Shown here: one piece after another, positions 1-64,000 of the stretch | Numbering within the stretch: the first letter of the stretch is position 1 | Layout of the letters: every line of letters begins with the position of its first letter | DNA from: an uncultured Candidatus Rokubacteria bacterium | GTDB taxonomy: Bacteria > Methylomirabilota > Methylomirabilia > Rokubacteriales > CSP1-6 | NCBI GenBank assembly: GCA_963771355.1 | Contig: CAVYTA010000005.1 | Location: 512,001 to 576,000, forward strand | Direction of reading: 5' to 3' | DNA: 64,000 bases | Position numbers and translations under genes: made by a program | The notes under the pieces: generated by a model | What the model was told of the DNA's origin: nothing | Seen by the model: only the letters and a program-made list of their open reading frames with translations | Database searches by the model: none

Positions 1-66
1 ATCCGCGAGAAACTTGCGGGCCTGGTCGCGGAGGGCCTGCTGCTCCTCCGAGAAGGCGAAATTCAC
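1..66 (-). CDS. Acyl-CoA dehydrogenase family protein, N-terminal fragment (runs off the window)
   Basis: GTG start at 66 translates to MNFAFSEEQQALRDQARKFLAD, a typical ACAD N-terminus; lies just after the dienelactone hydrolase stop. Confidence 0.75.
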   Translation of the reverse strand, partial: MNFAFSEEQQALRDQARKFLAD

Positions 67-75
67 CGGGCCGCC

Positions 76-747
76 TCAGCCGATGTGCTGGCGGAAGAAG
101 TCCAGCGTGCGCTGATGGGCCAGCTTGGAGCTCTCGGCGTGATAGCTGCCCCGCTCGTCGCAGTGGAACCCGTGCCCGGCGGGATAGACGTGCATGGGCA
201 CCGTGGGGTGCGCCTTCTTCACCGTCTCCCAGTGGTCGGGCGGGATGGAGGCGTCGGTCTCGCCCCAGTGGAGCAGGACCGGGCTGCGCGGCGTCTCCGC
301 GGCCGAGGCGGCCACGCCCCCGCCGTAGTAGCCGACCGCGGCCCCGACGCCGTCGATGCGGGTGGCGGACAGCCAGGCCAGCGTGCCGCCCAGGCAATAG
401 CCGACCACGCCCACCTTGAGCTTCTCCGCCTGGAGCGCCTTCACCGCGGCGCGGATGTCCGCCACCATGTCGTCGAGCTGGATCTTGGCGCGGGTGGCGC
501 GGCCGTGCTCGACGTCCGCCGGCGTGTAGCCGATCTCGAAGTTCCGGTCCACGCGATCGAAGATGGCGGGAGCCAGGCAGAGATAGCCCTCGGCGGCAAA
601 GCTGTCGGTGACCTTCCGGATGTGCTGGTTGACTCCGAAGATCTCCTGGATCACCACGATGCCGCCGCGCGGGGTGCCCGCGGGCTCGGCACGATAGGCG
701 GAGAACTGATGGCCGTCGTCGGCGGTCAGCGTGATCGACTTGCCCAT
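76..747 (-). CDS. Dienelactone hydrolase family protein
   Basis: VIQEIFGVN motif, GYCLGG nucleophile elbow, AGHGF catalytic His. Confidence 0.93.
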   Translation of the reverse strand: MGKSITLTADDGHQFSAYRAEPAGTPRGGIVVIQEIFGVNQHIRKVTDSFAAEGYLCLAPAIFDRVDRNFEIGYTPADVEHGRATRAKIQLDDMVADIRAAVKALQAEKLKVGVVGYCLGGTLAWLSATRIDGVGAAVGYYGGGVAASAAETPRSPVLLHWGETDASIPPDHWETVKKAHPTVPMHVYPAGHGFHCDERGSYHAESSKLAHQRTLDFFRQHIG

Positions 748-760
748 GGGTCGCCCTCCT

Positions 761-1615
761 TCAGGCCCGCGTGCGGGCCGTGAACACGGTGATGGGATAG
801 AGGCAATAATAGTCCGGCCGGGCCAGGATGTGGTCCGGAGAATTCGGCTCGCACAGCGCGGTGCGGCGGCGCCAGTCGTCGTCGCTCAGGAACGGGCGGA
901 GCCGCTCGCCCCAGTTGCGGCCGAACACCACCTTCGCGATGTAGTCGCGCGCGGCGGGCGGCAGCGGCGCGCGCCGGGTGAGCAGGTAGGTGCGCAGCGA
1001 GCAATCGGCGAGGCCGGCCTCGCCGAGGGACTCCAGCGTGCGCTGGCGCCGCTCCTGGAAGCTGCGCTCGCCGGCCTCGTCCCGGCCGCGCTCCGTCTCC
1101 GCCGCCTGGATGCGCCGCTCGAGGTCCGGATGCCCGGGCAGGAAGAGTGCGGACAGCGCCTGCGACTCCTTCACGATCACGCGGCCGCCCGGGCGGAGCA
1201 CGCGCGTGAACTCCTTGAGCGCGTGAGCGGTGTCCGGGATGTGGTGCAGCACGTCCCCGCACCAGAGCCAGTCGAACGTGCCGTCGGGCGCGTCGATCGC
1301 GGTGCCGTCGCCCACGCGAAATTCGAGCCGCGGGGCCGGCAAGGCGGCGCCCGCCAGCGCCCGCGCCGCCTCCACGCGCTCCTCGCCCGGCTCGATGCCG
1401 AGCACGCGTCCACCGGGTCCCACCGCCTGCGCGAGCCAGAGGGTGTAGAGCCCGACGCCGCAGCCTACGTCGAGGCCGCGCGAGCCGGCGGGGAGCTCCA
1501 GATCGGCGACGAGGGTGTGCGCCTCCGGCTCCTGGAAGCGATTCATTCGCTCCAGCGCGCGGGTGAAGGGCTCGGGTTCCGCCGCCGCTCCTCCCGCGGC
1601 GTGATGATGGCTCAT
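761..1615 (-). CDS. Class I SAM-dependent methyltransferase
   Basis: LDVGCGVG motif I, DGTFD and RVLRPGG motifs. Confidence 0.88.
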   Translation of the reverse strand: MSHHHAAGGAAAEPEPFTRALERMNRFQEPEAHTLVADLELPAGSRGLDVGCGVGLYTLWLAQAVGPGGRVLGIEPGEERVEAARALAGAALPAPRLEFRVGDGTAIDAPDGTFDWLWCGDVLHHIPDTAHALKEFTRVLRPGGRVIVKESQALSALFLPGHPDLERRIQAAETERGRDEAGERSFQERRQRTLESLGEAGLADCSLRTYLLTRRAPLPPAARDYIAKVVFGRNWGERLRPFLSDDDWRRRTALCEPNSPDHILARPDYYCLYPITVFTARTRA

Positions 1616-2046
1616 GCGGGCTTCGCCAGCACGTTGACCTTCACCGTGGTCGCGACCGCGACCGTGCGGTAGAGGGGTCAGCGGGCCTGGTAGACCTCGA
1701 CCAGGGACTCCGCCTGCGCCTGGTCTACCCCGTGGAGCTCGAAGCGCATGCGCACCTCGGCGAAGCGATTGGGCTCGGCCACCGCGCGCACGCCTTCGAT
1801 GGTGACCTCGGTTCGCCGGAGGGGCACGCCCTGCTGCTGGGCGTAGAGCTCGATCAGCGTCACGCCGCAGGAGGACACGCCGGCCAGGAAGGCCTCGCCC
1901 GAGGACAGCGCCTCGTGCGGACCCGAGGGCGAGTCGATGACGAAGTGATTCGTGCGCGCCTGATTGAGCGCCCGGCCGGGCAGGCCGCCGCTGTACGAGC
2001 GCACCGTGTCGACCTTGACCTCCTCGCTCCGCTCGGAACTCATCAT
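1612..2046 (-). CDS. OsmC-family protein, probable selenoprotein (UGA at 1678-1680 read as Sec)
   Basis: First Cys in FLAGVSSCG. In-frame TGA sits at the second conserved Cys position (YQAR-U-PLY). The frame continues 21 codons to a TGA overlapping the next ATG (ATGA). A SECIS-like hairpin follows the UGA. Confidence 0.85.
1638..1675 (-). promoter_or_regulatory. Bacterial SECIS-like stem-loop
   Basis: mRNA reads CCUCUACCG-CAC-GGUCGC-GGUC-GCGACC-A-CGGUGAAGG; the apical loop GGUC starts 21 nt after the UGA. Confidence 0.75.
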
Positions 2047-2231
2047 GTATCCGCTCCCCTCGATCTTTGGATGGTCACCTCGCCTCCGGCTTCGGCTCCT
2101 ACTGCGGGCTGCGGCTCGCCAATCACGCTCCGCTCGGAACTCATCATGTATCCGCTCCCCTCGATCTTTGGATGGTCACCTCGCCTCCGGCTTCGGCCCC
2201 TACTGCGGGCTGCGGCTCGCCAATCACGCTC
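2025..2231. repeat. Tandem 2 x 101 bp repeat (plus 5 bp partial), member of a dispersed junction-repeat family
   Basis: Units 2025-2125 and 2126-2226 differ at one base; a related shorter copy lies at 19553-19611. Confidence 0.95.
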
Positions 2232-2637
2232 ATGCGAGGGTGGCCGCGCCCGCGTCGGAGCATTGCTGGTCCTGTTCGCCGGTGCCGCCGCCACAGCCGA
2301 TGCCGCCGATGACCTTGCCCTTGACCACGATGGGCGTGCCGCCGTGGCTCGGCAGCACCTGGCCGGGGAGCACGCTTGCCACGGTGGCGAAGAACACCGA
2401 GCCCTTCTGCGCGCGCTCGGCCAGGTCCGCGGTGGAGGCGCGGAAGTTGGCCGCCGCCGTCGCCTTGGCGCGCGAGGTCTCGGGGCTCAGGAAGCTGGTG
2501 CCGTCCCCCCGCGCCGAGAGGACCAGCCGCCCCGCCTCGTCCACCACCGTCACCGTCATCCCGGTGCCCAGCGCCTTCGCCTTGTCCTGCGCCGCGCGCA
2601 CCGCGCGCTCTGCCATCGCGAGCGTCAGCTCGATCAT
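2230..2637 (-). CDS. GlcG/HbpS family heme-binding protein
   Basis: VTVVDEAG, KATAA and GGTPIVVKGKVIGGIGCGGG..EQD motifs. Confidence 0.9.
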   Translation of the reverse strand: MIELTLAMAERAVRAAQDKAKALGTGMTVTVVDEAGRLVLSARGDGTSFLSPETSRAKATAAANFRASTADLAERAQKGSVFFATVASVLPGQVLPSHGGTPIVVKGKVIGGIGCGGGTGEQDQQCSDAGAATLA

Positions 2638-2657
2638 GGGAGACAGTCCTCTCTCGT

Positions 2658-3455
2658 CTACCGGCCCTTGAACTGCGGCGGGCGCTTCTCCACGAAGGCC
2701 CGGATGCCCTCGCGCGCGTCCTCGGTCTCGAAGCAGATGTTCTGGGCGAAGGTCTCGAACTCGAGGCCACCGCGGAGATCGGTGTTCTCACCGTTGTAGA
2801 GCGCGCGCTTGGCGAGGCGGATGGCGATGGGCGGGCCCGCCGCGATCTTCCCCGCTAGCTCGTAGGCGGCGGGTAGCAGCTCCTCCGGCGAATACACCCC
2901 GCTCACGAGCCCGAGGCGCAGCGCCTCAGTGGCGTCGATCATGTCGCCGGTGAAGATCATTTCGGCCGCCTTCGCCATGCCGATGAGGCGCGGAAGGAAA
3001 TAGGTGCCGCCCCAGTCGGGATGGAGCCCGCGCTTCACGAAGGTTTCGCCGAAGCGCGCGACCGTGGAGGCGAGGCGGATGTCGCAGCCGAGCGCCAGGT
3101 TCATGCCCGCCCCCGCGGCCGCGCCGTTCACGGCGGCGATGATGGGCTGGGGGGCATCGCGCATGGCCAGCAAGGTGCGGTCGCGCGAGGGGGCGACCTT
3201 TTCCAGGATCGGGCGCTCCGTCCGCGACTCCTTGGCCTCGTTCATCGCCTTCACGTCGCCACCGGAGCAGAAGCCCTTGCCGGCGCCGGTGATCACCATC
3301 ACGCGAACCTCGGGATCGCCGCTCGCGCGCACCACCGCGTCATGCAGATCCTCGCGCAGCGTGTCACCGAGGGCGTTCAGGCGCTCGGGGCGGTTGAGGG
3401 TGAGCGTCGCCACCGCGTCCTTCACCTCGTAGAGGAGACACTTGTACGCCGGCAT
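2658..3455 (-). CDS. Enoyl-CoA hydratase/isomerase family protein
   Basis: TLNRPERLNA, FCSGGD, AAVNGAAAGAG and AFVEKRPPQF motifs; ATG at 3455 preceded by GGAG. Confidence 0.92.
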   Translation of the reverse strand: MPAYKCLLYEVKDAVATLTLNRPERLNALGDTLREDLHDAVVRASGDPEVRVMVITGAGKGFCSGGDVKAMNEAKESRTERPILEKVAPSRDRTLLAMRDAPQPIIAAVNGAAAGAGMNLALGCDIRLASTVARFGETFVKRGLHPDWGGTYFLPRLIGMAKAAEMIFTGDMIDATEALRLGLVSGVYSPEELLPAAYELAGKIAAGPPIAIRLAKRALYNGENTDLRGGLEFETFAQNICFETEDAREGIRAFVEKRPPQFKGR

Positions 3456-3496
3456 CGCGTTCTCCAGATGGGTAGACGGTATCGTGGGGCCGCGCC

Positions 3497-4645
3497 TCAG
3501 CCGAGCGCGCCCTCGGCGCGCAGGGCGGCGAGGTCCTCGGTGGAGAAGCCCCAGTCGCGCAGGGCTTCCTCGGTGTGCTCGCCGGCGCGCGCGGGCGGGC
3601 GCGGGATGGCGCCGGGCGTGCGGCTGAACCGCGGTGCGGGGCCGGGCTGCACCACTCCCTCGACCTCGATGAAGGTGCCGCGCGCGCGGTTGTGCGGGTG
3701 GGCCGGCGCCTCCGTGAGCGAGAGCACGGGGGCGAAGCAGACGTCGCTGCCCTCCATGATGCGGCACCACTCATCCCGGGTCTTCTGCTTGAACACCTCG
3801 GTGAGCCGGGCCCGCAGCTCGCCCCAGCGCGTCTTGTCCCGCTGCGGCGGGAGGGGCTCGCCTTCGAGACCGGTGAGACGGAGCAGCTCACCGTAGAACC
3901 GCTTCTCGATGGAGCCGATGGCGATGTACTCGCCGTCCTGCGTCTCGTACACGTCGTACCAAGGCGCGCCGGAGTCGAGGATGTTGTCGCCGCGGTCATC
4001 GTTCCACATGCCCATCGCGCGCATCCCGAACACCGCCGCGGCCAGGGACGCCGCCCCGTCCACCATGGCGGCGTCCACCACCTGGCCGCGCCCCGACTGC
4101 TTCGCCTCGAGGAGCGCGCACACCACGCCGAAGGCGAGATACATGCCGCCCCCGCCGAAGTCGCCCACCAGGTTGAGCGGCGGCACCGGCGCGCCGCCCT
4201 TGCGGCCGATGGAGTGGAGCACGCCGGACAGCGCGATGTAGTTGATGTCGTGGCCGGCCGCGGCCGCCATGGGGCCGTCCTGGCCCCAGCCGGTCATGCG
4301 CCCGTAGACCAGGCGCGGGTTCACGGCGAGGCAGGGGTCGGGCCCGAGACCCAGTCGCTCCATCACTCCGGGGCGAAAGCCCTCGATGAGGGCGTCGGCG
4401 TCGGCGATCAGCCGCTTCATCGCCGCCACCGCTGCCGGGGTCTTGAGATCCATGGCCACCGAGCGGCGGCCACGGTTGAGCACGCTGAAGCGCGGATCCA
4501 CCGGCAGGCCGAGGTCGGCCGATCCGGTGCGGTCCACCCGCAGCACGTCCGCGCCCATGTCCGCGAGCATCATGGCGCAGAACGGGCCGGGCCCGATCCC
4601 CGCGACCTCGATGACGCGAACGCCGGCGAGAGGCCCCGCGCTCAC
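3497..4645 (-). CDS. CaiB/BaiF CoA-transferase family protein (alpha-methylacyl-CoA racemase-like)
   Basis: GPLAGVRVIEVAGIGPGPF, GHDINY and GDFGGGG motifs; GTG start overlaps the upstream stop. Confidence 0.92.
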   Translation of the reverse strand: MSAGPLAGVRVIEVAGIGPGPFCAMMLADMGADVLRVDRTGSADLGLPVDPRFSVLNRGRRSVAMDLKTPAAVAAMKRLIADADALIEGFRPGVMERLGLGPDPCLAVNPRLVYGRMTGWGQDGPMAAAAGHDINYIALSGVLHSIGRKGGAPVPPLNLVGDFGGGGMYLAFGVVCALLEAKQSGRGQVVDAAMVDGAASLAAAVFGMRAMGMWNDDRGDNILDSGAPWYDVYETQDGEYIAIGSIEKRFYGELLRLTGLEGEPLPPQRDKTRWGELRARLTEVFKQKTRDEWCRIMEGSDVCFAPVLSLTEAPAHPHNRARGTFIEVEGVVQPGPAPRFSRTPGAIPRPPARAGEHTEEALRDWGFSTEDLAALRAEGALG

Positions 4646-6105
4646 TTCGTCAGCACGTGCTTGGCGACCGCGTCCTCGACCACGGTCCCCTTGAAGAATT
4701 CGGGATTGAGCGCGGTGTGCAGGCGGGCGGCGTTGGTGAAGGTGAACTCGCGGAAGTCGTCCTCGGTGATGAGCCCGTGCTCCACCAGCTCCCACGCCTC
4801 CTCCAGCACCTCGGTCATGTCGGTCACGTCGAAGTGGCCCACGTCGGAGGAGAAGATCGGATTGAGGCGGTGATAGCCGTGCCGATCGAAGGCCCACGCG
4901 GTCATGGGATCGTCCGCCTCGCAGCCGAAGTAGAAGTGGTCGGCGAACTGGCGCTTGAGCGTGTCCACCGAGTCGATGCCCGCCGCCGCGAAGTCGTCCA
5001 GCTGCTCGCGGTACTCGCGCTCGGTCATCTCCTCCATGGTCTTGAAAGGGGGAACGAGGCTGGGGCCGGCCATCACCTCGTCGAGCTTGTCCTCGTAAGC
5101 CTTGCCGCCGTAGCGCGTGAAGAAGTCCCGGAGCGTCGGACCGTCGAGGTTGAGCGGGCGGAGGTTGGCCTCCATGGCGCGGCCGTTGCGCTTCACCCAG
5201 TGGCCGACCAGGTCGGTGAGGAGATTGCACGCCCAGCCCACGCCGCCCTCCAGCATGGCGAAGCGGAGGGCGGGGAAGCGCTTCACCACGCCGCCGATGA
5301 TGAGGGCCTTCGCGAAGGCGTGGCTGGCCGCGGCGAAGTGGCCGATGTGATTGTAGGTGAAGTTATCCACCGTCTCCCGCCCGTGCCAGCCCATGCTGCC
5401 GGAATGCGCGGTGACCGCCACCTTGAGCTCGAGGCACTTCGCCCAGAACGGGTCGTAGTCGAGATCGCTGTCGTAGGCGAGGGAGTCGATCACCTGACGG
5501 ACGTGCGCGGGGTCGCCGCCCGCCTTCACCGCCGCCGGCACCGGCCGCTTCACGTGGTTGGCGATCATGATGACCTTCATGCCTAGCTCGCGCACCGCGT
5601 AAGTCGCTTCCTCGATGGCCTCCTGCGGCGTGTAGACGGGCACCACCGCCGCCGGCGCGATCCGCGCGCGATAGGGCGCGAACATCTCCGCGTTCATCCG
5701 GTTGACGGCGCGCGCGCAGGCGCGGCGCAGCTCTTCGTCGGGGTTACCCACGTGGAAGAGGCCGAGGGAGGTGTAGAGCAGGCAGAAGTCGATCCCGAAG
5801 TCGTCGAGGCGCTCGTGGAAGAGAGCGGGGACCATGGCGGTGGCGCGGTCCAGCGTGTGGGCCGGCTCGCCCCACCAGGTCGGCCGGTGCTGGCGCCGCT
5901 CCCGGCGCTCCTGGGGGCTCCACTCGTACCAGCCGGCCTCCGTCTGCTTCTTCACGAAGCGATCCGCCACCGACGGGCCCGCCACCTGGCGGAGATAGTC
6001 GAGGAAGATGGGGACCGGCTCCAGCCAGTGGCCATCACCGTCGATCACGGGATGGTCCAGATGGGCGCGGACGGCGGAGGACTTGGAGTCCTTCGAGTAG
6101 GCCAT
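4642..6105 (-). CDS. Amidohydrolase family protein
   Basis: IDGDGH metal motif, YDPFW, LEGGVGW, FSSDVGHFD. Confidence 0.88.
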   Translation of the reverse strand: MAYSKDSKSSAVRAHLDHPVIDGDGHWLEPVPIFLDYLRQVAGPSVADRFVKKQTEAGWYEWSPQERRERRQHRPTWWGEPAHTLDRATAMVPALFHERLDDFGIDFCLLYTSLGLFHVGNPDEELRRACARAVNRMNAEMFAPYRARIAPAAVVPVYTPQEAIEEATYAVRELGMKVIMIANHVKRPVPAAVKAGGDPAHVRQVIDSLAYDSDLDYDPFWAKCLELKVAVTAHSGSMGWHGRETVDNFTYNHIGHFAAASHAFAKALIIGGVVKRFPALRFAMLEGGVGWACNLLTDLVGHWVKRNGRAMEANLRPLNLDGPTLRDFFTRYGGKAYEDKLDEVMAGPSLVPPFKTMEEMTEREYREQLDDFAAAGIDSVDTLKRQFADHFYFGCEADDPMTAWAFDRHGYHRLNPIFSSDVGHFDVTDMTEVLEEAWELVEHGLITEDDFREFTFTNAARLHTALNPEFFKGTVVEDAVAKHVLTK

Positions 6106-6167
6106 GCGGACTCCTCCCGGAGATTCACATAGACGATACGGGCGGCCAGACCCCGCCGTTCCCGTCC

Positions 6168-6196
6168 TTGTTAGGGTATTCGAGGGGGCAAGTCAA
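6168..6196 (-). promoter_or_regulatory. Candidate sigma70 promoter of the amidohydrolase operon
   Basis: TTGACT-N17-TAACAA on the minus strand, flanked by an imperfect inverted repeat (TCCCGTCCTTG...CAAGACGGGA). Confidence 0.45.
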
Positions 6197-6267
6197 GACG
6201 GGACCCGGAGGCATTTGCGCTCGACTATGTCCCACCCATAACGTATGGTTCCGTCGGAGGACGGGCC

Positions 6268-7164
6268 ATGGTGATGCACCTGGACGAGCGGGCGGTGCGG
6301 TCGGTGCTCCGGTGGGATCGGCTCATCGCTGCGATGGAGACCGCGCTCACCGCCTTTTCGGGCGGCCGCGTCATTCAGCCCACGCGGAACATGATCACCA
6401 TCGAGGAAGGGAAGCGGTATCTCGGCATCATGCCCGCCGTGGCGGAGGACGCGATGGGGTTGAAGCTCGTGAGCTTCTACCCCGGCAATGCTGGCACGGC
6501 GGTTCCGACTCACCTCGCCATGATCCTCCTGTTCCGGCCGGACACCGGAGAGCCGCTCGCCGTCATGGACGGCCGTCTCATCACGGAGATGCGCACGGCG
6601 GCCGTCTCCGCGGCGGTGACCAAGCGTCTTGCCAACCCCGACAGCCGCGTGCTCGCCCTCCTTGGGAGCGGCGTCCAGGCCGGTGCCCATCTCGAGGCGC
6701 TCTCGACGGTCTGTCACTTCGACGAGATTCGGGTGTGGAGCCGAACACCTGAGCATGCGAGGGACTTCGCGGGAAAGCATGGCGCGCGAGTGATGGATGC
6801 CGAGTCCGCGGTCCGAGGCGCCGACGTGATCGTAACGGCCACCAACGCGCGGGAACCCATTCTGAAGGGCGCCTGGCTCAAGCCCGGGGCCCATGTCAAC
6901 TCGGTGGGATCGCCGCGTCCGGCGTGGCGAGAGCTTGACGATGACGCCATGGCCAGCGTACTGGTCGTCGATTCGCGGGAAGCGGCGCTCAAGGAAGCGG
7001 GAGACGTGATCCTGTCCCGGGCTCAGATCTACGCCGAAGCGGGCGAGATCATCGGCGGCTCCAAGCCGGCCCGCGCGGCGGAGACGACGGTATTCAAGTC
7101 GGTTGGCATCGCCGTCGAGGACATTGCTGCCGCGCGCCTCGTGTACGACGCGACGAGAGCGTGA
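6268..7164 (+). CDS. Ornithine cyclodeaminase/mu-crystallin family protein
   Basis: TEMRTAA, LGSGVQA, PGAHVNSVG and FKSVGIAVED motifs. Confidence 0.92.
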   Translation: MVMHLDERAVRSVLRWDRLIAAMETALTAFSGGRVIQPTRNMITIEEGKRYLGIMPAVAEDAMGLKLVSFYPGNAGTAVPTHLAMILLFRPDTGEPLAVMDGRLITEMRTAAVSAAVTKRLANPDSRVLALLGSGVQAGAHLEALSTVCHFDEIRVWSRTPEHARDFAGKHGARVMDAESAVRGADVIVTATNAREPILKGAWLKPGAHVNSVGSPRPAWRELDDDAMASVLVVDSREAALKEAGDVILSRAQIYAEAGEIIGGSKPARAAETTVFKSVGIAVEDIAAARLVYDATRA

Positions 7165-7216
7165 GTGGGCTCTGATTGACAGCGGGGGTGGCCGTGTTGT
7201 GTAGTGTGGGCCTGCC

Positions 7217-8866
7217 ATGATCCGAGTGCGCATGCTCGTTCTACTCGGCGTGATGGTCCTTGCCAGCTTCGGCGCTCCGTCCCCACGCGCGGCGGACCTC
7301 CCGCGCTCGGTGGACGGCCAGGCCATCGATCCCGACGCCGAGCTGATCGTCGCCCTCGCCGACGACACCAACAACATGGACCCGCGGATCGGCATGGGCT
7401 CGATCCGCTCCAACTACATCCGCCAGGTCTTCGAGAGCCTGGTGGACGTGGACGCGACGGGGAAGCCCCAGCCGGGGCTGGCGCTCACCTGGCGCGCGGT
7501 GAGCGACAATGTCTGGGAGTTCACCCTCCGCCCCGGGGTGCGCTTTCACGACGGCGAGCCCTTCAACGCCGACACCGTGCTCTTCAACTTCGACCGGATG
7601 TTCCGGAAGAACCTCGACAAATGGGGTATCAAGGACGTGCCCGCCGGCGCCTCCTTCGAGAAGCTCTACCCGATGGTGACGCGCTGGGAGAAGGTCAACG
7701 ACTTCACCGTGCGCGTGCACACGAGCGAGCCGGTGGCCATGCTCTGGGACGCGCTCGGCCGTGAGCCGCTGGTGCCCAAGGCGTACACCATCAAGCACGG
7801 AGTGGAGGGGCTGAACGAGCGGCCGGTGGGCACGGGGCCGTGGCGGATGGTGGAGTGGAAGCGCAAGGACAGCATGCGCTTCGAGCGCTGGGACGGGTAC
7901 TGGGGGACGGCGCCCCTCGTCAAGCGGATGCGCTTCCAGACCATCCCCGAAGGTGCCGCCCGCATCGCCGCCCTTCGCGCGGGCCAGGTGGCGCTCGTCG
8001 AGGCGGTGCCGCCCATCGACGCGGCGGGGCTGGGCCGGGACCCCGCCTTCAAGGTCGTGAGCGCGGCGCAGAAACTCGGCTGCCGGCTCTACGTCAACGG
8101 CCGCCCCCGGGACAAGTACGACTCGGGCGGCAAGGACGGCCTCTTCGCCGAGCCGCGCCTCCGCCTCGCCCTGAACCACGCGATCAACCGCGACGCCATC
8201 ATCAAGAAGATCTTCGGCGGCTACGCCATTGCCAATGCCTCGCCGGTGGCGACGGTGATGTACGGCTACGCCGCGCAGGAGCCCTACGCCTTCGATCCCG
8301 CGCGCGCCAAGGCCCTCCTCGCCGAGGCGGGCTGGCGCGACACCAACGGCGATGGCGTGGCCGACAAGGGTGGGGAGCCACTGGCGCTGCAGCTCTATTT
8401 CCCGGCCAAGCACTACGGACAGGCCTTCGACGAGATGACGGCGGCGGTAGTCGAGATGCTCAAGGACGTGGGCGTGCAGGTGGTGGTCAAGCCCCTGGAC
8501 TTCGGGTCGCTCCTGCAGACGCTGAACAAGGGCACGCTGCCGCACAATGGCGGCTTCACCGCCTGCCGGACCAGCAACAGCGTGGACGCCGAGGATCAGG
8601 TGCGCGACTGGGCGACCTTCACCCTCGTCAACTGGACGCCGTTCCCGCCGGACCTGCTGGCCCTCTATCAGTCGTCGCGGCGCGAGGTCGATCCCGTCAA
8701 GCGTCTCCGCGTGCTGGCCGACCTTCAGAAGCAGATCCGCGACTGGGCGCCGGTGTTGCCGCTCTACCAGGAGATCAAGCTCTACGCGCACAGCGCGCGC
8801 GTGCTCCGGTTCGCGCCGCTGCCCGAGCTGCACATGGACTTCCGCGGCGTGGCCCTCCGGAAATGA
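7217..8866 (+). CDS. Peptide/nickel ABC transporter substrate-binding protein (family 5)
   Basis: Signal peptide; FTLRPGVRFHDG and PVGTGPW motifs. Confidence 0.92.
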   Translation: MIRVRMLVLLGVMVLASFGAPSPRAADLPRSVDGQAIDPDAELIVALADDTNNMDPRIGMGSIRSNYIRQVFESLVDVDATGKPQPGLALTWRAVSDNVWEFTLRPGVRFHDGEPFNADTVLFNFDRMFRKNLDKWGIKDVPAGASFEKLYPMVTRWEKVNDFTVRVHTSEPVAMLWDALGREPLVPKAYTIKHGVEGLNERPVGTGPWRMVEWKRKDSMRFERWDGYWGTAPLVKRMRFQTIPEGAARIAALRAGQVALVEAVPPIDAAGLGRDPAFKVVSAAQKLGCRLYVNGRPRDKYDSGGKDGLFAEPRLRLALNHAINRDAIIKKIFGGYAIANASPVATVMYGYAAQEPYAFDPARAKALLAEAGWRDTNGDGVADKGGEPLALQLYFPAKHYGQAFDEMTAAVVEMLKDVGVQVVVKPLDFGSLLQTLNKGTLPHNGGFTACRTSNSVDAEDQVRDWATFTLVNWTPFPPDLLALYQSSRREVDPVKRLRVLADLQKQIRDWAPVLPLYQEIKLYAHSARVLRFAPLPELHMDFRGVALRK

Positions 8867-8870
8867 GTCC

Positions 8871-9794
8871 ATGCGGTCCTTCCTGCTCCGGCGTCTCCTG
8901 CACGCGCTCGTCGTCGTCTGGGGTGTCGTCACCTTCGTGTTCTTTCTCGTCCGCCTCACCGGCGACCCCGCCGCCTTCCTCGTAGACCCCACCGCCACCC
9001 AGGCGGAGATCGAGCACACGCGCCGCCTGCTCGGACTCGACCGCCCCCTCGGCGTGCAGTACGCGGACTTCCTCCTCGCCATCGGGCGGGGCGACTTCGG
9101 CCAGTCCATCCAGGCGCGTCGACCCGCGCTCGGCATCGTCCTGGAGCATCTCTGGCCCGCGACGGCGGTGCTCGCGGCGGCCGCCCTCGTGCTCTCCACC
9201 GTGGCCGCCGTCCCGCTCGGCGTGCTCTCGGCCACGCATCGCGGCGGCTGGGTGGATCACGCGAGCCGGCTCGCCTCGCTCTTCCTGCAGTCCATGCCGG
9301 CGTTCTGGCTGGGTCTCATGCTGATCCTGCTCTTCGCCGTCGAGCTGGGCGGGTTGCTCCCGGCCTACGGGTCGGGATCGCTCCGCCACCTGATCCTCCC
9401 CGCGGTGACGCTCGCGGCGGCCCCGCTCGCCCAGAACGTGCGGCTCATCCGCTCGGGCATGCTCGAGGTGCTCGGCGAGGACTTCGTGCGCACCGCCCGC
9501 GCCAAGGGGCTGGCCGAGCGCGGCGTCATCTATCGCCACGCGCTCCGCAACGCCGCCTTGCCCGTCCTCACCGTCACCGGGCTTTCGCTGGGCTTCATGC
9601 TGAGCGGGGCCATCATCATCGAGACGGTGTTCTCCTGGCCCGGGCTCGGCCGGCTCATCGTGCAGGCGGTGCCCGGCCGTGACTTCCCGGTCATCCAGGC
9701 CGGGGTCTTCGTCTTCGCGGTGATCTTCGTCGCGGTGAACCTCGGCGTGGACCTCCTCTATACAGTGCTGGACCCGCGGGTGCGGCTCTCGTGA
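8871..9794 (+). CDS. Peptide ABC transporter permease (DppB-like)
   Basis: EDFVRTARAKGL EAA motif, ETVFSWPGLG, C-terminal LDPR. Confidence 0.92.
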   Translation: MRSFLLRRLLHALVVVWGVVTFVFFLVRLTGDPAAFLVDPTATQAEIEHTRRLLGLDRPLGVQYADFLLAIGRGDFGQSIQARRPALGIVLEHLWPATAVLAAAALVLSTVAAVPLGVLSATHRGGWVDHASRLASLFLQSMPAFWLGLMLILLFAVELGGLLPAYGSGSLRHLILPAVTLAAAPLAQNVRLIRSGMLEVLGEDFVRTARAKGLAERGVIYRHALRNAALPVLTVTGLSLGFMLSGAIIIETVFSWPGLGRLIVQAVPGRDFPVIQAGVFVFAVIFVAVNLGVDLLYTVLDPRVRLS

Positions 9795-10633
9795 GCCGCC
9801 GCCGCGACCTGCCCGCGCTGGCGGGGCTCGGTGTCATCGCCGCGGTGGTGGTGGTGGCGGCCTTCGCGCCCGCGCTGGCGCCGTCCGACCCCGTGAAGAA
9901 CCGCCTCCTCGACCGCCTCACCCCGCCCATGTGGGCGCAGGGCGGGAGCGCGCGGTATCCGCTCGGCACCGATACCCTCGGGCGCGACGTGCTGAGCCGG
10001 CTCCTCCACGGCGCGCGCATCTCGCTCATCGTGGGGCTCGCCGCCGTCCTCGTCGCGGGCGTGGTGGGGGTGGGACTGGGCCTGGTGGCCGGCTACCGTG
10101 GCGGCTGGGCCGACGATCTCCTCATGCGCCTGGGCGACATCCAGCTTGCCTTCCCCGTGCTCCTCCTCGGGGTGGCCGTCATCGCCGTCCTCGGCGCGAG
10201 CCTGGCCAACATGATCCTCGTGCTGGGGGCGAGCGGCTGGGTCACGTATGCGCGGATCGCGCGCGGCGAGACGCTCTCGCTCAAGGAGCGCGACTTCGTG
10301 GCGGCGGCGCGGGCCCTGGGGGCGCCGGCGAGCCACGTGGTGGCGCGGCATCTTCTCCCCAATGTCCTGCCGTCCCTCATGGTGGTGACGACCTTCTCGG
10401 TGGCGCGCACCATCATCGCGGAGGCTTCGCTGTCCTTCCTGGGGCTGGGCCTGCCGCCCCCCGCGCCGAGCTGGGGCGCCATGCTCGACGAGGGGCGGAA
10501 CTACATCACCACCGGCTGGTGGCTGGCGCTCTTCCCGGGGCTGGCCATCCTCCTGCTCGTGCTCGCCATCAACCTCTGCGGCGACTGGCTGCGTGACGCC
10601 CTGGACCCCCGTATGGAGAAAGGAATCGGATGA
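9791..10633 (+). CDS. Peptide ABC transporter permease (DppC-like)
   Basis: LGTDTLGRD, HLLPN and EASLSFLGLG motifs. Confidence 0.92.
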   Translation: MSRRRDLPALAGLGVIAAVVVVAAFAPALAPSDPVKNRLLDRLTPPMWAQGGSARYPLGTDTLGRDVLSRLLHGARISLIVGLAAVLVAGVVGVGLGLVAGYRGGWADDLLMRLGDIQLAFPVLLLGVAVIAVLGASLANMILVLGASGWVTYARIARGETLSLKERDFVAAARALGAPASHVVARHLLPNVLPSLMVVTTFSVARTIIAEASLSFLGLGLPPPAPSWGAMLDEGRNYITTGWWLALFPGLAILLLVLAINLCGDWLRDALDPRMEKGIG

Positions 10634-11091
10634 AGTACTGGGAAGACATCAAGCCGGGCGATACGAGCACGCTCGGCTCGTACACCGTCAGCGCCGAGGA
10701 GATCATCGCCTTCGCGAAGAAGTACGACCCGCAGCCCTTCCATCTGGACGAGGAGGCGGCGCGGCGCAGCATCTTCGGCGGTCTCATCGCCAGCGGCTGG
10801 CACTCGTGCGCGATCATGATGCGCCTGTCGGTGGAGGCCATGCGGCGTGAGGAGATGGCGGGGGTGGGCTCGCCCGGGATCGACTCCTGCCGCTGGCACA
10901 AGCCGGTGCGGGCGGGAGACACCGTCACCGTGCGCACCGAGATCACCGAGACCTGGCCCTCCCGGACCAAGCCGCTGGGCTTCATCCGCCGGAAGGCAGA
11001 GATGCTCAACCAGCATGGAGAAATCGTGCTCACCCTGATCGGCGTAGGGATGTTCCTGCGGCGCGAGGCCGCTCCGGGGAGTGCCGCGTGA
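10630..11091 (+). CDS. MaoC family dehydratase
   Basis: DPQPFHLD...FGGLIASGWH hydratase motif. Confidence 0.9.
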   Translation: MKYWEDIKPGDTSTLGSYTVSAEEIIAFAKKYDPQPFHLDEEAARRSIFGGLIASGWHSCAIMMRLSVEAMRREEMAGVGSPGIDSCRWHKPVRAGDTVTVRTEITETWPSRTKPLGFIRRKAEMLNQHGEIVLTLIGVGMFLRREAAPGSAA

Positions 11092-11558
11092 CCGATCTCA
11101 TCTATTTCGAGGACGTGAGGGTGGGCGACACCCATCGCTTCGGCCACTACGCGGTCACGCGCGAGGAGATCATCGAGTACGCGCGGCAGTTCGATCCTCA
11201 GCCCTTCCACGTGGACGAGGAGGCGGCTCGGCGGAGCATGTTCGGCGGCCTCATCGCGAGCGGCTGGCACACCGGCGCCATGCTCATCCGCATGCTCTGC
11301 GACCACGCCATTCCGGGCAGCGCCGCCACCGGGGCGCTGGGCTTCGACGATCTCAAATGGCTCAAGCCGGTGCGCCCGGGCGATGTCCTTGCCGTGGAGA
11401 CGGTGGTGCGCGAGAAGACCGAGTCGCGGAGCCGGCCGGATATCGGCGTGGTCAAGATCGAGAGCCGCGTTCACGACCAGCGGGACGAGACCAAGATGAC
11501 CCTGGTCTCCCTCGTGCTCTACCGGCGGCGGAGCGCGAGCCCGACGGCGACGACATGA
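11088..11558 (+). CDS. MaoC family dehydratase (tandem paralog)
   Basis: DPQPFHVD...FGGLIASGWH motif. Confidence 0.9.
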   Translation: MTDLIYFEDVRVGDTHRFGHYAVTREEIIEYARQFDPQPFHVDEEAARRSMFGGLIASGWHTGAMLIRMLCDHAIPGSAATGALGFDDLKWLKPVRPGDVLAVETVVREKTESRSRPDIGVVKIESRVHDQRDETKMTLVSLVLYRRRSASPTATT

Positions 11559-11582
11559 GGCGGATCTCGCGGCGCTGGGCGC

Positions 11583-12185
11583 TCACGGTGGAGGAGTGGC
11601 GCCCCCGCCGGACGCGCCGAACGGGAACGTCCGGTGGACAGCCCAGCGCGTGATGCCGTCCTCCTCGCCCACCTGGCGGAGGAGCGTCACGTTGTCGAAG
11701 GCGGCGCCGAAGTGCCGCTCGCGGGCGGGCAGAAACGCCCAGAGGTCGGCGAAGCGGGGCCGGCAGTACTCGGCCACCGTCATGTGCGGGCGGAGGCGCT
11801 CGCCGTCGTGCGGCCCCCACGGGAGCCACGCCAGGCCTCGCAGCGCCGCGTGCAGCGACGCCAGCGTGGCCCGCGCCGCCGCCGATAGCGCCACGTTCAC
11901 CCAGACCACGTCTTCGTCGAAGTGCCGGAATCCGCCCACCTCGATGGGACCCGGGCGATTCGTGCGGGCGAACGTCTCGAGGAGCGCCTCGACCGGCGCG
12001 ATGTCCGCGGTCTCGAAGTGGTACTTGACCGTGAAGTGGGCGGGAATGTCCTGCCGGAGGGTGAAGGGGAGGTCGAAGCGCGCGGCGATCTCCGCCACGA
12101 GCGCGCGGTGATACTCGCGCACCGCACCGCCGAAGAAGCACGGGAGAATGTAGCGCGCGGGGGCCTGGCCGCCGGTCCATTGCAC
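11583..12185 (-). CDS. 2H phosphoesterase / 2'-5' RNA ligase family protein
   Basis: Two HxT motifs (PAHFTV, RPHMTV); GTG start at 12185 lies 7 nt after a TAGACT -10 box. Confidence 0.8.
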   Translation of the reverse strand: MQWTGGQAPARYILPCFFGGAVREYHRALVAEIAARFDLPFTLRQDIPAHFTVKYHFETADIAPVEALLETFARTNRPGPIEVGGFRHFDEDVVWVNVALSAAARATLASLHAALRGLAWLPWGPHDGERLRPHMTVAEYCRPRFADLWAFLPARERHFGAAFDNVTLLRQVGEEDGITRWAVHRTFPFGASGGGATPPP

Positions 12186-12214
12186 GCCGCCTAGTCTAAG
12201 GTAGACTGGCCGCG
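12186..12214. promoter_or_regulatory. Back-to-back -10 elements for two divergent, probably leaderless genes
   Basis: AGTCTA-AGG-TAGACT inverted repeat; each TAGACT lies 7 nt before a start codon and no SD is visible. Confidence 0.6.
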
Positions 12215-12844
12215 ATGAAAGAGTCCCTGCCCGAGCCATTACCCGCCGACCCCTTGCCGCTGGCCGAGGCCTGGCTCGCCGAGGCGATGAAGGCGGTGAA
12301 GACGGCGACCGCGATGACGCTCGCGACCGTGGACCCCGACGGAAATCCCACCGCGCGCATGGTGATTTGCCGGGGCCTCGACGTGAAGGCAGGCTGGCTC
12401 GTCTTCTATACCGACCGCGAGAGCGCCAAGGGGCGCGCGCTCGCCGCTCGGCCGCGCGCCGCCGCCGTCTTTCACTGGGACGTGTTCGAGCGCCAGATAC
12501 GGGTGGAGGGTCCGGTGACGCTCGCGCCCGACGCCGACTCGGACCGCTACTGGAATACGCGGCCGGTGGAGGCGCAGGTCGCAGCATCGGCGAGTGCGCA
12601 GAGCCAGCCCATTCCGTCTCGCGCGGCGTTCCTGGCGAGGATCGAGGCGGTGACGCGAGGCGCGGCCGACGGGGTATCGCGGCCGCCGCGCTGGGGTGGC
12701 TACCTGATCTGGGCGGAGCGGGTGGAGCTCTGGGTCGGTCAGCCCGGCCGCGCCCACGACCGCGCCGTCTGGACGCGCGCGCTGGCTCCCACGATAGACG
12801 GGTTTTCCGGCGGCGGCTGGACCGGCACCCGGCTCATGCCATGA
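12215..12844 (+). CDS. pdxH: Pyridoxamine 5'-phosphate oxidase
   Basis: MTLATVD..G.PTARMV, FYT..ES.KG, RQIRVEG, SAQS, WGGY, ELWVG..RAHDR and RLMP motifs. Confidence 0.9.
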   Translation: MKESLPEPLPADPLPLAEAWLAEAMKAVKTATAMTLATVDPDGNPTARMVICRGLDVKAGWLVFYTDRESAKGRALAARPRAAAVFHWDVFERQIRVEGPVTLAPDADSDRYWNTRPVEAQVAASASAQSQPIPSRAAFLARIEAVTRGAADGVSRPPRWGGYLIWAERVELWVGQPGRAHDRAVWTRALAPTIDGFSGGGWTGTRLMP

Positions 12845-12860
12845 GCGGAGGCTCTTCCCC

Positions 12861-13817
12861 ATGCTGACCGAGATCGTTGCCGCGCCCCGCGCCTGGCATG
12901 GCCCCACGCTCAGTCCCGATCGCTACCTCCTTCCCATTCCCGACGCGTGCCTGCGCGAGCTCGACGCGGTGGTGGCGGAGCTGCGGAGGGGGCCGGTGCC
13001 CACCCTGCTCCTCGAGCCCGCTCACTTCCAGCTGGAGGCCTGCGGGCGCCTGATGGCCACCGCGCGGGCCCACCTCGACGAGGGAACCGGCGTGGTGGTG
13101 CTGGATCGCCTGCCGCTGGACCGCATGAGCGCGTCCGAGGCGGTGGACGTGTACTGGCTGCTCGCCAATTTCCTCGAGCCGCCGGTGGCGCAGGAGTGGA
13201 AGGGGACGGTGATCTACGACGTGCGCCACGACGGCGGGGCCTATGGCGAGGATACCCGCGGCGCGCTCACGCCGGTGAGCCTCGAGATGCACACCGACAG
13301 CAGCATGGGCGAGGCACCTCCCAACTACCTCGGGCTTCTCTGCCTCGAGACCGCGAAGTCGGGCGGGATGAGCATCGTGTCGAGCGCGCTCGCCGCCCAC
13401 AACCACTTCCTCGAGACCGCGCCCGCTCTGCTCGAGCGTCTGTATCAGGTCTTCTATCGCGATCATCAGGAGTATCAGGCGGCTGACGCCGCCGCGACGA
13501 ATTTCCGGCCGGTATTCGCCTGGGACGGCCGGCTGCGCACGCGCTTCAACGCGCGCCACACCTTCCGGGGCTACGAGAAAACGGGCCGCGTGCTGGACGA
13601 CGCCGGGCGCGAGGCGGTGGCGCGCATGGATGCCTTCTTGCAGGATCCCGCCCACCGCCTGGACCTCTGGCTCGAGCGCGGCCAGATCCAGTTCCTCAAT
13701 AACCGCTTCGTGGTCCACGGCCGCACGAACTACGTGGACCACGACGACCCCGCGCGGCACCGCCACCTCGTCCGGCTCTGGCTCCGCGCCGGCGATCGCC
13801 GCCACTTCCGCGGCTGA
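12861..13817 (+). CDS. TauD/TfdA family 2OG-Fe(II) dioxygenase
   Basis: HTD...HGR facial triad; RHLVRLWL. Confidence 0.88.
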   Translation: MLTEIVAAPRAWHGPTLSPDRYLLPIPDACLRELDAVVAELRRGPVPTLLLEPAHFQLEACGRLMATARAHLDEGTGVVVLDRLPLDRMSASEAVDVYWLLANFLEPPVAQEWKGTVIYDVRHDGGAYGEDTRGALTPVSLEMHTDSSMGEAPPNYLGLLCLETAKSGGMSIVSSALAAHNHFLETAPALLERLYQVFYRDHQEYQAADAAATNFRPVFAWDGRLRTRFNARHTFRGYEKTGRVLDDAGREAVARMDAFLQDPAHRLDLWLERGQIQFLNNRFVVHGRTNYVDHDDPARHRHLVRLWLRAGDRRHFRG

Positions 13818-13962
13818 ACGCGCGCGAGGGGGCGAGTCGGGGCCGGCGGTCCCTTCCGGGACACTCGCGCGGGATGACAATTTTTGAACGTCCGTTGATC
13901 TAGATCGTCAGCGCGATTCCCTGACATCCCTAACGAATTCGATGATTTGCGCGCATTATCAG

Positions 13963-13979
13963 TTGGCACCCCCCGTGCA
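13963..13979 (+). promoter_or_regulatory. Sigma54 -24/-12 promoter of the pilin gene
   Basis: TTGGCACCCCCCGTGCA with exact GG-N10-GC spacing, upstream of the pilin in an AT-richer intergenic region. Confidence 0.75.
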
Positions 13980-14053
13980 ACCATAGGAGGCGAAGATCCT
14001 GACGGGGATCCAATACAACAAATCAGAAAATAAAGAAAAAAGGGGAAATAGAA

Positions 14054-14458
14054 ATGCTGAGCTTCTGGCACAAGAAGCGGAAGATGCTGGGCAACCAGCG
14101 CGGCTTCACGCTCATCGAGCTCATGATCGTGGTGGCCATCATCGGTATCCTGGCGGCCATCGCCATCCCGCTGTACGCGAACATCCAGGCTCGCGCCCGC
14201 ATCGCCAAGGCGCAGGCCGACGCCCGTACGCTCGCCTCCGCGGTGAGCATGTACTCGGCCCACATGGGCACGCTCCCGGGCGCGCTCAGCGACCTCAACT
14301 CGGCTCAGACGAACAACCTGGGGCAGACGGCTGGCCCGTTCATGGCCTCCACCCCCGCGTCGCCCGCTGGCTGGACGGCGTATGGGTATACCTCGGCGGC
14401 GGCGGGGACGTTCTCCATCTCGGCCTCCGGCGACGCGACCACCGTCAGCCTGCCGTAA
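14054..14458 (+). CDS. pilA: Type IVa pilin (probable major pilin)
   Basis: Class III signal NQRG|FTLIELMIVVAIIGILAAIAIP; has its own sigma54 promoter and terminator. Confidence 0.85.
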   Translation: MLSFWHKKRKMLGNQRGFTLIELMIVVAIIGILAAIAIPLYANIQARARIAKAQADARTLASAVSMYSAHMGTLPGALSDLNSAQTNNLGQTAGPFMASTPASPAGWTAYGYTSAAAGTFSISASGDATTVSLP

Positions 14459-14500
14459 CGACCTGTACTCACTGCCGGGCACTCACCGCCCGGCACTCGC

Positions 14501-14540
14501 AAACGGGGGAGGGGCGATTGCCCCTCCCCCGCGTTTGTTT
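14501..14540 (+). terminator. Intrinsic terminator after the pilin, probably bidirectional
   Basis: GGGGGAGGGGC-GATT-GCCCCTCCCCC hairpin followed by GTTTGTTT, between convergent genes. Confidence 0.8.
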
Positions 14541-15652
14541 TAGTTCGGCACGATGGCCGCGCGCGTCACGTGCCCCTTGTCCTGCTGGGTGAAGGCCTCG
14601 TTGATCTCCTCGAGCGGGAACTTGTGGGAGACCACCTTGTCCCACGGATACTTCGTGAGCGTGCGCCGCATGAGGTCGAGCGCCCCGCGGAGGTGCTCGG
14701 CCTCGTAGTGGGCGAGTCCGATGATGCGACGGTTCCCGAAGATGATCCAGGAGGGATCGAACTCCGCCTTCCAGCCCACGTTGATGTTGCCGATCTCGAG
14801 ATAGGTGCCCTCGGGGGCGGTCATGCGCAAGCCCTCGTCCACCACGCCGGGATTGCCCACCAGCTCCAGCACCACGTCGCCGCCCCAGCCGTCGGTGAGC
14901 TGCTTGACGCGTGCGATGCGCTCGGCGGCGCTGGAGTCGCGGCGGAGGTCCACCACGTCGGTGGCGCCGAACTTCTTCGCCAGCTCGAGCCGCTCGTCCA
15001 CCCCGTCGATCACCACCACCTGGCTGGCGCCCATCTCCCGCGCCACCGCGCACGCATAGACGCCGAGTCCGCCTGCGCCCTGCACCACCACGGTCTGCCC
15101 CGCCTTCAGCCCGGCGATGTCGAGCCCGGCGTACACCTGCGTGTAGGCGCAGTTGATGCCCGCCGCCATCTCGTCCGTGATCTCGTCGCCCAGCTTGAAC
15201 ACGGCGTGATTGGGCCGGAGGTAGAAGTACTGGCCGAAGCCGCCCTGGAAATGCGGCCACACCTCGCACGAGACCAGCCAGTTCGCCTGGCGCACCGGGC
15301 AGGACTTGAATTGCCGGCGGAGGCAGGCCTTGCAGCGGCCGCAGGGGAAGAAGTAGCGGTACAGCACCCGGTCGCCGACCTTGAGTGGCTGGCCGGCGGA
15401 GTCGGCGGTGACGCCGGGACCGAGCTTGGCCACCGTGCCCACGTGCTCGTGGCCGGTGTTGAGCGGCAGGGGCCGTCCCATCTTCTTGTAGTCCTGCTCG
15501 CCGCGCCAGTAGTGCATGTCCGAGCCGCAGACATTGGCGAGCGCGATCTTGACCAGGATGGCGCCCGGCTCGGGCTCGGGGACGGGATACTCGCGGATCT
15601 CGAACGGGGTGCCGGTTCCGTGGAACACGGCCAGTTGCGCGGTGTCAGGCAT
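14540..15652 (-). CDS. Zinc-binding alcohol dehydrogenase family protein
   Basis: CGSD, GHE, CGRCKAC...C zinc motifs and GAGGLG. Confidence 0.92.
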   Translation of the reverse strand: MPDTAQLAVFHGTGTPFEIREYPVPEPEPGAILVKIALANVCGSDMHYWRGEQDYKKMGRPLPLNTGHEHVGTVAKLGPGVTADSAGQPLKVGDRVLYRYFFPCGRCKACLRRQFKSCPVRQANWLVSCEVWPHFQGGFGQYFYLRPNHAVFKLGDEITDEMAAGINCAYTQVYAGLDIAGLKAGQTVVVQGAGGLGVYACAVAREMGASQVVVIDGVDERLELAKKFGATDVVDLRRDSSAAERIARVKQLTDGWGGDVVLELVGNPGVVDEGLRMTAPEGTYLEIGNINVGWKAEFDPSWIIFGNRRIIGLAHYEAEHLRGALDLMRRTLTKYPWDKVVSHKFPLEEINEAFTQQDKGHVTRAAIVPN

Positions 15653-15665
15653 GGCGATCTCCTCT

Positions 15666-16748
15666 CTAGTAGCCTTCGCCCAGCAGGGGGAAGGCGCTGG
15701 TGGCATGCGGCAGCGTCACCGGCGTGGCCGGCCGGAGGTAGCTCGGATCCAGCGCGGAAAGTCGCGTGACGCCCAGGAGGCCCAGCGCGATCCGCACCTC
15801 GTCCTCCAGCAGCTCCAGGGTGCGGACGAGTCCGGGCGCCGCCGCGGCGGCGAGGCCGCAGCAGGCCAGGCGTCCGAGGCCGACGACATCGGCGCCGAGC
15901 GCGATCGCCTTGACGATGTCGGTCCCGCGCGCGTAGCCGCCGTCGACGAAGACGGTGGCGCGGCCGCCCACCGCGGCCACCACCTCGGGCAACACCTCGG
16001 TACTGCCCGCGCCGTGGTCGAGCTGGCGCCCGCCGTGGTTGGAGACGTAGACCCCGTCCACCCCGTGCTCGACCGCGATGCCGGCGTCCTCGGCGGTGGC
16101 GATACCCTTGAGAATGAGCGGGATGGAGTGCCGGTCCTTGAACCGCTTGACCTGCTCCCAGGACAGCGCCGCCTGGTAGTCCACGCCGGTGACGTTCTGG
16201 CGCCAGGGCTTCACGAAGCGCCGGGCGAGGTCGCGCTCGCGACGGCTGTACATGGCGGTGTCCACCGTCATGCAGAAGGCGGCATAGCCGTGATTGATGG
16301 CCCGCTTCACGTAGTCGTCCACGAACTGGTCGTCGCCGCGCACGTAGAGCTGGAAGATGCGGAAGTTGTCGGCGGCGGCGGCGGTGGCCTCGAGCCCCGG
16401 GTTGCACGCGGAAGACAGCATCTGCGGCACGCCGAACTCGGCGGAGCCCACCGCGGCGGTGGCGCCGCCGCCCGGCGTGAAGGACTCGATGGAGCCGATG
16501 GGGGCCAGCATCACGGGCAGCCGCACGCGCCGGCCGAAGAGGGTGGAAGAGGGGTCCACCCCGCGCACGTCGCGCAACACGCGCGGGCGGAGGGCGAGGG
16601 AATCCAGGGACTGGCGGTTGCGGCGGAGCGTGGTCTCGGTCTCGGTGCCGCCCATGAGGTAGTCCCACGGGCCGGGGGCGAGGTTGTGCTTTGCCGCCTT
16701 GACGATCTCGTGCAGGGTCTGGAACCGCTCGGCCAGGTTGGACGTCAT
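15666..16748 (-). CDS. FMN-dependent alpha-hydroxy acid oxidase/dehydrogenase
   Basis: LKGI, SNHGGRQLD and DGG..RGTDIVKAIALGA motifs. Confidence 0.93.
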   Translation of the reverse strand: MTSNLAERFQTLHEIVKAAKHNLAPGPWDYLMGGTETETTLRRNRQSLDSLALRPRVLRDVRGVDPSSTLFGRRVRLPVMLAPIGSIESFTPGGGATAAVGSAEFGVPQMLSSACNPGLEATAAAADNFRIFQLYVRGDDQFVDDYVKRAINHGYAAFCMTVDTAMYSRRERDLARRFVKPWRQNVTGVDYQAALSWEQVKRFKDRHSIPLILKGIATAEDAGIAVEHGVDGVYVSNHGGRQLDHGAGSTEVLPEVVAAVGGRATVFVDGGYARGTDIVKAIALGADVVGLGRLACCGLAAAAAPGLVRTLELLEDEVRIALGLLGVTRLSALDPSYLRPATPVTLPHATSAFPLLGEGY

Positions 16749-18757
16749 GGCTCTCCTCGGTGGATCCGGTCTGGATCGGGGAAAGGATCCCAGAGGCGGG
16801 CGGCCGCTGCCACCGACAGGTCGACGTCCTCCTCCAGGAGATAGCCGCTCGCCACGAGCGCGATCGCGACCTGTCGCACCTGCGCCAGGTACTCCTCGCG
16901 CGAGGCATAGCGCTCCTCGACCGAGATGCGCGGGTCGCCCGACGCGGCGCCTTCCGCCTGGGTGCGCGGGAAGGGCAGGGTGGCGCCGGCGAAGACCAGG
17001 AGCTGCTCGGCGCCACCGATGTCGGGATGGCGCAGCGTCCAGCCGGTATGGGTGGCGATGGGCACCGCGACCTCGGGCAGGATGATGCCGGCGATCTCGT
17101 TTCCGTCGGCATCCACCGCGGAGACCAGGGAGCCGAAGGCGCGCCCAGGCCGGGGCGGCAGGGTGGACCAGTCGAGACGGCGGGGGCGCGCATGATGTCG
17201 CGGGTAGCTCGATCGGGGGATGCGGGCGAAGGCGGGGGCGAGCCGGTCGGGCGGTACCGCGGTCCCGTCGGCGAGCCGCGGATGTTGGCTCGGCGGAGGC
17301 TCCACGCCTTCCGTCACCCAGCGGTCGAGGTTGACCAGGCAGGCGCGGAGCAGCGCGGAGTAATCCACCACGCCGCGGAGGTTCTGTGACTTGTCCACCG
17401 CGCCGGTGGGGTCGGCCGGCGCGATCTGGACCTGGCTGGGCGGCCAGACGCCGAGACCGTGCTCCGTGCCCGCGAAGTGATACACGCGCACGTTGGGGCC
17501 ATGGGCCAGATCATGCACGCCGTCGGGGTCGGTGTGCAGCAGCGAGGCGTCGCCGCGGTGGTACTCGGCCGAGGTGTTCGTGTAGAACGCGCGCAGCCGG
17601 CTCCCCCGCGCGTCGAGCCGGGCGTGGAGCGCGTCCTTCATCCCCGTGTCGGGATCGGTGGCGGGCAGGTCGGCGAACGGGAAGAGGTGCGCCATCATGT
17701 GGTTGCGGTCCTTCGAGTTCTGCCCGAAGCGCTGGTTGAACTCACCCCGCATCCCGCCCGCGACATTGGAGAAGATCCCGTCGAACGCCTCGCGCCCCGC
17801 CTCGTCGAGATTGAGATCCTCGTAGGCGAGGGTACGGAGGAGGCGGCCGGTCTGCGAGCGGCCATAGGCGTAGGCCCAGCGAAGCGCGCCCGGCGCGGGA
17901 TTGCCCTCGGCGGCCCCACCGTGCTTGAGCCAGGACACGGCTTCCCGCAGCGCCGCCATGGAAAGCCCCAGCACGGGCGCGCCCTCGGCGGTGTAGGTGA
18001 CCTGGTAGAGCCGGCCCTTCTCGAAGCCGCCTTCTAGTTGGATGTGGCGCGAGTCGGAAACCACGCGGCCATGGTCCACTCGTGCGAAGCGCCAGCGCTC
18101 GCGCGGGATGGTCTCGGCCGGGCCGTCGGGCTGGTCACGCACCGTGAGGAGGGCGTCGCGCTCCTCGAGGTCGGCGGCGCGGTAGGCGAGGTGTCCGCGG
18201 TCCGATAGGAGGAAGTCGCCGACGTTCGCGCTCGCCTGGAGCTGGGTGTAGACGCGGCCGCGGAGCGGGCGCCCCGCCGCGTCGCGCGCCTCGGGCGCCT
18301 GCATCCGATGGAGGCCGGCGATCTCCGGCACGTCGCACTGCCAGCCGCAGGAGATCACCACCCAGCCCCGCTTCATGAGAAAGCCATCGCCCACGTCGAT
18401 GGGCGGGTTGGGATCCGACCCGGGGACGAAGGCGGGGCGCGTGGCGCGGTTGAAGTTGGGCACGGAGACGGTATTGCCGCGATTGACCACGTCGAGCAGC
18501 ACGCGCCCGCTGCACCGGCTGCGGTCCAGGGGCAGCAGGATTGAGACGTCGCTCCACCACTCGACGCGGCCGGCGGCATTGCGTGGGGCCAGCTCCACGT
18601 CGGTGATGCGCCGGTTCGCGGGGTGAAGCGGGTCGATGGCGAAGTGGAGCCGACCCTTCAGCTCCTCGTAGGGGCCGACCTCGCCCGCGGGGCCGGCGAA
18701 GGCCACGCCCCCGGCAAGAGAGCGCCGCATGATGAGCTCGAAGCGAGTCACGGCCAT
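16745..18757 (-). CDS. Alpha/beta hydrolase domain-containing protein
   Basis: DVVNRGN, GRSQTGR, FAGTEH and DADGNEIAG motifs; ATG at 18757. Confidence 0.8.
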   Translation of the reverse strand: MAVTRFELIMRRSLAGGVAFAGPAGEVGPYEELKGRLHFAIDPLHPANRRITDVELAPRNAAGRVEWWSDVSILLPLDRSRCSGRVLLDVVNRGNTVSVPNFNRATRPAFVPGSDPNPPIDVGDGFLMKRGWVVISCGWQCDVPEIAGLHRMQAPEARDAAGRPLRGRVYTQLQASANVGDFLLSDRGHLAYRAADLEERDALLTVRDQPDGPAETIPRERWRFARVDHGRVVSDSRHIQLEGGFEKGRLYQVTYTAEGAPVLGLSMAALREAVSWLKHGGAAEGNPAPGALRWAYAYGRSQTGRLLRTLAYEDLNLDEAGREAFDGIFSNVAGGMRGEFNQRFGQNSKDRNHMMAHLFPFADLPATDPDTGMKDALHARLDARGSRLRAFYTNTSAEYHRGDASLLHTDPDGVHDLAHGPNVRVYHFAGTEHGLGVWPPSQVQIAPADPTGAVDKSQNLRGVVDYSALLRACLVNLDRWVTEGVEPPPSQHPRLADGTAVPPDRLAPAFARIPRSSYPRHHARPRRLDWSTLPPRPGRAFGSLVSAVDADGNEIAGIILPEVAVPIATHTGWTLRHPDIGGAEQLLVFAGATLPFPRTQAEGAASGDPRISVEERYASREEYLAQVRQVAIALVASGYLLEEDVDLSVAAAARLWDPFPDPDRIHRGEP

Positions 18758-18765
18758 GGGCGGCC

Positions 18766-19536
18766 TCAGTCCGTGCCGACGAGGTGGGGGAGGATCTGGC
18801 CGATGGAGCCGCGCAGGACGGCGTCGGCGAGATCGTCCATGGCGGTGGGCTCGGCGTTGAGGATGACGATGCGCGCGCCCGATTCGCGGGCCACCGGCAC
18901 CACACCCGCGACGGGATAGACGGCGAGGGTGGTGCCCACGGCGAGCAGGAGATCGCAGGATTCGGCCGCCCGCTGCGCCCGCAGCAGATCCTCGCGGACC
19001 AGGCCCTGGCCGAAGGAGATGGTGGCCGACTTGAGGATGCCGCCGCAGGTGCGGCAGGCGGGATCCTCCTCGCCCGCCCGCACGCGCGCGAGCGCGCGCT
19101 GCATGGGGGCGCGCTCGCCGCAGGCCATGCAGGTCACTTCGCGCATGGTGCCGTGGATTTCCACTACCCGCGCGGGATCGGAGCCGGCCTTCTGGTGCAG
19201 GCCGTCCACGTTCTGGGTGATGAGGGTGTGCAGCTTGCCCCGGCGCTCGAGGACCACGAGGGCGCGGTGGCCCGCATTGGGCTCGGCGGTCCACGCGGGC
19301 GACTCGAGCCGGCTCTGCCACGCGCGCTTCCGCACCTCGGGATCGGCCATGTAGTGCTGGAGGGTGGCCATCTGCTCGGCCTTGGGATCGCGCGTCCACA
19401 GGCCCTGGGGACCGCGGAAGTCCGGGATGCCCGACTCCGTGGAGATGCCCGCGCCGGTGAGGACCACCACCCGCTGGGCGGCGTCGACGAGCTTGCGGGC
19501 CGCGTCGAGCTCGGGCCGCTCGGGACCTTTCATCAT
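18766..19536 (-). CDS. cobB: NAD-dependent deacylase (Sir2 family)
   Basis: TGAGISTESGIPDFRG, TQNVDGLH, EIHG and two CxxC zinc motifs. Confidence 0.92.
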   Translation of the reverse strand: MMKGPERPELDAARKLVDAAQRVVVLTGAGISTESGIPDFRGPQGLWTRDPKAEQMATLQHYMADPEVRKRAWQSRLESPAWTAEPNAGHRALVVLERRGKLHTLITQNVDGLHQKAGSDPARVVEIHGTMREVTCMACGERAPMQRALARVRAGEEDPACRTCGGILKSATISFGQGLVREDLLRAQRAAESCDLLLAVGTTLAVYPVAGVVPVARESGARIVILNAEPTAMDDLADAVLRGSIGQILPHLVGTD

Positions 19537-19611
19537 ATCCGCTAGCTCCCCTCGCTCCGCTCGGACCCCATCATGTATCCGCTCGCCTCGCCTTCGGCTG
19601 CGGCTCGCCAA
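19516..19611. repeat. Second locus of the junction-repeat family (one shortened copy plus one degenerate partial copy)
   Basis: CGCTCCGCTCGGA..CATCATGTATCCGCTC..CTCGCCT..GGCTGCGGCTCGCCAA matches the two ends of the 2025-2125 unit. Confidence 0.85.
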
Positions 19612-20107
19612 ACTCGCCCTCGAGCTCGTCGAGGCATTCGGCGAGCAGCGCAAAGGCGGCGCGCGTGAAGGCCCACATATTGGCCTCGCGGTCCGCTCGC
19701 CCCGTCTCGATGGTGCGGGAGCGCTCGAGGGGACCGGTCACCGCGATGCAGCTATGGCCGGCGGCGTCGCCGTAGCGGTTGCCGGTGGGGCCGGCGGCGC
19801 CGGTCTCGCCGAGCCCCCAGGTAGTGCCGAGCCCCTCACGGATGGTGCGCGCGTTGAGGAGCGCGGACGCCTCGGTGCTGGATCGGATGCCGCGCACTGC
19901 GTCGTCCGGAATCGCGAGCAGCCGGCGCCGCGCGGCCTGGGTGTAGATCACGCCGCCGCCGAGAAAATACTTGGAGGCGCCCGGAATGGACAGGAGCGCG
20001 GCCGAGATGAGACCGCCGGTGGAGGATTCGGACACGGCCACGGTGTCGCCCCGCGCGACCAGGCGCGCGGCGAGGGGGGCGCAGAGACCGGCCAGGAGCT
20101 CGGGCAC
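19571..20107 (-). CDS. CinA/PncC family protein (NMN deamidase-like)
   Basis: VAVSESSTGGLI, PGASKYF and ETGAAGP motifs; the C-terminal tail is encoded by the repeat. Confidence 0.88.
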   Translation of the reverse strand: MPELLAGLCAPLAARLVARGDTVAVSESSTGGLISAALLSIPGASKYFLGGGVIYTQAARRRLLAIPDDAVRGIRSSTEASALLNARTIREGLGTTWGLGETGAAGPTGNRYGDAAGHSCIAVTGPLERSRTIETGRADREANMWAFTRAAFALLAECLDELEGEFGEPQPKARRADT

Positions 20108-20197
20108 GGCGTGGAGGATAGCACGGGGCTTGCCGCCGCGCCCGCGCTTCCCCTATGATCGCGGGGCACTCCTCACCACTCGCCACGGAGGCCACAC

Positions 20198-21022
20198 ATG
20201 GGTCAGCTGGACGGCAAGATCGCCATCGTCACCGGCTCCGGTCGCGGCATCGGGCGCGAGGTCGCGCTCCGCGTGGCGCGGGACGGCGCCAACGTCGTGG
20301 TCAACGATCTCGACGACGAGCCCGCTCGCGAGACCATCGCGCTCATCGAGAAGCTCGGCCGCAAGGCCGTGGCCTGCGTGGGCAACGTCACCGCGACGGA
20401 TTTCGGCGACCGCATCGTGGACACCGCGGTGAAACAGCTCGGCGGCGTGCACGTGATCGTGAACAACGCCGGCTACACCTGGGACAACGTCATCCAGAAG
20501 ATGACCGACGAGCAGTGGTACACCATCATCGACGTCCACGTGACCGCGCCCTTCCGCATTCTCCGCGCCTTCGCCAACTACATCCGGCCGGTAGTCGAGG
20601 CGGAGACCAAGGCCGGCCAGCGCGTCGTCCGGAAGATCGTGAACGTGTCGTCCACCTCCGGCACCAACGGCAATGCCGGGCAGGTGAACTACTCGGCGGG
20701 CAAGGCGGCCATGGTCGGGGTGACCAAGACCCTGGCCAAGGAGTGGGGCCGCTACAACGTCACCGTGAACTGCGTGGCCTTCGGCTATATCCAGACGCGG
20801 CTCACCCAGCCGCTCGCCGAGGGTGAGGCCGGCACCATCGAGGTGGACGGGCGCAAGGTGCGCGTGGGCGTCCAGGGCTCGCGCATCGCAGCCATGAACC
20901 AGACCATTCCCCTCGGCCGCGGCGGCACGCCCGCGGAGGCGGCGGGCGCCATCTATCTTTTCTGCAGTCCCGACTCCGACTACGTGAGCGGACAGACCCT
21001 GGTCGTGACGGGCGGCGTTTGA
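20198..21022 (+). CDS. SDR family oxidoreductase (FabG-like)
   Basis: TGSGRGIG, NNAG and YSAGK motifs. Confidence 0.92.
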   Translation: MGQLDGKIAIVTGSGRGIGREVALRVARDGANVVVNDLDDEPARETIALIEKLGRKAVACVGNVTATDFGDRIVDTAVKQLGGVHVIVNNAGYTWDNVIQKMTDEQWYTIIDVHVTAPFRILRAFANYIRPVVEAETKAGQRVVRKIVNVSSTSGTNGNAGQVNYSAGKAAMVGVTKTLAKEWGRYNVTVNCVAFGYIQTRLTQPLAEGEAGTIEVDGRKVRVGVQGSRIAAMNQTIPLGRGGTPAEAAGAIYLFCSPDSDYVSGQTLVVTGGV

Positions 21023-21930
21023 TGGCGCGCAAGCCGGCGCTCAGTCTCGCCGCGGTGCCGGGACGGCGGAGCGCGACGCTCGAGCTGGCGCAGCGGATCG
21101 AGAAGGAAGGCTACGCCGGCATCTATTGCCCCAGCATGAACGACGGCCTCGCCCTCTGCGAGGCGCTCGCCCAGGCGACGAAGACCATCCCCTTCGGCAC
21201 CAGCATCGCCAATATCTACACGCGTCACGCCTCGGACTTCGCGAACACCGCCTCCTTCGTGCACGAGATCTCGGGCGGGCGCTTCCGCTTCGGGATCGGC
21301 GTGAGCCACGGGCCCGCGCATCAGCGGCTGGGCGTGAAGCCGGGGAAGCCCCTGGACGACATCCGGAAGTTCGTGGCCGACCTCCGTGAAGGGGCCAAGA
21401 CCGCGGGTGAGCTGCCCCCGGTGGTCCTGGCGACGCTACGCCAGAAGATGGTGGCGCTCTCGGCCGAGATCGCGCAGGGGGCGGTGTGGGCCAATGCCGC
21501 CCGCTCGCACATGGCGGCCTCGCTGCGCCATCTGCCGGAGGCGAAGCGAAAGGATCCCGCCTTCTTCATCGGCAACATGGTCCCCACGGTGGTGTCCGAC
21601 GACCGTGCCGCCGCGGCGGCGGTGAACCGCAAGACCCTCGTCAACTACGTCAGGCTCCCCAACTACCAGAACTACTGGATCGAGGCGGGCTTCGAGGAGG
21701 AGATGCTGGCCATCCGCAAGGCCATCGCCGCACGCGAGGACGATCGCATCCCCTCGCTGATGTCCGATCGCTGGCTGCGCGAGGTGACGCTGTTCGGGTC
21801 CGCCGCGGAAGTGCGCGAGGGCATCGAGGCCTGGTATGCGGCCGGGGTGAATACCCTCATCGTCGTTCCCTCGTCCACCAAGGGCGGCCAGATGGTCGCC
21901 TTCCAGGAAATCATGGAGGCCCTCCGCTGA
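21022..21930 (+). CDS. LLM-class flavin/F420-dependent oxidoreductase
   Basis: GTSIANIYTR and ISGGRFRFGIGVS motifs. Confidence 0.85.
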   Translation: MARKPALSLAAVPGRRSATLELAQRIEKEGYAGIYCPSMNDGLALCEALAQATKTIPFGTSIANIYTRHASDFANTASFVHEISGGRFRFGIGVSHGPAHQRLGVKPGKPLDDIRKFVADLREGAKTAGELPPVVLATLRQKMVALSAEIAQGAVWANAARSHMAASLRHLPEAKRKDPAFFIGNMVPTVVSDDRAAAAAVNRKTLVNYVRLPNYQNYWIEAGFEEEMLAIRKAIAAREDDRIPSLMSDRWLREVTLFGSAAEVREGIEAWYAAGVNTLIVVPSSTKGGQMVAFQEIMEALR

Positions 21931-22568
21931 TGAACGCCCCCGCCGTCGACACCTCCCGGCTCAGCATGCCGCTGTCCGAGGCCATCTTCACCCAGCGCGC
22001 GATCCGGCGCTTCCGGCCCGACCCCATCCCGACCGCGGATCTCCGGCTCATCATCGAGGCGGCGGTGCGGGCGCCCAACGGCGGCAATCAGCAGGTCGGC
22101 CGCTTCCTGGTCCTCACCGACCGCGCGGTGATCCGCGAGTTCGGCGCGCTGTACCGCGAGGCCTGGTGGGCCAAGCGCTGGGACGACCACAAGTGGACCA
22201 AGCCGGAAGACATCCCGCCCGACAACAAGAACTATCGCTCGGCCATGGGCCTGGCGGAGTCCATGAAGGACGCGCCCTGCGTGGTGCTGGCCTTCTCGAC
22301 CGGATCGGGGGGCGCCAACTCCGTGATCCCCGCGGTGCAGAACCTGATGCTGGCCGCGCGCGCGCTGGGGATCGGCTCGGTGCCCACCACGCTGCACGCC
22401 AAGGTGATGGACCGCGTGAACACCCTGCTGAGCATCCCCAAGGACGCGACCTTCCAGTTCTGCGTGCCACTCGGGTATCCGCAGGGATCCTTCGGGCCCA
22501 ATAACCGCCGGCCCACCGCGGAGACCACCTTCCTCGACCGCTGGGGCGGCGCGGTGCCCTGGAAGTAG
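21930..22568 (+). CDS. Nitroreductase family protein
   Basis: QRAIRRF.PDP, APNGGNQQ and QNLMLAARALGIGS motifs. Confidence 0.9.
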   Translation: MNAPAVDTSRLSMPLSEAIFTQRAIRRFRPDPIPTADLRLIIEAAVRAPNGGNQQVGRFLVLTDRAVIREFGALYREAWWAKRWDDHKWTKPEDIPPDNKNYRSAMGLAESMKDAPCVVLAFSTGSGGANSVIPAVQNLMLAARALGIGSVPTTLHAKVMDRVNTLLSIPKDATFQFCVPLGYPQGSFGPNNRRPTAETTFLDRWGGAVPWK

Positions 22569-22582
22569 GAGAGCGCCTCCCG

Positions 22583-23467
22583 ATGCCCACGCCTGTCTTC
22601 CTCGACTACGATCGCGAGGCGCTGGACCGCGAGTACAACAACCGCGCCAAGGTGCCGAACGCGCTGGAGATGCTCGACGGCTTCACGCGCGAGAGCGCCG
22701 AGGCGCGCGCGGTGCTGCTGTCCCGCCTCGACCTCGCCTACGGCGCGCATCCGGGGGAGCGGCTGGATGCCTTCGCGCCCACCACCCCGCCGCCGGGCGG
22801 AGGCGGAGCGCCCATCCACCTCTTCATCCACGGCGGCTACTGGCAGTGGCTCGACAAGGCCGACTTCAGCTTCGTGGCGCGTGCGTTCGCGCCGGCGGGC
22901 GCCATCACCGTGGTGATCAACTATGCCCTGATGCCCGCCGTCTCCATGGACGAGCTGGTGCGGCAGTGCCGCGCCGCCGCGGCGTGGACGTTCCGCAACG
23001 CGCCGTCGCTCGGCGGTGACCCCGAGCGGCTCTTCGTCTCCGGCCACTCGGCGGGGGGCCATCTCACCGCCATGCTCCTGGCCACTGACTGGCCGCGCTT
23101 CGAGGCGGGGCTTCCGCCGGGGCTGGTCAAGGGGGGCGTGGCTCTCAGCGGGCTTTACGATCTGGAGCCCATCCGCCTCTGCTATCTCAACGACGCGCTG
23201 AAGCTCTCGCCCGAGGCCGCGCGGCGCCATAGCCCCATTCACCTCCGACCCGCGCATCCGCGCCCGCTGCTGCTCGCGGTGGGTGGCCTCGAGGGCCCGG
23301 AATATCACCGGCAGGTGGAGGCGCTCGCCGCGCCCTGGCGAGCCCAGGGGATGCCCATCGAGGTGCTGGACCAAGCGGGCCACGATCACTTCACCATCGT
23401 GATGCAGCTCGCCGATCCCGATTCTCCGCTCAGTCGCGCCGCGCGCGCCCAGATGGGACTCGCCTAG
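22583..23467 (+). CDS. Alpha/beta hydrolase (arylformamidase-like)
   Basis: FIHGGYW, GHSAGG, SGLYDL and DHF motifs. Confidence 0.88.
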   Translation: MPTPVFLDYDREALDREYNNRAKVPNALEMLDGFTRESAEARAVLLSRLDLAYGAHPGERLDAFAPTTPPPGGGGAPIHLFIHGGYWQWLDKADFSFVARAFAPAGAITVVINYALMPAVSMDELVRQCRAAAAWTFRNAPSLGGDPERLFVSGHSAGGHLTAMLLATDWPRFEAGLPPGLVKGGVALSGLYDLEPIRLCYLNDALKLSPEAARRHSPIHLRPAHPRPLLLAVGGLEGPEYHRQVEALAAPWRAQGMPIEVLDQAGHDHFTIVMQLADPDSPLSRAARAQMGLA

Positions 23468-23481
23468 GCTGTCGCCACCGG

Positions 23482-23832
23482 CTACTTCTGGACTTCCAGC
23501 TTGACCTTGGCTTTCCCCGCCCTCACGAATCCGAGCTCCTCGGCCGCGTGCCGCGTGACATCGATCACCGCCGTGGTCGAGGCGGCCATGCGGTCGTTGA
23601 TGGTGACCACGACGCTCTTGCCATTCGCGACATTTCTCACCTTCACCTTGGTCCCAAAGGGGAGCTTCTTGTGGGCCGCCGTGAGCCCGTTCTTGCGGTA
23701 GATGTCCCCGCTGGCCGTCCTCTTTCCTTCGAACTTGTCGCTGTAGAAAGTGGCGACACCCGCCTCGCCGGTCCGAGCGGTGGCACTGTCCGCCATCGAC
23801 ACCGTCACGAGCATCACGAGGAGGGTCATCAT
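23482..23832 (-). CDS. rlpA: RlpA-like lytic transglycosylase (DPBB domain)
   Basis: GVATFY...TASG...TAAHKKLPFGT...INDR; start could alternatively be 23865. Confidence 0.85.
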   Translation of the reverse strand: MMTLLVMLVTVSMADSATARTGEAGVATFYSDKFEGKRTASGDIYRKNGLTAAHKKLPFGTKVKVRNVANGKSVVVTINDRMAASTTAVIDVTRHAAEELGFVRAGKAKVKLEVQK

Positions 23833-23861
23833 CCTCGGTGACGGACTCCTGCCCCGAGCGT

Positions 23862-24908
23862 TCATCGCGGGCTCGTGTCCTCCGCGCGCGCGAGCCTGAT
23901 GAGGCGGGCGAGGGTGGCGAGGCGCTCGTCGAGCGTCCGCCCCGCGGGCTCGACGCGCAAGGTCGTGATGCCCGCCGCGCGGTAGGCGGCGAGCCGCGCC
24001 CGCACCATGGCCTCGGTGCCGATGAGATTGGTCTTGAGCACGAGCTCGTCGGGCACGCGCGCGGTCGCCTCGTCGCGACGGCCGGCCAGCCAGAGGCGCT
24101 GCACCTCCTCCGCGGTGTCGACGTAGCCCGCCCGGCGAAAGGCGTCGTTGTAGAAGTTGTGCCGCGCCGAGCCCATGGCCCCCAGCGTGAAGGCTAGTCC
24201 CGGCCGCCGCTCGGCGATCAGCTCCTCCACGTGGTCGCCGAAGGCCACGGTGCCGCCCGCCTGGAGGTCGAGGTCGGCCAGCGTACGCCCGGCGCGTGCC
24301 GCCCCGCGGGCGAGGGGATCGAGGAACACGCCTGCGTGCTCGGGCATGAAGGAGGTGCCGAGCCAGCCGTCCGCGACCTCGCCGGTGAACTCGAGACTCT
24401 TCGGCGATAGCGTGGCCAGGTACACGGGAATGGGCGGCACCGCGCGCGCGCCCGAGCGGAGAGCTTTGCCCTCGCCGCCGGGGAGGGGAAGCTGGTACAC
24501 CTGGCCCTGGTAGGTGAGCCGCTCGCCGCGCGCCACCAGCCGGACGATCTCGATGATCTCGCGCATCCGCTGCACCGGCCGGTCGAAGACGATGCCGTGC
24601 CAGCCCTCGATCACCTGCGGGCCGCTCACCCCCAGCCCCAGCACGAAGCGGTGGTTCGACATCGCGGAGAGGCTCATGGCCGTCATCGCCACCAGCGCCG
24701 GCGTCCGCGTGCCCGCCTGCATGATGCCGGTGCCGAGCCGGAGGCGGGTGGTGCGCGCGGCGAGATAGGCCAGCGGCGTGACCGCGTCGTGCCCCCACGC
24801 CTCCGCCGACCACACGTCGTCGGCGCCCAGGCGCTCCGCCTCCTCCACGTAGGTGGCGGCGGTGGGCCAATCGTCGACCGCGAGCCGCTTGGAGATCGCG
24901 ATTCGCAC
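23862..24908 (-). CDS. LLM-class (F420-dependent-like) oxidoreductase
   Basis: WSAEAWGHDA and GLGVSGPQVIEGWHG motifs. Confidence 0.9.
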   Translation of the reverse strand: MRIAISKRLAVDDWPTAATYVEEAERLGADDVWSAEAWGHDAVTPLAYLAARTTRLRLGTGIMQAGTRTPALVAMTAMSLSAMSNHRFVLGLGVSGPQVIEGWHGIVFDRPVQRMREIIEIVRLVARGERLTYQGQVYQLPLPGGEGKALRSGARAVPPIPVYLATLSPKSLEFTGEVADGWLGTSFMPEHAGVFLDPLARGAARAGRTLADLDLQAGGTVAFGDHVEELIAERRPGLAFTLGAMGSARHNFYNDAFRRAGYVDTAEEVQRLWLAGRRDEATARVPDELVLKTNLIGTEAMVRARLAAYRAAGITTLRVEPAGRTLDERLATLARLIRLARAEDTSPR

Positions 24909-24943
24909 GGGATGGCGCCCGCGCTCAGGCCAGCGAGGCGGCG
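24904..24943. repeat. 40 bp direct repeat, copy 1 (copy 2 at 26391-26430)
   Basis: 38/40 identical; spans the DinB 3' end, the spacer and the start codon of the next gene. Confidence 0.9.
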
Positions 24944-24996
24944 CCGTCGAGGCGGATGCCGCGGCCGAAGTAGCGGCTCGGGAATTCGATGTTCAT
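24925..24996 (-). pseudogene. Collapsed remnant of the DinB-family gene (23-codon ORF)
   Basis: MNIEFPSRYFGRGIRLDGAASLA matches the start (MNEEF), middle (RYFGGGI..LDG) and end (AAALA) of 26412-26921. Confidence 0.7.
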
Positions 24997-25004
24997 GAGT
25001 CCGA

Positions 25005-25295
25005 CTACCGACTGCCCTCGCAGAGGTACACATCGGCGGTCATGTAGTCTTGGAGCCCGAAGTACCCGCCTTTCGACTTCCGCTCCGGTGTCAACAGAGC
25101 AACATTGCCACCCAGCCGCGCCGCCTTTTTCTGAAGATCGTCGAGCTCGTTGTCGGCAACGGTGCCAAGCACGCGGCAGCCGCGAACCCGATTCTCGTCA
25201 TTGACGACAAGCACGGCGACGGGTGTTGTCGTCGACGCGCACCCCGCCAGGACCAGCGTCGATAGATACGCTGACACAATCCATCTCGTGCTCAT
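25005..25295 (-). CDS. Small lipoprotein of unknown function
   Basis: Lipobox LAGC after a hydrophobic stretch; AGAGGA SD; GC content lower than the flanks. Confidence 0.7.
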   Translation of the reverse strand: MSTRWIVSAYLSTLVLAGCASTTTPVAVLVVNDENRVRGCRVLGTVADNELDDLQKKAARLGGNVALLTPERKSKGGYFGLQDYMTADVYLCEGSR

Positions 25296-25379
25296 CACCG
25301 AGTCCTCTTTGTCATCGTGTGTGGCACTCCTTGGTTGGGGGCGGCAAGATGTCACCCGCCGCGATGTTTTCCTCGGCCG

Positions 25380-26366
25380 TCACTGGATCACCTGGTCTGC
25401 CTGCAGCAGGAGCGATGGCGGGATGGCCAGACCGAGCGCCCTGGCCGTCTTGAGGTTAATGATCAAGTCGAACTTGGTCGCCTGGGCGATGGGAAGGTCC
25501 CCCGCCCGGGCACCCTTGAGAATCTTGTCGACGTACCCGGCGGCCGCCCGGAAGTTCTCAACCAGGTTCGGGCCATAGCACATGAGGCCGCCGTCATCCA
25601 CCGCTTCGCGGAAAGCATACATGGCGGGAAGCCGACGGCTGGCGGCAAAGGCTACGATCGGCTTCCGGTGAGCGTTGGTGACGGAGTCGGGGAGTAGCAG
25701 GAGGCCGTTGGCCCGCTCTCGGGTGATCGCGTCGAACGCCTTCGGCAAATCCTCAGGCCCTCGCACGTCGAGGAGCTGGAGGCCGACCTTGAGTGTCGCG
25801 CCCGCGGCCTCGGTGGCGGCCCGCCCTTCCCGGTGGAGCTGGTTCGCCGAGCTCCAGAGCACCGCGACGCGCGAGGCGGCCGGCACCGCCTCCTTCAGAA
25901 ACTGCAGTCCCTTCCCGCTCATCTCGACATTGAGCAGCGAGACGCCGGTGATGTTCCCTCCGGGGCGCCCCAGGCTGGGTACGATCCCCGTCCCCACGGG
26001 GTCGCCGACGGCCGCGAGGACGATCGGGATGGTCCGTGTCGCGTTCTTCGCGGCCATCCCGCCCTGGGTGGAGGCCGTGACGAAGATATCTGGTCGACCG
26101 GCGACCAGCTCGGCGGCCAGCGCGGGAAGGCGGTCGATCTGGGCCCCTGCGCTGCGGAAGTCGATCACGAGGTTGCGGCCCTCCACGTAGCCCAGCTCGG
26201 CCAGCCGCTGCTCCAGAGCGCGAACCGGGGCGTCCGAGCGCAGGATGCCGGCGGTGAGCACCGCGATCCGCCAGACCTTGCTCGGCGCTTGCGCCTCCGC
26301 GGCGAGCGGAGCGATCAGAAGCAGAAATGCCGGGACGACCAGCCGAGCGATGCCACGTTTCATCAT
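25380..26366 (-). CDS. Orphan ABC transporter substrate-binding protein (ABC_sub_bind type)
   Basis: GYVEGRNL, DPVGTG..SLGRPGGNITG, GGLMCYG and INLKTARALGL motifs. Confidence 0.92.
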   Translation of the reverse strand: MMKRGIARLVVPAFLLLIAPLAAEAQAPSKVWRIAVLTAGILRSDAPVRALEQRLAELGYVEGRNLVIDFRSAGAQIDRLPALAAELVAGRPDIFVTASTQGGMAAKNATRTIPIVLAAVGDPVGTGIVPSLGRPGGNITGVSLLNVEMSGKGLQFLKEAVPAASRVAVLWSSANQLHREGRAATEAAGATLKVGLQLLDVRGPEDLPKAFDAITRERANGLLLLPDSVTNAHRKPIVAFAASRRLPAMYAFREAVDDGGLMCYGPNLVENFRAAAGYVDKILKGARAGDLPIAQATKFDLIINLKTARALGLAIPPSLLLQADQVIQ

Positions 26367-26390
26367 GTCCGGCTAACTCGAATCGCCGTG

Positions 26391-26430
26391 CGCACGGGGT
26401 GGCGCCCGCGCTCAGGCCAGCGCGGCGGCG
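26391..26430. repeat. 40 bp direct repeat, copy 2
   Basis: 38/40 identical to 24904-24943. Confidence 0.9.
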
Positions 26431-26921
26431 ATCTTCCCCAGCTGCCCGGCGTGGTCGAGATCGTGGAGCCGCATGAAGAGAAGCGTCTCGCGCCAGTTGA
26501 GCGGCCCGAACATGGGATGCTCCACGGTCTCCGTGAGCCGGACGCCCGGGTCGGCGGCGAGCGCGCGCGCGAAGAGCGTCTCGCGGTCGGCGGCGAGGAT
26601 CCGCTCCCACTCGCCGGGCGGGTGGACGGGCGCTCCCGCGGGATCCTCGCGCGGCGGGCGCGCGGGCACGGCGGTGCCGTCGAGGATGGCGAGGATGCCA
26701 CCGCCGAAGTAGCGGCCGGCGCCCACCACGTGGGCGAGCACCTCGTTGCCCGACCATTCCTCGGGCGCGGGGCGCTCGGTCCAGCGGGCCACCGGCACCG
26801 CGCGGGCCGCCGCGTGCAGGTCCGCCATGGCGGCGCGCACCTTGTCCACGATGTCGGCGGGCTCGAGCTTGGCGCCTTGCGCGCGCAGATAGCCCCGGAT
26901 GCGCTGGAATTCCTCGTTCAC
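26412..26921 (-). CDS. DinB family protein
   Basis: WSGNEVLAHV, HPMFGPL and LHDLDH motifs; GTG overlaps the upstream stop. Confidence 0.85.
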   Translation of the reverse strand: MNEEFQRIRGYLRAQGAKLEPADIVDKVRAAMADLHAAARAVPVARWTERPAPEEWSGNEVLAHVVGAGRYFGGGILAILDGTAVPARPPREDPAGAPVHPPGEWERILAADRETLFARALAADPGVRLTETVEHPMFGPLNWRETLLFMRLHDLDHAGQLGKIAAALA

Positions 26922-29128
26922 CGCACCGCCTCTATCTCGACGAGGCACGAGTTGTAGGTGGTGGCCCCGCAGGGCGCCGCCCGATCCTCGGTGAGGACAT
27001 TGGCGGCGCCGCGCGTGTCGGTGCCGCCGGCGTCGGGCGTGAACCAGGCGCCTTCCTTGATCGACACCACTCCGGGCGCGATGCGGTCGGTGACCCGCGC
27101 CGGCAGCACGGTGGCGCCGCGGTCGTTGAAGACGCGCGCGGGCTGCCCGTCGGCGATGCCGCGCGCGGCGGCGTCGGCGGGATGGATCCAGACGTCCTGC
27201 GGATCCGCGCGCGACAGGATGGGCTGGTTGTCGTGCGTGGAGTGCGTGCGCGCGCGCGACTTGGGCGACACGCACTGCAGCGGATGGCGCGGGTCGACCG
27301 GATGCGGCGGGAGCCAGGTCGGGATGGGCGGGATCGGGCCGAGCCCGCAGGGATCCGGATTCGCGGCCAGGGCCGCGGAGTAAATCTCGATCTTGCCCGA
27401 GGGCGTCGAGAAGGGATGCGCGACGGGGTCGCGCGCTTCCGCGGCGAAGGCCACCGGCTCGGCGGGAGCGGAGAGACGCGCCAGTCCCGCGGCGCGGAAG
27501 GCCTCCCAGTCGTCGATCTCGGGGCCGGCCAGCTCGCGCAGCCACTGGTCCTCGGTCTTGTCGTCGTCCGTGGCCAGCCCGAGACGGCGGGCCAGATCGG
27601 CGCAGATGTCCCGGTCGTTGCGGCACTCGCCCATGGGCGCGATGGCCTGCTTCATGTAGATGACGTAGTGGCCGCTGCCGCTCCACGGCGTGTGCACGTC
27701 ATTGCGCTCCCAGAAGGTGGTGGCGGGGAGCACGATGTCGGCGAACCGCGCGGTGGGGGTCAGGAAGTGATCGTGCACCACCATGAAGTCGAGCCCTTCG
27801 AGGGCGGCCACCGTCTTGCCGATATTGGGGAGCTGGTTCACGAGGTCGCCGCACACGGAGTAGACCAGCTTGATGTCGGCCGGATAGCCACCCGCGCGGC
27901 CGCGCGCCAGGAGATCGGCGAAGAGCGGGGACGCCACGCGCGACTGCGCGGGACTGGGCCCGGCTCCCAGGCGCTTGGCGCCGTGATTGCGCGCGCCCCC
28001 GCTGCAGCCGCTGCTGCCGCCCGGAATGCCCACGTTGCCGGTGAGCGCGGCGAGCGCAAAGGCGGCGCGGTGGAACTGCTCGCCGTAGGCGGTGCGGCCG
28101 GGCGCATAGCCGCACTGCAGCGCGGCCGGCTTCGCGGTGGCGAAGTCGCGCGCGAGCCGGCGGATGGTGGCGGCGGGCACGCCCGTCAAGGGCTCCGCCC
28201 ACTCCGGCGTCTTGCGCACCCCGTCGGCGGCGCCCTCGAGATAGGCCCGGTAGGACGCGCCCGGGGGCGCGCCCGCGGGCAGGTGCGCCTCGTCGAAGCC
28301 CACCACGCAGCGGTCGAGGAAGGCCTGGTCGTGCCGCCCCTCGCTCACGATCACCTCCGCCATCGCGATCAGCATGGCGGCGTCCGTGCCCGGGCGGATG
28401 GCGATGTGCTCATCGGCGATCTGCCGGCTCGTCCGCGTCACCCGCGGGTCCACGCAGATCATCCGGACGCCACCCGCTTTGGCGCGCTGGAGATATTGCA
28501 TGGTGCCGGTGCCGAAGTGCCCGTCCCCGGGGCTCCAGCCCCAGAGCAGCATGAGCCGCGAGTTGACGTAGTCGCCGGGCTCGCGGCCGGAGAACTTGCA
28601 GTCGGCGGCGGGGCCGTAGGTGTGGCGGATGGCGAAGATCTCGGCCTCGTTGGAGAGATTGGACCAGAGCTCGGTGCAGCCGCCCAGCCGGTTGAGCAGC
28701 CGGGGCAGCGAGGATCGGTTGTGGAGCGCGGCGGTGCTCCCGGTGCGCGAGCAGTCGAGGATGGCGGCGGGGCCGTGGGCGTCGACCACTCGGCGCAGCG
28801 CCGCCGCCACTGCGTCGAGGGCCTCGTCCCATGAGATGCGCTCGAACCCGCCCCCGCCGCGCGGTCCCACGCGGCGGAGCGGATGCAGCAAGCGGTCCGG
28901 ATGATTCACGCGCTCCGCCGCCCCGAAGCCGCGCACGCAGGCATGCAGCGGCGGCGTGTCCGGGGTCCAGGGCCGCGGGTCGGTGCTGATGCGCGCGATG
29001 CGGCCGTCCACCACGTGCGCGTTGACCACGCAGCGCCCGCCGCAGTTGTGCGCGCAGGTGGACGTGACCACCGTCTCGCCGGGGCGGCCGGCGGGGCGGG
29101 GCGTCTCGTAGGTGGTGCGGGGAGTCAC
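26918..29128 (-). CDS. Molybdopterin-dependent oxidoreductase (DMSO reductase family, DmsA-like), no Tat signal
   Basis: TCAHNCGGRC Fe-S motif, RISWDEA, ADIVLPA and C-terminal molydop-binding domain. Confidence 0.9.
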   Translation of the reverse strand: MTPRTTYETPRPAGRPGETVVTSTCAHNCGGRCVVNAHVVDGRIARISTDPRPWTPDTPPLHACVRGFGAAERVNHPDRLLHPLRRVGPRGGGGFERISWDEALDAVAAALRRVVDAHGPAAILDCSRTGSTAALHNRSSLPRLLNRLGGCTELWSNLSNEAEIFAIRHTYGPAADCKFSGREPGDYVNSRLMLLWGWSPGDGHFGTGTMQYLQRAKAGGVRMICVDPRVTRTSRQIADEHIAIRPGTDAAMLIAMAEVIVSEGRHDQAFLDRCVVGFDEAHLPAGAPPGASYRAYLEGAADGVRKTPEWAEPLTGVPAATIRRLARDFATAKPAALQCGYAPGRTAYGEQFHRAAFALAALTGNVGIPGGSSGCSGGARNHGAKRLGAGPSPAQSRVASPLFADLLARGRAGGYPADIKLVYSVCGDLVNQLPNIGKTVAALEGLDFMVVHDHFLTPTARFADIVLPATTFWERNDVHTPWSGSGHYVIYMKQAIAPMGECRNDRDICADLARRLGLATDDDKTEDQWLRELAGPEIDDWEAFRAAGLARLSAPAEPVAFAAEARDPVAHPFSTPSGKIEIYSAALAANPDPCGLGPIPPIPTWLPPHPVDPRHPLQCVSPKSRARTHSTHDNQPILSRADPQDVWIHPADAAARGIADGQPARVFNDRGATVLPARVTDRIAPGVVSIKEGAWFTPDAGGTDTRGAANVLTEDRAAPCGATTYNSCLVEIEAVR

Positions 29129-29136
29129 CCGGCGGC

Positions 29137-30231
29137 TCAGTCGAACACGATCACGCCGCGGGCCACCTGCCCCCCGCGCAGGGCCGCGAAGCCCTCGTTG
29201 ATCTGGTCGAGCTTGTAGGTGCGGCTCACGAGCTCGTCGATCTTCAGCCGCCCCTCGAGATAGAGGTCCACGAACTTGGGGAAGTCGATGTTCGGGCGCA
29301 CCGAGCCGTACATGGTGCCCTTGATGGCCTTTTCCTGGAGCGCCATCATGTAGGGCGTGATGGGCGCGCGAACGTTGAGCGCGGCCATACCCACGATGAC
29401 GGCGGTGCCACCGGGACGGATGGCGTCCACGATCTGGAGCGTGGTGGCCTCGCCGCCGATGGCGTCGAAGGCATAATCCACCCCGCGTCCCGCGGTGAGC
29501 TCGCGCACCTTGTCCACCACGTTCTCACGCGAGGCATTGAAGGTGTGGGTGGCGCCGAACTCCTTGGCGTAGGTCAGCTTGCTGTCGAGCAGATCGGCGG
29601 CGGCGATGATGCCGGCGCCGGCCAGCCGCGCGCCCTGCACCACGTTGAGCCCGACGCCGCCGCAGCCGATGACGAGGACCGAGGCGCCCGCCTCCACCTC
29701 GGCGCACCGGGTCACCGCGCCCACGCCGGTGGGTACGCAGCAGCCCATGAGTGCGGCCTGCGGCCACGGCATCTCGTGCCGGATCGGCACCAGCATCTCC
29801 GCCGGGCACACCACCTTCTCGGAGAAGGTGCCGATGCGCGCCATCTGGTTGATGGGGGCCCCGTCCTGGTGCAGGCGATGCGTGCCATCCAGCATGGCCC
29901 ACCGTGCGGACGTGTGTCCGTCGCAGAGGATGGTGCGGCCGATCGAGCAGTAGAAGCAGCGGCCGCAATGCGGGCGGAAGGAGAAGATCACGTGGTCGCC
30001 CGGCTTGACATTGGTGACGCCCGGGCCGACCTCCTCGATCTGGCCCGCCGCCTCGTGGCCCAGCACCATGGGCAGAGGCGGGGTCCAGTCCCCGTTCATG
30101 ATGTGCCAGTCACTGTGGCAGATGCCGGCCGCCTTGACCTTGACGCGGGCCTCGCCCACCTTGGGGCCTTCCTGGGTGAGATCCATGATCTGGAGCGGCT
30201 CATTGGCTCTGTAAAGGACGGCGGCTTTCAT
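29137..30231 (-). CDS. Zinc-dependent alcohol dehydrogenase (class III-like)
   Basis: GICHSD, LGHEAAG, CGRCFYC and GCGGVG motifs. Confidence 0.93.
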
Positions 30232-30304
30232 GGATGGCTCTCCCGGGGCTGAGGGGGTGAAGGTCGGCGCCGGCCCGTCCGGCCGTGGGACGAGGATAGT
30301 CGAG

Positions 30305-31522
30305 CTAATCGCGTTTTACCAGGGGCGGGATGCGGTAGAGGGCCGCCGCCGCGCCCAGCGAGAGCACGGCGAGCGCGAGCCACGGCGCGTGGTAGGAGCC
30401 GGTGGCCTCGCGGAGGAATCCGAAGAAGGGCGGCCCCAGGAGCACGCCGGACCACGCGCACGACACCGCCACCCCGGTGAGGAGCCCTGCGTAGCGGTGT
30501 CCGCCCACCTCGGCGGCGAGGGCGAGGTAGAGCCCGACCCAGCCGAAGGCGCCCGCGCCCGCGAAGAAGGCGACGAGGCCCGCGACGGGGGCGGGCAGGG
30601 AGACGCCGGAGGCGAAGATGAGATAGGTCAGCGTCCCGATCAATGAATTGATGATCACGCAGGGCCGGCGGCGGCCGCCGAAGAGCCGGTCGCTGACGAT
30701 GCCCCAGGCGAGCCGGCCGCCGGTGCCGCCCGCCTGCATGACGGCAAGCAAGGCGCCCGCCGCCACCACCGTCCAGCCCAGCGTCTCCCGCGCGTAGAGG
30801 GCGAGGTACGCCAGCACCGAGGCCTGTGTCATGCCCAGCGCGAGGCCGGAGGCCAGGAGCACCGGCAGCGAGCGCGTGGTGAAGAACCGGCCCAGCTCGT
30901 CGAACCGCGGGCGCCCCATCCCGGGGATGATGGCGACGGCGCCGTCGCGCCGCATGCCGACCAGCACCGCCGCGGCGGCCGCGAGCGACGCGAGCGCGGC
31001 CACAGTGAGGGCGTGGCGCCAGCCGGCGGCCAGCGCGATGGACGGCAGCGACAGCGACGCCACGATGCCGCCCACGGTGAGGCCGGTCTGCTTGACGCCC
31101 ATGGCGAAGCCGCGCTCGCGCGCGGGGAAGCGCTCGAGGATGGCCTTGCCGGTGGTCGGATTCACCACTGCCCAGCCCAGCCCGGCGAGGAACAGGAAGC
31201 CCAGCATCACCGGCAGCCCTTGCGCGTGCGCCGCCAGCGCGATCATGGCCCCGGTGAGGCACTGGCCGGCGGCGAGCGTGAGCCGCGCGCCCAGGCGGTC
31301 GGTGAGCCAGCCCGCGGGCAGCGACATCAGCACCCCGCCGAGATAGATCGCGGGCAGGAAGAGTCCGACCTGGGTCCGGGTGAGTCGGAGATCGTCCAGC
31401 AGCAGCGGTGCCAGCGGCGCCACGGCCAGCACCGAGATCGCGCCCAGCGCATGCGCGATCGAGACGAGGGCGAGGAGACGCCAGCGTCCACGGTCGCCTC
31501 GCTCGCTCGGGATCGTCGTCAC
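30305..31522 (-). CDS. MFS transporter
   Basis: About 12 hydrophobic segments; GWLTDRLGAR motif A. Confidence 0.9.
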   Translation of the reverse strand: MTTIPSERGDRGRWRLLALVSIAHALGAISVLAVAPLAPLLLDDLRLTRTQVGLFLPAIYLGGVLMSLPAGWLTDRLGARLTLAAGQCLTGAMIALAAHAQGLPVMLGFLFLAGLGWAVVNPTTGKAILERFPARERGFAMGVKQTGLTVGGIVASLSLPSIALAAGWRHALTVAALASLAAAAAVLVGMRRDGAVAIIPGMGRPRFDELGRFFTTRSLPVLLASGLALGMTQASVLAYLALYARETLGWTVVAAGALLAVMQAGGTGGRLAWGIVSDRLFGGRRRPCVIINSLIGTLTYLIFASGVSLPAPVAGLVAFFAGAGAFGWVGLYLALAAEVGGHRYAGLLTGVAVSCAWSGVLLGPPFFGFLREATGSYHAPWLALAVLSLGAAAALYRIPPLVKRD

Positions 31523-31669
31523 GTCCTAGGCCTATCACAGCGTGGGGACGGCGAGATGCGGATTTGCCCTTGTCTCGCCCGGCGCCCAGGGATTAGGCTT
31601 CGAACGTTCACCACGATCGAAACGGAGCACGAGCCACAGGGCGGAGTGGGAGCCGAGGAGGCACATCCG

Positions 31670-32434
31670 GTGACACTGTTTGATCTCACGGGGAAGGTGG
31701 CGGTAGTGACGGGCGGCAACGGCGGGATCGGGCTGGGCATGGCGCGCGGGCTCGCCGGCGCCGGCTGCGACGTGGTGGTGGCGGCGCGCAACGCGGACAA
31801 GAGCAGCCGCGCGGTGAAGGAGCTCGAGGGCCTCGGAGTCCGCGCCGCCGCCATCTCGGTGGATGTGGCCGACGAGCCCTCGGTGGAGACGCTGATCGCG
31901 CGCGCGGTCGAGGCCTTCGGACGCATCGACATCGTGGTGAACAACGCCGGCACCAACGTGCGGAAGCCTCCGGAGGAGCTGGCTCTCGCGGAGTGGCACC
32001 ACGTGATGGACACCAACCTCACCAGCGCTTTTCTGGTGAGCCGCGCCGCCTATCCCCACATGAAGCGGCAGGGCGGGGGCAAGGTGATCAATATCGGCTC
32101 CATGATGTCCATATTCGGCGTGCGCTTCTCGCCCGCCTACGCCGCCTCGAAGGGCGGCATCGTGCAGCTCACCAAGGTCATGGCCACCGCGTGGGCGGGG
32201 GACAATATCCAGGTCAACGCGGTGCTCCCGGGCTGGATCGACACCGAGCTGACCCAGGGGGCGCGAAAGCAGATCGCGACCCTGCACGATTCCGTGCTGA
32301 AGCGCACACCCGCCGGGCGCTGGGGTGTGATGGCGGACATGTCCGGGGTGGCGGTGTTTCTCGCCAGCCCCGCGTCGGACTTCGTGACCGGCACCGCCAT
32401 TCCGGTGGATGGGGGCTATTCGATCCAGGGATGA
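31670..32434 (+). CDS. SDR oxidoreductase (KduD/gluconate 5-dehydrogenase-like)
   Basis: LFDLTGKVAVVTGGNGGIG, NNAG, YAASK and VDGGY motifs; GAGGAGG SD. Confidence 0.9.
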   Translation: MTLFDLTGKVAVVTGGNGGIGLGMARGLAGAGCDVVVAARNADKSSRAVKELEGLGVRAAAISVDVADEPSVETLIARAVEAFGRIDIVVNNAGTNVRKPPEELALAEWHHVMDTNLTSAFLVSRAAYPHMKRQGGGKVINIGSMMSIFGVRFSPAYAASKGGIVQLTKVMATAWAGDNIQVNAVLPGWIDTELTQGARKQIATLHDSVLKRTPAGRWGVMADMSGVAVFLASPASDFVTGTAIPVDGGYSIQG

Positions 32435-32468
32435 CTGCGGTAACATCAAGTCATTGGTAGCTCATAAG

Positions 32469-33242
32469 GTGGCGGCAAGGCTCGTCGTCCTCGTCCTCAT
32501 GCTCGCAACCGCCGGCTGCGCCTCGGCCGGGCGCCTGGACACGGCGGCGCGGGAGCCCGCGCCGGCTCCCGCCCTGACCTTCGCGCGGGACACCTTCGCC
32601 TTTCCCAACGAGAGCCTGACCAAGAACCGCGGCAAGCCCGACCTCTACGCGAATTACTGCTTCGTGATGGCGCGCGCGGTGACCCAGTTCCAGCGCTTCG
32701 CGCGCTTCGAGCCCACCCAGCCGCGCCTGGACACGGCCGCCTACGCGGAGCGGGTCCGGCAGGTGGTCGCTCGCCCGCCCTGGCACGAGCCGCTGCCCGG
32801 CGATGCGCGCGTGGTGATCCCGGGCTATGCCTCCTTGCACGACCTGTCGCGGGAGGAGGAGGCGGCGGTGAAGGCGGGGCTGGGCGGGAAGCTCTGGACC
32901 ATGGTGCACTGGACGAACTGGCGCGTGGTGTTCCCGATGACGGGCGCGCATCAGGAGGGCGTGGCGAGCCTGGTGGTCGACGAGATCCGGGCGCGGCGGC
33001 CGGTGCAATTGCTCGTCACGAACTTGCCCAGCTGGGAGCTCAACCACACCGTGATCGCCTACGACTATCGCGTGTCCCCGGCCGGCGATGTGGACTTCGT
33101 GGTCTACGACCCCAACGATCCCTACGTCCCCGGCATCATCACCTTCGACCACGCGGCCCGGCGCTTCGTGGCCACGCGCCTCTTCGACACCGAAGTGGGC
33201 GGCATCCGCGCCTTCCGCATGTACTACGGGCCGCTCCTCTGA
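32469..33242 (+). CDS. Lipoprotein of unknown function
   Basis: Lipobox TAGC; NYCFVM..NHTV..YDPN pattern reminiscent of papain-like C-H-D folds (inference). Confidence 0.65.
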   Translation: MAARLVVLVLMLATAGCASAGRLDTAAREPAPAPALTFARDTFAFPNESLTKNRGKPDLYANYCFVMARAVTQFQRFARFEPTQPRLDTAAYAERVRQVVARPPWHEPLPGDARVVIPGYASLHDLSREEEAAVKAGLGGKLWTMVHWTNWRVVFPMTGAHQEGVASLVVDEIRARRPVQLLVTNLPSWELNHTVIAYDYRVSPAGDVDFVVYDPNDPYVPGIITFDHAARRFVATRLFDTEVGGIRAFRMYYGPLL

Positions 33243-33250
33243 AGGCCTCG

Positions 33251-34162
33251 ATGTCCGCCGGTTCCGTCGCGCGCCCGCACTGGTACTCGCATGGGTGGAA
33301 CCGTGTCGCCTACTATCGTCTCGCCGACCTGGCGGCAGGAATGCTCCCGCGCCCGCTGCGGCTGGGTGCCGCGCGGCTGGCCGGGCGTCTCGCCGCGCGG
33401 CGGCTCGTGGCGGAGCGGCAGCAGGTGCGGGCCAATCTCGCCCGCGTGCTCACCGGTGCCTCCGAGGCCGCCCTCGGGCGCGCCACCGCCGAGACCTTCG
33501 CCAACTTCGCCGCCTGCTTCAGCGACTTCCTCACCATCAATCGGGGCGCGCCGGCGCGGCTTTGGGATTACGTGGCGTCGCGGCAGGGAGAAGAGCACCT
33601 CGAGGCGGCCTGCGCGGCGGGGCGCGGGGTGATTCTCCTCACCGCGCACCTCGGGAACTGGGAGTTCGGCGGCCGGCTCCTCGTCCCGCGGCTCGACCGG
33701 CCCATCCACATCGTGCTGGCGGCGGAACAGGACGCGGATCTCGAGCGTTACCTTCGACGGGAGGGAGAGCGGCTGCGCTTCGTGACCCGGCGGCACGCGA
33801 CATCTACCCTGGGGCTGCTCGCCGCCCTCCGGCGCAACGAGGCGGTGGCCATGCAGGGCGACCGGCCTACCGGCGAGCGCGGCGACACGGTGGTGGAGTT
33901 CTTCGGGGCTCCGGCGCCGTTCGCCATCGGTCCCTTCGTGCTCGCGCGGGCCGCGGGCGCGCCGGTGGTGGCCGCGTATTGCGTCATGGACGCCGACCAC
34001 CGCTACCGCATCACCGTCGAGTCGCCCATCTGGGTGAAGTCCGGCGAGGAGCCCGCCGCGCTGGCGGCCATGGTTGCCACCCTGGAGCGCGCGGTGCGCG
34101 CGCATCCCACCCAGTGGTTCAACTTCTTCGACGTGTGGAGCCCGCCCCGTGCCGCGGCGTGA
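33251..34162 (+). CDS. Lysophospholipid/lipid A-type acyltransferase
   Basis: LLTAHLGNWE, MQGDR and HPTQWFNF motifs. Confidence 0.9.
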   Translation: MSAGSVARPHWYSHGWNRVAYYRLADLAAGMLPRPLRLGAARLAGRLAARRLVAERQQVRANLARVLTGASEAALGRATAETFANFAACFSDFLTINRGAPARLWDYVASRQGEEHLEAACAAGRGVILLTAHLGNWEFGGRLLVPRLDRPIHIVLAAEQDADLERYLRREGERLRFVTRRHATSTLGLLAALRRNEAVAMQGDRPTGERGDTVVEFFGAPAPFAIGPFVLARAAGAPVVAAYCVMDADHRYRITVESPIWVKSGEEPAALAAMVATLERAVRAHPTQWFNFFDVWSPPRAAA

Positions 34163-35330
34163 TCGGGTGGCGGTGGTCGCCGCCGGCGTGGCCACGCCCA
34201 TCGGCCAGGATCTCGACGCGTTCTGGTCCTCGCTGCTCACCGGCGCCAGCGGGATCTCCACCATCGAGCGCTTCCCGGTGGCCGACCTCCGGGTGGGCCG
34301 CGGCGGCGAGATCAAGAAGCTCACGCGCGTCACGCGCTGGACCGGCGTGCCGGACTGCCGCGCCACGCGCCTGCTCGTGTCGGCCGCCGACGAATTGACC
34401 GCTCAGGTGCCGCTGCGGCCCGCCGACGTGGATCCCACGCGGGTGGCGGTGGTGGTGGGCACCGCACTGGGGGGCGTGGAGGAAGGCGAGCGCGCGCTCG
34501 CCGGCGAGGGCCCGCGACGGCGGCTGCGCGGCGCCCTCTACGACGCGCCGGGACACAACCTGGCCCGCTGGCTCGGCGCCCGCGGGCACGTCCTCACCGT
34601 GTCCACCGCCTGTGCGTCGGGGGCCACCGCGCTCGGCGTGGGCGCCGACCTCCTGCGCCAGGACATGGCCGACCTCGTGGTCGCGGGCGGCTACGACATC
34701 CTCTGCCGTTTCGTGATGCGCGGCTTCGACGCCCTGCGCTCGCTGACGCGGGACGAGGTGCGCCCCTTCGACCGCCGCCGCAGTGGGCTGCTCCTCGGCG
34801 AGGCGGGTGCGCTCGTGCTCCTGGCGCGCGAGGCGGACACGGGGCGCCGCCCGCTCGGCTGGCTCCGCGGCCATGCGAGCACGGGCGACGGCTTCCACAT
34901 CGCGGCCCCGGAGCCGGACGGTCGGGGCCTCGAGCGGGCGGTGCGGCTGGCGCTGGCGGAAGCGGACGCCGCGCCGGGAGACGTGGACTTCGTGAGCGCG
35001 CATGGTACCGCCACCCCGCTCAATGACCGGATCGAGACCGCGGTGCTCAAGCGCGTCTTCCAGGCGCATGCGCATGCGATTCCGGTGAACTCGATCAAGG
35101 CCACCATGGGGCACACCATGGGCGCGGCCGCGACGCTGGAGGCCATCATGTGCCTGCTGGCGGGACGGCATGGCCAGATCCCGCCCACCCGCCATCTCGA
35201 GGTCCCGGACCCCGAGTGCGACCTGGACTATGTGCCGGGGACCGCCCGCGCCCTGCGCCCGCGGCTGTCGCTGAGCACCTCGCTGGGCTTCGGCGGATGC
35301 AACGGGGCCCTGATCCTGGAGTCGGCTTGA
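34149..35330 (+). CDS. Beta-ketoacyl-ACP synthase (FabF-like KS)
   Basis: TACASG, SAHGTAT and KATMGHT give an intact Cys-His-His triad. Confidence 0.92.
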   Translation: MPRRDRVAVVAAGVATPIGQDLDAFWSSLLTGASGISTIERFPVADLRVGRGGEIKKLTRVTRWTGVPDCRATRLLVSAADELTAQVPLRPADVDPTRVAVVVGTALGGVEEGERALAGEGPRRRLRGALYDAPGHNLARWLGARGHVLTVSTACASGATALGVGADLLRQDMADLVVAGGYDILCRFVMRGFDALRSLTRDEVRPFDRRRSGLLLGEAGALVLLAREADTGRRPLGWLRGHASTGDGFHIAAPEPDGRGLERAVRLALAEADAAPGDVDFVSAHGTATPLNDRIETAVLKRVFQAHAHAIPVNSIKATMGHTMGAAATLEAIMCLLAGRHGQIPPTRHLEVPDPECDLDYVPGTARALRPRLSLSTSLGFGGCNGALILESA

Positions 35331-36160
35331 GCACGACGGTGGCGACGGCACGGAGCGGGAGGGGGATTCTCGCCCCCGCCATCCGGGCCGTCGGGTTCGT
35401 GTCCGGCTGGGGCACCGGCATGGGCGCGGTTCCCGCCGATGCGCGGGTGGCGGCGGGGGGCCGGGACGTGGTGCCCCTCGGCCGGCCGGCCGTGGAGGGC
35501 GAGCGGTTCCGGCGGGCCACCCGGGAATGCCTCTGGGCCCTTGCGGCCATAGAGGTGATGCTGGAAAATGGAGGGGTTAGCCGGGCCGCGCTGGCCGGGG
35601 ACCGCACGGCGCTGCTGTTCGTGTCGGCGGCGGTGTACGGGGCGTCGAACCGGGCGTTCATCGAGCGGAGCGGCGGGGGCACGCACTTCGCATACACCGC
35701 GCCGGCGGTGGTGTCGGCCGAGGCGGCGATCGAATACGGCTTGCAAGGGCCGGCGGTGCTGTTCATCGGCGGTCCCCCCGCCACGCTGCGGGCGATCTGG
35801 TACGGGGCGACCTTGCTCGCGGGCGGCACCTGTGACCGCGCGCTCGTGCTGGCGGTGGAGACGTTCGCGGAATGCGCGGACCTCTACGCGCGGGCGCGGC
35901 GACGCAGCGCGCCGCCCTTGGTGGAAGCCGCCGCCTGCGCCTGGCTCGAGCCGGGCGAGGGTCGGCTCGAGCTGCAGGTCCGACGGTCGCCACGGGATGC
36001 CGGCACCGGCATCGAGCGCCGGCTCGGCGAGACTTTCGCCTGCGCGCCGCTCGCAGAGCTTGCGATGTGGCGGCAAGCGGGAAGCGCCGGCGATCTCCGG
36101 CTGCACGGGCGCTGGCGGGGCGAGGCGGCCGATCTCACCATCACGAAAGGCGGAGCATGA
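35327..36160 (+). CDS. Truncated KS-like protein (chain-length-factor-like)
   Basis: RFRRAT, FAYTAP and LQGP N-terminal KS fold, no catalytic Cys; start uncertain (TTG at 35327). Confidence 0.7.
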   Translation: MSTTVATARSGRGILAPAIRAVGFVSGWGTGMGAVPADARVAAGGRDVVPLGRPAVEGERFRRATRECLWALAAIEVMLENGGVSRAALAGDRTALLFVSAAVYGASNRAFIERSGGGTHFAYTAPAVVSAEAAIEYGLQGPAVLFIGGPPATLRAIWYGATLLAGGTCDRALVLAVETFAECADLYARARRRSAPPLVEAAACAWLEPGEGRLELQVRRSPRDAGTGIERRLGETFACAPLAELAMWRQAGSAGDLRLHGRWRGEAADLTITKGGA

Positions 36161-36432
36161 CGCAGAAGGAAGTGCTGGACGAACTGAAGGCGATCGTCGT
36201 CGAGCGGCTGCGCTTCGACCCGCGGCGGGCTGCCGACATGACGCTCGAGACCACCCTACCCAAGGGCGTGGCCGGCTCGCTCGGGCTGGACTCGCTCGAC
36301 TTCATCGAGCTCTCGGTGGCCATGGAAGAGCGATTCGGGATCACCATCGAGGAAGGGCAAGACCTCGCGGAGGAGTTCCACTCCCTCGACAGCCTCTCGC
36401 GCTTCATCCTCGCCAAGATGGGCCCGGCATGA
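36157..36432 (+). CDS. Acyl carrier protein
   Basis: LGLDSLD phosphopantetheine site; MEERFGI. Confidence 0.92.
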   Translation: MTQKEVLDELKAIVVERLRFDPRRAADMTLETTLPKGVAGSLGLDSLDFIELSVAMEERFGITIEEGQDLAEEFHSLDSLSRFILAKMGPA

Positions 36433-36478
36433 GCGATCCCTCGGCGCGTTCCCCCGCCGACCCGGAGTGCGCCGCCGG

Positions 36479-37666
36479 ATGACGCGCGTCGTCGTCAGCG
36501 GCCTCGGCGTGGTGAGCCCATACGGTGCCGGCGCCAAGACCTTCTGGGGCGGACTGGCTGCGGGCGTCTGCGCGATCCGACCCATCACCCTCATCGACAC
36601 TGCGGGGTTCCGCTCGCGCATCGCCGCCGAGGTGCCGGCCGACGTCATCTCCGGGCTCGGCGTCTCGTCCCGGCGCGCCCGCGCGGACCGGCTCGGGCTG
36701 GCCGCGGCGCGCGAGGCGCTGGCCGACGCGGGGCTCAGCCGCGGCGAGCGCGCGGACGCCGCCCTCATCATCGGCGCGGTGGGCGGCGGCATGCTCGAGG
36801 GCGAGGCGTGGTACTGGGAGGAGACGCGGACGGGGCGGCCGTCGCCGCGCATCACGGCGCTGCGCTCCATTCTCCCCTATACCCATGCCGAGACCTTGGG
36901 CTGGCGGCTGGGCATCGGCGGCCCGAAGGAGACCATCGTGATGGCCTGCGCCTCGGGTGCGGCCTCCGTCGCGCTGGGTGCCGACCTGATCCGCCGGGGC
37001 AAGGTGACGCGCGCGCTCGTGGGGGGCGTGGATGCCCTCACCCGCATCTGCTTCATGGGATTCAACGCGCTCAAGCTCCTGGCGCCCGAGCCGTGCCGCC
37101 CCTTCGATCGCGCACGGAACGGCATGTCCATCGGCGAAGCCGCCGCCTTCCTGGTCCTGGAAGACGCGGACGCCTGCCGCGCGCGCGGCGGACACGCGCA
37201 CGCCGAGTTCCTGGGCGCGGGCATGACCACCGACGCCCATCACGTGACCTCGCCCCAACCCGAGGGGGAGGGGATGGCGCGGGCCATGGAGCTGGCCCTG
37301 GCGGACGCCGCGCTGCCTCCGCGATCGGTCCACTACGTCAACGCGCACGGGACGGGGACGCTGCAGAACGACCGCACCGAGGCCCTCGCGCTGGTGCGAG
37401 TATTCGGGGCGCGCGGCGTGCCGGTGAGCTCGACCAAGTCGCTGGTGGGCCACACCATGGCGGCGGCGGGGAGCCTCGAGGCGGTGGCCACGGTGCTCGC
37501 GCTCCAGCACGGGCTCATCCCGCCCACCGGGAATCTCGTCGACGTGGATCCGGACATTCCCTTCGACTGCGTGCCGCTCACGGCTCGCCCGGCCCCGCTG
37601 GAGGTGGCGTTGAGCAACTCCTTCGGCTTCGGCGGACAGAACGTGAGCCTCGTGTTCGGCCGATGA
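36479..37666 (+). CDS. Beta-ketoacyl-ACP synthase (FabF-like KS)
   Basis: MACASG, NAHGTGT, KSLVGHT and SNSFGFGG motifs. Confidence 0.93.
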   Translation: MTRVVVSGLGVVSPYGAGAKTFWGGLAAGVCAIRPITLIDTAGFRSRIAAEVPADVISGLGVSSRRARADRLGLAAAREALADAGLSRGERADAALIIGAVGGGMLEGEAWYWEETRTGRPSPRITALRSILPYTHAETLGWRLGIGGPKETIVMACASGAASVALGADLIRRGKVTRALVGGVDALTRICFMGFNALKLLAPEPCRPFDRARNGMSIGEAAAFLVLEDADACRARGGHAHAEFLGAGMTTDAHHVTSPQPEGEGMARAMELALADAALPPRSVHYVNAHGTGTLQNDRTEALALVRVFGARGVPVSSTKSLVGHTMAAAGSLEAVATVLALQHGLIPPTGNLVDVDPDIPFDCVPLTARPAPLEVALSNSFGFGGQNVSLVFGR

Positions 37667-38814
37667 GCGTCGGGCGCCGCGTGGTCGTGACCGGGATGGG
37701 CATGGTGAGCGTCGCCGGCGCGGGCGGCACCGGCGTCGTCGCGGACGCGCTGGCGCGGCCCGCGGCCGGCATCGTCCCGATTCGCGGCTTCGAGACCACG
37801 GGGCTTCCCTCCGTGCTGGGCGCCGAGGTCGACGATGAGCTGCTCGAGTCCCTGATCGACCGCGACGCGGCCCGCCGGCTCTCGCGCATCTGCCGGTTCA
37901 CGGTGGCGGCGTGCCGGCTCGCGTTGGAGGACGCGCAGGTGGAGGCGGGCCCGCAGCTCGGGCTCGTGGTGGGCACGGAATACGGCGACTTCCGGTCCAG
38001 CGGCGAATTTGCCACGGGTTACCTCAATCGCGGGCCCGGCGGGCTGTCGCCCATGCTGTTTCCCGGCACGGTCATGAACGCGATGGGCGCGGCCGCCTCC
38101 ATCGCCATCGGCGCCAAGGGGCCCACGGTCACGGTGAACCAGGCCACGATCTCGGGCGATCTCGCGGTGGCGCGCGCGGCCACCCTCGTCGCGCGAGGGC
38201 CCGCGGAGGCGGTGCTGGCGGGCGGGGTGGACGAGCTCTGTGGTCCCGTGTACCGGCGGCTCGCCGAGATGGGCGTGATCTCACCGATGCGGCAGGGCTC
38301 TCGCCGCCTCGGCACCGAGGGGTGCCGGCCGTTCTCGCCGGACCACAACGGTCCGGTGCTGGGCGAGGGCGCGACCTTCCTCGTGCTGGAGGCGTACGAG
38401 GTCGCGCGCGCCCGCGGGGCGTCCATCCTGGCGGAGCTGGTGGCGGCGGAGTGGGGGAATATCCCGGTGGCGCCGCACACCGCGCCCCCGCGGCGGGTCG
38501 ATCCCCGCTCGCCCCTGCGCCGCGCGCTCGAGGCGAGCGGGATCACGGCGGCCGCGCTCCGCGGCGTGTGGGCCACCGGCAACGGTGATCCCGCCCTCGA
38601 TGACTGGGAGGAACAGCTCCTCGCCGTCGACCTCGCCGCCCAGCCGGCCCTGCTGCCGCCGCGGTCGCTGACCCCCCGGTTCGGCCAGCACGGCGGGCTC
38701 GGCGTGCTGCGCGTGGCCGCCGCCGCGCTTGCCGCCGGGGAAGGGCCGGCCCTCGCCCACGGCCTCGCCCGCGGCGGCTGCCGCACCGCGATCCTGCTCG
38801 CCAGGCCCACCTGA
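37663..38814 (+). CDS. KS-like protein lacking the catalytic Cys (chain-length-factor-like)
   Basis: RVVVTGMG, RPF and GEGA present; the active-site region reads NQATISG. Confidence 0.82.
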   Translation: MSVGRRVVVTGMGMVSVAGAGGTGVVADALARPAAGIVPIRGFETTGLPSVLGAEVDDELLESLIDRDAARRLSRICRFTVAACRLALEDAQVEAGPQLGLVVGTEYGDFRSSGEFATGYLNRGPGGLSPMLFPGTVMNAMGAAASIAIGAKGPTVTVNQATISGDLAVARAATLVARGPAEAVLAGGVDELCGPVYRRLAEMGVISPMRQGSRRLGTEGCRPFSPDHNGPVLGEGATFLVLEAYEVARARGASILAELVAAEWGNIPVAPHTAPPRRVDPRSPLRRALEASGITAAALRGVWATGNGDPALDDWEEQLLAVDLAAQPALLPPRSLTPRFGQHGGLGVLRVAAAALAAGEGPALAHGLARGGCRTAILLARPT

Positions 38815-38825
38815 GCGGAGTTTCC

Positions 38826-39912
38826 GTGGGCGACCACCTGATCGTCATCCCGGTCTTCAACGAGGCGGCCACCATCGAGGGGCTGGTGACGCGCGCGCGC
38901 GCCTACGGGACCGTGGTGGTGGTGGATGACGGTTCCGCCGACGCCAGCGCGGCGGTGGCCGCGCGCGCCGGCGCCGAGCTCGTGCGGCTCCCGCGGCAGC
39001 GCGGGAAGGGCGAGGCGCTGCGGCGCGGCTTCGACGCCGCGCTGGCCCGCGGCGCCGAGCGCGTGGTCACCCTGGACGGCGACGGCCAGCACGATCCCGA
39101 CGAGATTCCCCGGCTGCTCCAGGCCTCCGCCGAGCATCCGGCCGCGCTCGTCGTCGGTGGGCGGCTGGGTCACGGGCCCGACGGGAATCCCGATGAGCCC
39201 GGCTACCGCGTCATCCCGCGCGAGCGCCTCAACGCCATGCGCGTGGCCGGCTTCTTCATCGACTGGCTCACCGGCTATGCGCTGCGCGACACGCAGTCCG
39301 GCTTTCGCGTCTACCCGCTGGCGCTGCTCACCGCGGCGCGTGGGCGGCGGGGCGGATTCGTCTTCGAGACCGAGATGCTGCTGCGCGCCGCCGCCCTCGG
39401 CCTGCCGCTGGTGGAGACGCCCATCACCGCCGTGCATCACGCGAACCGGCGGAGCCGATTCCGCCCGCTGCAGGACGGCATCGCGGTGACGTCCTTTCTC
39501 ACCGCCAAGGGCGCGCGGGCGCTGGGCGCGCGACATCGTGATGGTCGTGGCCGCGCTCGTTCGGCCCTTCCGCGCGGAGCGGCGGATCCCGCGGCACCGC
39601 GAGGTGATGGCCGCCACCACGGGCATGCGCGACAACTTCGGTGCCTTCATGCTGGCGGTGGCCGCGTTCGCGCTGGCGCGCACGGCCGACACCTGGCGGC
39701 GGTGGTGGGAGGATCCGCGCGCGATCCAGATCCGCGAGGCCGGGCTCGCCGCTGTGGCGCTGCCTTTGCTGATGGCCCTGGTGCTCGCGCAGGGCGTGCT
39801 GGGCCGCGTGGGCCGCGACCCGCTCACGCCGTTCATCCGGCGTGTTTACGCCCAGGACCGGCTGGCCCGCGCCCTGCGCTCCTGTCAGGTGCGGCGTTCG
39901 GCGCGCTCATGA
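38826..39912 (+). CDS. Glycosyltransferase family 2 with a probable +1 frameshift near 39517-39519
   Basis: IPVFNE, VDDGS, GKG, LDGDGQH and DTQSGFR motifs; a plausible membrane C-terminus in the alternate frame ends with an ATGA overlap at 39909-39912. Confidence 0.75.
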
Positions 39913-41183
39913 CCTCCGAGACCGACGTCCTCGTGATCGGCGGCGGGCCCGGTGGCTCCACCGCCGCCACCTGCCTCGCGCAGGGCGGGCTGCGCGTGAC
40001 GCTGGTGGAGCGAGAGGCCTTTCCGCGATTCCACATCGGGGAGTCGCTCCTGCCCGCCAACATTCCGCTCCTCGAGCGGCTGGGGGTGATGGACCGGGTG
40101 AAGAAGGCCGGGTTCATCACCAAGTACGGCGCCTATATCCACGACCAGGAATCCGATCTCTCGTATACCTTCACCTTTCGTCCCGGCAAGCCCTGGCCGC
40201 CGTGGGCCTTCGAGGTGCCGCGCGCCCAGTTCGATCGCGTGCTCCTCGATCACGCCGCCGCCCAGCCGGGGGTCACGATCTGCCAGCCCGCCCGGGTGGA
40301 CCAGGTCGCCTTCGACGCCGACGGCGTGAGCGCCGAGATCGGCGACGCGTCGGGCGGGCGGACGCTCCGTGCCCGCTTCCTGGTGGACGCCAGCGGGCGT
40401 GACGGCTTTCTCGCTTCCCGCCAGGGGGGCCGGCGCGAGCCCATTCCCGGGCTCGGCAAGGTCGCGCTCTTCGCTCACTTTCGCGGGGCGCGGCGCTGGC
40501 CCGGGAAGGAAGAGGGCAATATCCGCCTCTACGTCTTCGAGGACGGGTGGTTCTGGTGGATCCCGTTCACCGGTGACGTGACCAGCGTGGGCTGCGTCCT
40601 TCATGCGCGCGCGGCGCGGGAGCGCGAGGGATCGGTGGAGGCGCTCTACGAGGAGATGTGCGCGCGCTGCCGGGCGGTGGCGGAGGGTCTCGACGGCGCC
40701 GAGCGCATCACCCCGGTGCACACCGCGGCCAACTTCTCGTACCGCACCACGCCGGTGGTGGGTGACCGCTTCGTCTGCGTGGGCGACTCGGTGGTCTTCA
40801 TCGACCCCATCTTCTCCACCGGCGTCTTCGTGGCGATGCAGTCGGCGGAGCTGGCCTCGGTGGAGATCCTGCGCGCCTTCCGCGACAATCGCTTCGCCGC
40901 GCGCCGCTTCGGCGGCTACGTGCGCCGGATCCAGCGCGGGATCCGGCCCTTCACGCGCTTCATCAACCGGTACTACGAGCCGGCCTTCCTCGAGGTGCTG
41001 CTCCGGCCGAGGCCGAACCTCGGCATCCTCGACAGCGTGACCGGGCTCCTCGCCGGCGGGGCCTTCCTGCGCATGCCGTTGCGCATGCGGACGTCGCTCG
41101 CCATCTTCTTCTGGCTGGTGCGCATCAATACCTGGCGGCGCCGCTGGCGCGGCCAGCCGGTGGAGTCGAGGCTTTCCTGGTAA
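39909..41183 (+). CDS. FAD-dependent oxidoreductase, flavin-dependent halogenase-like (paralog 1)
   Basis: GGGPGG, FPRFHIGESL, GFITKYG, GWFWWIP and FIDPIFSTGV motifs. Confidence 0.85.
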   Translation: MTSETDVLVIGGGPGGSTAATCLAQGGLRVTLVEREAFPRFHIGESLLPANIPLLERLGVMDRVKKAGFITKYGAYIHDQESDLSYTFTFRPGKPWPPWAFEVPRAQFDRVLLDHAAAQPGVTICQPARVDQVAFDADGVSAEIGDASGGRTLRARFLVDASGRDGFLASRQGGRREPIPGLGKVALFAHFRGARRWPGKEEGNIRLYVFEDGWFWWIPFTGDVTSVGCVLHARAAREREGSVEALYEEMCARCRAVAEGLDGAERITPVHTAANFSYRTTPVVGDRFVCVGDSVVFIDPIFSTGVFVAMQSAELASVEILRAFRDNRFAARRFGGYVRRIQRGIRPFTRFINRYYEPAFLEVLLRPRPNLGILDSVTGLLAGGAFLRMPLRMRTSLAIFFWLVRINTWRRRWRGQPVESRLSW

Positions 41184-41202
41184 TGCGAAGCCACCTCATG
41201 AA

Positions 41203-41222
41203 GGTCGCCCCTTGGGGCGACC
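41203..41222. terminator. GC-rich inverted repeat (possible terminator or operator)
   Basis: GGTCGCCCC-TT-GGGGCGACC, no U tract. Confidence 0.4.
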
Positions 41223-41238
41223 GTAGATCAAATCAGGA

Positions 41239-42237
41239 ATGACCACACACCGCGGACCTAACCCCGCGCTTGTCTCGCGACGCGCGATCCTCGCGGGCGC
41301 GGCGGCGATGCTCGCTCCCGGCCGGGCGCGTGCTCAGTCAGGCCGGCCTCATCGCCTGGGGTGGATCTCGACGGAGCCCGAGCCGGACCCCTTCGTCGAT
41401 GGATTCCGTGAGGGGATGCGCCGTCTCGGCTATACGGAGGGCCGCGACTTCGTGCTCGAGCTGCGGTATGCGCCCGGAAACCTCGATCGGCTCCGGGCCG
41501 CGGCGACGGAGCTCATCAGCTCGCGCGTGGCCTTCATCGTCGCCAGCGGCCCTGCAATCTGGGCGATCAAGACCGTCCGCGACGTGCCGGTGCTCTTCGT
41601 CATCAGCGGGGATCCGGTGGCCCTCGGGATCGCGGCGACGGTGGCGAGACCGGGCGGGAACTTCACCGGCTTCACCTTCCTCTCGCTCGAGATCGCCGGC
41701 AAGCGCGTCGAGCTGCTGAAGCAGGCCATCCCGCCGCTGCGCACCCTGGTCGCCCTGTCCAACACCGGTCATCCGGGCGAGCCCGCCGAGCGGCGGGCCA
41801 CCGAAGCGGCGGCGCAGGCCCTCGGGCTCAAGCTGATCTATGTGCCCTTCGGCTCGCTGGCGGAGATCGACGCCGCCCTCGCGGCGGTGCGCGACGCGCG
41901 GCCGGACGGCATGGTGGTGTTCCCCGATGGTTCCACCATGGTGAGCCGCGCGAAGATTGCCGGCTTCGCGCTCGGCCAGCGGCTGCCGGCGATGTTCGGC
42001 TGGAGCGAGTTCTCCGATGCGGGTGGATTCATGAGCTATGGCGCCAACCAGCGTGACACCTATGTGCGCCTCGCCGGCTATGCCGATCGGTTGCTCCGCG
42101 GCGCGCGGCCGGCCGATCTGCCCATCGAGCAACCCACCCATTTCGAGCTCGTTCTCAACTTGCGGACCGCCCGGCTCCTCGGGATCACGGTGCCGCCGGC
42201 CCTCCGTCTGGCCGCGCATCGGGTGATCGACGCGTGA
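41239..42237 (+). CDS. Orphan ABC transporter substrate-binding protein (ABC_sub_bind type)
   Basis: Tat-like SRRAIL, ARPGGNFTG, GGFMSYG and LPIEQPTHFEL motifs. Confidence 0.9.
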   Translation: MTTHRGPNPALVSRRAILAGAAAMLAPGRARAQSGRPHRLGWISTEPEPDPFVDGFREGMRRLGYTEGRDFVLELRYAPGNLDRLRAAATELISSRVAFIVASGPAIWAIKTVRDVPVLFVISGDPVALGIAATVARPGGNFTGFTFLSLEIAGKRVELLKQAIPPLRTLVALSNTGHPGEPAERRATEAAAQALGLKLIYVPFGSLAEIDAALAAVRDARPDGMVVFPDGSTMVSRAKIAGFALGQRLPAMFGWSEFSDAGGFMSYGANQRDTYVRLAGYADRLLRGARPADLPIEQPTHFELVLNLRTARLLGITVPPALRLAAHRVIDA

Positions 42238-43499
42238 CCCACGACACCGACGTCCTGGTGGTCGGCGGCGGTCCCGGCGGCTCCACCACCGCCACTTTTC
42301 TCGCCCGCGGCGGGCTCGACGTCACCGTGGTGGAGCGCGAGGTCTTCCCGCGCTTCAAGGTTGGCGAGTCGCTGGTGCCCAACTGCATGCCCATCCTCGA
42401 GCGCCTCGGCGTGCTGGACAAGGTCAAGGCCCACGGCTTCCTCGACAAGTTCGGCGTGACCTTCCATGACCAGGAGCTCGAGCGCGAGGCCACCTTCACC
42501 TTCCGCGAAGGACGGCCCTGGCCGCACTTCACCTTCGACGTGCACCGTGCGGAGTTCGACCAGGTCCTCCTCGACCACGCGGTGACGGAGGGCGCCCGCG
42601 TGCTCCAGCCCGCCACGGTGGAGAAGGTCGCCTTCGATGCCGAGGGCGTGACCGTGCGGCTCAGCGACGGTGACGGCGAGCGCAGCCTGCGCGCCCGGTT
42701 CCTCGTGGACGCGACCGGGCGCGACGCCTTCCTCGCCTCGCGCCAGGGCCGCCGGGAGCCCATGCCCGGCCTCGGCAAGGTCGCCATCTTCGCCTACTTC
42801 CAGGGCGCCAAGCGCTGGCCTGGTCGGGAAGAGGGCAATGTCCGGATCTACATCTATCCGGAGGGCTGGTTCTGGTACATCCCGCTCGCCCGTGACGAGA
42901 CCAGCGTCGGCTGCGTGCTCCACGCGCGCACCGTCCGGGAACGGGACGGTTCGCCGGAGGATCTCTTCCGCGGAATGGTGGAGCGGTGCGACCGCGTGCG
43001 CGAGAACCTCGAGGGCGCGCGGCAGGTGACGCCGATGTACACCGCGGCCAACTTTTCCTATGCGGTAGAGCCCATCGTCGGCGACCGCTTCCTCTGCGTG
43101 GGCGACGCGGTGGCCTTCGTGGATCCCATCTTCTCGGCGGGCGTCTTCCTCGCCCTGGCCTCCGGCGAGATGGCCGCAGAGGAGATCCTGGGAGCGTTCC
43201 GCGCCAACCGTTTCGCGGCGTCGCGCTTCACGGGTTATGCCCGGCGACTCAAGCGCGGGATGCGGCCCTTCACACGGTTCATCACCCAGTTCTACGACCG
43301 CCAGTTCCTCGAGATCTTCATGAACCCGCGAGACACCTTCGGGCTCGTGGACACGGTGACCTTCGTCCTCGCCGGCGGGGCCTTCCGCCGCATTCCGCTG
43401 AAGAAGCGCCTCTCCCTCGAGCTCTTCTTCGCCATCGTGCGCATCACTCGCCGCATCCGGCGGCGTCAGGGCCGCGCCGAATCCCGACTGGAGTACTAG
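42234..43499 (+). CDS. FAD-dependent oxidoreductase, flavin-dependent halogenase-like (paralog 2)
   Basis: GGGPGG, FPRFKVGESL, GFLDKFG, GWFWYIP and FVDPIFSAGV motifs. Confidence 0.87.
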   Translation: MTHDTDVLVVGGGPGGSTTATFLARGGLDVTVVEREVFPRFKVGESLVPNCMPILERLGVLDKVKAHGFLDKFGVTFHDQELEREATFTFREGRPWPHFTFDVHRAEFDQVLLDHAVTEGARVLQPATVEKVAFDAEGVTVRLSDGDGERSLRARFLVDATGRDAFLASRQGRREPMPGLGKVAIFAYFQGAKRWPGREEGNVRIYIYPEGWFWYIPLARDETSVGCVLHARTVRERDGSPEDLFRGMVERCDRVRENLEGARQVTPMYTAANFSYAVEPIVGDRFLCVGDAVAFVDPIFSAGVFLALASGEMAAEEILGAFRANRFAASRFTGYARRLKRGMRPFTRFITQFYDRQFLEIFMNPRDTFGLVDTVTFVLAGGAFRRIPLKKRLSLELFFAIVRITRRIRRRQGRAESRLEY

Positions 43500-43501
43500 C
43501 C

Positions 43502-44680
43502 CTGCGGCGCATCTTTCCGAAGGGCTATGGCTTCACCGTGCTCGGCATCGCGGTGGGCATGGCGGGGCTGGTAGCGCTGGGCGCCATGGGCGAGCGGATC
43601 AGCCGCTTCATCGAGGGCGGCGACCGCTTCGTGCTCGGCCAGATCTCGGTGGCCGGTGAGGGGATGGGCATGGGCGCGGGCTTCACCGCGGGCGGCCTGC
43701 TCCCCGCCGCCCGTATCGCCGAGATCGCCCGCGTGCCGGGCGTCGCTGTCGTGCAGCCGCAGGTCATGCTGCCGATCAGCACGAGCACCTCGCACTTCCT
43801 CACCCTGACCCAGGAGCTCGTCATGGGCGTGGATCCCGCCGCGCCTCCGGCCAATCGCCACTACGCCGCCTTGGCGGTCCGCTCCGGCCGCGGGCTCGCG
43901 GCCGGTGATCGAAAAGTGGCCGTGGTCGGGAGCGACTTCGCCGCCTCACGCAAGCTGGCGGTGGGCGCCGCCCTGCCCATCGGCGGGCTCGAATTCACCG
44001 TGATCGGGATCCTCGACAAGACCCTCACCGCGCCCGACCGCTTCGCGATGCTGTCCCTCGAGGATGCCCGGGACCTCTGGCTCCGCCGCGACCCGTTGCT
44101 CTTCCGGGTCTTCGGCTCGGGCGGACTGGCGCGCACGGATCTCAACTCGGGCGCGGCGGTGGGCTGGCAGGAGGGCGTGGACCCGGACGAGCTGGCCCGG
44201 CGGATCCAGGCCTCCGTGAAGGGCGTCAACGTCACGATCCCGGGGGAGCTCTCGCGCCTCCTGCGCACCTCCACCGCGTTCTTTTCTGCGCTCCTCATCG
44301 GCATCGGCGCCCTGGGTCTCGTCATCGGCGGGCTCTCGCTCGCCAACACGGTGACCGCCGCCGTCTTCGAGCGCATCCGCGACTTCGGCGTCAAGCGCGC
44401 GCTGGGCGCCACCGACGCCCAGCTGCTTCGCGAGGTCCTCGGCGAGGCCCTCGGGGTGAGCCTGTGGGGGGTGGGCCTGGGCGTGCTCCTCGCGCTGGCC
44501 ATCGGCGCCGTGGTGGACTGGCGCACGCTTCGCGAGGGCCAGCAGCTCTTCCACTTCTCGCCGCGGCTGCTGACCTTCGCCTTCGTCTTCGCGGTGCTGC
44601 TGGGTGGTCTGGCCGCCGCCTACGCGACGCTCCGCATCGCCCGCCTCTCGCCCGCCGAGGCCATTCGCCGGGGGGCGTGA
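43502..44680 (+). CDS. ABC transporter permease (MacB/FtsX-like)
   Basis: ERIRDFGVKRALGA and LSPAEAIR motifs; start uncertain (CTG at 43502 after GGAG, or GTG at 43538). Confidence 0.82.
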   Translation: MRRIFPKGYGFTVLGIAVGMAGLVALGAMGERISRFIEGGDRFVLGQISVAGEGMGMGAGFTAGGLLPAARIAEIARVPGVAVVQPQVMLPISTSTSHFLTLTQELVMGVDPAAPPANRHYAALAVRSGRGLAAGDRKVAVVGSDFAASRKLAVGAALPIGGLEFTVIGILDKTLTAPDRFAMLSLEDARDLWLRRDPLLFRVFGSGGLARTDLNSGAAVGWQEGVDPDELARRIQASVKGVNVTIPGELSRLLRTSTAFFSALLIGIGALGLVIGGLSLANTVTAAVFERIRDFGVKRALGATDAQLLREVLGEALGVSLWGVGLGVLLALAIGAVVDWRTLREGQQLFHFSPRLLTFAFVFAVLLGGLAAAYATLRIARLSPAEAIRRGA

Positions 44681-44731
44681 GCCGGGCGCATCCGCCGGGC
44701 ACATCCCCCAGGTCTCCCCCAGGCACTTTCA

Positions 44732-45409
44732 ATGATCATCCGGGCGACAGGCCTCACCAAGATCTATCGAGGAATCGACGGCGCCGCGCCCGTGCGCGTG
44801 CTGGACGGCGTGGACCTCGAAGCCCGGTCGGGTCAGGTGGTGGCGGTGATCGGGGAGTCGGGCTCGGGCAAATCCACGCTCCTGAATCTCCTCGGGCTGC
44901 TCGAGCCCGCCGACGCTGGCGAGATCTGGTTCGACGACGCGCGCGTCAGCCATCTGGGCCGCCGCGCTCAGTGTCGTGTGCGCGGGACGCGGATCGGCTA
45001 TGTCTTCCAGGCCTTCCTCCTCATCGCCAGCCTGACCGCGCTGGACAACGTGCTCCTGGCCGCGCGCTATGTCGGGCGGGATCGCGGCGAGGCCGAGCGG
45101 GAGGCGCTGGCCCTCATGGAGCGGATGGGCGTCGTCCACCGGCGCGGCCACTACCCCGCGCAGCTCTCGGGTGGCGAGCAGCAGCGGGTGGCCTTTTGCC
45201 GCGCGGTGCTCAACGCGCCGCCGCTCCTGCTTGCCGATGAGCCCACCGGCAACCTGGACGACGCGCACGCGCGCGTGATCCTGGCCGAGCTGCGGACCCA
45301 GGCGCGGGAGCGGGGCGCGGCGGTGATCCTCGTGACTCACCGCGCGGATGCGGCCGCGGAGGCGGATGCGTCCTTCCGGCTTTCCGCGGGACGCCTGGTC
45401 GATCGGTAA
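44732..45409 (+). CDS. ABC transporter ATP-binding protein (LolD-like)
   Basis: GESGSGKS, LSGGEQQR and ADEPTGNLD motifs. Confidence 0.93.
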   Translation: MIIRATGLTKIYRGIDGAAPVRVLDGVDLEARSGQVVAVIGESGSGKSTLLNLLGLLEPADAGEIWFDDARVSHLGRRAQCRVRGTRIGYVFQAFLLIASLTALDNVLLAARYVGRDRGEAEREALALMERMGVVHRRGHYPAQLSGGEQQRVAFCRAVLNAPPLLLADEPTGNLDDAHARVILAELRTQARERGAAVILVTHRADAAAEADASFRLSAGRLVDR

Positions 45410-45449
45410 TGGTCCTCGACGCCATCGGCCGGTCGCGTTAGCGCGCCGC

Positions 45450-47222
45450 GTGGAGCCGTCCCACTTTCCCCCCGCGGCGCGTGTGGCCCTCGTCGCCGCC
45501 GCGCTGGCGCTGGTCCTGCTCCTGCCCGGCCTCGGCGTCGCGCCCTTCGACGATCCCGGCGAGGGCCAGCACGCCGAGATCGCCCGCGAGGCGTGGCGGT
45601 CGGGGGACTGGCTCACGCTGCGGCTCAACGGCGTCCGGTACTTCGACAAGCCGCCGCTGCTCTATCTGCTCCAGGCGGGGGCCTTCTCGACCTGGGGTCT
45701 CTCCGAGTGGACGGCTCGACTGGCTCCGGTGACGGGCGCGGTGCTGGCCATCGCCGCCACCGCCTGGCTCGGCGCGCGCCTGCTCGGTCCCGCCGGAGGG
45801 CTGCTCGCCGGCGCCGCCCTCCTGTCCTGCCCCTTCTTCTACGCCTTCGCGCGCTACGTGCGTCCCGAGACCTTGTTCCTGGCGTGCATACAGTGGGGCT
45901 TCGCGGGGATCGCGGCGGGGGTGATCGGCGGCTCACGCGCCGGGGCCGTGCTGGGCTGCGCGGCGCTGGGGATGGCCGTGCTGGCCAAGGACCCGCTCGG
46001 ACTCGCGGGGCCGCTGGCCGCTCTCGCAGTGGCGCTCGCGCTGGCGGGACGGCTGCGCCCCGTGCGGGCGTGGCTGCCGCCGCTGGGCCTGGCGGGTTTC
46101 GTCGTCATCGGCGCCGGATGGCCCGCACTCGCCGCCTGGGCCAATCCCGGCTTTCTCTGGTACACCGTCGTGGACAATCACCTGCGCAACGCGGTGCTGG
46201 CCCGACTGTTCCCCGACGAGGACGTGCCGCTCGCGGCGGGCGAGTTCCTCGCCGTGGCCGGGATGGGCGCCTTTCCCTGGATCGTGCCCGCCGCGCTCAT
46301 GGTGTGGACGCTGGCGCGGCGCCGGGCCTGGCGCGACCCGCGCGAGATCCCATGGCTCGCGCTCGCGCTGTGGGCGGTCGGGCTCCTCGCGCTGTTCGCG
46401 GTGGTGCCGTTCCGGCTGCCGCACTACGGGCTGCCCGGGTACGGCGCATTCGCCCTGCTCGCCGCGCGCTGGTGGTATGAGCGCCGCGACGGGGCGCGGG
46501 GCGCCGCCCTGCTCCATGCCGCGCTGCTGGGGCTGGCGGCGGCGGCGTGCGCGCTCGCCGCGGCCAGTGACGGCCGCCTCTTCGGCGAGAGCGTGCTGGA
46601 CGTCTCCGATCCCACCGCGCGCAAGGCGACCACGCTCGCCTCCGAGGTGACGGCCATGGCGCTCTGGCCGGCTTTCGCGGCCCTGCTCGCGAAGGCGGCG
46701 CTGGTGCTCGGTGTGGGCGCCGCGGCGCTGGCCACGTTGGTCGGCCTGCGTCGGGCCGCCGTGCCCGCCGCCGCGGCGGCGGCCATCGTCGCCGCGACCA
46801 TGCTGGCCACATTGCCGTTGGTGGGCGAGGGCCTACGCACCCTTGCCGCCTCGCGCGCGGTGGACCGGCTCGGCGCCGAGCTGGCCGCCCGCGCGCGGCC
46901 GGCCGATCTCATCGTGCACGAGGGCCCCATCGAGGCCTCCGGCGCGCTCGAGCTCTATTCCGGGCGCCGGCCGGTGCTGCTCGACGGGACGCGCAGCGTG
47001 CTGGCCTTCGGCGCCACCTTCGCCGACGCGCGGGACACGTTCTGGTCGGCGGAGCGGTTCAAGGAGGCCTGGCTGTCGGGTCGCACGATGTACCTCGTCA
47101 CGCCGCGCGCGCCCGAGCGGAGCGTGATCGCCGGGCTGCCGCCCGACCGCGTGCGGCTCCTGCTCAGCCACAATGGCCGGCGGCTCTACGAGAGCGCCGG
47201 CGCCGCTCAGCCCTCGCGGTAG
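45450..47222 (+). CDS. ArnT-like membrane glycosyltransferase (GT-C)
   Basis: DPGEGQHAEIARE, YFDKPPL and many TM segments; start uncertain. Confidence 0.85.
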   Translation: MEPSHFPPAARVALVAAALALVLLLPGLGVAPFDDPGEGQHAEIAREAWRSGDWLTLRLNGVRYFDKPPLLYLLQAGAFSTWGLSEWTARLAPVTGAVLAIAATAWLGARLLGPAGGLLAGAALLSCPFFYAFARYVRPETLFLACIQWGFAGIAAGVIGGSRAGAVLGCAALGMAVLAKDPLGLAGPLAALAVALALAGRLRPVRAWLPPLGLAGFVVIGAGWPALAAWANPGFLWYTVVDNHLRNAVLARLFPDEDVPLAAGEFLAVAGMGAFPWIVPAALMVWTLARRRAWRDPREIPWLALALWAVGLLALFAVVPFRLPHYGLPGYGAFALLAARWWYERRDGARGAALLHAALLGLAAAACALAAASDGRLFGESVLDVSDPTARKATTLASEVTAMALWPAFAALLAKAALVLGVGAAALATLVGLRRAAVPAAAAAAIVAATMLATLPLVGEGLRTLAASRAVDRLGAELAARARPADLIVHEGPIEASGALELYSGRRPVLLDGTRSVLAFGATFADARDTFWSAERFKEAWLSGRTMYLVTPRAPERSVIAGLPPDRVRLLLSHNGRRLYESAGAAQPSR

Positions 47223-48826
47223 AGCACCAGCAGGAGGCCGATGGCGACGAGGGCCGGCGGCCAGATCCGTCCCGGGATGCGGCCCTCGCGCGCGGGCAGC
47301 CGGAGCTCGAGCCAGCGCGCCCAGCCGGCGACTACGGCGAGGGCGCCCAGCGGCAGGTGCGTGATCTCCATGAGATACGCTTCCTTCACGTGCACCAGGG
47401 GATGCGCGTGCGCGAGGAGGAGCCCGCCGCCCACGGCGACGAGCAGCGGAAACACGCGAGCCCAGGGCTCGGCGGCCAGCCGGCCCGTACGCACCAGCCA
47501 CTCGAACAATCCCAGCGCACTGGGCAGCAGCGCGAACACGCGATGCTGCAGCACCTCGGGGTCCGTGAGGCCGTCGATCAGCGTCTCGGTCTCGCTGAGC
47601 GGCCAGCTTCCGGGATCGCTGCGGAAGAGGAGGAAGACCGACAGCGGCAGGAAAGCCAGGGGCCAGTGGCGGGCCCAGCCGATGCCGGCCAGCCGGTCCA
47701 GCACGGCGAGAAGGCCCAGGCCCAGCACGAGGAGCCCGGCCACGTTGTGGTTGTACTCGGACCACGCGATGTCCGCCGTCGTGCGCGCGGCGAGCGGATC
47801 GTCGAGGTCGGAGACGGCCTCGAGCTGGGCGAGGCTGGGCGTGGTCAGGTGCGGCCAGCGCGGGGTGAAGCGAGCGAGCACCTCCGCCGGCGTGGCGCGG
47901 TCGGCCACCACGTCCACCGCGGGCGGGGCCGAGCCGAGCGAGGCGGCCACGAAGAGGAGCGTCACGCCGAGTCCCGCCTCCACCTCGACGAGGCGGCGCA
48001 GCCGCGCCGGGAGGACGGCGCGGCCGGGTGGGCGCCGGCGCACCGCGGCCCAGTTGAGCGCGCCCAGCCCGAGGAGCCCCGCGAAGAGCACGAGCTTGGT
48101 GGCGAGCATCCCGCCGTAGGACGTGCCCACCAGGGCGTCGAGCGCGCCCACATAGACCAGCGCGAGCGCGGCCCCGGTGACGGCGAGCGTGGCGACCGAG
48201 CCGAGCGCGAGCCGGGAGAAGGCGGCCAGCGCGCCCGCGGGCCAGTGCTGCGCGCCGCGCGTGACCATGAGCGCCACGAGATGGAGCAGGCCGCCCACCC
48301 ACACCGCGGTGGCCATGTGATGGAGCGCGTCGAGGCCGAGGAGGGCCGCCCGGCCGTCCAGCCTCGCGGCGGCATGACTGGTGCCCGCCGCGCTGGCGGT
48401 GAAGGCCAGCGCCGCGCCCAGCAGCGCGAGCCGGCGCCCCCGCGCGGCGGGTGCGCGGGCCACCGCCGCGACCGCGGCGAGAGTGCCCAGCCCGCAGACG
48501 AGGCGCAGCAAGCTCGCGTGGACCAGCGGGGTGGCGAGCACGGTACCCGGTGACCATCCGGGCGCGTCGGCGACCGATGCCAGAACGAGGACGAGGCTGC
48601 CGGCCTGGGCGGCCGTGGCGAGGGCGGCGCCCCAGGCGGTGAGCGCCAGCGAGCGGCGGGCGGCGCCGGCGAGCGCGGGCTCCGCGCGGAGCCAGGGGAG
48701 GAGGACGACGAGGCCGACGGCGGCGCCCCCGAGGGCCAGAGCCTGGCCGCTGAGCCCGAGCGCGCGGAGGAAGACGAAGGCCAGGGCGATCACGCGCTCC
48801 GAGTATCCCACGCGGGGGTCGGTCAC
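47207..48826 (-). CDS. CopD family copper resistance membrane protein
   Basis: SHAAAR, HHMATAVWVGG, YGGMLATK and WSEYNH motifs. Confidence 0.82.
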   Translation of the reverse strand: MTDPRVGYSERVIALAFVFLRALGLSGQALALGGAAVGLVVLLPWLRAEPALAGAARRSLALTAWGAALATAAQAGSLVLVLASVADAPGWSPGTVLATPLVHASLLRLVCGLGTLAAVAAVARAPAARGRRLALLGAALAFTASAAGTSHAAARLDGRAALLGLDALHHMATAVWVGGLLHLVALMVTRGAQHWPAGALAAFSRLALGSVATLAVTGAALALVYVGALDALVGTSYGGMLATKLVLFAGLLGLGALNWAAVRRRPPGRAVLPARLRRLVEVEAGLGVTLLFVAASLGSAPPAVDVVADRATPAEVLARFTPRWPHLTTPSLAQLEAVSDLDDPLAARTTADIAWSEYNHNVAGLLVLGLGLLAVLDRLAGIGWARHWPLAFLPLSVFLLFRSDPGSWPLSETETLIDGLTDPEVLQHRVFALLPSALGLFEWLVRTGRLAAEPWARVFPLLVAVGGGLLLAHAHPLVHVKEAYLMEITHLPLGALAVVAGWARWLELRLPAREGRIPGRIWPPALVAIGLLLVLYREG

Positions 48827-48861
48827 GCGCGCGGGCTCCGTGTATAGTACGAACTGTCCCT

Positions 48862-50307
48862 ATGGCGCCCGACTATCTCCGCACGCTGTTCCTTCATCCG
48901 CCCTCCACCGATGGTTTCGACGGCGGCGCGGGCTCGCGGTATCAGGCCCGGCGCGAGATCCGCTCCTTCTGGTATCCGACCTGGCTGGCTCAGCCCGCCG
49001 CGCTGGTGCCGGGCTCGCGGCTGGTGGACGCCCCGCCCGACGGCCTCACCCTCGACGACGTGCGGCCGCTCGCGCGGCAGTACGACCTGTGCGTGATCCA
49101 CACCAGCACGCCCTCCTTTGCCGGCGACGTGCGGGTGGCGGAGGCCCTCAAGGCGGAAAATCTCCAGCTCATGATCGGCATGGTGGGCGCCGCGGTGGCG
49201 GTGGCGCCGGAGGCCTCCCTGCGGGCGAGCGCAGCGCTCGACTTCGTGGCACGCAGCGAGTTCGACTTCACCGTGCAGGAGGTGGCGCAGGGCCGGCCCC
49301 TGGCGGGGATCGCGGGGCTCTCGTATCGCCGCGGGGACCGCATCGCGCACAACCCGGAGCGGACCATCCTCGAGGACATGGACCGCCTGCCCTTCGTGAC
49401 ACCGGTGTACCGGCGCGATCTCACCGTCGAGAACTACGCCATCGGGTACCTGCGCCACCCCTACGTCTCGCTGTACACCGGGCGCGGGTGCCGTTCGAAG
49501 TGCACGTTCTGCCTCTGGCCCCAGACGGTGGGCGGGCAGCGCTATCGCACTCGCAGCGTGGACCACGTGGCGGAGGAGATGGCGCTGGCCCAGCGGCTCT
49601 TTCCCGAGGTGAAGGAGTTCTTCTTCGACGACGACACCTTCACCGACGACCTGCCGCGCGCGGAGGCCATCGCCCGGCGGCTGGGCCCCCTCGGCATCAC
49701 CTGGTCGGTGAACGCCAAGGCCAACGTGCCCGCCGCCACGCTCGCGGTGCTGCGGGACAACGGGCTGCGGCTCCTCCTGGTGGGCTACGAGTCCGGGGAC
49801 CAGCGCATCCTCAACAACGTGAAGAAGGGGGTGCGGCTCGACGCCGCCCGCCGCTTCACCCGGGAGGCCAAGGACCTCGGCATCACCATCCACGGCACCT
49901 TCATCCTGGGCCTGCCCGGTGAGACGCGCGAGACCATCGCGGAGACCATCCGCTTCGCGCGGGAGATCAACCCGCATACCATCCAGGTGTCGCTGGCCGC
50001 GCCCTACCCGGGCACCGCGCTGTACGCGGAGGCGCAGCGCAATGGCTGGCTCGAGTCCGAGAGCCTGGTGGATGGAGACGGCGTCCAGGCGAGCGCCATC
50101 GGGTACCCGCATCTGCCGCGCACCGAGATCTTCCAGTCGGTGGACCTCTTCTACCGCCGCTTCTACTTCCGCCCGCGCAAGATGATCTCGCTGGCGGCCG
50201 AGATGGTGCGTGACCGCCAGGTCATGCGCCGCCGCCTCCGCGAGGGCCGCGATTTCCTGCGCTTCCTCCGGAAGCACCGCACCCCCCGTGTGCGGGTGAC
50301 CGCTTGA
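48862..50307 (+). CDS. hpnJ: Hopanoid biosynthesis-associated radical SAM protein
   Basis: FDGGAGSRYQARREIRSFWYPTWLAQ N-terminus; CRSKCTFC radical SAM motif. Confidence 0.9.
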   Translation: MAPDYLRTLFLHPPSTDGFDGGAGSRYQARREIRSFWYPTWLAQPAALVPGSRLVDAPPDGLTLDDVRPLARQYDLCVIHTSTPSFAGDVRVAEALKAENLQLMIGMVGAAVAVAPEASLRASAALDFVARSEFDFTVQEVAQGRPLAGIAGLSYRRGDRIAHNPERTILEDMDRLPFVTPVYRRDLTVENYAIGYLRHPYVSLYTGRGCRSKCTFCLWPQTVGGQRYRTRSVDHVAEEMALAQRLFPEVKEFFFDDDTFTDDLPRAEAIARRLGPLGITWSVNAKANVPAATLAVLRDNGLRLLLVGYESGDQRILNNVKKGVRLDAARRFTREAKDLGITIHGTFILGLPGETRETIAETIRFAREINPHTIQVSLAAPYPGTALYAEAQRNGWLESESLVDGDGVQASAIGYPHLPRTEIFQSVDLFYRRFYFRPRKMISLAAEMVRDRQVMRRRLREGRDFLRFLRKHRTPRVRVTA

Positions 50308-50320
50308 CGGAGCCGGCGGC

Positions 50321-51913
50321 GTGCATGTGCTCGTGATCGACGCCATCGCTCCGGAGGGAATCGGCTACCTGCGCGAGCGCGGCTTCACGGTGGACGAGGT
50401 CTCCAGCACGCTGCCCCGCGAGGCGCTGCTGGCGCGCCTGGGCGACTACGAGGCCATCGTCACGCGGTCGTCCACCACCGTCACGCCGGAGTTCCTCGCG
50501 CACGCGCGCCGGCTGCGCATTCTCGGCCGCGCCGGGGTCGGCGTGGACAATATCGACGTGGACGCCTGCTCGCGCCAGGGCGTGGTGGTGGTGAACGCGC
50601 CCTACGGCAACGTGGTGTCGGCGGCCGAGCACACCGTGGGCATGCTGCTGGCGCTGGTGCGCAAGATCCCCTCCGCCAACGACGCTCTCAAGCGCCTGGA
50701 CTGGGACCGCGGCATCTACGGAGCGGAGCTGTTCCGGAAGACGGCAGGGGTGATCGGCCTGGGCAAGGTGGGGTCGCGGGTGGCCGCCCGGCTCCGCGCC
50801 TTCGAGATGGAGGTGCTCGTCTACGATCCCTACATCCCGGAGAGCCGGGCCCGCGACCTCGGCGTCCGCCTCACCGACCTGCAGACCGTGCTCACCCAGT
50901 CCGACGTGGTCACCGTGCACGTGCCGCTGTCCGACGAGACCGAGAACCTCCTCGCCGCGCGCGAGCTGGCGCTGCTCAAGCCCGGCGCGCGGCTGGTGAA
51001 CTGCGCGCGCGGCGGCATCGTCAACGAGGGCGATCTCCTCGCCGCGCTGGAGTCGGGCCGGCTGGCAGGGGCGGCGGTGGACGTGTGGACGGAGGAGCCG
51101 CCCGTCTCCGATCTGGTCAAGCGCCTCATCGCCCACCCGCGCGTGGTGGTGACCCCGCATCTCGGCGCCAATACGCTGGAGGCGCAGGTCAACGTGGCGG
51201 TGGACGTGGCCCGCCAGCTCGTCGCCTTCCGCGACGGGGAGCTGGTCGAGCACGCGGTGAACATCCCGGTGGGAGACCGCGAGACGGTGGCCGAGCAGCG
51301 GCCGTTCCTCGCGCTGGCCGAGCTGCTCGGCCGCTTCTGCGTCCAGCTGGAGCGCGACAATGTCGAGCGCGTGGAGGTGGAGGTGGCGGGGCAGGTGGGT
51401 CGGCACGACCCCGAGCTCATCGCCCGCGCCGTGCTCAAAGGACTCTTCGGCGGGGTGACTGCGCAGGCGGTGAACCTGGTCAACGCCCACCTGGTGGCGC
51501 GGGAGCGCGGGGTGGCGGTGGCGGTGCGCACGGACGAGAGCGCGGGGTCCGGCTACACCAACCTCATCACCGTGACCACGCAGGCGGGGACGGGGCGCAA
51601 GATCATCGCGGGCACCGTGTTCGACGGCACTCCTCGCATCGTCCGGCTCCGGGATCTCCACATCGAGTTCATCCCCGAAGGGCACATCCTCGTGCTCTCA
51701 TACGAGGACCGGCCGGGGATGGTGGGGAAGATCGGCTCCATTCTCGGCCGCCACAACGTGAACATCGCCTCCATGCACGTGGGCCGCCGCACCCGGCGCG
51801 GGGGCGCCATCGTGGTGCTCCTCCTCGACGAGGCGGTGAGCCCCGAGGTCATGGAGGAAGTGGCGAAGGCGGTGGACGCGGATTTCACCCGCCTGATCCG
51901 GCTGGACGCATGA
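50321..51913 (+). CDS. serA: D-3-phosphoglycerate dehydrogenase
   Basis: GRAGVGVDNID, NCARGG, TPHLGA, plus ASB and ACT (DRPG) domains. Confidence 0.93.
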   Translation: MHVLVIDAIAPEGIGYLRERGFTVDEVSSTLPREALLARLGDYEAIVTRSSTTVTPEFLAHARRLRILGRAGVGVDNIDVDACSRQGVVVVNAPYGNVVSAAEHTVGMLLALVRKIPSANDALKRLDWDRGIYGAELFRKTAGVIGLGKVGSRVAARLRAFEMEVLVYDPYIPESRARDLGVRLTDLQTVLTQSDVVTVHVPLSDETENLLAARELALLKPGARLVNCARGGIVNEGDLLAALESGRLAGAAVDVWTEEPPVSDLVKRLIAHPRVVVTPHLGANTLEAQVNVAVDVARQLVAFRDGELVEHAVNIPVGDRETVAEQRPFLALAELLGRFCVQLERDNVERVEVEVAGQVGRHDPELIARAVLKGLFGGVTAQAVNLVNAHLVARERGVAVAVRTDESAGSGYTNLITVTTQAGTGRKIIAGTVFDGTPRIVRLRDLHIEFIPEGHILVLSYEDRPGMVGKIGSILGRHNVNIASMHVGRRTRRGGAIVVLLLDEAVSPEVMEEVAKAVDADFTRLIRLDA

Positions 51914-52302
51914 GCCGGCGGCGCGCGACGGGCGCCTTGCCGCGGGGCGCGGCGCCGTTCGAGGCGCGGCCCTGGGGCGGCTACCAGACGCTCGAGGAGG
52001 GCCCGGGCTACAAGGTGAAGCGGCTCGTGGTGGAGCCCGGCCATCGCTTCAGCCTCCAGCGGCATCGCCGCCGCGCCGAGCACTGGGTGATCGTGGCGGG
52101 CTCGCCCAAGGTCACCGTCGGCGGCCGCAGCCGCCGGCTCCGCCCGCGCGAAGCGGTGACGGTGCCGCGCGGCGCCTGGCACCGCGTCGAGAACGTGGGG
52201 CGCGTGCCCGTCGTCATCGTCGAGGTCCAGTACGGCGCCTATCTCGGCGAGGACGACATCGTGCGCAAGCAGGACGACTACGGGCGAATCGGCCGGCGAT
52301 AA
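51910..52302 (+). CDS. Mannose-6-phosphate isomerase type II C-terminal cupin
   Basis: RPWG, SLQRH..RAEHW and EVQ.G.YLGEDDIVR..DDYGR motifs. Confidence 0.9.
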   Translation: MSRRRATGALPRGAAPFEARPWGGYQTLEEGPGYKVKRLVVEPGHRFSLQRHRRRAEHWVIVAGSPKVTVGGRSRRLRPREAVTVPRGAWHRVENVGRVPVVIVEVQYGAYLGEDDIVRKQDDYGRIGRR

Positions 52303-52309
52303 CCGCCCG

Positions 52310-53494
52310 CTACTGCCCGCCGCCTCCGTAGTAGAAGTGAGCGCCGATGCCGAAGTAGTCGATCTCCTTCCGGAGGAACTGCCCGTCGGGCGAGTTCCCG
52401 TGGAAATACTCCAGCATCACGAGGAGCCGCCGGCCCAGGATCTGCGCTCGGTCGAACTGGACGCCCGCGCGCACGGAGATCTCGGGGTTCCAGCGATTCT
52501 CCTCGCGCGCCTGCACGTTCACCGCCGCCACCGGCGTGACCCCGGGGAGGAAGAACAGCCGCTTTCGCACCTCCACGCCGCCCCCCACGATCCAGGGCTC
52601 GAGGCTGGAGGGATCCCGGTTGAAGAGATAGCCGCCGCCCGCGTAGACGCGAAGGACGCGCTCGAGGAAGTGGTAGGAGAGCTTGAGGTCCACCGCCTCG
52701 TAGGCCAGGTTCACGCGGTCGGGGCGGCTGCGGAGCAGGAACTCGTCTCCCAGATGGGAGCTCTGGTGGAAGACGCGGGCCAGGGCCTGAAACGGACCGA
52801 CGGCGTAGGCGCCGGCGGCGCCCACGAAGTAGTCGGCGTTGACCAGGTCGTGAGAGTCCGAGTTCATGTCGAAGATGGCGAACACGCCTGCCTGGAGGCC
52901 GACCTCCCAGTGCCCGCCGAAGGGGGCTGCATCGCGATAGATCGGGATGGTCTCGCCGAAGTTGACCGAGGCGATGTCGGTGAACTGGTCGTCGCCGAGA
53001 TAGCGCTGATAGGCCGCGGAGAAGTGGGGCCAGCGCGGGTCGGCCAGGAGCGCGTCGAAGAGATAGCCGCGGGGCAGGAAGCCGAGGTCCATCTTCTCGG
53101 CGTCCTTGTCGGGAGTAAGAGCCGGCGATGGGTCTGCGGCACTAACCGCGGCTGGGGCGGCGGCCGCCGCCCCGACGGAGCGTGGCGGCGGCGTGTCCAC
53201 GATCTCGACGCCGGTCACGCCGGGAATGCGCTGCAGCGCAGTGAGGACGCGTCCCCGATCCGTTGCACCGATCGCGCTCGCGGATAGGCGGACGACGCCA
53301 CCGTCCACGCTGATGGCGGGCGCCCGGAGCCCGAGCGTCTGCTCGAGCAGCGCGGTGGCATAGCCGCGAAGATAGGCATCGTCGGCCGGCGCGGCGACGG
53401 CGGCGGCCGCCCCCAGGACGGTCAGCACGGATGCGAGGGCGATGGCGCGAACGAGACGGGGCAACCCCGATGAGCGGGCGAGCGCATTGGTCAT
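52310..53494 (-). CDS. Exported DUF1207-like protein (probable outer-membrane beta-barrel)
   Basis: Signal peptide; ADPRWP, DLVNADY, HQSSHLGDE and G.SPDGQF motifs. Confidence 0.7.
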   Translation of the reverse strand: MTNALARSSGLPRLVRAIALASVLTVLGAAAAVAAPADDAYLRGYATALLEQTLGLRAPAISVDGGVVRLSASAIGATDRGRVLTALQRIPGVTGVEIVDTPPPRSVGAAAAAPAAVSAADPSPALTPDKDAEKMDLGFLPRGYLFDALLADPRWPHFSAAYQRYLGDDQFTDIASVNFGETIPIYRDAAPFGGHWEVGLQAGVFAIFDMNSDSHDLVNADYFVGAAGAYAVGPFQALARVFHQSSHLGDEFLLRSRPDRVNLAYEAVDLKLSYHFLERVLRVYAGGGYLFNRDPSSLEPWIVGGGVEVRKRLFFLPGVTPVAAVNVQAREENRWNPEISVRAGVQFDRAQILGRRLLVMLEYFHGNSPDGQFLRKEIDYFGIGAHFYYGGGGQ

Positions 53495-53561
53495 GGGCGT
53501 CCTCCTCCGGCTACTCTCTCACGGAGGCGAGCGGCGCGCTGCGCCCTACGCCCCGGAATTG

Positions 53562-54107
53562 CTAGCGAACTGGTGGCGGGGGTGGCGGAGGCGGCGGGGG
53601 TGGAGGTGGCGGCGGGGGTGGGGCAACGCCTCGAGCCGGATACGCCGTGACGGGCGCCCGCTGGCCGGGGATCTGATTGCCCTTGGCGTACATGCACTGC
53701 TGGTACGCGGCGTCGTAGCGCCCCTGGACGGTGGCGGCGGAGTAGGCCCCGGCATTGGCGCCCACCGCGGTGCCTCCGAGCAGGCCGCCGCCCGCGCCGA
53801 TGGCGGCGCCCGCCCCCGGATTGCCCGCAGCGGCGCCGATGGCGGCGCCCAGTCCCGCCCCGATCACGGTGCCGATCACCGCCCCGGCGGCGGTACTCTG
53901 GTGTGCCGACGTCGCCGCGTCGCCGCTCTGCTGCTGCGCCCACTGCCGGCAGGCGGCGTCATCAGACTGGAACTGCTCGAACGTCTTCCCCGACCCCGGC
54001 ATGACCGCGACGCTTGGACCTGGCGGCACGGTGACACAGCCGGAGGCGAGCAGGACCACCAGCGCGCCCGCGATCCACCTGGTCGGCTTCAGGCGGGTCG
54101 GCTTCAT
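53562..54107 (-). CDS. Glycine-zipper lipoprotein with poly-Pro tail
   Basis: Lipobox ASGC, GAxxGA zipper, YQQCMYAKG. Confidence 0.85.
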   Translation of the reverse strand: MKPTRLKPTRWIAGALVVLLASGCVTVPPGPSVAVMPGSGKTFEQFQSDDAACRQWAQQQSGDAATSAHQSTAAGAVIGTVIGAGLGAAIGAAAGNPGAGAAIGAGGGLLGGTAVGANAGAYSAATVQGRYDAAYQQCMYAKGNQIPGQRAPVTAYPARGVAPPPPPPPPPPPPPPPPPVR

Positions 54108-54637
54108 GGCCGCCTCCCGCCGGAGCGCTCGAAGAGGTGATGCATCTCGCTCTGGAGCTGCTTCATCCGGGCCTTGACCTGGCCTGCCTTGGCGAGCTGC
54201 TCGGGCGTGAGGATGGCGCGCACCTCCAGGGCGATCTGGGCGCTGTCCTGCAGGAGCTGCTCGCGCAGCTGACCGATCTGCTGCAGCTGAGGCTGGAGGT
54301 CGGCGGTCTGGACAGGGCCGGCGGCGAGCAGCTTGTCGGCCAGCTCGTCCTGGGAGCGGCGGAGCTGCTCGAGCAGGTTGCGCGTCGCCGTCCGATGCGC
54401 GGACAGGATGCCGTGCACCTTGGTCTCCTGCTCCGGCGTGAGGTTCGCGGACCGGATCAGGAACGGCAGCACCATGCCGCCCTCGCGGCCCCACGGCCCT
54501 CCCCGTCTCCCCTCCGTCTCCATGCCCTGGCCGGCGGCGGGCCGTGTCACTCCGGCCGCATCGATCAGCATCCCCAGCATCACGATCCCCAGCATCACCA
54601 TCCTCAGCATTCCCACCGGGTTCCGCGCTCGAATCAT
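54104..54637 (-). CDS. Spy/CpxP family periplasmic protein
   Basis: Two LTPEQ motifs; signal peptide. Confidence 0.85.
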   Translation of the reverse strand: MIRARNPVGMLRMVMLGIVMLGMLIDAAGVTRPAAGQGMETEGRRGGPWGREGGMVLPFLIRSANLTPEQETKVHGILSAHRTATRNLLEQLRRSQDELADKLLAAGPVQTADLQPQLQQIGQLREQLLQDSAQIALEVRAILTPEQLAKAGQVKARMKQLQSEMHHLFERSGGRRP

Positions 54638-55149
54638 GGAGACTCCTCGCCCGCCTGACGCACGGGCTCCGCATGGGCCAGCAGGGCCGGCGTGCAGCCG
54701 GCGGTGACGAGCCAGTCGGCTCCGTCGCATACGCTCGTGTCCTCGTCGGCCTGATCCTCCGGGGCGTCCACCGGCGCCGGTGCATAGCCGCGCAGGGAGA
54801 AGAGCGCCAGGGAGACCTCGGTGAGCATGGCGCTGGCTTCCTCCGGGCGCATCGCGGGCGGGACATCGGTGATCGCGCGCCACACCGCCACCTCCACCCA
54901 GAGCAGCGCGGCGAGGGCGAGGGCGCCGGCGCCCACCGCGGCGGGAAGCCAGCGTCGCAAGCTCGGCACTGGGCGGGTGTGGGGGATGGGCCCGTGCGCC
55001 AGCACCGCGGTCACCACGTCGAGATCGCGGGTGAGCGCGTCGAGTCGTGCCGCGCAGGCGGGACAAGCCTCCACATGGGCCTGCTCGCGCGGGTCACCGA
55101 GGCCCGCCTGCAGATGGACCAGACGCCGCTCGGGCAGGCATCGGCTCAT
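54634..55149 (-). CDS. Zinc-binding anti-sigma factor
   Basis: HxxxCxxC (HVEACPAC) plus a TM helix, directly downstream of the ECF sigma. Confidence 0.8.
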   Translation of the reverse strand: MSRCLPERRLVHLQAGLGDPREQAHVEACPACAARLDALTRDLDVVTAVLAHGPIPHTRPVPSLRRWLPAAVGAGALALAALLWVEVAVWRAITDVPPAMRPEEASAMLTEVSLALFSLRGYAPAPVDAPEDQADEDTSVCDGADWLVTAGCTPALLAHAEPVRQAGEESP

Positions 55150-55658
55150 CGCGTGTCCGCCAGCTCAACCCGCAGGCGATGCACGGCGCGGAAGAGGTGG
55201 CGCTTCACGGTGCCCGGGCTCAGGCCGAGCGCGGCGGCGATTTCGGGGCCCGACCAGGCCTCGACATGTCGGAGCACGAACACCTCCCGCTGCCGATCCG
55301 GAAGCGACCGGAAGGCCAGCCAGATCCGGCGGCGCGTCTCGCTGCTGATCGCGGTGTCCTCCGGGGTCAGCCCCCGATCGACGATGGGTACCTGCTCGAT
55401 CGGGTCACTCCAGCGCCGGAAACGCTGCCACCAGCCTGCCCGCCGGCGGTCGCGGCAGGTATTCACCGCGATGCGGGTGAGCCAGGCGCCCCAGTCTCCG
55501 GGCGGACCCTGGCGACGCTCGGATTCGAGTGCCTTGACGAACACTTCCTGTACAACCTCCTCCGCTTCCTGGCTGTCGCCGAGAAGTAGCTGGCAGAGAC
55601 GCCGCAAGCGACCGGCGTGGCAACTGACAGCGTCCTCGTACCCTTGAGCCAGGCCCAC
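55146..55658 (-). CDS. ECF RNA polymerase sigma factor
   Basis: AEEVVQEVF, WLTRIAVN, LPDRQREVF and GTVKRHLFRA motifs; start uncertain. Confidence 0.87.
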   Translation of the reverse strand: MGLAQGYEDAVSCHAGRLRRLCQLLLGDSQEAEEVVQEVFVKALESERRQGPPGDWGAWLTRIAVNTCRDRRRAGWWQRFRRWSDPIEQVPIVDRGLTPEDTAISSETRRRIWLAFRSLPDRQREVFVLRHVEAWSGPEIAAALGLSPGTVKRHLFRAVHRLRVELADTR

Positions 55659-55695
55659 GGTCAGTGGGACGAGCCGTCGGGCCGTCTTGCTTACA

Positions 55696-55723
55696 ATGAC
55701 GAGCGACAGGGGGCGGTGGTTGA
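55696..55723 (-). promoter_or_regulatory. Candidate autoregulatory ECF promoter
   Basis: AAC-N17-CGTC on the minus strand upstream of the sigma gene. Confidence 0.4.
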
Positions 55724-55758
55724 CCGGTGGGAGAAGAAAACGCAGGCGCGACGAACGG

Positions 55759-56403
55759 TTACTGCATCCAGCCGGAAACGCCCAGATAGTGCGCGGCCAG
55801 GCCCAGATACTCGTGGAGCACCCGCTCGGCCATCCGGCGCTCTCGCCACCAGCCGTCCCGAGGGAAGGGCCCATAGGGACTGCCCCGAACGATCGCCGCG
55901 ACCCCATCGCTTCCGCGTCGGTACCAGATCGTTTTTACCCGGCGCGTATGCTCAGGCGAGCTCACGAGAATGAGACGGTGCCAGCCGCGCGCGCGGGCTT
56001 CCTGCCGCACCAGGGCCAGCTCGTCCTCGGTGATCTGTGCTGTCTGGGCGATGGTCACGAGGGCGGCCGCGGGGATGCCGAAGTGGAGCAGCGCGGCCTG
56101 CGACTCGCCCTGGACGTCCAGAGGCCGCACGCCCATCTGCACGAGCGCCGCCACGCGCTCGGGATTCACGGGGTGGGACACGATGACGCGAGGGGCCCAG
56201 CCCTGCTTGAAGAGATCGGCCACTGCGCGCTCCCGGAAGGGCGCGCCGCCCGCCACCACCACGAGGGCGTCGGCGTCGGCGAGCGCGTCCTCCACGATCA
56301 GGGCGCGCGCCACCGCGCGGAGCAGGGGCCCGTGCAGCGCCCAGAGCGTGACGCCAAGGAGTAGGCCCCCCGCGACAATTCCCAGCAGCCGGCGACGTCT
56401 CAC
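55759..56403 (-). CDS. YdcF/DUF218 family protein
   Basis: ADALVVVAGG, T.DE, ILVSSPEHTRR and HEYLG motifs. Confidence 0.85.
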   Translation of the reverse strand: MRRRRLLGIVAGGLLLGVTLWALHGPLLRAVARALIVEDALADADALVVVAGGAPFRERAVADLFKQGWAPRVIVSHPVNPERVAALVQMGVRPLDVQGESQAALLHFGIPAAALVTIAQTAQITEDELALVRQEARARGWHRLILVSSPEHTRRVKTIWYRRGSDGVAAIVRGSPYGPFPRDGWWRERRMAERVLHEYLGLAAHYLGVSGWMQ

Positions 56404-57543
56404 CGCTCGAGCTCGATCAGGTACTCCTTCACCCGCCGGGCGTCGGGGGCGTCGGGCTTGAGCGCCAGGTATCGCTCGAAGGCCTCGCGCGCCCGGACAT
56501 TGTCCCGAGCCTGGTAGTAGAGGTAGCCGAGCTGGCGGAGCGGGTCCGCAAACGCGGGGTCGAGCGCGATGGCCCGCTCATAGGCCTCGCGTGCCTGCTG
56601 GACCAGCCGCGGCCGGTCCTCGGGCCGCGGGGCCCGCTGCGCCTCGAGCCGATGGAGATCGCCGTAGTAGAGGTGAGCCACCGGGTCCGCCGGCGTCAGG
56701 GCGAGCACGCGGTCGAGCTGGCTCCGGCCGAGCCCGAAGCGGCCGGCCCGGACGTCCAGCGCGGCGTTCTCCCGCAACGCCAGCCGCGTGCGGAGCGCGT
56801 AGGCCTCGCTGCCCCTCGTCAGCGCCTCGAACGAGGCGTCAGCAGAGTTCGCGAGGAGCCACTCCCGCGTGCCGGCGAGCCGCTCGTCGAGCCGGGCGCG
56901 ATTGCCGAGGTAGAAGCCCTCGAGACGGATCGGGCCGCCCGACTCCCCGCGGAGCCGCTCGAAGGCGCGCGGGGCCTCGCGCGGATCGTAGCCCGCCCGC
57001 ACCATGCGGGCGAGGCCTTCGGTGTCGGCCTCGCGCTCGAGGTCGCGGCCATAGCCGGTGACGGCGGCGGTGTAGGTGAGCGGCAGCCCCTGACTGACGA
57101 GCAGGCTCGACCCCGAGGGCGAGGCCGTATCCGGCGCCTCCCGGCCCGCGCGAAGGGCGTGCCGCCCGGTGAGGTGCACGGCCTCTCGCCCCAGGATCGC
57201 GGCGAGCTGGGCTTCATTGTCCAGGCGGGCCAGGAGCCCGGTGTGGACGAAGAGCCGACCGTTGGGCAGCGCGAACGCGTTCGGCGCGGCGTCGCGGAGC
57301 ACGGTGACGCGGACGGTGGGGGCGTCCGCCGCCGCGATGAGGCGGGTCATGAGGTCCGCGAGATACTCGTCCAGCGGGGGCTCGTCGTGGACCCGGACCG
57401 TCCGGAGGAAGCGCTCCTCCTCTCCGCCGGCCTGGTCCCGGAGGGTGCGCTCCTCGACCTCGGAGGGGATCGCGGTGGAGGCGCAGCCCGCGAGCTGGCA
57501 AATCACGAGAAGCCGCGTCAAAAGCTTGGTCGCTGGTCCCCAT
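56400..57543 (-). CDS. M48/BepA-like lipoprotein with TPRs and a degenerate zinc motif; start affected by a probable G-run frameshift (otherwise TTG at 57521)
   Basis: PNAFALPNG, EAQLAAILG-REAVH, EREAD, C-terminal TPRs, lipobox LAGC. Confidence 0.78.
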
Positions 57544-57576
57544 CGCCTGTAGGATGGCCGCGAGGAGGTGCTCCCT

Positions 57577-58017
57577 ATGCGTCGTGCGCTCATCATCTCG
57601 GTAATCATGCTGACCCTCACGGCCTGCGCGTCGTCTCCGACGCGACCGCAGCGAAGCGAGTTCGAGGACATCCCGGTCCCCAAGGGCCTGACGGTGGACA
57701 TGGACAAGTCCACCATCATCGAGTCGCCCGCGGTCAAGGCCGCCCGCATCTTCTACAAGGGGCGCGTGGAGCCGGACAGTCTCGGCACCGCATTCCGGAC
57801 CACTCTGGAAGCCAATGGGTGGCGGCATCTGTCGTCGACCACCGCGTCCAGCAAAGGTACCACGCAGATATACGAGAAGACGGGGAACTCGCTCCAGATC
57901 CTGATCTACGAGGGCATCTACTACACGTGGGTGGAGCTCTCCGCGACCAGATTCGTGAGCGGGTCCGCGCAGTCCGCGCCGGCTCCCGGCGCCACACCCG
58001 TCCCCGCGACCCGCTAG
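57577..58017 (+). CDS. Lipoprotein of unknown function
   Basis: GAGGAGG SD, lipobox LTAC, FEDIPVP motif. Confidence 0.8.
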   Translation: MRRALIISVIMLTLTACASSPTRPQRSEFEDIPVPKGLTVDMDKSTIIESPAVKAARIFYKGRVEPDSLGTAFRTTLEANGWRHLSSTTASSKGTTQIYEKTGNSLQILIYEGIYYTWVELSATRFVSGSAQSAPAPGATPVPATR

Positions 58018-58030
58018 CGCGATCGCGCCT

Positions 58031-58079
58031 CCTCTCGCCCTCCCTCTCCTCCCGTTGCGGGGGAGAGGGCAGGGTGAGG
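58031..58079. repeat. REP-like palindromic element between convergent genes
   Basis: CCCTCTCCTCCCG-TTG-CGGGGGAGAGGG-CAGGGTGAGG pattern. Confidence 0.6.
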
Positions 58080-58099
58080 AGCCAGTGGGCCGAGCAGGC

Positions 58100-59593
58100 C
58101 TAGGGGCGTCGCCAGTCCCGACCCTCGCGCTCGAGTAGCGTGTCGGCCTCGGCGGAGCCCCAGGTGCCGGCCTCGTAGTTGGGAAACTTGCGCGGGTCCC
58201 CTTTCCCCCAGGCCTGTACCACCGGCTCCAGCAGCTCCCAGGAGAGATCGACCCAGTCACCGCGGGCGAACAGCGTGGCGTCGCCCTTCATCGCGTCGAG
58301 CAGGAGGCGCTCGTACGCCTCGGGCGGCTCGGCCCCGAACGCCTTGTGATAGTCGAAATCCATGTCCACCAGCTTGATGCGTGGCTCGGAGCCCGGCAGC
58401 TTGGCGCCGAATTGCAGCGAGATCCCCTCGTCGGGCTGAATGCGCAGGATGAGCCGGTTCGGCTCGGCGGGAGTCTCCGGGTTGCGCCGGAAGACCAGGT
58501 GGGGCGTGCGGCGGAACTGCACCGCGATCTCGCTGGTGCGCTTGGGCAGGCGCTTGCCGGTGCGGAGGTAGAACGGCACTCCCGCCCAGCGCCAGTTGTC
58601 CACGCCCAGCTTCAACGCGGCATAGGTCTCGGTGATGGACTCCGCCGAGACGCCCTTTTCCTCCCGGTAGCCGGGCACGCGCTGGCCTCCGACGAAGCCC
58701 GGCCCGTACTGGCCGCGCACCGCCACCGAGTCCACCTCGCCCGGCGGGATCGGTCGCAGCGCCCGCATCACCTTGGTCTTCTCGTCGCGTACGGGATCCG
58801 CGTCGAAGGTGACCGGCGGCTCCATGGCCACCAGGCAGAGGAGCTGGAGGATGTGGTTCTGGATCATGTCGCGCAGCGCGCCCGACTCCTCGTAGTACGC
58901 GCCGCGGCCCTCCACGCCCAGGGTCTCGCCCACCGTGATCTGCACGTGGTCCACCTGGTTGCGATTCCACAGGGGCTCGAAGATACCGTTGGCGAACCGG
59001 AAGACGAGGATGTTCTGGACCGTCTCCTTGCCGAGATAGTGATCGATCCGGTAGACCTGATCCTCGCTGAACACCCCGTTCACCACGTGGTTGAGGGCGC
59101 GTGACGAGGCGAGGTCGCGGCCGAACGGCTTCTCGATGACGATGCGCACCCAGGAGTCGGCGCCTTCGCCGCGCTGGAATCCCGCCTCCCCGAGCCGGTT
59201 CACGATATGGGGATAGAGCGAGGGCGGGGTGGAGAGGTAGAAGAGCCGGTTCCCGCTGGTGCCGCGCTCCCGCTCCACCTGCTTGATGAAGTCGCCCAGG
59301 CCGGGATAGATGCTGGGATCGGCGGGATCGGCGGTGTAGTAGAAGAGCGCCTGGGAGAAGCGCTCCCACACCCGCTGCGACGGAGGCTGGACCCGCGCGA
59401 AGTCGGCGATGGCCTCGCGCATGTTGGTGCGGAAGACCTCGTTGCTCATCTCGGTCCGCGAGACCCCGATCACCGCGAAGGGCTCGGGCAGTACCCGGCT
59501 CTGGAACAGCGACCACAGGGCGGGCACGAGCTTGCGCTTGGTGAGATCGCCCGAGGCGCCGAAGATCACCATCACGCAGGATTCGTCGGCCAC
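58100..59593 (-). CDS. zwf: Glucose-6-phosphate 1-dehydrogenase
   Basis: [21 protein letters not shown] and YLRTGK motifs. Confidence 0.96.
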
Positions 59594-59594
59594 G

Positions 59595-62306
59595 TCATCC
59601 CTTCCGCGTCACCGCGCGCACCGCCTCGACGAGCTTCTCGAGCGTGGCCGGCTGGGCGCCCCGGAGGTGAACCCGCGCCACGCGGCGGCCGGCCTCGGCC
59701 AGGGCCTGGAGATCACCCAGGGCCTGGGCCGCCTTCAGCGTCCCGAAACCGTACCCGGGCCCCGGGATGATGAGCTCCTCCGCGTCGTCGATGGTGAGCT
59801 GCAGGAAGAGCCCGTTCGGCTTCCCGCCCTTGTGGAGCTGGCCGGTGGAGTGGAGGTAGCGCGGGCCATACGCCACCGTGGTGGCGACGCGGAACCGGTC
59901 GCGCAGGAGGACGCGAATCTCCTTCAGGCGCTCCCCCGCGTCCGGGGTCGGCGTGAGGTAGGCCTGGATGGCGAGGTAGTCCCCCGGCTGCGCCTGGGTG
60001 AAATGAGCGCCCAGCCCCTCGGCGAAGGAGTCGGGCTTGTCCTCCCCGCCGGTCATGAGCGCGAGTCCGCCTTCCTCGGCCACCACCTTCCACTCGGGGA
60101 GCCGGTGCGTCTTGCGCCAGCGCTCCAGGAGCTCGCCGGTCTTCTCCTTGGCCGAGGCGACATTGGGCTCGTCGAAGGGATTGACCGCGAACAGCGCTCC
60201 CGTCGCGGCGGTCGCGATCTCCCAGCGGACGAACTCGCCGCCGAGCTCGAGCACATCGTTGAGCTCGAGGCGTATCACCGGGTGCCCCTCCGCGGCGAGC
60301 TGGCTCAGCGCGGCGTCGTGCGCGCTGTCGCCCTTGAGGAGGACGGCCACGAAGAGGCGGTCATCGCCGTACACCGGGGGCGCCCCGAGCGGTTCCGCGT
60401 CCACCGGCACCAGCCCCTTGCCGTCCTTGCCCAGCGACTCGGCGAGGAGCTGCTCGATCCAGGATCCGAACGAGCGGAGCTTGTCCGAGAAGACGAGGGT
60501 GACCTTGTCGCGGCCGGCGCCCGCGAAGGCCGCCAGCGCCGCGCCGAGGCGGAGGCCGGGATTCTCGGCCGGGGGCACCTCGCGACCGCACGCGTCCAGC
60601 ATGTTCTCGGCGCGCTCGAGGAGGCTCTTGACGTCCACCCCGATGAGCGCCGCCGGCACCAGCCCGAAGAAGGAGAGCGCGGAATAACGCCCGCCGATGG
60701 TGGCGGGGTTGAGGAAGGTGCGCCGGAACCCCTCCTCCGCCGCGAGCTTCTCCAGCGGCGTCCCCGGGTCGGTGATGGCCACGAACTGCATGCCGGGCTT
60801 GGGGGGCCGTCCGCCTTCGACCTGAGCGCGGAAGAAGGCGTACAGCGAGGTCGTCTCGAGGGTGGTGCCGGACTTGGTGGCGACGACGAACAGCGTCTTG
60901 GGGAGATTGATCCGCTCGAGCACGCGCTTCACCATGCCGGGGTCGGTGGAGTCGAGCATGAGGGGATCGGGGAAGCCCATCTTGGAGCCGAAGGTGAGGT
61001 TGAAGACCTCGGGCGCGAGGGACGAGCCGCCCATGCCCAGGAGCACCACGTGCGTGTGCTGGAGACGCCGGATCTCGTTCGCGAAGCCCCGGAGATCCTC
61101 GGCCGTCTCGCGCATGACGGTGGGCACGGTGAGCCAGCCGAGGCGATTGCCGATCTCGTCGGCGTCGCCCGGCCAGAGCGTCGCGTCCTTGGTCCAGAGG
61201 CGGCCCGCGAAGTCCTGCTGCTCGAGCGTCTCGAGCGCGCCGGCCACCGCCGGATGCCGGAGCGCATTCGGGGGGAGCGGTATCGCGGGAGGCGCGGGCT
61301 CGGGCGCCGGCGCGGGCCCGGAGCTCTTCGACGCGCGCGGGGGCTGGGCCGGCTCGGCGCTCCGGCTCTTCTCGGCGCTCGCGGCGGCCGGCTCCTTCGG
61401 CTTGCTTCCTCCCGTCGCCCCCGCGGGCGGCTCGGCCTGGCGACCGCGAGATCTCGGCGTCTCCCTGGGCTGCAGCGCATCGTCGTCGAGCGAGATCACG
61501 CCCTCGCGGCGGACGGGCTCGTCGTCGTCGTCCTTGCCCCCCGTGGCCTGGCGAATCAGCTCGGCCGCGGCGGTGGCGAGGGGATCGGCGGGGCGCGGCC
61601 CGCGCTCTTCCACCCGAGGCCGCGGCGGAATGGGCGGAGGCGCAGGACGCGCGGGCGGGGCCGGCCGCGGTGCCGCGGGTGCCGCCGGGCCCACGGGTGC
61701 GACGGCTGGCGACGGTACCGGCGGCCGCGCGACAGCCGGCGGCGCCTTGGCCTCTGACGCGAGCGCCGCGCGGGTCGGCGCGGGCGCCGGTGTCACCGGC
61801 CGCGGTGGCGCCGGCGCCGTCATCGGCCGCGGCGCTGCGGGTTGTGCCTTGTCGGGGGCGGGCAGGCCGCCCTCGAGCTGGGTGATCTTGGCCACCCGCC
61901 GAGCGTGTCGCTCCTCGCCGGAGAAACGCGCCTCGAGCCACCCGCGCGTCACCTCGACCGCGGTGGTCTCGTCCAGCACCCGGGCCCCGAGGCAGAGCAC
62001 ATTGGCATCATCGTCCTCGCGGCTCTGCCGCGCCGTGAAGAGATCGTGACAGAGCGCGGCGCGGATGCCCCGGAGCTTGTTGGCCGCGATGGAGGCACCC
62101 ACGCCGCTGCCGCAGACGAGGATCCCCGCGTCCACGAAGCCGCGCAGCACCGCCTGGCCCACGGCCCGGGCGAAGTCCGGATAGTCCACCGGATCGGTGG
62201 AGAAGGTGCCGAGGTCGAGGATGTCGTGCCCGTCGGCCTCGAGGGCCGCGGTGATGGGGCCCTTGAGGGCGAAGCCCGCGTGGTCACAGCCGAGTGCTAG
62301 GCGCAT
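59595..62306 (-). CDS. Fusion of ribose-5-phosphate isomerase B, a Pro/Ala-rich linker and glucose-6-phosphate isomerase
   Basis: RpiB motifs GCDHAG, DYPD and CGSGVG; PGI motifs [25 protein letters not shown] and [10 protein letters not shown]; a single open frame. Confidence 0.88.
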
Positions 62307-62339
62307 GGACTCACCATATCTCCGGTCGGACCCATTCTC

Positions 62340-63794
62340 TCAGGAGTGTGGAGGCCCCACAACGTTGTCGTAGAGGCGCTGCTGGCGTTCCCGGGCCGCC
62401 CGAAAGGCCGCGTGCCGTCCGCGGTCCGGGGCGATGATGCGGCCGCGCGAGACCGGAGGCGGGACCGGTGCCCCGATCGCGGCCAGGGTTCGGAGGGCGG
62501 CGCCGCGGCTCGAGGCCTCCGCCTCGGCGGACACCGTCAAGGGCCGGCCGAAGGCGTCGGCAAGCATTCGCGTCCAGGCGGGCGAGTGCCGCAGGGCGCC
62601 GCCCGAGGCGATCACGTCATGCCCCGCGTCGGCGAGCGGCGCCAGACGCTCGTAGACCAGGGAGAGGCGCAGCGCCACCGCCTCGAGCAAGGCGGCCACC
62701 ACGTCGACCGCGTCCGTGGCCAGCGAGAGGCCGGTGATGGCCGCACGCGCGTCGTCGCGCCAGCCCGGACTTCGCTCGCCGGCGAGGAAGGGAAGCGCGG
62801 TGAGACCGTGCGAGTCGGGCGTCCGCTGCGCCAGCGCGTCCTCGAGCGCGGTCTCGCCGGGCAGGGTCAGCCGATCCCGGCACCAGGCGAGCACATTGCC
62901 GCCCTCCGAGGTGGCGCCGCCCACGAGCGAACGGGTGGCGTCTATCCGATAACGCCAGAGGCCCATCGGCACCGCCGCGACTCTTGGCAGGACAACGCGC
63001 AGGGCGGCGGACGTGCCGACGTTCAGCGCGACGTGCTCGGGCCCCGCGCAGTCCGAGCCCAGGTTCGAGCAGCCGCCGTCGCCCCAGCCGGGAAACCAGG
63101 GCACCCTGGCCAGCGCCGGCCAGCGCGCGGCCCACTCGCCCACGAGCCCGCGCGCGGGAGCATCGACGATGGTGGGGAGCCGCTCCGGCCCGATCGCGCA
63201 CTCGGCCAGCAGGGGCGCATCCCACGCCAGCGCCTCCTGGTCGAGGAGCCCGGTGCCCGATGCCATCGAGATGCTCGCCTGGAGCGTGCCGGTGAGCCGC
63301 GCGAGGAGATACTCGGCGAAGCCGCACCACGTGGCCGCGCGCGCGAAGACGTCGGGCCGGCTCGCGCGGAGCCAGGCCAGCCGCGCGGGGTAGAACGCCG
63401 CGTGCAGCGGGGCGCCGGTGCGCGCGTGGGTGGCGCGCGCGTCGAGCCGGCCGCGCAGGGCCGCCGCGGCGGCCGCGCTCCGCGTGTCGGCCCAGGTGAA
63501 CAGCGGGGTGAGGGGGCGGCGCTCACCGTCGAGCGCGAGCAGGCTGTGCCAGAAGACGGAGGCGCCCACGCCCGCGATCTCGCCGGCGCGCGCGCCCGCA
63601 CCGGCCAGGCAGCCGTCCACTGCAGAGGCCACCGCCTCCACGAGGGCGTCGGCGTCGAACTCGACGGTGCCGTCGGGCGCGGTGCGCGGCGCGAAGGACA
63701 CGCGGCCCTCGGCACCGGGCAGGGGGCGCGCGGCGGCATCGAAGCATGCCGCGCGTGCCGAGCTGGTCCCGACGTCCAGCGCCATCACGAGCAT
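62340..63794 (-). CDS. gntK: Gluconokinase (FGGY family)
   Basis: LDVGTSS, TWADTRS, NVGTSAA and GERSPGW motifs; in an operon with zwf. Confidence 0.82.
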   Translation of the reverse strand: MLVMALDVGTSSARAACFDAAARPLPGAEGRVSFAPRTAPDGTVEFDADALVEAVASAVDGCLAGAGARAGEIAGVGASVFWHSLLALDGERRPLTPLFTWADTRSAAAAAALRGRLDARATHARTGAPLHAAFYPARLAWLRASRPDVFARAATWCGFAEYLLARLTGTLQASISMASGTGLLDQEALAWDAPLLAECAIGPERLPTIVDAPARGLVGEWAARWPALARVPWFPGWGDGGCSNLGSDCAGPEHVALNVGTSAALRVVLPRVAAVPMGLWRYRIDATRSLVGGATSEGGNVLAWCRDRLTLPGETALEDALAQRTPDSHGLTALPFLAGERSPGWRDDARAAITGLSLATDAVDVVAALLEAVALRLSLVYERLAPLADAGHDVIASGGALRHSPAWTRMLADAFGRPLTVSAEAEASSRGAALRTLAAIGAPVPPPVSRGRIIAPDRGRHAAFRAARERQQRLYDNVVGPPHS

Positions 63795-63839
63795 CGTTGG
63801 GGTATATTCATACACACAAACGCCAACGAGGAGACGGCC

Positions 63840-64000
63840 ATGACCAGGATCCGGGTATTGAGTCCGCAGGGAGAGTCGCGCACGGTCACCCATGCGGTGC
63901 CGTCGCTGCCGCAATCCTTCCGCGGGCTCACGGTGGGATTTCTCGACAACAAGAAGCACAACTTCGACCGGCTCGTGCTCGAGATGGGCGAGCTCATGGT
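63840..64000 (+). CDS. UGSC-family (seleno)protein-like, N-terminal fragment
   Basis: GAGGAG SD; MTRIRVLSP...GLTVGFLDNKKHNFDRL resembles UGSC-family N-termini; truncated by the window end. Confidence 0.6.
   Translation, partial: MTRIRVLSPQGESRTVTHAVPSLPQSFRGLTVGFLDNKKHNFDRLVLEMGELM

Follow-up and report, generated by a model that had tools for sequence, protein, structure and literature searches.

Tandem copies of a dispersed, gene-sense repeat at a glcG-osmC junction of a Candidatus Rokubacteria genome: a probable translational relay and predicted G·A hairpins

How does an operon stay translated when repeated DNA lies at the junction of two of its genes, and what kind of DNA is it? The question is raised by a 64,000-nt stretch of a Candidatus Rokubacteria genome, here called the window; the source genome is referred to as G000. 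On the minus strand of the window, an enoyl-CoA hydratase gene, a GlcG/HbpS-like gene, the repeat, an OsmC-like gene, a methyltransferase gene, and a dienelactone hydrolase gene follow one another. The GlcG/HbpS-like gene (2230..2637, minus strand, 135 aa in the ORF list) matched PF03928 with an E value of 1e-32, and the TGA of its frame (2637-2230) is overlapped by an ATG at 2233. This ATG opens mini-ORF 1 (2144..2233, minus strand, 29 aa), which in turn overlaps the ATG at 2147 of mini-ORF 2 (2043..2147, minus strand, 34 aa). Mini-ORF 2 is ATGA-coupled at both ends and overlaps the osmC ATG at 2046; neither mini-ORF had a Pfam match. Three ATGA overlaps connect glcG, the two mini-ORFs, and osmC. 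The OsmC-like gene (1612..2046, minus strand, 144 codons, PF02566) contains an in-frame TGA at 1678-1680, and its stop is overlapped by the ATG of the methyltransferase gene (1615-761, minus strand).

The repeat consists of two direct copies on the minus strand, unit 1 (2126..2226, 101 nt, of the long subtype) and unit 2 (2025..2125, 101 nt), which are 99% identical and differ by a single mismatch at unit position 28. Tandem Repeats Finder returned a period of 101, 2.0 copies, and a score of 407, far above the other rows among the nine for the window. Unit 2 provides the start codon of osmC and encodes the OsmC N-terminus MMSSERS. Because the only start-like codons in the osmC frame upstream of the conserved KVDTV motif are two ATGs, both carried by the repeat, osmC depends on the repeat for its start. 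An earlier note on this DNA had described the two units with their one mismatch, the three ATGA overlaps, the mini-ORFs, and the MMSSERS terminus, and all were confirmed in the sequence. As judged from sequence comparison, the 202 nt are a local head-to-tail array of a dispersed, gene-sense repeat, whose overlapping mini-ORFs are likely to relay ribosomes from glcG to osmC and so keep the operon translated.

A BLASTN search with the unit found related stretches on five contigs of the source genome, and a profile built from 28 full units gave 65 matches at E<=0.01, compared to 2 in the reversed genome. The 65 matches group into 42 arrays (41 after one merge). The usual unit is about 60 nt long and comprises a 29-nt conserved block, a variable spacer, and a 13-nt conserved block; the 101-nt long form is the usual unit with an inner copy of the first block, and unit periods across the family range from 39 to 101 nt. 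The exact 30-nt core was found in at least 114 stretches. Among the matches listed, 66 of the 80 titled records were Rokubacteria/Methylomirabilota and none was Mycobacterium; the titles of some of the other 14 are suspect, because these records share flanking genes with Rokubacteria/Methylomirabilota records. A degenerate core was present in 18 of 121 related genomes, belonging to 8 of 65 genera and including all eight genomes of the genus. The repeat had zero matches in viral contigs and in phage and plasmid collections, and Rfam gave one chance-level match outside the repeat in the window and none in six array loci.

The arrays lie mostly along the direction of the genes around them. With gene calls from our own hexamer model (5200 genes), 27 of the 41 arrays of G000 are sense and 5 antisense between co-directional genes. 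The corresponding counts were 40 sense and 11 antisense among 76 arrays of other genomes (those of the at least 114 loci with enough flank) and 24 sense and 1 antisense among 44 arrays (79 loci) of a metagenome set; the remaining arrays lie between divergent or convergent genes or were not resolved. These orientation counts are not independent, as 117 arrays fall into 96 junction classes, 50 of them sense and 16 antisense. No replication-strand bias was seen along one skew-defined arm of contig C6, where 13 matches are on the plus and 12 on the minus strand. The earlier note had asked for the unit to be searched against the genome and its relatives and would have abandoned its reading had the copies elsewhere been randomly oriented and unconnected with gene junctions; the search instead returned a dispersed, sense-oriented family tied to gene junctions.

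Some copies lie in frame within genes, and others lengthen C-termini. At C1:178787-178846 of G000 (L177), a 63-nt unit lies within the gene of a conserved protein, in frame and close to the N-terminal end; this site is filled in four and empty in four of the eight loci aligned. Further intragenic copies were seen at C6:2012449 and C6:1024202, and an antisense one at C2:57755. The array at C7:326785-326892 (L187) places an FAD oxidoreductase and a short-chain dehydrogenase in a single frame, at a place where three relatives have a relay, which is either a true fusion or a one-base assembly error. At C6:1683268, a half unit has on either side a copy of the first 40 nt or so of a proteasome alpha-like gene (named from its translation rather than by family search), giving a TGATG-coupled mini-ORF, and at C5:925051 the frame of an acyl-CoA dehydrogenase-like gene is interrupted at a half unit, by biology or by assembly error. 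Two genomes have a sense element at an ABC-permease junction (L167, L168, L169, L054) where other genomes show an antisense copy that has decayed. At the guaA-dnaE junction of G004 (L161), about 1 kb of lower-GC DNA with an ORF stands where relatives carry the repeat.

The glcG-osmC locus was found in six of the seven congeners; of the seven genus members that carry it, three lack a repeat at this place. Two of these empty alleles (G006 and G001) show a plain, direct ATGA overlap between the genes, the kind of orthologous empty site that the earlier note had looked for; in the third (G004), the stop is followed by an SD-like spacer and then by the start. The four filled alleles carry different arrays: the two units of the window, a single near-identical long unit in G002, one short unit extending GlcG and followed by a 10-codon mini-ORF in G005, and two 39-nt half units in G007. 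The relay is kept in all four, one step being a -7 overlap, and copy number at this junction takes the values 0, 1, 101+62, and 2 units. When 202 nt are removed from the window, OsmC begins with MSEEVK, which resembles the empty-allele starts MSDFK and MSAPDVK; the insertion point would therefore lie 7 nt inside osmC, at a copy of the 5-nt direct repeat GAGCG (2227..2231, minus strand; also at 2126-2130 and 2025-2029) marking the limits of the 101-nt duplication. The start codon of mini-ORF 1 would then be the ancestral start of osmC. NTGA flanks several filled alleles on both sides, left boundaries differ among the four filled glcG-osmC alleles, and no clean, shared target-site duplication was found among these four. 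On the genus tree, the distribution at this junction corresponds either to several gains or to one gain and two losses.

Four further junctions likewise have filled alleles in some members of the genus and empty ones in others, with 0-4 units. Over the five junctions together, the relay is present in 17 of the 19 filled sense alleles when TTG/CTG starts and -7/-8 overlaps are allowed; the five were picked partly because G000 showed a relay there, and three ABC loci were left unscored as the anchor motif missed them. In this genus, CTG is apparently the start codon in the CTGA overlaps of three loci (L189, L190, L191).

Family-wide, the relay was scored at 60 co-directional junctions, that is, 67 sense junctions less two judged by eye to be intragenic and five with read-through. 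A tight relay (-4/-1 overlaps, ATG/GTG starts) was found at 24 of the 60, and at 7 of 22 when G000 was taken alone. Downstream frame shifts reduced the 24 to 14 and 8, and flank swaps gave 15.7+-2.7, with 0 of 1000 swaps reaching 24. Inclusion of TTG raised the count to 29, compared to controls of 15, 12, and 18.6. Repeat-free gaps showed a relay in 114 of 1060 cases and antisense arrays in 1 of 14; a shift control placed inside the first unit discriminated poorly (27 falling to 22 and 13). Nine arrays adjoin a TAG without a coupled start. The overlaps behind the non-polar relay proposed earlier are complete at glcG-osmC, and across the family such a relay exceeds controls, but it is not fixed in the family.

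Unit length follows the stop/start content of the unit. Among tandem units without a stop in the main frame, 37 of 53 have a length of 3n, and among units with a stop/start cassette, 13 of 23 are 3n+2 and 10 are not; 4 more units have the stop only. The association between length modulo 3 and the cassette gave Fisher p values of 0.0008-0.0009, and a metagenome replicate (3n in 57 of 71 stop-free units, 3n+2 in 7 of 12 cassette units) gave p values of 0.002 and 0.0004. Without translation of the arrays and loss of polar alleles, such a link is hard to explain. The earlier argument that units of 3n+2 preserve coupling applies to the window and describes a tendency of the family, not a rule.

The candidate ribosome-binding site is more local still. 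In the window, a GGAG, a 7-nt spacer, and an ATG(A) stop/start cassette occupy 2044..2057 in unit 2 and 2145-2158 in unit 1 (minus strand), so that GGAG stands 7 nt 5' of both ATG 2046 and ATG 2147. The predicted duplex of this site with the anti-SD 8-mer has -7.5 kcal/mol, against a genome median of -5.6 (2973 called ATG starts) and -6.0 for the family-consensus site. GGAG occurs 4-10 nt before the cassette start in only 2 of 40 cases, both in this window, and the closest relative's one-unit allele lacks it; when the family consensus is compared by eye, the change that creates GGAG replaces a paired C of hairpin 1 (described below). The idea that the repeat brings its own SD was thus borne out for the window, but the site is an allele of the glcG-osmC locus and not a family trait.

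These data bear on a stricter reading, in which a selfish element is hard-wired to be non-polar: it would target ATGA overlaps exactly, duplicate these on insertion, and supply its own SD, so that coupling is kept without selection. This reading would account for the 20 junctions where an NTG start overlaps the upstream stop and leads into one and the same frame of the element, for the NTGA on either side of several filled alleles, and for a relay that is commoner than chance. However, 36 of the 60 junctions lack a tight relay, the left boundaries at glcG-osmC vary, and arrays also occur in frame in genes, as C-terminal extensions, in antisense, and between divergent or convergent genes; the rarity of GGAG and the ten cassette units outside 3n+2 weigh against it as well. 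We regard this reading as unlikely, and favor a relay maintained by selection on a dispersed repeat.

The conserved blocks were then considered as structures. Standard RNA and DNA folding indicated no significant stability (z -1.3 to +1.4), and none of the 25 longest inverted repeats of the window lies inside 2025-2233. When sheared G·A pairs are allowed, two hairpins can be drawn on the minus strand. Hairpin 1 reads GC-GA-GCC-GCA-GCC-[GNA]-GGC-GA-GGC-GA-GC, and its predicted left arm, placed by family covariation, lies at 2107..2120 in unit 2 and 2208-2221 in unit 1. Hairpin 2 is predicted at 2023..2035 and 2124-2136, respectively, and reads C-GA-GC-[GNA]-GC-GA-G. The long subtype has an extra inner GNA-triloop hairpin (2077..2098 in unit 2, 2178-2199 in unit 1, assigned by eye against the family consensus), which holds the single mismatch between the units.

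Hairpin 1 was counted in 60 copies in G000, compared to 0 in the reversed control. In these copies, pair 7-24 is CG in 41, GC in 10, GA in 7, and other in 2; pair 3-28 is CG in 56, GC in 2, and TA in 2; and pair 8-23 is CG in 54 and TG in 6. The G and A of the loop are invariant, and its middle base varies (A38/C14/G7/T1). In 344 copies from other loci, where the search pattern itself set some of the bases, CG stands at pair 3-28 in 331, GC in 8, and another combination in 5. Of 140 copies of hairpin 2, 91 have the consensus and 17 turn both G·A pairs into G-C at once; as the two G·A positions are Watson-Crick in 21 and 19 copies, one-sided changes are few. All these counts are of copies and not of events. 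The compensatory changes support a fold of the DNA type, with two hairpins that contain sheared G·A pairs and close in GNA triloops; this is what the present analysis adds. The GCGNAGC mini-hairpin and tandem CGAG blocks are NMR-proven DNA folds according to the available portions of PMC13037366 and PMC10085684, respectively. The complementary strand should be unable to form these pairs, so the predicted fold would be possible on one strand only, which we offer as a reason for the one-strand design. Two additional pairings were tried and rejected: for a third stem in the spacer, true halves had no advantage in folding over recombined ones (288 and 180 of 300 were as low), and for an alternative in which the left arm pairs at long range with hairpin 2, position 7 tracks position 24 and not the hairpin-2 loop base.

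A fold could also act in the transcript. The repeat might be an mRNA-level structure, serving stability, pausing, or a protein site, and might have spread as a domesticated operon spacer by gene conversion rather than as mobile DNA. The strong sense bias, the T·G wobble at pair 8-23, the fact that tandem G·A pairs form in RNA as well, the failure to find a linked transposase, and the absence of the repeat from phage, plasmid, and viral collections are all in keeping with such a role. However, close relatives differ by gain or loss of sites, the empty alleles being clean, the distribution is patchy (8 of 65 genera), and there was no Rfam match. Moreover, a GNA triloop with a free middle base is a DNA motif in what is available of PMC13037366 and PMC10085684; the stability of the mini-hairpin is not predicted by conventional models there, and the related RNA counterpart melts at 39 C versus 76.5 C (PMC13037366). 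An mRNA-level role with spread by gene conversion thus seems improbable, slightly more so than the hard-wired element, and mobile DNA remains our preferred reading.

The search for a mobiliser covered several families, and no mobilising enzyme emerged from it. PF01797 was found in 0 of 8 genus genomes. Its apparent enrichment in other carriers (8 of 10) made it a candidate there, which was rejected, as these genes, either IS200-like or bounded by terminal repeats of their own, do not have the element on their flanks; across 26 Y1 loci, there was one element match, at least 1 kb from the gene. PF00078 and PF04480 were absent from G000, and no element was found beside its GIY-YIG loci or beside its PF02371 loci, which are two IS110-family elements at C6:2.705 Mb and C8:62078-63339. 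When predicted proteins were screened with a crude HUH motif, none matched, and no recurring small gene stood beside arrays among the clusters listed. As separate observations, Y1 transposases of about 280-310 aa (L219-L227, L230-L232) have their own terminal inverted repeats, and several copies are inserted just 3' of the same GTPase-like gene. Distinct miniature elements of about 130 nt in G000 (C1:55171-55299, C1:165231-165288, C2:123381-123433, C5:125544-125623, and C5:216680-216803) match the ends of the two PF02371 elements.

We propose the following course of events at glcG-osmC. The two genes would at first have been ATGA-coupled; a unit would then have landed 7 nt into the osmC frame, so that the original osmC start codon came to open mini-ORF 1. 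Slippage in place or unequal recombination, acting at the 5-nt repeat GAGCG, could have added the second unit. The relay would stem from the stop/start cassette that many members carry in the variable spacer, together with purifying selection against polar alleles, and no mechanism would guarantee it. On the non-template strand, some enzyme may recognise the conserved parts as single-stranded DNA hairpins built from GNA triloops and sheared G·A pairs; both spread and sense bias would follow from this. The peptides of the mini-ORFs are probably by-products.

Whether the doubling in the window is real was checked in eight public runs, all examined as contigs (the small-share runs X17-X24 lie outside this set). 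Contigs of X5, X8, and X14 cross the site with a single unit, with either base at the mismatch position, and a contig of X6, from a near-identical strain, crosses it with a 101-nt and a 62-nt unit, both 3n+2. X3 and X12 gave short pieces over a unit-unit junction, the X1 contig ends at the repeat, and in none of the eight runs did a contig bridge the exact 101+101 form. RNA run X15 has contigs on both flanking genes, none of those listed bridging the repeat; its lack of cover at 2063-2113 carries no evidential weight. The spanning evidence called for in the earlier note was thus obtained for two-unit arrays but not for the exact tandem. The one-unit contigs in three of the eight runs, with either mismatch base, could mean that the doubling, though not the repeat itself, is an assembly artefact and that the true allele has one unit. 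Against this, the two window units differ by one base, two-unit contigs or junction pieces came from three other runs, a near-identical tandem may collapse in short-read contigs, and tandem arrays are usual in this family. We give the artefact little credence: two-unit arrays at this site are real in nature, and the exact 101+101 form is the likely allele of the source population.

The in-frame TGA of osmC would encode selenocysteine, since the TGA is conserved, SelA and tRNA-Sec are available, and a hairpin follows the UGA. It was found in 30 of 30 relatives' loci fetched, SelA and tRNA-Sec are both encoded in G000, and the hairpin 3' of the UGA has a z of -2.76. The PF02566 score rises from 36.8 bits up to the TGA to 52.7 bits on read-through; the match to the curated OsmC-related selenoprotein model NF041052 is weak (21.8 bits, below the cut-off of 95). 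OsmC-like selenoproteins appear in the list in the available part of PMC1088965. Past the UGA, the DNA of window 1605-1680 (minus strand) is strongly conserved among relatives and has a SECIS-like fold. That the array is a dedicated regulator tuning expression of this selenoprotein, as suggested earlier on, can be set aside as very improbable, even with a repeat that provides the only osmC start codon and an SD better than the family consensus (-7.5 vs -6.0), because three of seven genus members with the locus carry no repeat there, the family sits at dozens of unrelated junctions (about 96 classes), and the mini-ORFs contain no UGA-Sec or other sensing codons. The repeat tells nothing special on selenoprotein control.

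What the locus does offer is a case, in a phylum unrelated to the mycobacteria, of translational coupling preserved in the manner of MIRUs, together with a natural series of alleles (0, 1, 1+1, and 2 units) at one junction. Through the dependence of unit length modulo 3 on the cassette, selection on translation can be tested simply. Annotation is affected as well: the repeat alters protein N- and C-termini and adds 21 residues in frame to conserved proteins. For repeats in which folding programs see no structure, the covariation supplies a concrete one that is cheap to test, and a handle on their movement.

Among known systems, the family resembles REP/REPIN/BIME in being short, GC-rich hairpin repeats, dispersed, intergenic, and tandem, plausibly handled as single-stranded DNA; unlike REP/REPIN, it has no significant Watson-Crick palindrome, and a cognate RAYT (Y1 HUH) gene is absent from the genus genomes by the PF01797 count. 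Unlike in a MITE, the ends are not inverted copies, and no element lies near the two PF02371 elements of G000. With BOX, RPE, and BRE it shares modular tandem arrays, in-frame intragenic insertions, and N-/C-terminal extensions, but a stop/start relay is not described for those in the accessible part of PMC3184786, the comparison being by description only. The C-G-closed GNA triloop with a free middle base and the tandem sheared G·A pairs in C-GA-G context recall the d(GCGNAGC) and CGAG-block mini-hairpins; a GC-GNA-GC loop, C-GA-G on both arms, and compensatory changes are present here at the level of sequence and covariation. In the portions of PMC13037366 and PMC10085684 available, these folds belong to phage or plasmid replication or transcription origins and a human promoter, not to an interspersed repeat at coupled junctions. 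A literature search, with subscription papers outside its scope, returned nothing on this Rokubacteria family or on G·A hairpins in MIRU-like repeats.

The closest likeness in organisation is to the mycobacterial MIRUs. The MIRU ORF reportedly runs in the direction of the neighbouring genes, as Supply et al. are said to have found in 1997. Our repeat is likewise gene-directed between operon genes. MIRUs measure 40-100 bp, number about 40-50 per genome, and have filled and empty sites with 4-nt direct repeats, as summarized in the part of PMC3184786 available; they insert at start codons, where the MIRU ORF couples to the gene with -4 spacing, in that of PMC12548453. The Rokubacteria repeat has units of 39-101 nt (65 units in 42 arrays), tandem copy-number variation (0, 1, or 2 units at glcG-osmC, 0-4 elsewhere), and -4 overlaps with its neighbours, complete at glcG-osmC and found at 24 of 60 junctions against controls of 8-16; copy number in tandem varies in MIRUs as well. 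It differs in belonging to another phylum (mostly Rokubacteria/Methylomirabilota titles and no Mycobacterium among the matches listed), in that only part of the family relays, and in its modular units with a variable spacer that also lie in frame inside genes. MIRU sites have a 4-nt direct repeat on either side, ascribed to transposition, and here NTGA stands on both sides of some alleles, with boundaries that vary from allele to allele. MIRUs are also transcribed as part of polycistronic mRNA; at glcG-osmC, the RNA contigs listed lie on both flanking genes and none bridges the repeat. Set beside MIRUs by descriptions, the repeat may be said to work like a MIRU and is not classed as one. The principle is not new, as MIRUs are already described as preserving coupling in the accessible text of PMC12548453.

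The predicted fold may extend the parallel. One can tentatively picture a class of non-autonomous elements defined by a non-Watson-Crick DNA fold of sheared G·A stems and GNA triloops, which only the purine-rich non-template strand could adopt and which would be recognised there during transcription by a possibly host-encoded enzyme and delivered to coupled junctions; that such a class exists, and may underlie MIRUs too, we consider a possibility well short of probable. A high-copy repeat of Mycobacterium intracellulare is presumably of the MIRU type. A primer for it holds GAGCGAAGCGA, which has the hairpin-2 design (PMC10117815, in the portion available). If the proposal is true, the same fold in mycobacterial MIRUs would explain MIRU orientation and point to their mobiliser.

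Follow-up and report, generated by a model that had tools for sequence, protein, structure and literature searches.

Why do the last residues of a CinA/PncC-family protein and, as it seems, the first residues of the sirtuin encoded next to it both come from copies of one DNA repeat? The question arises at a gene junction in the window, by which we mean the whole 64,000-nt stretch that was analysed from the genome (G000) of an uncultured soil bacterium of the Candidatus Rokubacteria. The original prediction was that a genome-wide repeat family donates peptide termini to unrelated proteins, by analogy with the Rickettsia palindromic elements (RPEs). Is the repeat there for the sake of these peptides, or are the peptides incidental to something else?

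The CinA Pfam domain occupies residues 12-159 of 178, with the model complete to 155/155, and the sequence and the ORF reading agree in placing the last 13 residues and the TGA stop inside a 62-nt repeat unit (Table 1). They agree too that the ATG overlapping this stop, at 19574, opens the short frame MMGSERSEGS*, as had been proposed. The repeat was described at the outset as a shorter variant lying on the sense strand at a gene junction. This holds with one correction: the short form, of 62 nt against 101 nt in the units at 2022-2230 (a difference of 39 nt), is the standard unit, and the long one is a nested variant that is rarer (3/35 full units). The sirtuin start MMKGPER had been ascribed to a degenerate partial copy. 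The half-copy is indeed present and contains ATG 19536; that this ATG is the real start is likely, judging from a GGAG 9 nt upstream and from the 5-nt gap after the stop of the small ORF. Contigs of runs X5 and X6, from two other studies, are identical to 19429-19579 and 19582-19651, no single contig crossing the unit, and contigs from RNA runs gave no usable cover of the junction.

Table 1. Repeat units and adjoining genes in the window
Feature	Position	Strand	Remarks
Two 101-nt long-variant units	2022..2230	-	Between HbpS-like gene (2230-2637) and OsmC-like gene (1678-2046)
Sirtuin (SIR2/CobB-type) gene	18766..19536	-	Residues 1-9 likely come from the repeat
Decayed 3' half of a second unit	19510..19545	-	nhmmer E 0.0018 (local search); contains likely sirtuin start MMKGPERPE
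Small ORF MMGSERSEGS*	19542..19574	-	Putative; 4-nt overlap with CinA stop
Standard 62-nt repeat unit	19550..19611	-	E 7e-14; short 5' leader, left hairpin, variable spacer, right mini-hairpin
Right module, 13 nt	19551..19563	-	Predicted GCGNAGC-type mini-hairpin with tandem G-A closing; 3' end Shine-Dalgarno-like
Variable spacer	19564..19580	-	Holds ATGA stop-start overlap (19574-19571) at the cinA junction
CinA/PncC-family gene	19571..20107	-	Residues 166-178 (GEPQPKARRADT) and stop encoded by repeat
Left module, 28 nt	19581..19608	-	One DNA strand predicted to form a hairpin (GNA triloop, tandem G-A pairs), from covariation at 6/23 and 2/27 and a variable loop centre

Comparison with relatives ties the termini to the repeat. 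The cinA gene is next to the sirtuin gene in nine genomes, of which six have the element and three (G001, G007, G010) do not; the orthologs in these three lack both the CinA tail and the sirtuin head, so that in none of them are the termini conserved without the DNA repeat. The genes in G001 and G007 meet at a plain stop-start overlap. In G004 and G006 one unit supplies both the CinA tail and the sirtuin head MMGSERSE at a single ATGA overlap, and the CinA tail of G004 has two residue changes that come from one compensatory base-pair swap. G003 and G005 have a complete second unit where G000 has its decayed half-copy; the unit count across genomes is 0, 1, 1.5 or 2. In G002 and G003 the CinA stop lies just upstream of the element; G000, which carries one and a half units, has lost this native stop, and its CinA reads into the repeat for that reason. 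Three changes on the gene tree are required to explain the filled state, so the site was gained or lost repeatedly.

The repeat family and its predicted hairpins

A profile built from 32 short units gave 64 unit matches at E<=1e-3 in G000 versus 1 in the reversed genome. These fall into 41 dispersed loci with periods of mostly 42-63 nt, which bears out the predicted genome-wide family. A 28-nt pattern, for which backwards controls gave zero matches, occurs 23-70 times in 8/8 genomes of the genus, 17-34 times in four others and 0-1 times in the remaining 19. With the same pattern, a sample of the phylum was positive in 59/93 genomes of the same family, 2/12 in the order's other families and 0/45 of other orders; copy number within one bacterial family ranges from 0 to 70. 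In a species-wide scan, 63/80 loci among the matches listed came from Rokubacteria or Methylomirabilota titles and 17/80, again among the matches listed, from six assemblies with other titles, taken here as titled only. Rfam had no family above the gathering threshold for 19300-19800 (best E 0.88), a plasmid search gave only 11 weak partial matches (best E 0.2), and viral contigs held 0 exact motif matches. The family is real and apparently undescribed. In literature searches naming, though not requiring, Rokubacteria, no paper among the matches listed had that word, which tests absence from print weakly.

Several other arrangements were seen on the way. The 2.75-Mb contig G000:C6 has no copy in its first 0.96 Mb; all its copies fall in the stretch from 0.97 to 2.42 Mb, which corresponds roughly to the region of negative GC skew. 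A second repeat family, whose stem is a canonical GC one, is found at G000:C5:650611, C6:1442219, C6:592311 and C7:46985 (its 5' motif was matched 23 times, versus 1 in the control), and at loci L123 and L130 of G004 a repeat of the 62-nt family appears nested inside it. A third small repeat has four copies (G000:C6:1910413, 554409, 552660 and 550677), some ending in the same right mini-hairpin. Loci L346-L362 of G012 carry a 44-nt variant without the right hairpin, in arrays of up to seven units that read, in another frame, as chains of small ORFs overlapping by -4.

What is conserved in the unit? Standard folding gave no signal (z about +1.5 on both strands), and the standard folding program does not model sheared G-A pairs. 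Over 312 contexts the strongest covariation is that between positions 6 and 23 (CG 201, GC 92, GA 13; mutual information 0.86 bit), and positions 2/27 also swap, in a pool partly selected by patterns permitting variants at 6/23 and 2/27. G000 alone is free of this pattern bias; there 6/23 is CG in 41, GC in 11, GA in 7 and other in 2 (n=61), the loop centre is A39/C14/G7/T1, and the flanking G and A are invariant in 61/61. In 22 units, 98.3% of cells pair, versus 18-39% when slid. Most pairs never vary and are therefore uninformative on covariation. This includes those of the right module, whose structure is predicted from a motif match (excerpts of PMC13037366). The unit contains the loops CCGAAGG and GCGGAGC. 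Excerpts of PMC13037366 and PMC10085684 present GNA loops and sheared G-A pairs as motifs that stabilise DNA, and do so more strongly than in RNA; matching mini-hairpins are described at RSF1010 ssiA and the N4 promoter (excerpts of PMC13037366). The fold would be strand-specific, because the complementary strand would have C-T mismatches. The covariation points to hairpins of one DNA strand, not to a conserved peptide.

Placement, translation and added peptides

With our own codon-score gene caller we classified the 183 sites that eight genomes contributed (every usable one in G000, a subset in each of the others), and reduced them to 105 independent clusters. Flanking genes were sense on both sides in 70, antisense on both in 11, mixed in 19 and uncalled on one side in 5. 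Stops of the upstream sense genes fall within -5..+1 of the element in 24/82 cases; as a rough comparison, 3.9% of co-directional intergenic bases are within 6 nt of a stop. Most copies are intergenic and a minority lie inside genes. The neighboring genes are ordinary metabolic and housekeeping ones (by Pfam content, for example, guaA-dnaE, mutL-miaA, nuoC-nuoD and pyrR-pyrB).

Units at such junctions may pass translation from one gene to the next. At 2022-2230 two small ORFs connect the HbpS-like to the OsmC-like gene by three ATGA overlaps; the same junction in G001 and G006 has a single overlap. A strict relay through -4/-1 overlaps occurs at 20/56 junctions (one intragenic site was dropped), versus 11.4 with randomised phases (p 6e-4), and a spacer ATG is in frame with the downstream gene in 17 of 51 versus 14.0 (p 0.2, no enrichment); both p-values overstate the case because kin and unit variants share ancestry. 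Without G000 the relay figure is 11/33 versus 6.1 expected. A control that used ordinary intergenic gaps (10/25 vs 159/1240) was judged unfair, and the phase randomisation was substituted for it. Array periods of 3n+1, which break read-through and relay alike, are scarce (7/47), and 3n+2 periods tend to hold an overlap motif (13/19 vs 5/21). We read the relay excess as a filter, copies that keep translation going being the ones that survive. The strict relay is missing from 36/56 junctions, cinA-sirtuin with its 5-nt gap included, and these may rely on the Shine-Dalgarno-like right end.

How often does the repeat reach proteins? The proteome search suggested by the original prediction, done by regular expression on 5170 called proteins, found signature peptides in 12: three C-termini of the form GE.QP..ARRADT, one near-terminal insert, five second-frame inserts and three N-termini. 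A BadF-type ATPase and the linker of HPF each carry an insert of ~23-25 residues, which the orthologs in 4/7 and 4/5 relatives, respectively, do not have. DnaE2 has a repeat-derived insert in G004 and none in G000. The insert in an acyl-CoA dehydrogenase (G000:C5:925049, L071) is in frame in G002 and G004; in G000 the gene is frameshifted just after the insert, possibly through an assembly error. A hydantoinase reads through an antisense copy; over all cases, the repeat is read in two sense frames and on the antisense strand. Two further cases stand apart. A G000 DnaE gene with a repeat-derived N-terminus (G000:C6:1001333-1006165, L073) also has a LAGLIDADG-like domain, probably an intein, and at locus L331 of G010 three tandem units run in frame inside a nucleotidyltransferase-like ORF, with ~63 added residues.

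Could the element be kept because it puts useful peptides at protein ends, an RPE-like source of protein modules? The three C-termini, three called N-termini and five internal inserts in G000 would fit this idea, as would the persistence of some inserts across species (that of the acyl-CoA dehydrogenase in G000, G002 and G004). We find it very improbable, however, because the majority of copies are intergenic, those that are read use both sense frames and the antisense strand, orthologs manage without the peptides, and variation follows DNA pairs rather than codons. The claim that the element donates termini to unrelated proteins is supported in part: the event occurs in the predicted proteins, as a minority outcome in which any frame and the opposite strand can serve. 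The termini and inserts, as predicted peptides, are most likely tolerated by-products of the element.

Gain and loss of copies and the search for a mobiliser

Many sites are old and common to relatives (21/24 with G002). Sites that are filled in a relative and empty in G000 number 3/24 for G002, 2/13 for G003 and 16/27 for G004, one of the 16 carrying a decayed copy in G000 and two sites being unplaceable. At locus L060 the element sits inside an ATGA overlap and has ATGA at both flanks; G000 has the single overlap. At dprE1-dprE2 the difference extends to near-identical strains. A 2263-nt contig of run X5, among contigs matched at 92% likeness, is without exactly 103 nt, shows no other difference over 598 nt and has the CATGA overlap restored, so that the filled allele has two CATGA and the empty allele one. 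Run X6 has the same joint, with a short side of only 30 letters, and run X4 has the filled allele, in which CATGA precedes the element. Clear direct repeats were found at only these two sites, the other empty sites being too diverged or without clear duplication, and the empty allele could reflect precise loss instead of the pre-insertion state. Units also multiply in tandem (0 to 3 left modules across alleles and genomes at the dprE junction), and different unit variants occupy the same site in different species.

The G000 copy at dprE1-dprE2 (G000:C7:326779-326890, L095:1779-1891) lies in ORFs fused by one missing base, which run X4 does not share; this may be an assembly error. Positions 11061-11083 of the window are an empty site, and where it is filled, in G004 (L124), one gene acquires the tail GEPQPQARRADT and the gene after it the in-frame head MMVPERSE.

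So strict a conservation of the hairpins, in copies that lie in housekeeping operons and have two loops like those of the RSF1010 ssiA and N4 promoter mini-hairpins (excerpts of PMC13037366), might instead reflect a cis-acting operon signal maintained by the host, which gene conversion has spread and homogenised: a site for protein binding or mRNA processing, or one for priming on exposed single-stranded DNA. A signal of this kind would hardly be gained and lost so freely between species and even strains, nor vary so widely in number within one family, and copies are also found within coding loops and on the opposite strand. We hold it to be unlikely.

Is an enzyme of the genome responsible for the spread? 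Y1 transposases (PF01797) occur in 0/8 genus genomes, and in 2/12 element-rich versus 4/19 other genomes. IS110 (7/12 vs 10/19) and IS91 (5/12 vs 9/19) were rejected as mobilisers, as neither tracks the element cleanly. Two or more GIY-YIG matches are present in 9/12 element-rich versus 0/19 other genomes. Two stand-alone GIY-YIG proteins were rejected in turn: they are not repeat-flanked as a rule, and in 52 further genomes they gave 10/24 vs 6/28 and 12/24 vs 8/28. Their post hoc union (21/24 vs 10/28) is a weak, kin-confounded lead. No transposase was seen among the scanned neighbor genes of copies. That the mobilising enzyme was not found among the Y1, IS110, IS91 and GIY-YIG candidates is the main gap in our account.

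The lack of any transposase association would be expected if there were no dedicated mobiliser and the stable hairpins themselves promoted the spread of copies, through template switching in replication or through microhomology repair. The ragged ends, the few clear target duplications and the different unit variants at one site point the same way. An exact 103-nt presence/absence difference bounded by CATGA does not, and recognition would more readily account for a structure that is strand-specific and shows compensatory change; we rate spread without a mobiliser as quite unlikely.

We think it likely that the dispersed 42-63 nt family, gained and lost at junctions, is a non-autonomous selfish element resembling the MIRUs (mycobacterial interspersed repetitive units, reportedly described by Supply et al. 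in 1997), with peptide termini as by-products. One strand would fold into hairpins with GNA loops and G-A pairs, which an enzyme acting in trans would recognise as single-stranded DNA. Integration of the unit would occur at stop codons, at stop-start overlaps or close to either, with (C)ATGA duplicated in at least some cases, and copies would survive because their open frames, their own stop-start overlap and their Shine-Dalgarno-like end keep downstream translation going. Arrays and precise losses would arise by slippage or recombination. At the cinA site the added peptides would be tolerated passengers.

Comparison with known repeats

REP/REPIN/BIME elements with RAYT (Y1) are short hairpin repeats, dispersed and in arrays, with likely single-strand recognition. 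The Rokubacteria family shares the short hairpin repeats, dispersed and arrayed, and the likely recognition as single strands; it differs in that no Y1 was found in eight genus genomes, inverted doublets are not the rule, and there is a strong sense bias at stop-start junctions. The RPE analogy of the original prediction fits the in-gene copies only, a minority of sites, where in-frame inserts in unrelated housekeeping proteins (BadF-type ATPase, HPF, acyl-CoA dehydrogenase, DnaE2) are missing from orthologs. RPEs are ~105-150 bp and palindromic, nearly half of them are intragenic, and they encode one conserved peptide (excerpts of PMC10969869 and PMC3184786), whereas the Rokubacteria unit is 42-63 nt long (62 nt at cinA), folds weakly by standard rules, prefers stop-start junctions and is read in several frames; MIRUs are closer.

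BRE, BOX and RUP are likewise small repeats, reported to extend the 5' and 3' ends of protein genes or to fuse internally, and excerpts of the same review class RUP and BOX as MITE or MITE-like (PMC3184786). We set the Rokubacteria repeat apart from them by description, with sequences uncompared; the terminal inverted repeats of a MITE are not evident, the unit ends in alignment A1 not being complementary. The GNA loop with any N and the sheared G-A pairs are also those of the GCGNAGC DNA mini-hairpins and CGAG blocks (excerpts of PMC13037366 and PMC10085684). These are physical motifs, known from origins of phages and plasmids or from a human promoter, and do not make up a repeat family; the Rokubacteria fold is a predicted one. 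Since extension of protein termini by small repeats is already known (excerpts of PMC3184786), the surprise is limited. Annotation is affected in that DnaE, HPF, CinA and others have repeat-derived termini or inserts and the apparent DprE1-DprE2 fusion lies on one copy.

We take the repeat behind a Mycobacterium intracellulare repeat primer to be a MIRU. The Rokubacteria unit shares an 11-nt mini-hairpin motif with that primer (PMC10117815). As excerpts of three papers present them (PMC12548453, PMC3184786, PMC3914561), MIRUs are 40-100 bp units at ~40-50 dispersed loci (41 here), intergenic in operons and directed as the flanking genes (here 70 vs 11 of 105 sites), and occur in tandem arrays whose copy number varies at one locus, as here; the mobiliser is unknown in both. 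These excerpts further describe small MIRU ORFs that overlap their neighbors at -4, a feature that the strict relay would reproduce at 20/56 sites, above random phase, while the other 36 lack it and the cinA junction realises only half of it, and a short direct repeat at filled versus empty sites, for which we find ATGA (L060) and CATGA (dprE1-dprE2), with none evident in other alignments. The differences lie in the host phylum, in the frequent read-through and in-frame intragenic copies of the Rokubacteria family, and in its covarying GNA/G-A hairpins, which those excerpts do not describe for MIRUs.

Excerpts of the reviews leave open by what means MIRU-type repeats move; here filled and empty alleles at strain level, a covarying one-strand hairpin and the wide copy range make the mobiliser searchable. 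A broader idea, tentative and rather doubtful as a whole, is that junction repeats with GNA loops and G-A pairs, MIRUs perhaps among them, belong to a single class of single-stranded DNA elements that spans phyla. An unrecognised enzyme would integrate them at (C)ATGA overlaps, their lengths would be tuned to translation coupling, and they would still be moving among strains, steadily giving rise to new protein ends, loops and gene fusions. Within narrower bounds, the Rokubacteria repeat appears to work like a MIRU, although we do not file it as one, the likeness being behavioural and the sequences compared only by the 11-nt motif.

Follow-up and report, generated by a model that had tools for sequence, protein, structure and literature searches.

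What product could come from a run of genes that encodes two ketosynthase pairs, a carrier protein, glycosyltransferases, halogenase-like flavoenzymes and an exporter, with no enzyme for reduction, cyclization or starter activation? The window, the whole 64,000-nucleotide stretch of Rokubacterial DNA analyzed here, holds such a run at 32469..47222, with every gene on the + strand and stop and start codons mostly overlapping (Table 1). An earlier note had described this co-oriented run, and each gene that it listed is in place; gene-by-gene domain reading also agrees that no ketoreductase (KR), dehydratase (DH), cyclase or ligase lies within it. What the note omitted is an ABC substrate-binding gene between the two flavoproteins, a species-level insertion probably unrelated to the pathway. 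This PF04392 protein has 40 matches in the host genome, the gene lies within the run in none of 52 related loci, and an independent contig joins it to halogenase 2. The conserved unit extends past the end previously given, to an HpnJ-family gene beyond an opposite-strand CopD-like gene. At the other end, the upstream SDR is probably a neighbor and not the ketoreductase of the pathway; it scores best with the KduD model (251.8 bits; FabG model 199.3, cut-off 297.75) and precedes the run in 32 of 80 loci.

Table 1. Features of the run and its flanks, in window coordinates.
Feature	Coordinates	Strand	Evidence or remark
KduD-like SDR	31670..32434	+	Directly upstream of run, co-oriented
Lipoprotein, DUF8321/DUF8322, papain-like fold	32469..33242	+	Cys64-His193-Asp214
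LpxL/PatA-family acyl-ACP acyltransferase	33251..34162	+	PF03279, 117 bits
KS1, active-type ketosynthase	34149..35330	+	C155, H285, H322 intact
CLF1, truncated Cys-less KS partner, 277 aa	35327..36160	+	PF00109, weak
Dedicated ACP	36157..36432	+	PF00550, DSL serine
KS2, active-type ketosynthase	36479..37666	+	C157, H290, H325 intact
CLF2, full-length Cys-less KS partner	37663..38814	+	Thr162 at Cys position
GT2, polyprenyl-phosphate/ApeJ type, C-terminal membrane segment	38826..39912	+	PF00535
Flavin-dependent halogenase-like enzyme 1	39909..41183	+	PF04820, 105 bits
Perfect GC-rich inverted repeat	41203..41222	.	Between halogenase 1 and inserted substrate-binding gene; read directly from sequence
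ABC substrate-binding protein	41239..42237	+	PF04392
Flavin-dependent halogenase-like enzyme 2	42234..43499	+	62% identical to enzyme 1
MacB/FtsX-type ABC permease	43496..44680	+	PF02687, PF12704; start 43496 or 43538
ABC ATPase, LolD/MacB-like	44732..45409	+	Domain and profile matches
ArnT-like GT-C glycosyltransferase	45450..47222	+	PF13231; NF009784 77.5 bits, far below cut-off 567
CopD-like membrane protein	47207..48826	-	Inserted between ArnT and HpnJ in the host's genus
HpnJ-family B12/radical-SAM enzyme	48862..50307	+	TIGR03471, 765.9 bits (cut-off 577.6)

The same gene order is kept across most uncultured soil Rokubacteria. Among the 52 loci that span lipoprotein to permease, the core order comprises a lipoprotein with a Cys-His-Asp triad, two pairs of ketosynthase and Cys-less partner, ACP, GT2 and a MacB-type ABC; CLF1, ACP, KS2 and CLF2 are present in all 52 and GT2 in 51, and a KR, DH or ligase gene lies inside the run in none. 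Since relatives with as little as about 40-65% identity retain this order, the run is not due to chance. Of 96 other Rokubacteriales genomes, 79 have KS1 (65/82 and 14/14 in the two main families), compared with 1 of 38 elsewhere in the phylum. Our literature searches found no published description of the operon, which is not an APE member.

The claim of two ketosynthases with an intact Cys-His-His triad and two Cys-less partners was upheld, with catalytic residues present or absent as described. No Cys stands at the catalytic position of CLF1 in any of 71 sequences, and in fold its predicted model (pLDDT 87) is closest to the CLF chains from ishigamide and AntDE. CLF2 is non-Cys in 65 orthologous segments, 14 rows with Cys being KS2/FabF cross-matches, and the ACP keeps its DSL Ser in 70/70 sequences. 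From adjacency and fold we infer the pairings KS1-CLF1 and KS2-CLF2. KS1 falls below every NCBIfam ketosynthase cut-off, and both KS1 and KS2 miss those of the ApeO, ApeR, FabF and rhizobial-VLCFA models; the true E. coli ApeO and ApeR proteins do pass their respective models. Since the genome also has a housekeeping fab operon and an LpxL, separate from the run, the KS, ACP and acyltransferase set of the run is a dedicated one.

The lipoprotein is predicted to be a periplasmic transacylase or hydrolase. In fold it is closest to papain-like cysteine proteases (best Z 8.1, rmsd 4.0, 133 aligned), the Cys-His-Asp triad is kept in 103/103 lipoprotein segments and 43 distant sequences, and the lipobox Cys17 is invariant among 13 aligned lipoproteins. 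In 45 of 50 metagenome loci having upstream sequence, a distant homologue and an AMP-ligase are arranged head-to-head, and several such loci also carry a FabZ-like DH, LolA, MMPL and an LpxL-type acyltransferase, tying the lipoprotein family to acyl-lipid clusters outside Rokubacteria. The acyltransferase of the run is optional (present in 31 of the 52 runs, absent from 21); a paralog is encoded elsewhere in four of five checked genomes whose run is without it, and in one 78%-complete genome it was found nowhere. As assembled, GT2 is frameshifted and runs into halogenase 1 as a 785-aa ORF. This is most likely an assembly error, the true GT2 being 361 aa, as the extra base at about 39516 is absent from five relatives and all four sequencing runs.

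Apart from FAS-type proteins, only GT2 and the acyltransferase match the E. coli APE cluster, and together they cover both halves of ApeJ, GT2 being 32% identical to the N-terminal half and the acyltransferase 30% to the C-terminal half. That these identities are low (30-32%) and both families large counts against a reading by analogy with ApeJ. According to a published proposal, ApeJ attaches GalNAc to a glycerophosphate lipid and acylates it from ACP (bioRxiv 2020.12.19.423268).

The exporter listed in the note is present and of the MacB/LolCDE type. The two flavoproteins both keep the four hallmarks of halogenases (GxGxxG, a Lys at the catalytic position, WxWxIP and Fx.Px.Sx.G, in enzyme 1 FxDPxFSxG), all shared with the variant B carrier-dependent enzymes ChlB4, PltA, Mpy16 and CndH and with CmlS; the best solved relatives of halogenase 2 are ChlB4, PltA, 5BUK, 8ZOP and 3E1T. 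Both score just 207-210 bits against a CmlS cut-off of 900, and unlike the variant B systems the Rokubacterial operon has no aromatic starter. A doubled set is a genus-level extra and not a core feature. At least one copy is encoded in 40 of the 52 loci, none in 12 and two in only 4, so halogenation is not core chemistry and the genes are an optional addition. GT2 and halogenase are naturally fused in frame in 7 of 80 loci and encoded by separate genes in 26; the fusions assign halogenation to the step of glycosylation at the membrane. Among plasmid sequences, halogenase 2 has its best match, which is also its closest annotated relative (39%), beside acyltransferase, GT2, KS and CLF genes in a xanthomonadin-type cluster. 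Clusters of the xanthomonadin/arcuflavin type (e.g., Azospirillum ramasamyi plasmid NZ_CP029832 and Azoarcus BH72 arc) use a hydroxybenzoate starter and encode FabG, a dehydratase, methyltransferases and MMPL; a halogenase is listed for the arcuflavin cluster, yet the pigment carries no bromine (PMC3949708). This and the optional nature of the genes weaken the case for a halogenated product.

Of the reductive steps that might be borrowed in trans, there is a concrete candidate for the ketoreductase but none of the FabZ/FabA type for the dehydratase. At a satellite locus elsewhere in the host genome (G000:C5:61516-65690), paralogous acyltransferase, ACP, methyltransferase and lipoprotein genes are accompanied by a second FabG that exceeds the TIGR01830 cut-off (298.2 versus 297.75) and is a candidate for the role. 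FabG flanks such modules in 7 of 20 loci, and a satellite-type module sits within the main run in L114 and L252. No FabZ or FabA is encoded anywhere in the 99.8%-complete host genome, which has 12 MaoC-type dehydratases. Since a pigment would need a dehydratase, a conjugated polyene is unlikely, barring a MaoC-type enzyme standing in, and the pigment offered by the earlier note loses ground.

Our preferred explanation, which we hold with roughly even confidence, is a pathway like that of aryl polyene lipids (APEL) making a non-aryl outer-envelope glycolipid that is sometimes halogenated. The two heterodimers KS1-CLF1 and KS2-CLF2 would be primed with a fatty acyl group drawn from primary metabolism and extend it by a few malonyl units on the operon's own ACP, with keto reduction by a satellite or housekeeping FabG and, in about half of genomes, alpha-methylation by the satellite methyltransferase. 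Lacking a FabZ-type enzyme, the pathway would more probably give a hydroxylated, branched or partly unreduced chain than a conjugated polyene. GT2 and the acyltransferase may divide the two jobs of ApeJ: transfer of a sugar, probably an amino sugar, to a lipid phosphate, and its acylation from acyl-ACP. The flavoenzymes, where present, may add halogen to the chain or lipid at an electron-rich position. The MacB-type ABC could lift the lipid out of the inner membrane and the papain-like lipoprotein transfer or trim an acyl group in the periplasm; remodeling of the sugar head group would fall to the ArnT-like and HpnJ-like enzymes. The APEL cluster apeA-R of E. coli CFT073 and Xenorhabdus doucetiae likewise has a dedicated ACP, two ketosynthase systems, a short Cys-less CLF, a GT2 with an LpxL-type acyltransferase, a lipoprotein and an exporter, and its product is a membrane glycolipid, as proposed here. 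However, its ketosynthases are ApeO-ApeC and a homodimeric ApeR (PMC8358021), whereas the Rokubacterial operon has two heterodimer-type pairs with one ACP, is without KR, DH, 4-hydroxybenzoate ligase and thioesterase, and has the MacB-type ABC, ArnT, HpnJ and papain-like lipoprotein instead. Given that no starter ligase, ApeD-type acyltransferase, MMPL or LolA is encoded in the run, anchor and route differ from those of APEL.

Other acceptors have to be considered. The best-scoring models of GT2 are polyprenyl-phosphate sugar synthases, though below cut-off, and together with ArnT this points to a donor-flip-transfer route with a different acceptor, for instance lipid A. Tailoring of lipid A is unlikely, if the least so of the alternatives; here an LpxL-family enzyme would place an unusual long KS-made acyl chain, and an Arn-type route of GT2, an EamA flippase and ArnT would supply a sugar. 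LpxA is over cut-off in 61/61 genomes, LpxB is also present, and the ArnT-like gene, in some loci with EamA and polysaccharide deacetylase genes, follows the run. The rhizobial VLCFA cluster acpXL-fabZXL-fabF2XL-fabF1XL-lpxXL shares a dedicated ACP, an extra FabF-like pair, an LpxL-family acyltransferase and the lack of a listed KR (PMC5613085); it differs in its single KS pair, its FabZXL and the lack of a glycosyltransferase, exporter, halogenase or lipoprotein. The Rokubacterial operon has no FabZXL. Its KS, ACP and acyltransferase score far below PRK06501, PRK06519, PRK06508 and PRK06553, which we take to be the XL gene models. Lipid A is exported by its own MsbA/Lpt machinery and would not need the MacB-type ABC and lipoprotein, the acyltransferase is absent from 21 of 52 runs, and the ArnT-like gene is confined to family f1 among the loci seen, being absent from those of family f4. 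Slightly less probable is that the operon replaces HpnI in glycosylating hopanoids, with HpnJ forming a cyclitol ether by contraction of the sugar, and attachment of the dedicated acyl chain giving an acylated composite hopanoid. The host shares HpnJ over cut-off, squalene-hopene cyclase (SHC) and HpnH with the HpnI-HpnK-HpnJ pathway, and its HpnJ is linked to the KS operon. Among 61 genomes, HpnH is over cut-off in 58 and HpnJ in 50, compared with only 7 for HpnI, most matches of which adjoin a distinct copy of HpnJ; of the 10 genomes that lack HpnJ, 8 have no KS1 either. In 33 of the 50 genomes with both, HpnJ and KS1 share a contig and are at most 25 kb apart. The alternation of HpnJ between the operon end and the SHC locus suggests a hopanoid substrate, and an HpnL-like gene precedes it in f4 loci. 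Nevertheless, GT2 has no TIGR03472 (HpnI) match, profile search found neither HpnI nor HpnK over cut-off in the host genome, HpnJ is away from the operon in at least six genomes and CopD separates it from the host run. Genomes without the operon also have HpnH, making its co-occurrence non-specific.

The lack of KR and DH in 52/52 runs would also suit a non-reducing route, in which a poly-beta-keto chain on a fatty acyl primer cyclizes to an alkyl-resorcinol or pyrone that is halogenated and glycosylated, giving a bartoloside/flexirubin-like glycolipid or secreted metabolite. ChlB4 and PltA act on carrier-bound electron-rich rings, and with no aromatic starter a ring formed in situ would supply the halogenase substrate. 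We consider this route improbable: the run has no cyclase, DarA/DarB or type III PKS, 12 of 52 runs have no halogenase, FabG accompanies the paralogous module, and secreted metabolites are not usually encoded almost throughout an order. Least probable is a conjugated polyene pigment like those of APE and xanthomonadin clusters, for which KR, DH and starter would all be supplied in trans. In a limited tree, grouping of KS1 with ApeO and a xanthomonadin-type KS is not rejected (p-AU 0.52), CLF1 shares the short length of ApeC and resembles PF13723 clusters, and MaoC-type enzymes are at hand. Against it, KS1 and KS2 fail the ApeO and ApeR models, FabZ/FabA is missing, and no ApeP, ApeI, ApeH, ApeM or ApeL match occurs in the genome.

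A glycosylated membrane lipid, as the earlier note had proposed, is thus the best reading, given the matches of GT2 and the acyltransferase to the ApeJ halves and the order-wide distribution of KS1. That distribution fits a structural envelope lipid, and the locus is a near-core envelope locus of the order rather than a rare secondary-metabolite island.

All genes in the earlier note, which had described a type II PKS/FAS cluster with two KS-CLF pairs and two halogenase-like enzymes, were found on the + strand, mostly joined via overlapping stop and start codons. The host genome (5.53 Mb, 8 contigs) is 99.77% complete, and since the GC content of the run region (70-76%) is that of the window, the run is not a recent island. 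The gene list held but had missed an ABC solute-binding gene between the two flavoproteins, an extra base in the GT2 gene and an HpnJ gene, above its cut-off, starting 1.6 kb past the end then assigned to the run. As assembled, GT2 has one base more than in five relatives, and this base is missing from 4/4 sequencing runs compared, from four studies; the 785-aa GT2-halogenase ORF is therefore most likely an assembly artefact. A fusion in this genome was thus rejected as a probable one-base error, without which GT2 is 361 aa, but true fusions occur in relatives, with GT2 and halogenase forming one in-frame protein in 7 of 80 loci and separate genes in 26. The solute-binding gene was rejected as a pathway component, lying inside 0/52 related runs; genes of this ABC_sub_bind type are much expanded in the genome (40 matches) and apparently inserted singly among unrelated genes. 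An upstream SDR is unlikely to be the run's KR, being KduD-like and confined to 32 of 80 loci. One metatranscriptome run yielded contigs matching pieces of most run genes at 99-100% identity, with DNA carry-over uncontrolled.

Coordinates of the run and other features (G000, host genome; C5 and C6, its contigs; L numbers, fetched related loci; G001, another genome)
Feature	Window	Genome or locus	Content
Run	32469-47222 (+)		lipoprotein, acyltransferase, KS1, CLF1, ACP, KS2, CLF2, GT2, halogenase 1, solute-binding gene, halogenase 2, MacB-type permease and ATPase, ArnT-like GT
HpnJ	48862-50307		
Solute-binding genes (examples)	25380-26366; 41239-42237		
Two MaoC-dehydratase genes	10678-11435	G000:C5:522678 and 523142	adjacent
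Satellite module		G000:C5:61516-65690 (L123:5520-9688)	FabG <- acyltransferase - ACP - methyltransferase - lipoprotein; FabG divergent; paralogous to run
Hopanoid locus		G000:C5:605339-626912	SHC, HpnH, HpnG, HpnA, HpnD, HpnM, HpnN, Mla-type ABC
Second ArnT-like gene		L126:7476-10785 (G000:C6:827475-830785)	46-48% to run's ArnT; then methyltransferase and GT2
Second extra KS, FabF-like		C6:1619467; G000:C6:1619410-1620693	broken gene
lpxC, seemingly in pieces		G000:C6:2028538-2029260	
Larger satellite in other Rokubacteria		L061:28-10031; also L064, L075, L143, L251	FabG, acyltransferase, two methyltransferases, third halogenase-like gene, AMP-ligase, FAD oxidoreductase, condensation-like protein without Pfam family, second ACP, lipoprotein
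Different type II cluster		L149-L157	KR, 202-aa double-length ACP, FabZ-like DH, second SDR, KS
Type I PKS adjoining satellite module in G001		L128:7470-13613	2048 aa; KS-AT-DH-KR-ACP-TE
Distant-branch lipoprotein loci		L188:3231-10738; also L226, L176, L183	FabZ-like DH, LolA, MMPL, LpxL-type acyltransferase

The core of the run is shared across the order Rokubacteriales. Across the phylum, the lipoprotein profile matched 121 of 200 genomes, some matches being satellite copies; by family the counts were 106/126, 13/16, 1/1 and 0/1 in four families of the order and 0/55 in other families. At E<=1e-95, KS1 was found in 81 of 135 genomes (65/82 and 14/14 in the two main families, 1/38 elsewhere), and in the single outlier genome the run sits on a contig of 17 kb. 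Lipoprotein relatives at 50-89% identity are mostly Candidatus Rokubacteria, Rokuibacteriota or Methylomirabilota, and some MAGs labelled as other taxa look mislabelled. From 120 loci we retained 52 non-duplicate ones spanning lipoprotein to permease (seven duplicates were dropped; the rest were cut short or satellites); as relatives are not independent, all locus and genome counts are descriptive. CLF1, ACP, KS2 and CLF2 each occur in 52/52 of these runs and GT2 in 51/52; acyltransferase is present in 31/52, and of 5 checked genomes whose run is without it, 4 have a paralogue. A methyltransferase occurs in 1/52, and SDR, KR, and dehydratase or ligase in 0/52. Halogenase is present in 40/52, with two full copies in only 4, all from the host's genus. 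The two halogenases, earlier taken as a striking feature, are therefore an addition at genus level to a core found across the order, and the pair is the least conserved part of the run.

Residue counts, taken on de-duplicated tblastn segments from the 120 fetched loci, indicate two intact ketosynthases with Cys-less putative partners. The catalytic Cys of KS1 is retained in 74/75 segments and its two His in 74/74, those of KS2 in 67/67 and 66/66, and all 70/70 ACP segments have the serine. The catalytic position of CLF1 is Ala, Pro, Gly or Ser in 71/71 segments, and its modelled fold is closest, by structure comparison, to the ishigamide and AntDE CLF chains. CLF2 has Thr at this position, with Cys absent in 65 orthologous segments; 14 Cys rows in its search were, judged by context, KS2/FabF cross-hits. 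Both KSs fell below the cut-offs of the ApeO-type model PRK09185 (286.8 and 289.4; cut-off 407) and the ApeR-type model PRK09116 (157.4 and 201.3; cut-off 470), whose own E. coli ApeO and ApeR passed at 556.1 and 778.8. They are not housekeeping FabF, scoring 286 and 341 on TIGR03150 (cut-off 493.75), which the host's true FabF elsewhere in the genome passes at 662.9, and they also miss the cispentacin AmcF model (237-238; cut-off 325). The XL family models, to which we presume the genes of the rhizobial cluster for fatty acids with very long chains (VLCFA) belong (AcpXL, FabF1XL/FabF2XL, LpxXL), were all missed (19.6 vs 83; 220.7/264.4 vs 629; 45.7 vs 320; 45 vs 273). In a quick tree of 19 rows whose backbone is open, KS1, KS2, CLF2, ApeO-type and FabF sequences each group apart with support, and a KS1 plus ApeO-type clade is neither recovered nor rejected (p-AU 0.52). 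The second extra KS of the genome was set aside as a broken gene without partners in a low-GC (about 60%) island. Plasmid matches to the KS were all under 37%, the best being a lone fabF.

The earlier proposal that reductive steps are borrowed in trans fared differently for its two halves. For ketoreduction, the paralogous satellite module offers a candidate: its FabG scores 298.2 bits against a cut-off of 297.75 (the housekeeping FabG scores 317.9), and its other genes resemble those of the run (acyltransferase 54%, ACP 54%, lipoprotein 55%), with a Methyltransf_12 gene added. The satellite methyltransferase occurs in 28 of 61 genomes, and in half of the genomes ketoreduction would have to rely on housekeeping FabG; among 20 methyltransferase loci opened, a FabG-like gene adjoins in 7 and the module lies inside the main run in one (L252 = L114). 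For dehydration, two profiles, positive in 9 control genomes, found no FabZ or FabA in the host, a diderm, nor was FabZ found there by motif scan or by tblastn with divergent Rokubacterial FabZ-like proteins, which speaks against a housekeeping FabZ acting in trans. No fabZ separates the lpxD and lpxA genes, which lie ~120 bases from each other. In the order, 20 of 61 genomes have PF07977, and of ten such loci opened, nine fall in a KR-ACP-DH-KS cluster of a different kind, while the tenth, on a contig of 2.5 kb, is a FabZ-LpxA fusion. It follows that ordinary fatty acid synthesis in this lineage, too, has to depend on an enzyme other than FabZ. With 12 MaoC-type dehydratase genes above cut-off in the host, Rokubacteria may run fatty acid synthesis with an enzyme of this type; two adjacent genes in the window are candidates for the missing dehydratase.

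The different type II cluster just mentioned is carried by about a third of Rokubacteriales. Other Rokubacteria have a larger satellite, and a type I PKS adjoins the module in another genome (Table).

The lipoprotein belongs to DUF8321/DUF8322, with the lipobox Cys and a Cys-His-Asp set both invariant. Its model (pLDDT 82) has nearly all of its top structural matches among papain-like proteases, the best at a middling Z of 8.1 (rmsd 4.0, 133 aligned, 8% identity); Foldseek returned nothing at E<=0.001. Among 1.84 billion representatives searched, 535 were found, and a plasmid search gave no homologue. In a distant branch, which Atlas taxa suggest is Verrucomicrobiota (the contigs themselves are without taxonomy), a divergent AMP-ligase lies head-to-head in 45 of 50 loci having upstream sequence, and several loci add further lipid genes (Table). 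Some Rokubacterial satellites have the same lipoprotein/ligase layout, joined there by another ACP, the second, and by a halogenase-like gene, the third. Fold and gene context together suggest an acyl-transfer role.

The host encodes two squalene-hopene cyclases and HpnH, and HpnJ but neither HpnI nor HpnK was found above cut-off. Among 61 genomes of the order, HpnH passes in 58, HpnJ in 50 and HpnI in 7. HpnJ lies <=25 kb from KS1 on one contig in 33 of the 50 genomes with both; in the remaining 17, run genes are beside HpnJ on another contig in five and HpnJ is beside the hopanoid locus in six. KS1 is also absent from 8 of the 10 genomes without HpnJ. HpnJ has been proposed, in the available text, to contract the ring of BHT-glucosamine (PMC13459092), and is found, as far as the accessible text covers, only in genomes having SHC and HpnH (PMC12324291). 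This linkage ties the run to hopanoid or amino-sugar head-group chemistry, without proving a shared product. The hopanoid locus of the host is interleaved with putative PEP mutase, phosphonopyruvate decarboxylase, CDP-alcohol transferase, HpnL-like and inositol-phosphate synthase genes (named by eye), a mix that makes a phosphono-hopanoid or phosphonolipid possible.

Among known systems, the run works like the anchor pathway of aryl-polyene lipid (APEL) but is not a member of the aryl polyene (APE) family. APEL is described as a GalNAc-phosphate-glycerol lipid with two cluster-made chains, and ApeJ is proposed to both glycosylate and acylate (bioRxiv 2020.12.19.423268, PMC8253772, PMC8358021). 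The split GT2 and acyltransferase of the run match the two halves of ApeJ at 32% and 30%, a likeness of homology only, and matches to the CFT073 ape cluster are confined to KS, ACP, GT2 and acyltransferase. Unlike APE clusters, which have a starter ligase (ApeH), two ACPs and the MMPL ApeM, the run has one ACP, no ligase and no MMPL. Our literature search, which covered papers outside subscription access, located no description of the Rokubacterial run; the available text of PMC7298704 reports that Rokubacteria have KS domains and that Verrucomicrobia gave ladderane-type calls, and does not mention the run itself.

Given the genes, residues and distribution observed, with every chemical step inferred, we give about an even chance to an APEL-like run that builds and exports a sugar-lipid conjugate. 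Two predicted KS-CLF heterodimers would lengthen acyl primers on the dedicated ACP, with FabG and sometimes the methyltransferase acting in trans on the chain. GT2 and the acyltransferase would then assemble the conjugate, optional flavoenzymes might halogenate it, and the MacB-type ABC would export it. The lipoprotein, ArnT-like and HpnJ-like enzymes may complete the exported lipid.

Other products were weighed against this one. A Cys-less chain-length factor beside a KS is an APE feature, and the run has two such genes; ApeC itself gave no BLAST match to them, and APE clusters contain KR (ApeQ) and DH (ApeI/ApeP), whereas 0/52 runs have either, and a polyene pigment appears very improbable. 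A run without KR or DH is what a non-reduced, cyclised product would look like, but because ordinary fatty acid synthesis here also proceeds without FabZ, the absence of DH cannot alone fix the reduction state, and we regard such a product as improbable. The rhizobial VLCFA cluster is, in the text available, a dedicated set of ACP, KS pair and LpxL without KR (PMC5613085); it differs in having FabZXL, there being no FabZ-type dehydratase in the run or host. Tailoring of lipid A, to which that resemblance would point, is unlikely, and replacement of lipid A by the run product is ruled out by LpxA in 61/61 genomes and the presence of LpxB and BamA. The host lpxC seems broken, with lpxA, lpxB and lpxD intact, probably by another assembly frameshift. 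Tailoring of hopanoids would fit the neighbouring HpnJ; with HpnI and HpnK of the HpnI-HpnK-HpnJ pathway not found above cut-off, we hold it to be about as unlikely as lipid A tailoring.

Halogenation would be an optional step of the sugar-lipid pathway. Identity between the two copies is 62%, and a quick tree, which gives no date for their split, puts them in different groups, each well supported. Their closest solved relatives are ChlB4, PltA, 5BUK, 8ZOP and 3E1T. A Lys in 57/57 segments aligns with the lysine of the PltA K-K-F-G motif, which we take to be the catalytic K73, and three flavin reductases above cut-off elsewhere in the genome are candidate partners in trans for the predicted halogenases. 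GxGxxG, WxWxIP and Fx.Px.Sx.G, given as flavin-dependent halogenase motifs in the available text of PMC8407142, are retained in 53-54/54 and 53/53 segments. A halogenase missing from 12/52 runs, the lack of an aromatic starter and the arcuflavin case, where the cluster lists a halogenase yet the pigment is described as non-brominated (PMC3949708, available text), argue against a halogenated product.

A bolder version, which we consider unlikely, is a new class of lineage-defining Rokubacterial outer-envelope lipid. Its chains, made by two dedicated KS-CLF heterodimers without a FabZ-type dehydratase, would be joined to a head group of amino sugar by the predicted papain-like transacylase in the periplasm; radical-SAM HpnJ would contract this head group, carried by a hopanoid or by the run's own lipid, to a cyclitol ether stable to acid, with halogenation optional. 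If true, this lipid would serve as a biomarker of a soil order that is abundant and uncultured and, if halogenated, would provide a biological source of soil organohalogen lipid.

Rokubacteria are uncultured and common in soil. The run, in which a type II system has two KS-CLF pairs but lacks a dehydratase and HpnJ occurs where HpnI does not, gives a first functional lead for DUF8321/DUF8322 as predicted papain-like proteins that two lineages link to acyl-lipid clusters. About four of five Rokubacterial genomes keep the run; its product is probably a major lipid of the envelope, as yet isolated by nobody, and it offers a testable biomarker.
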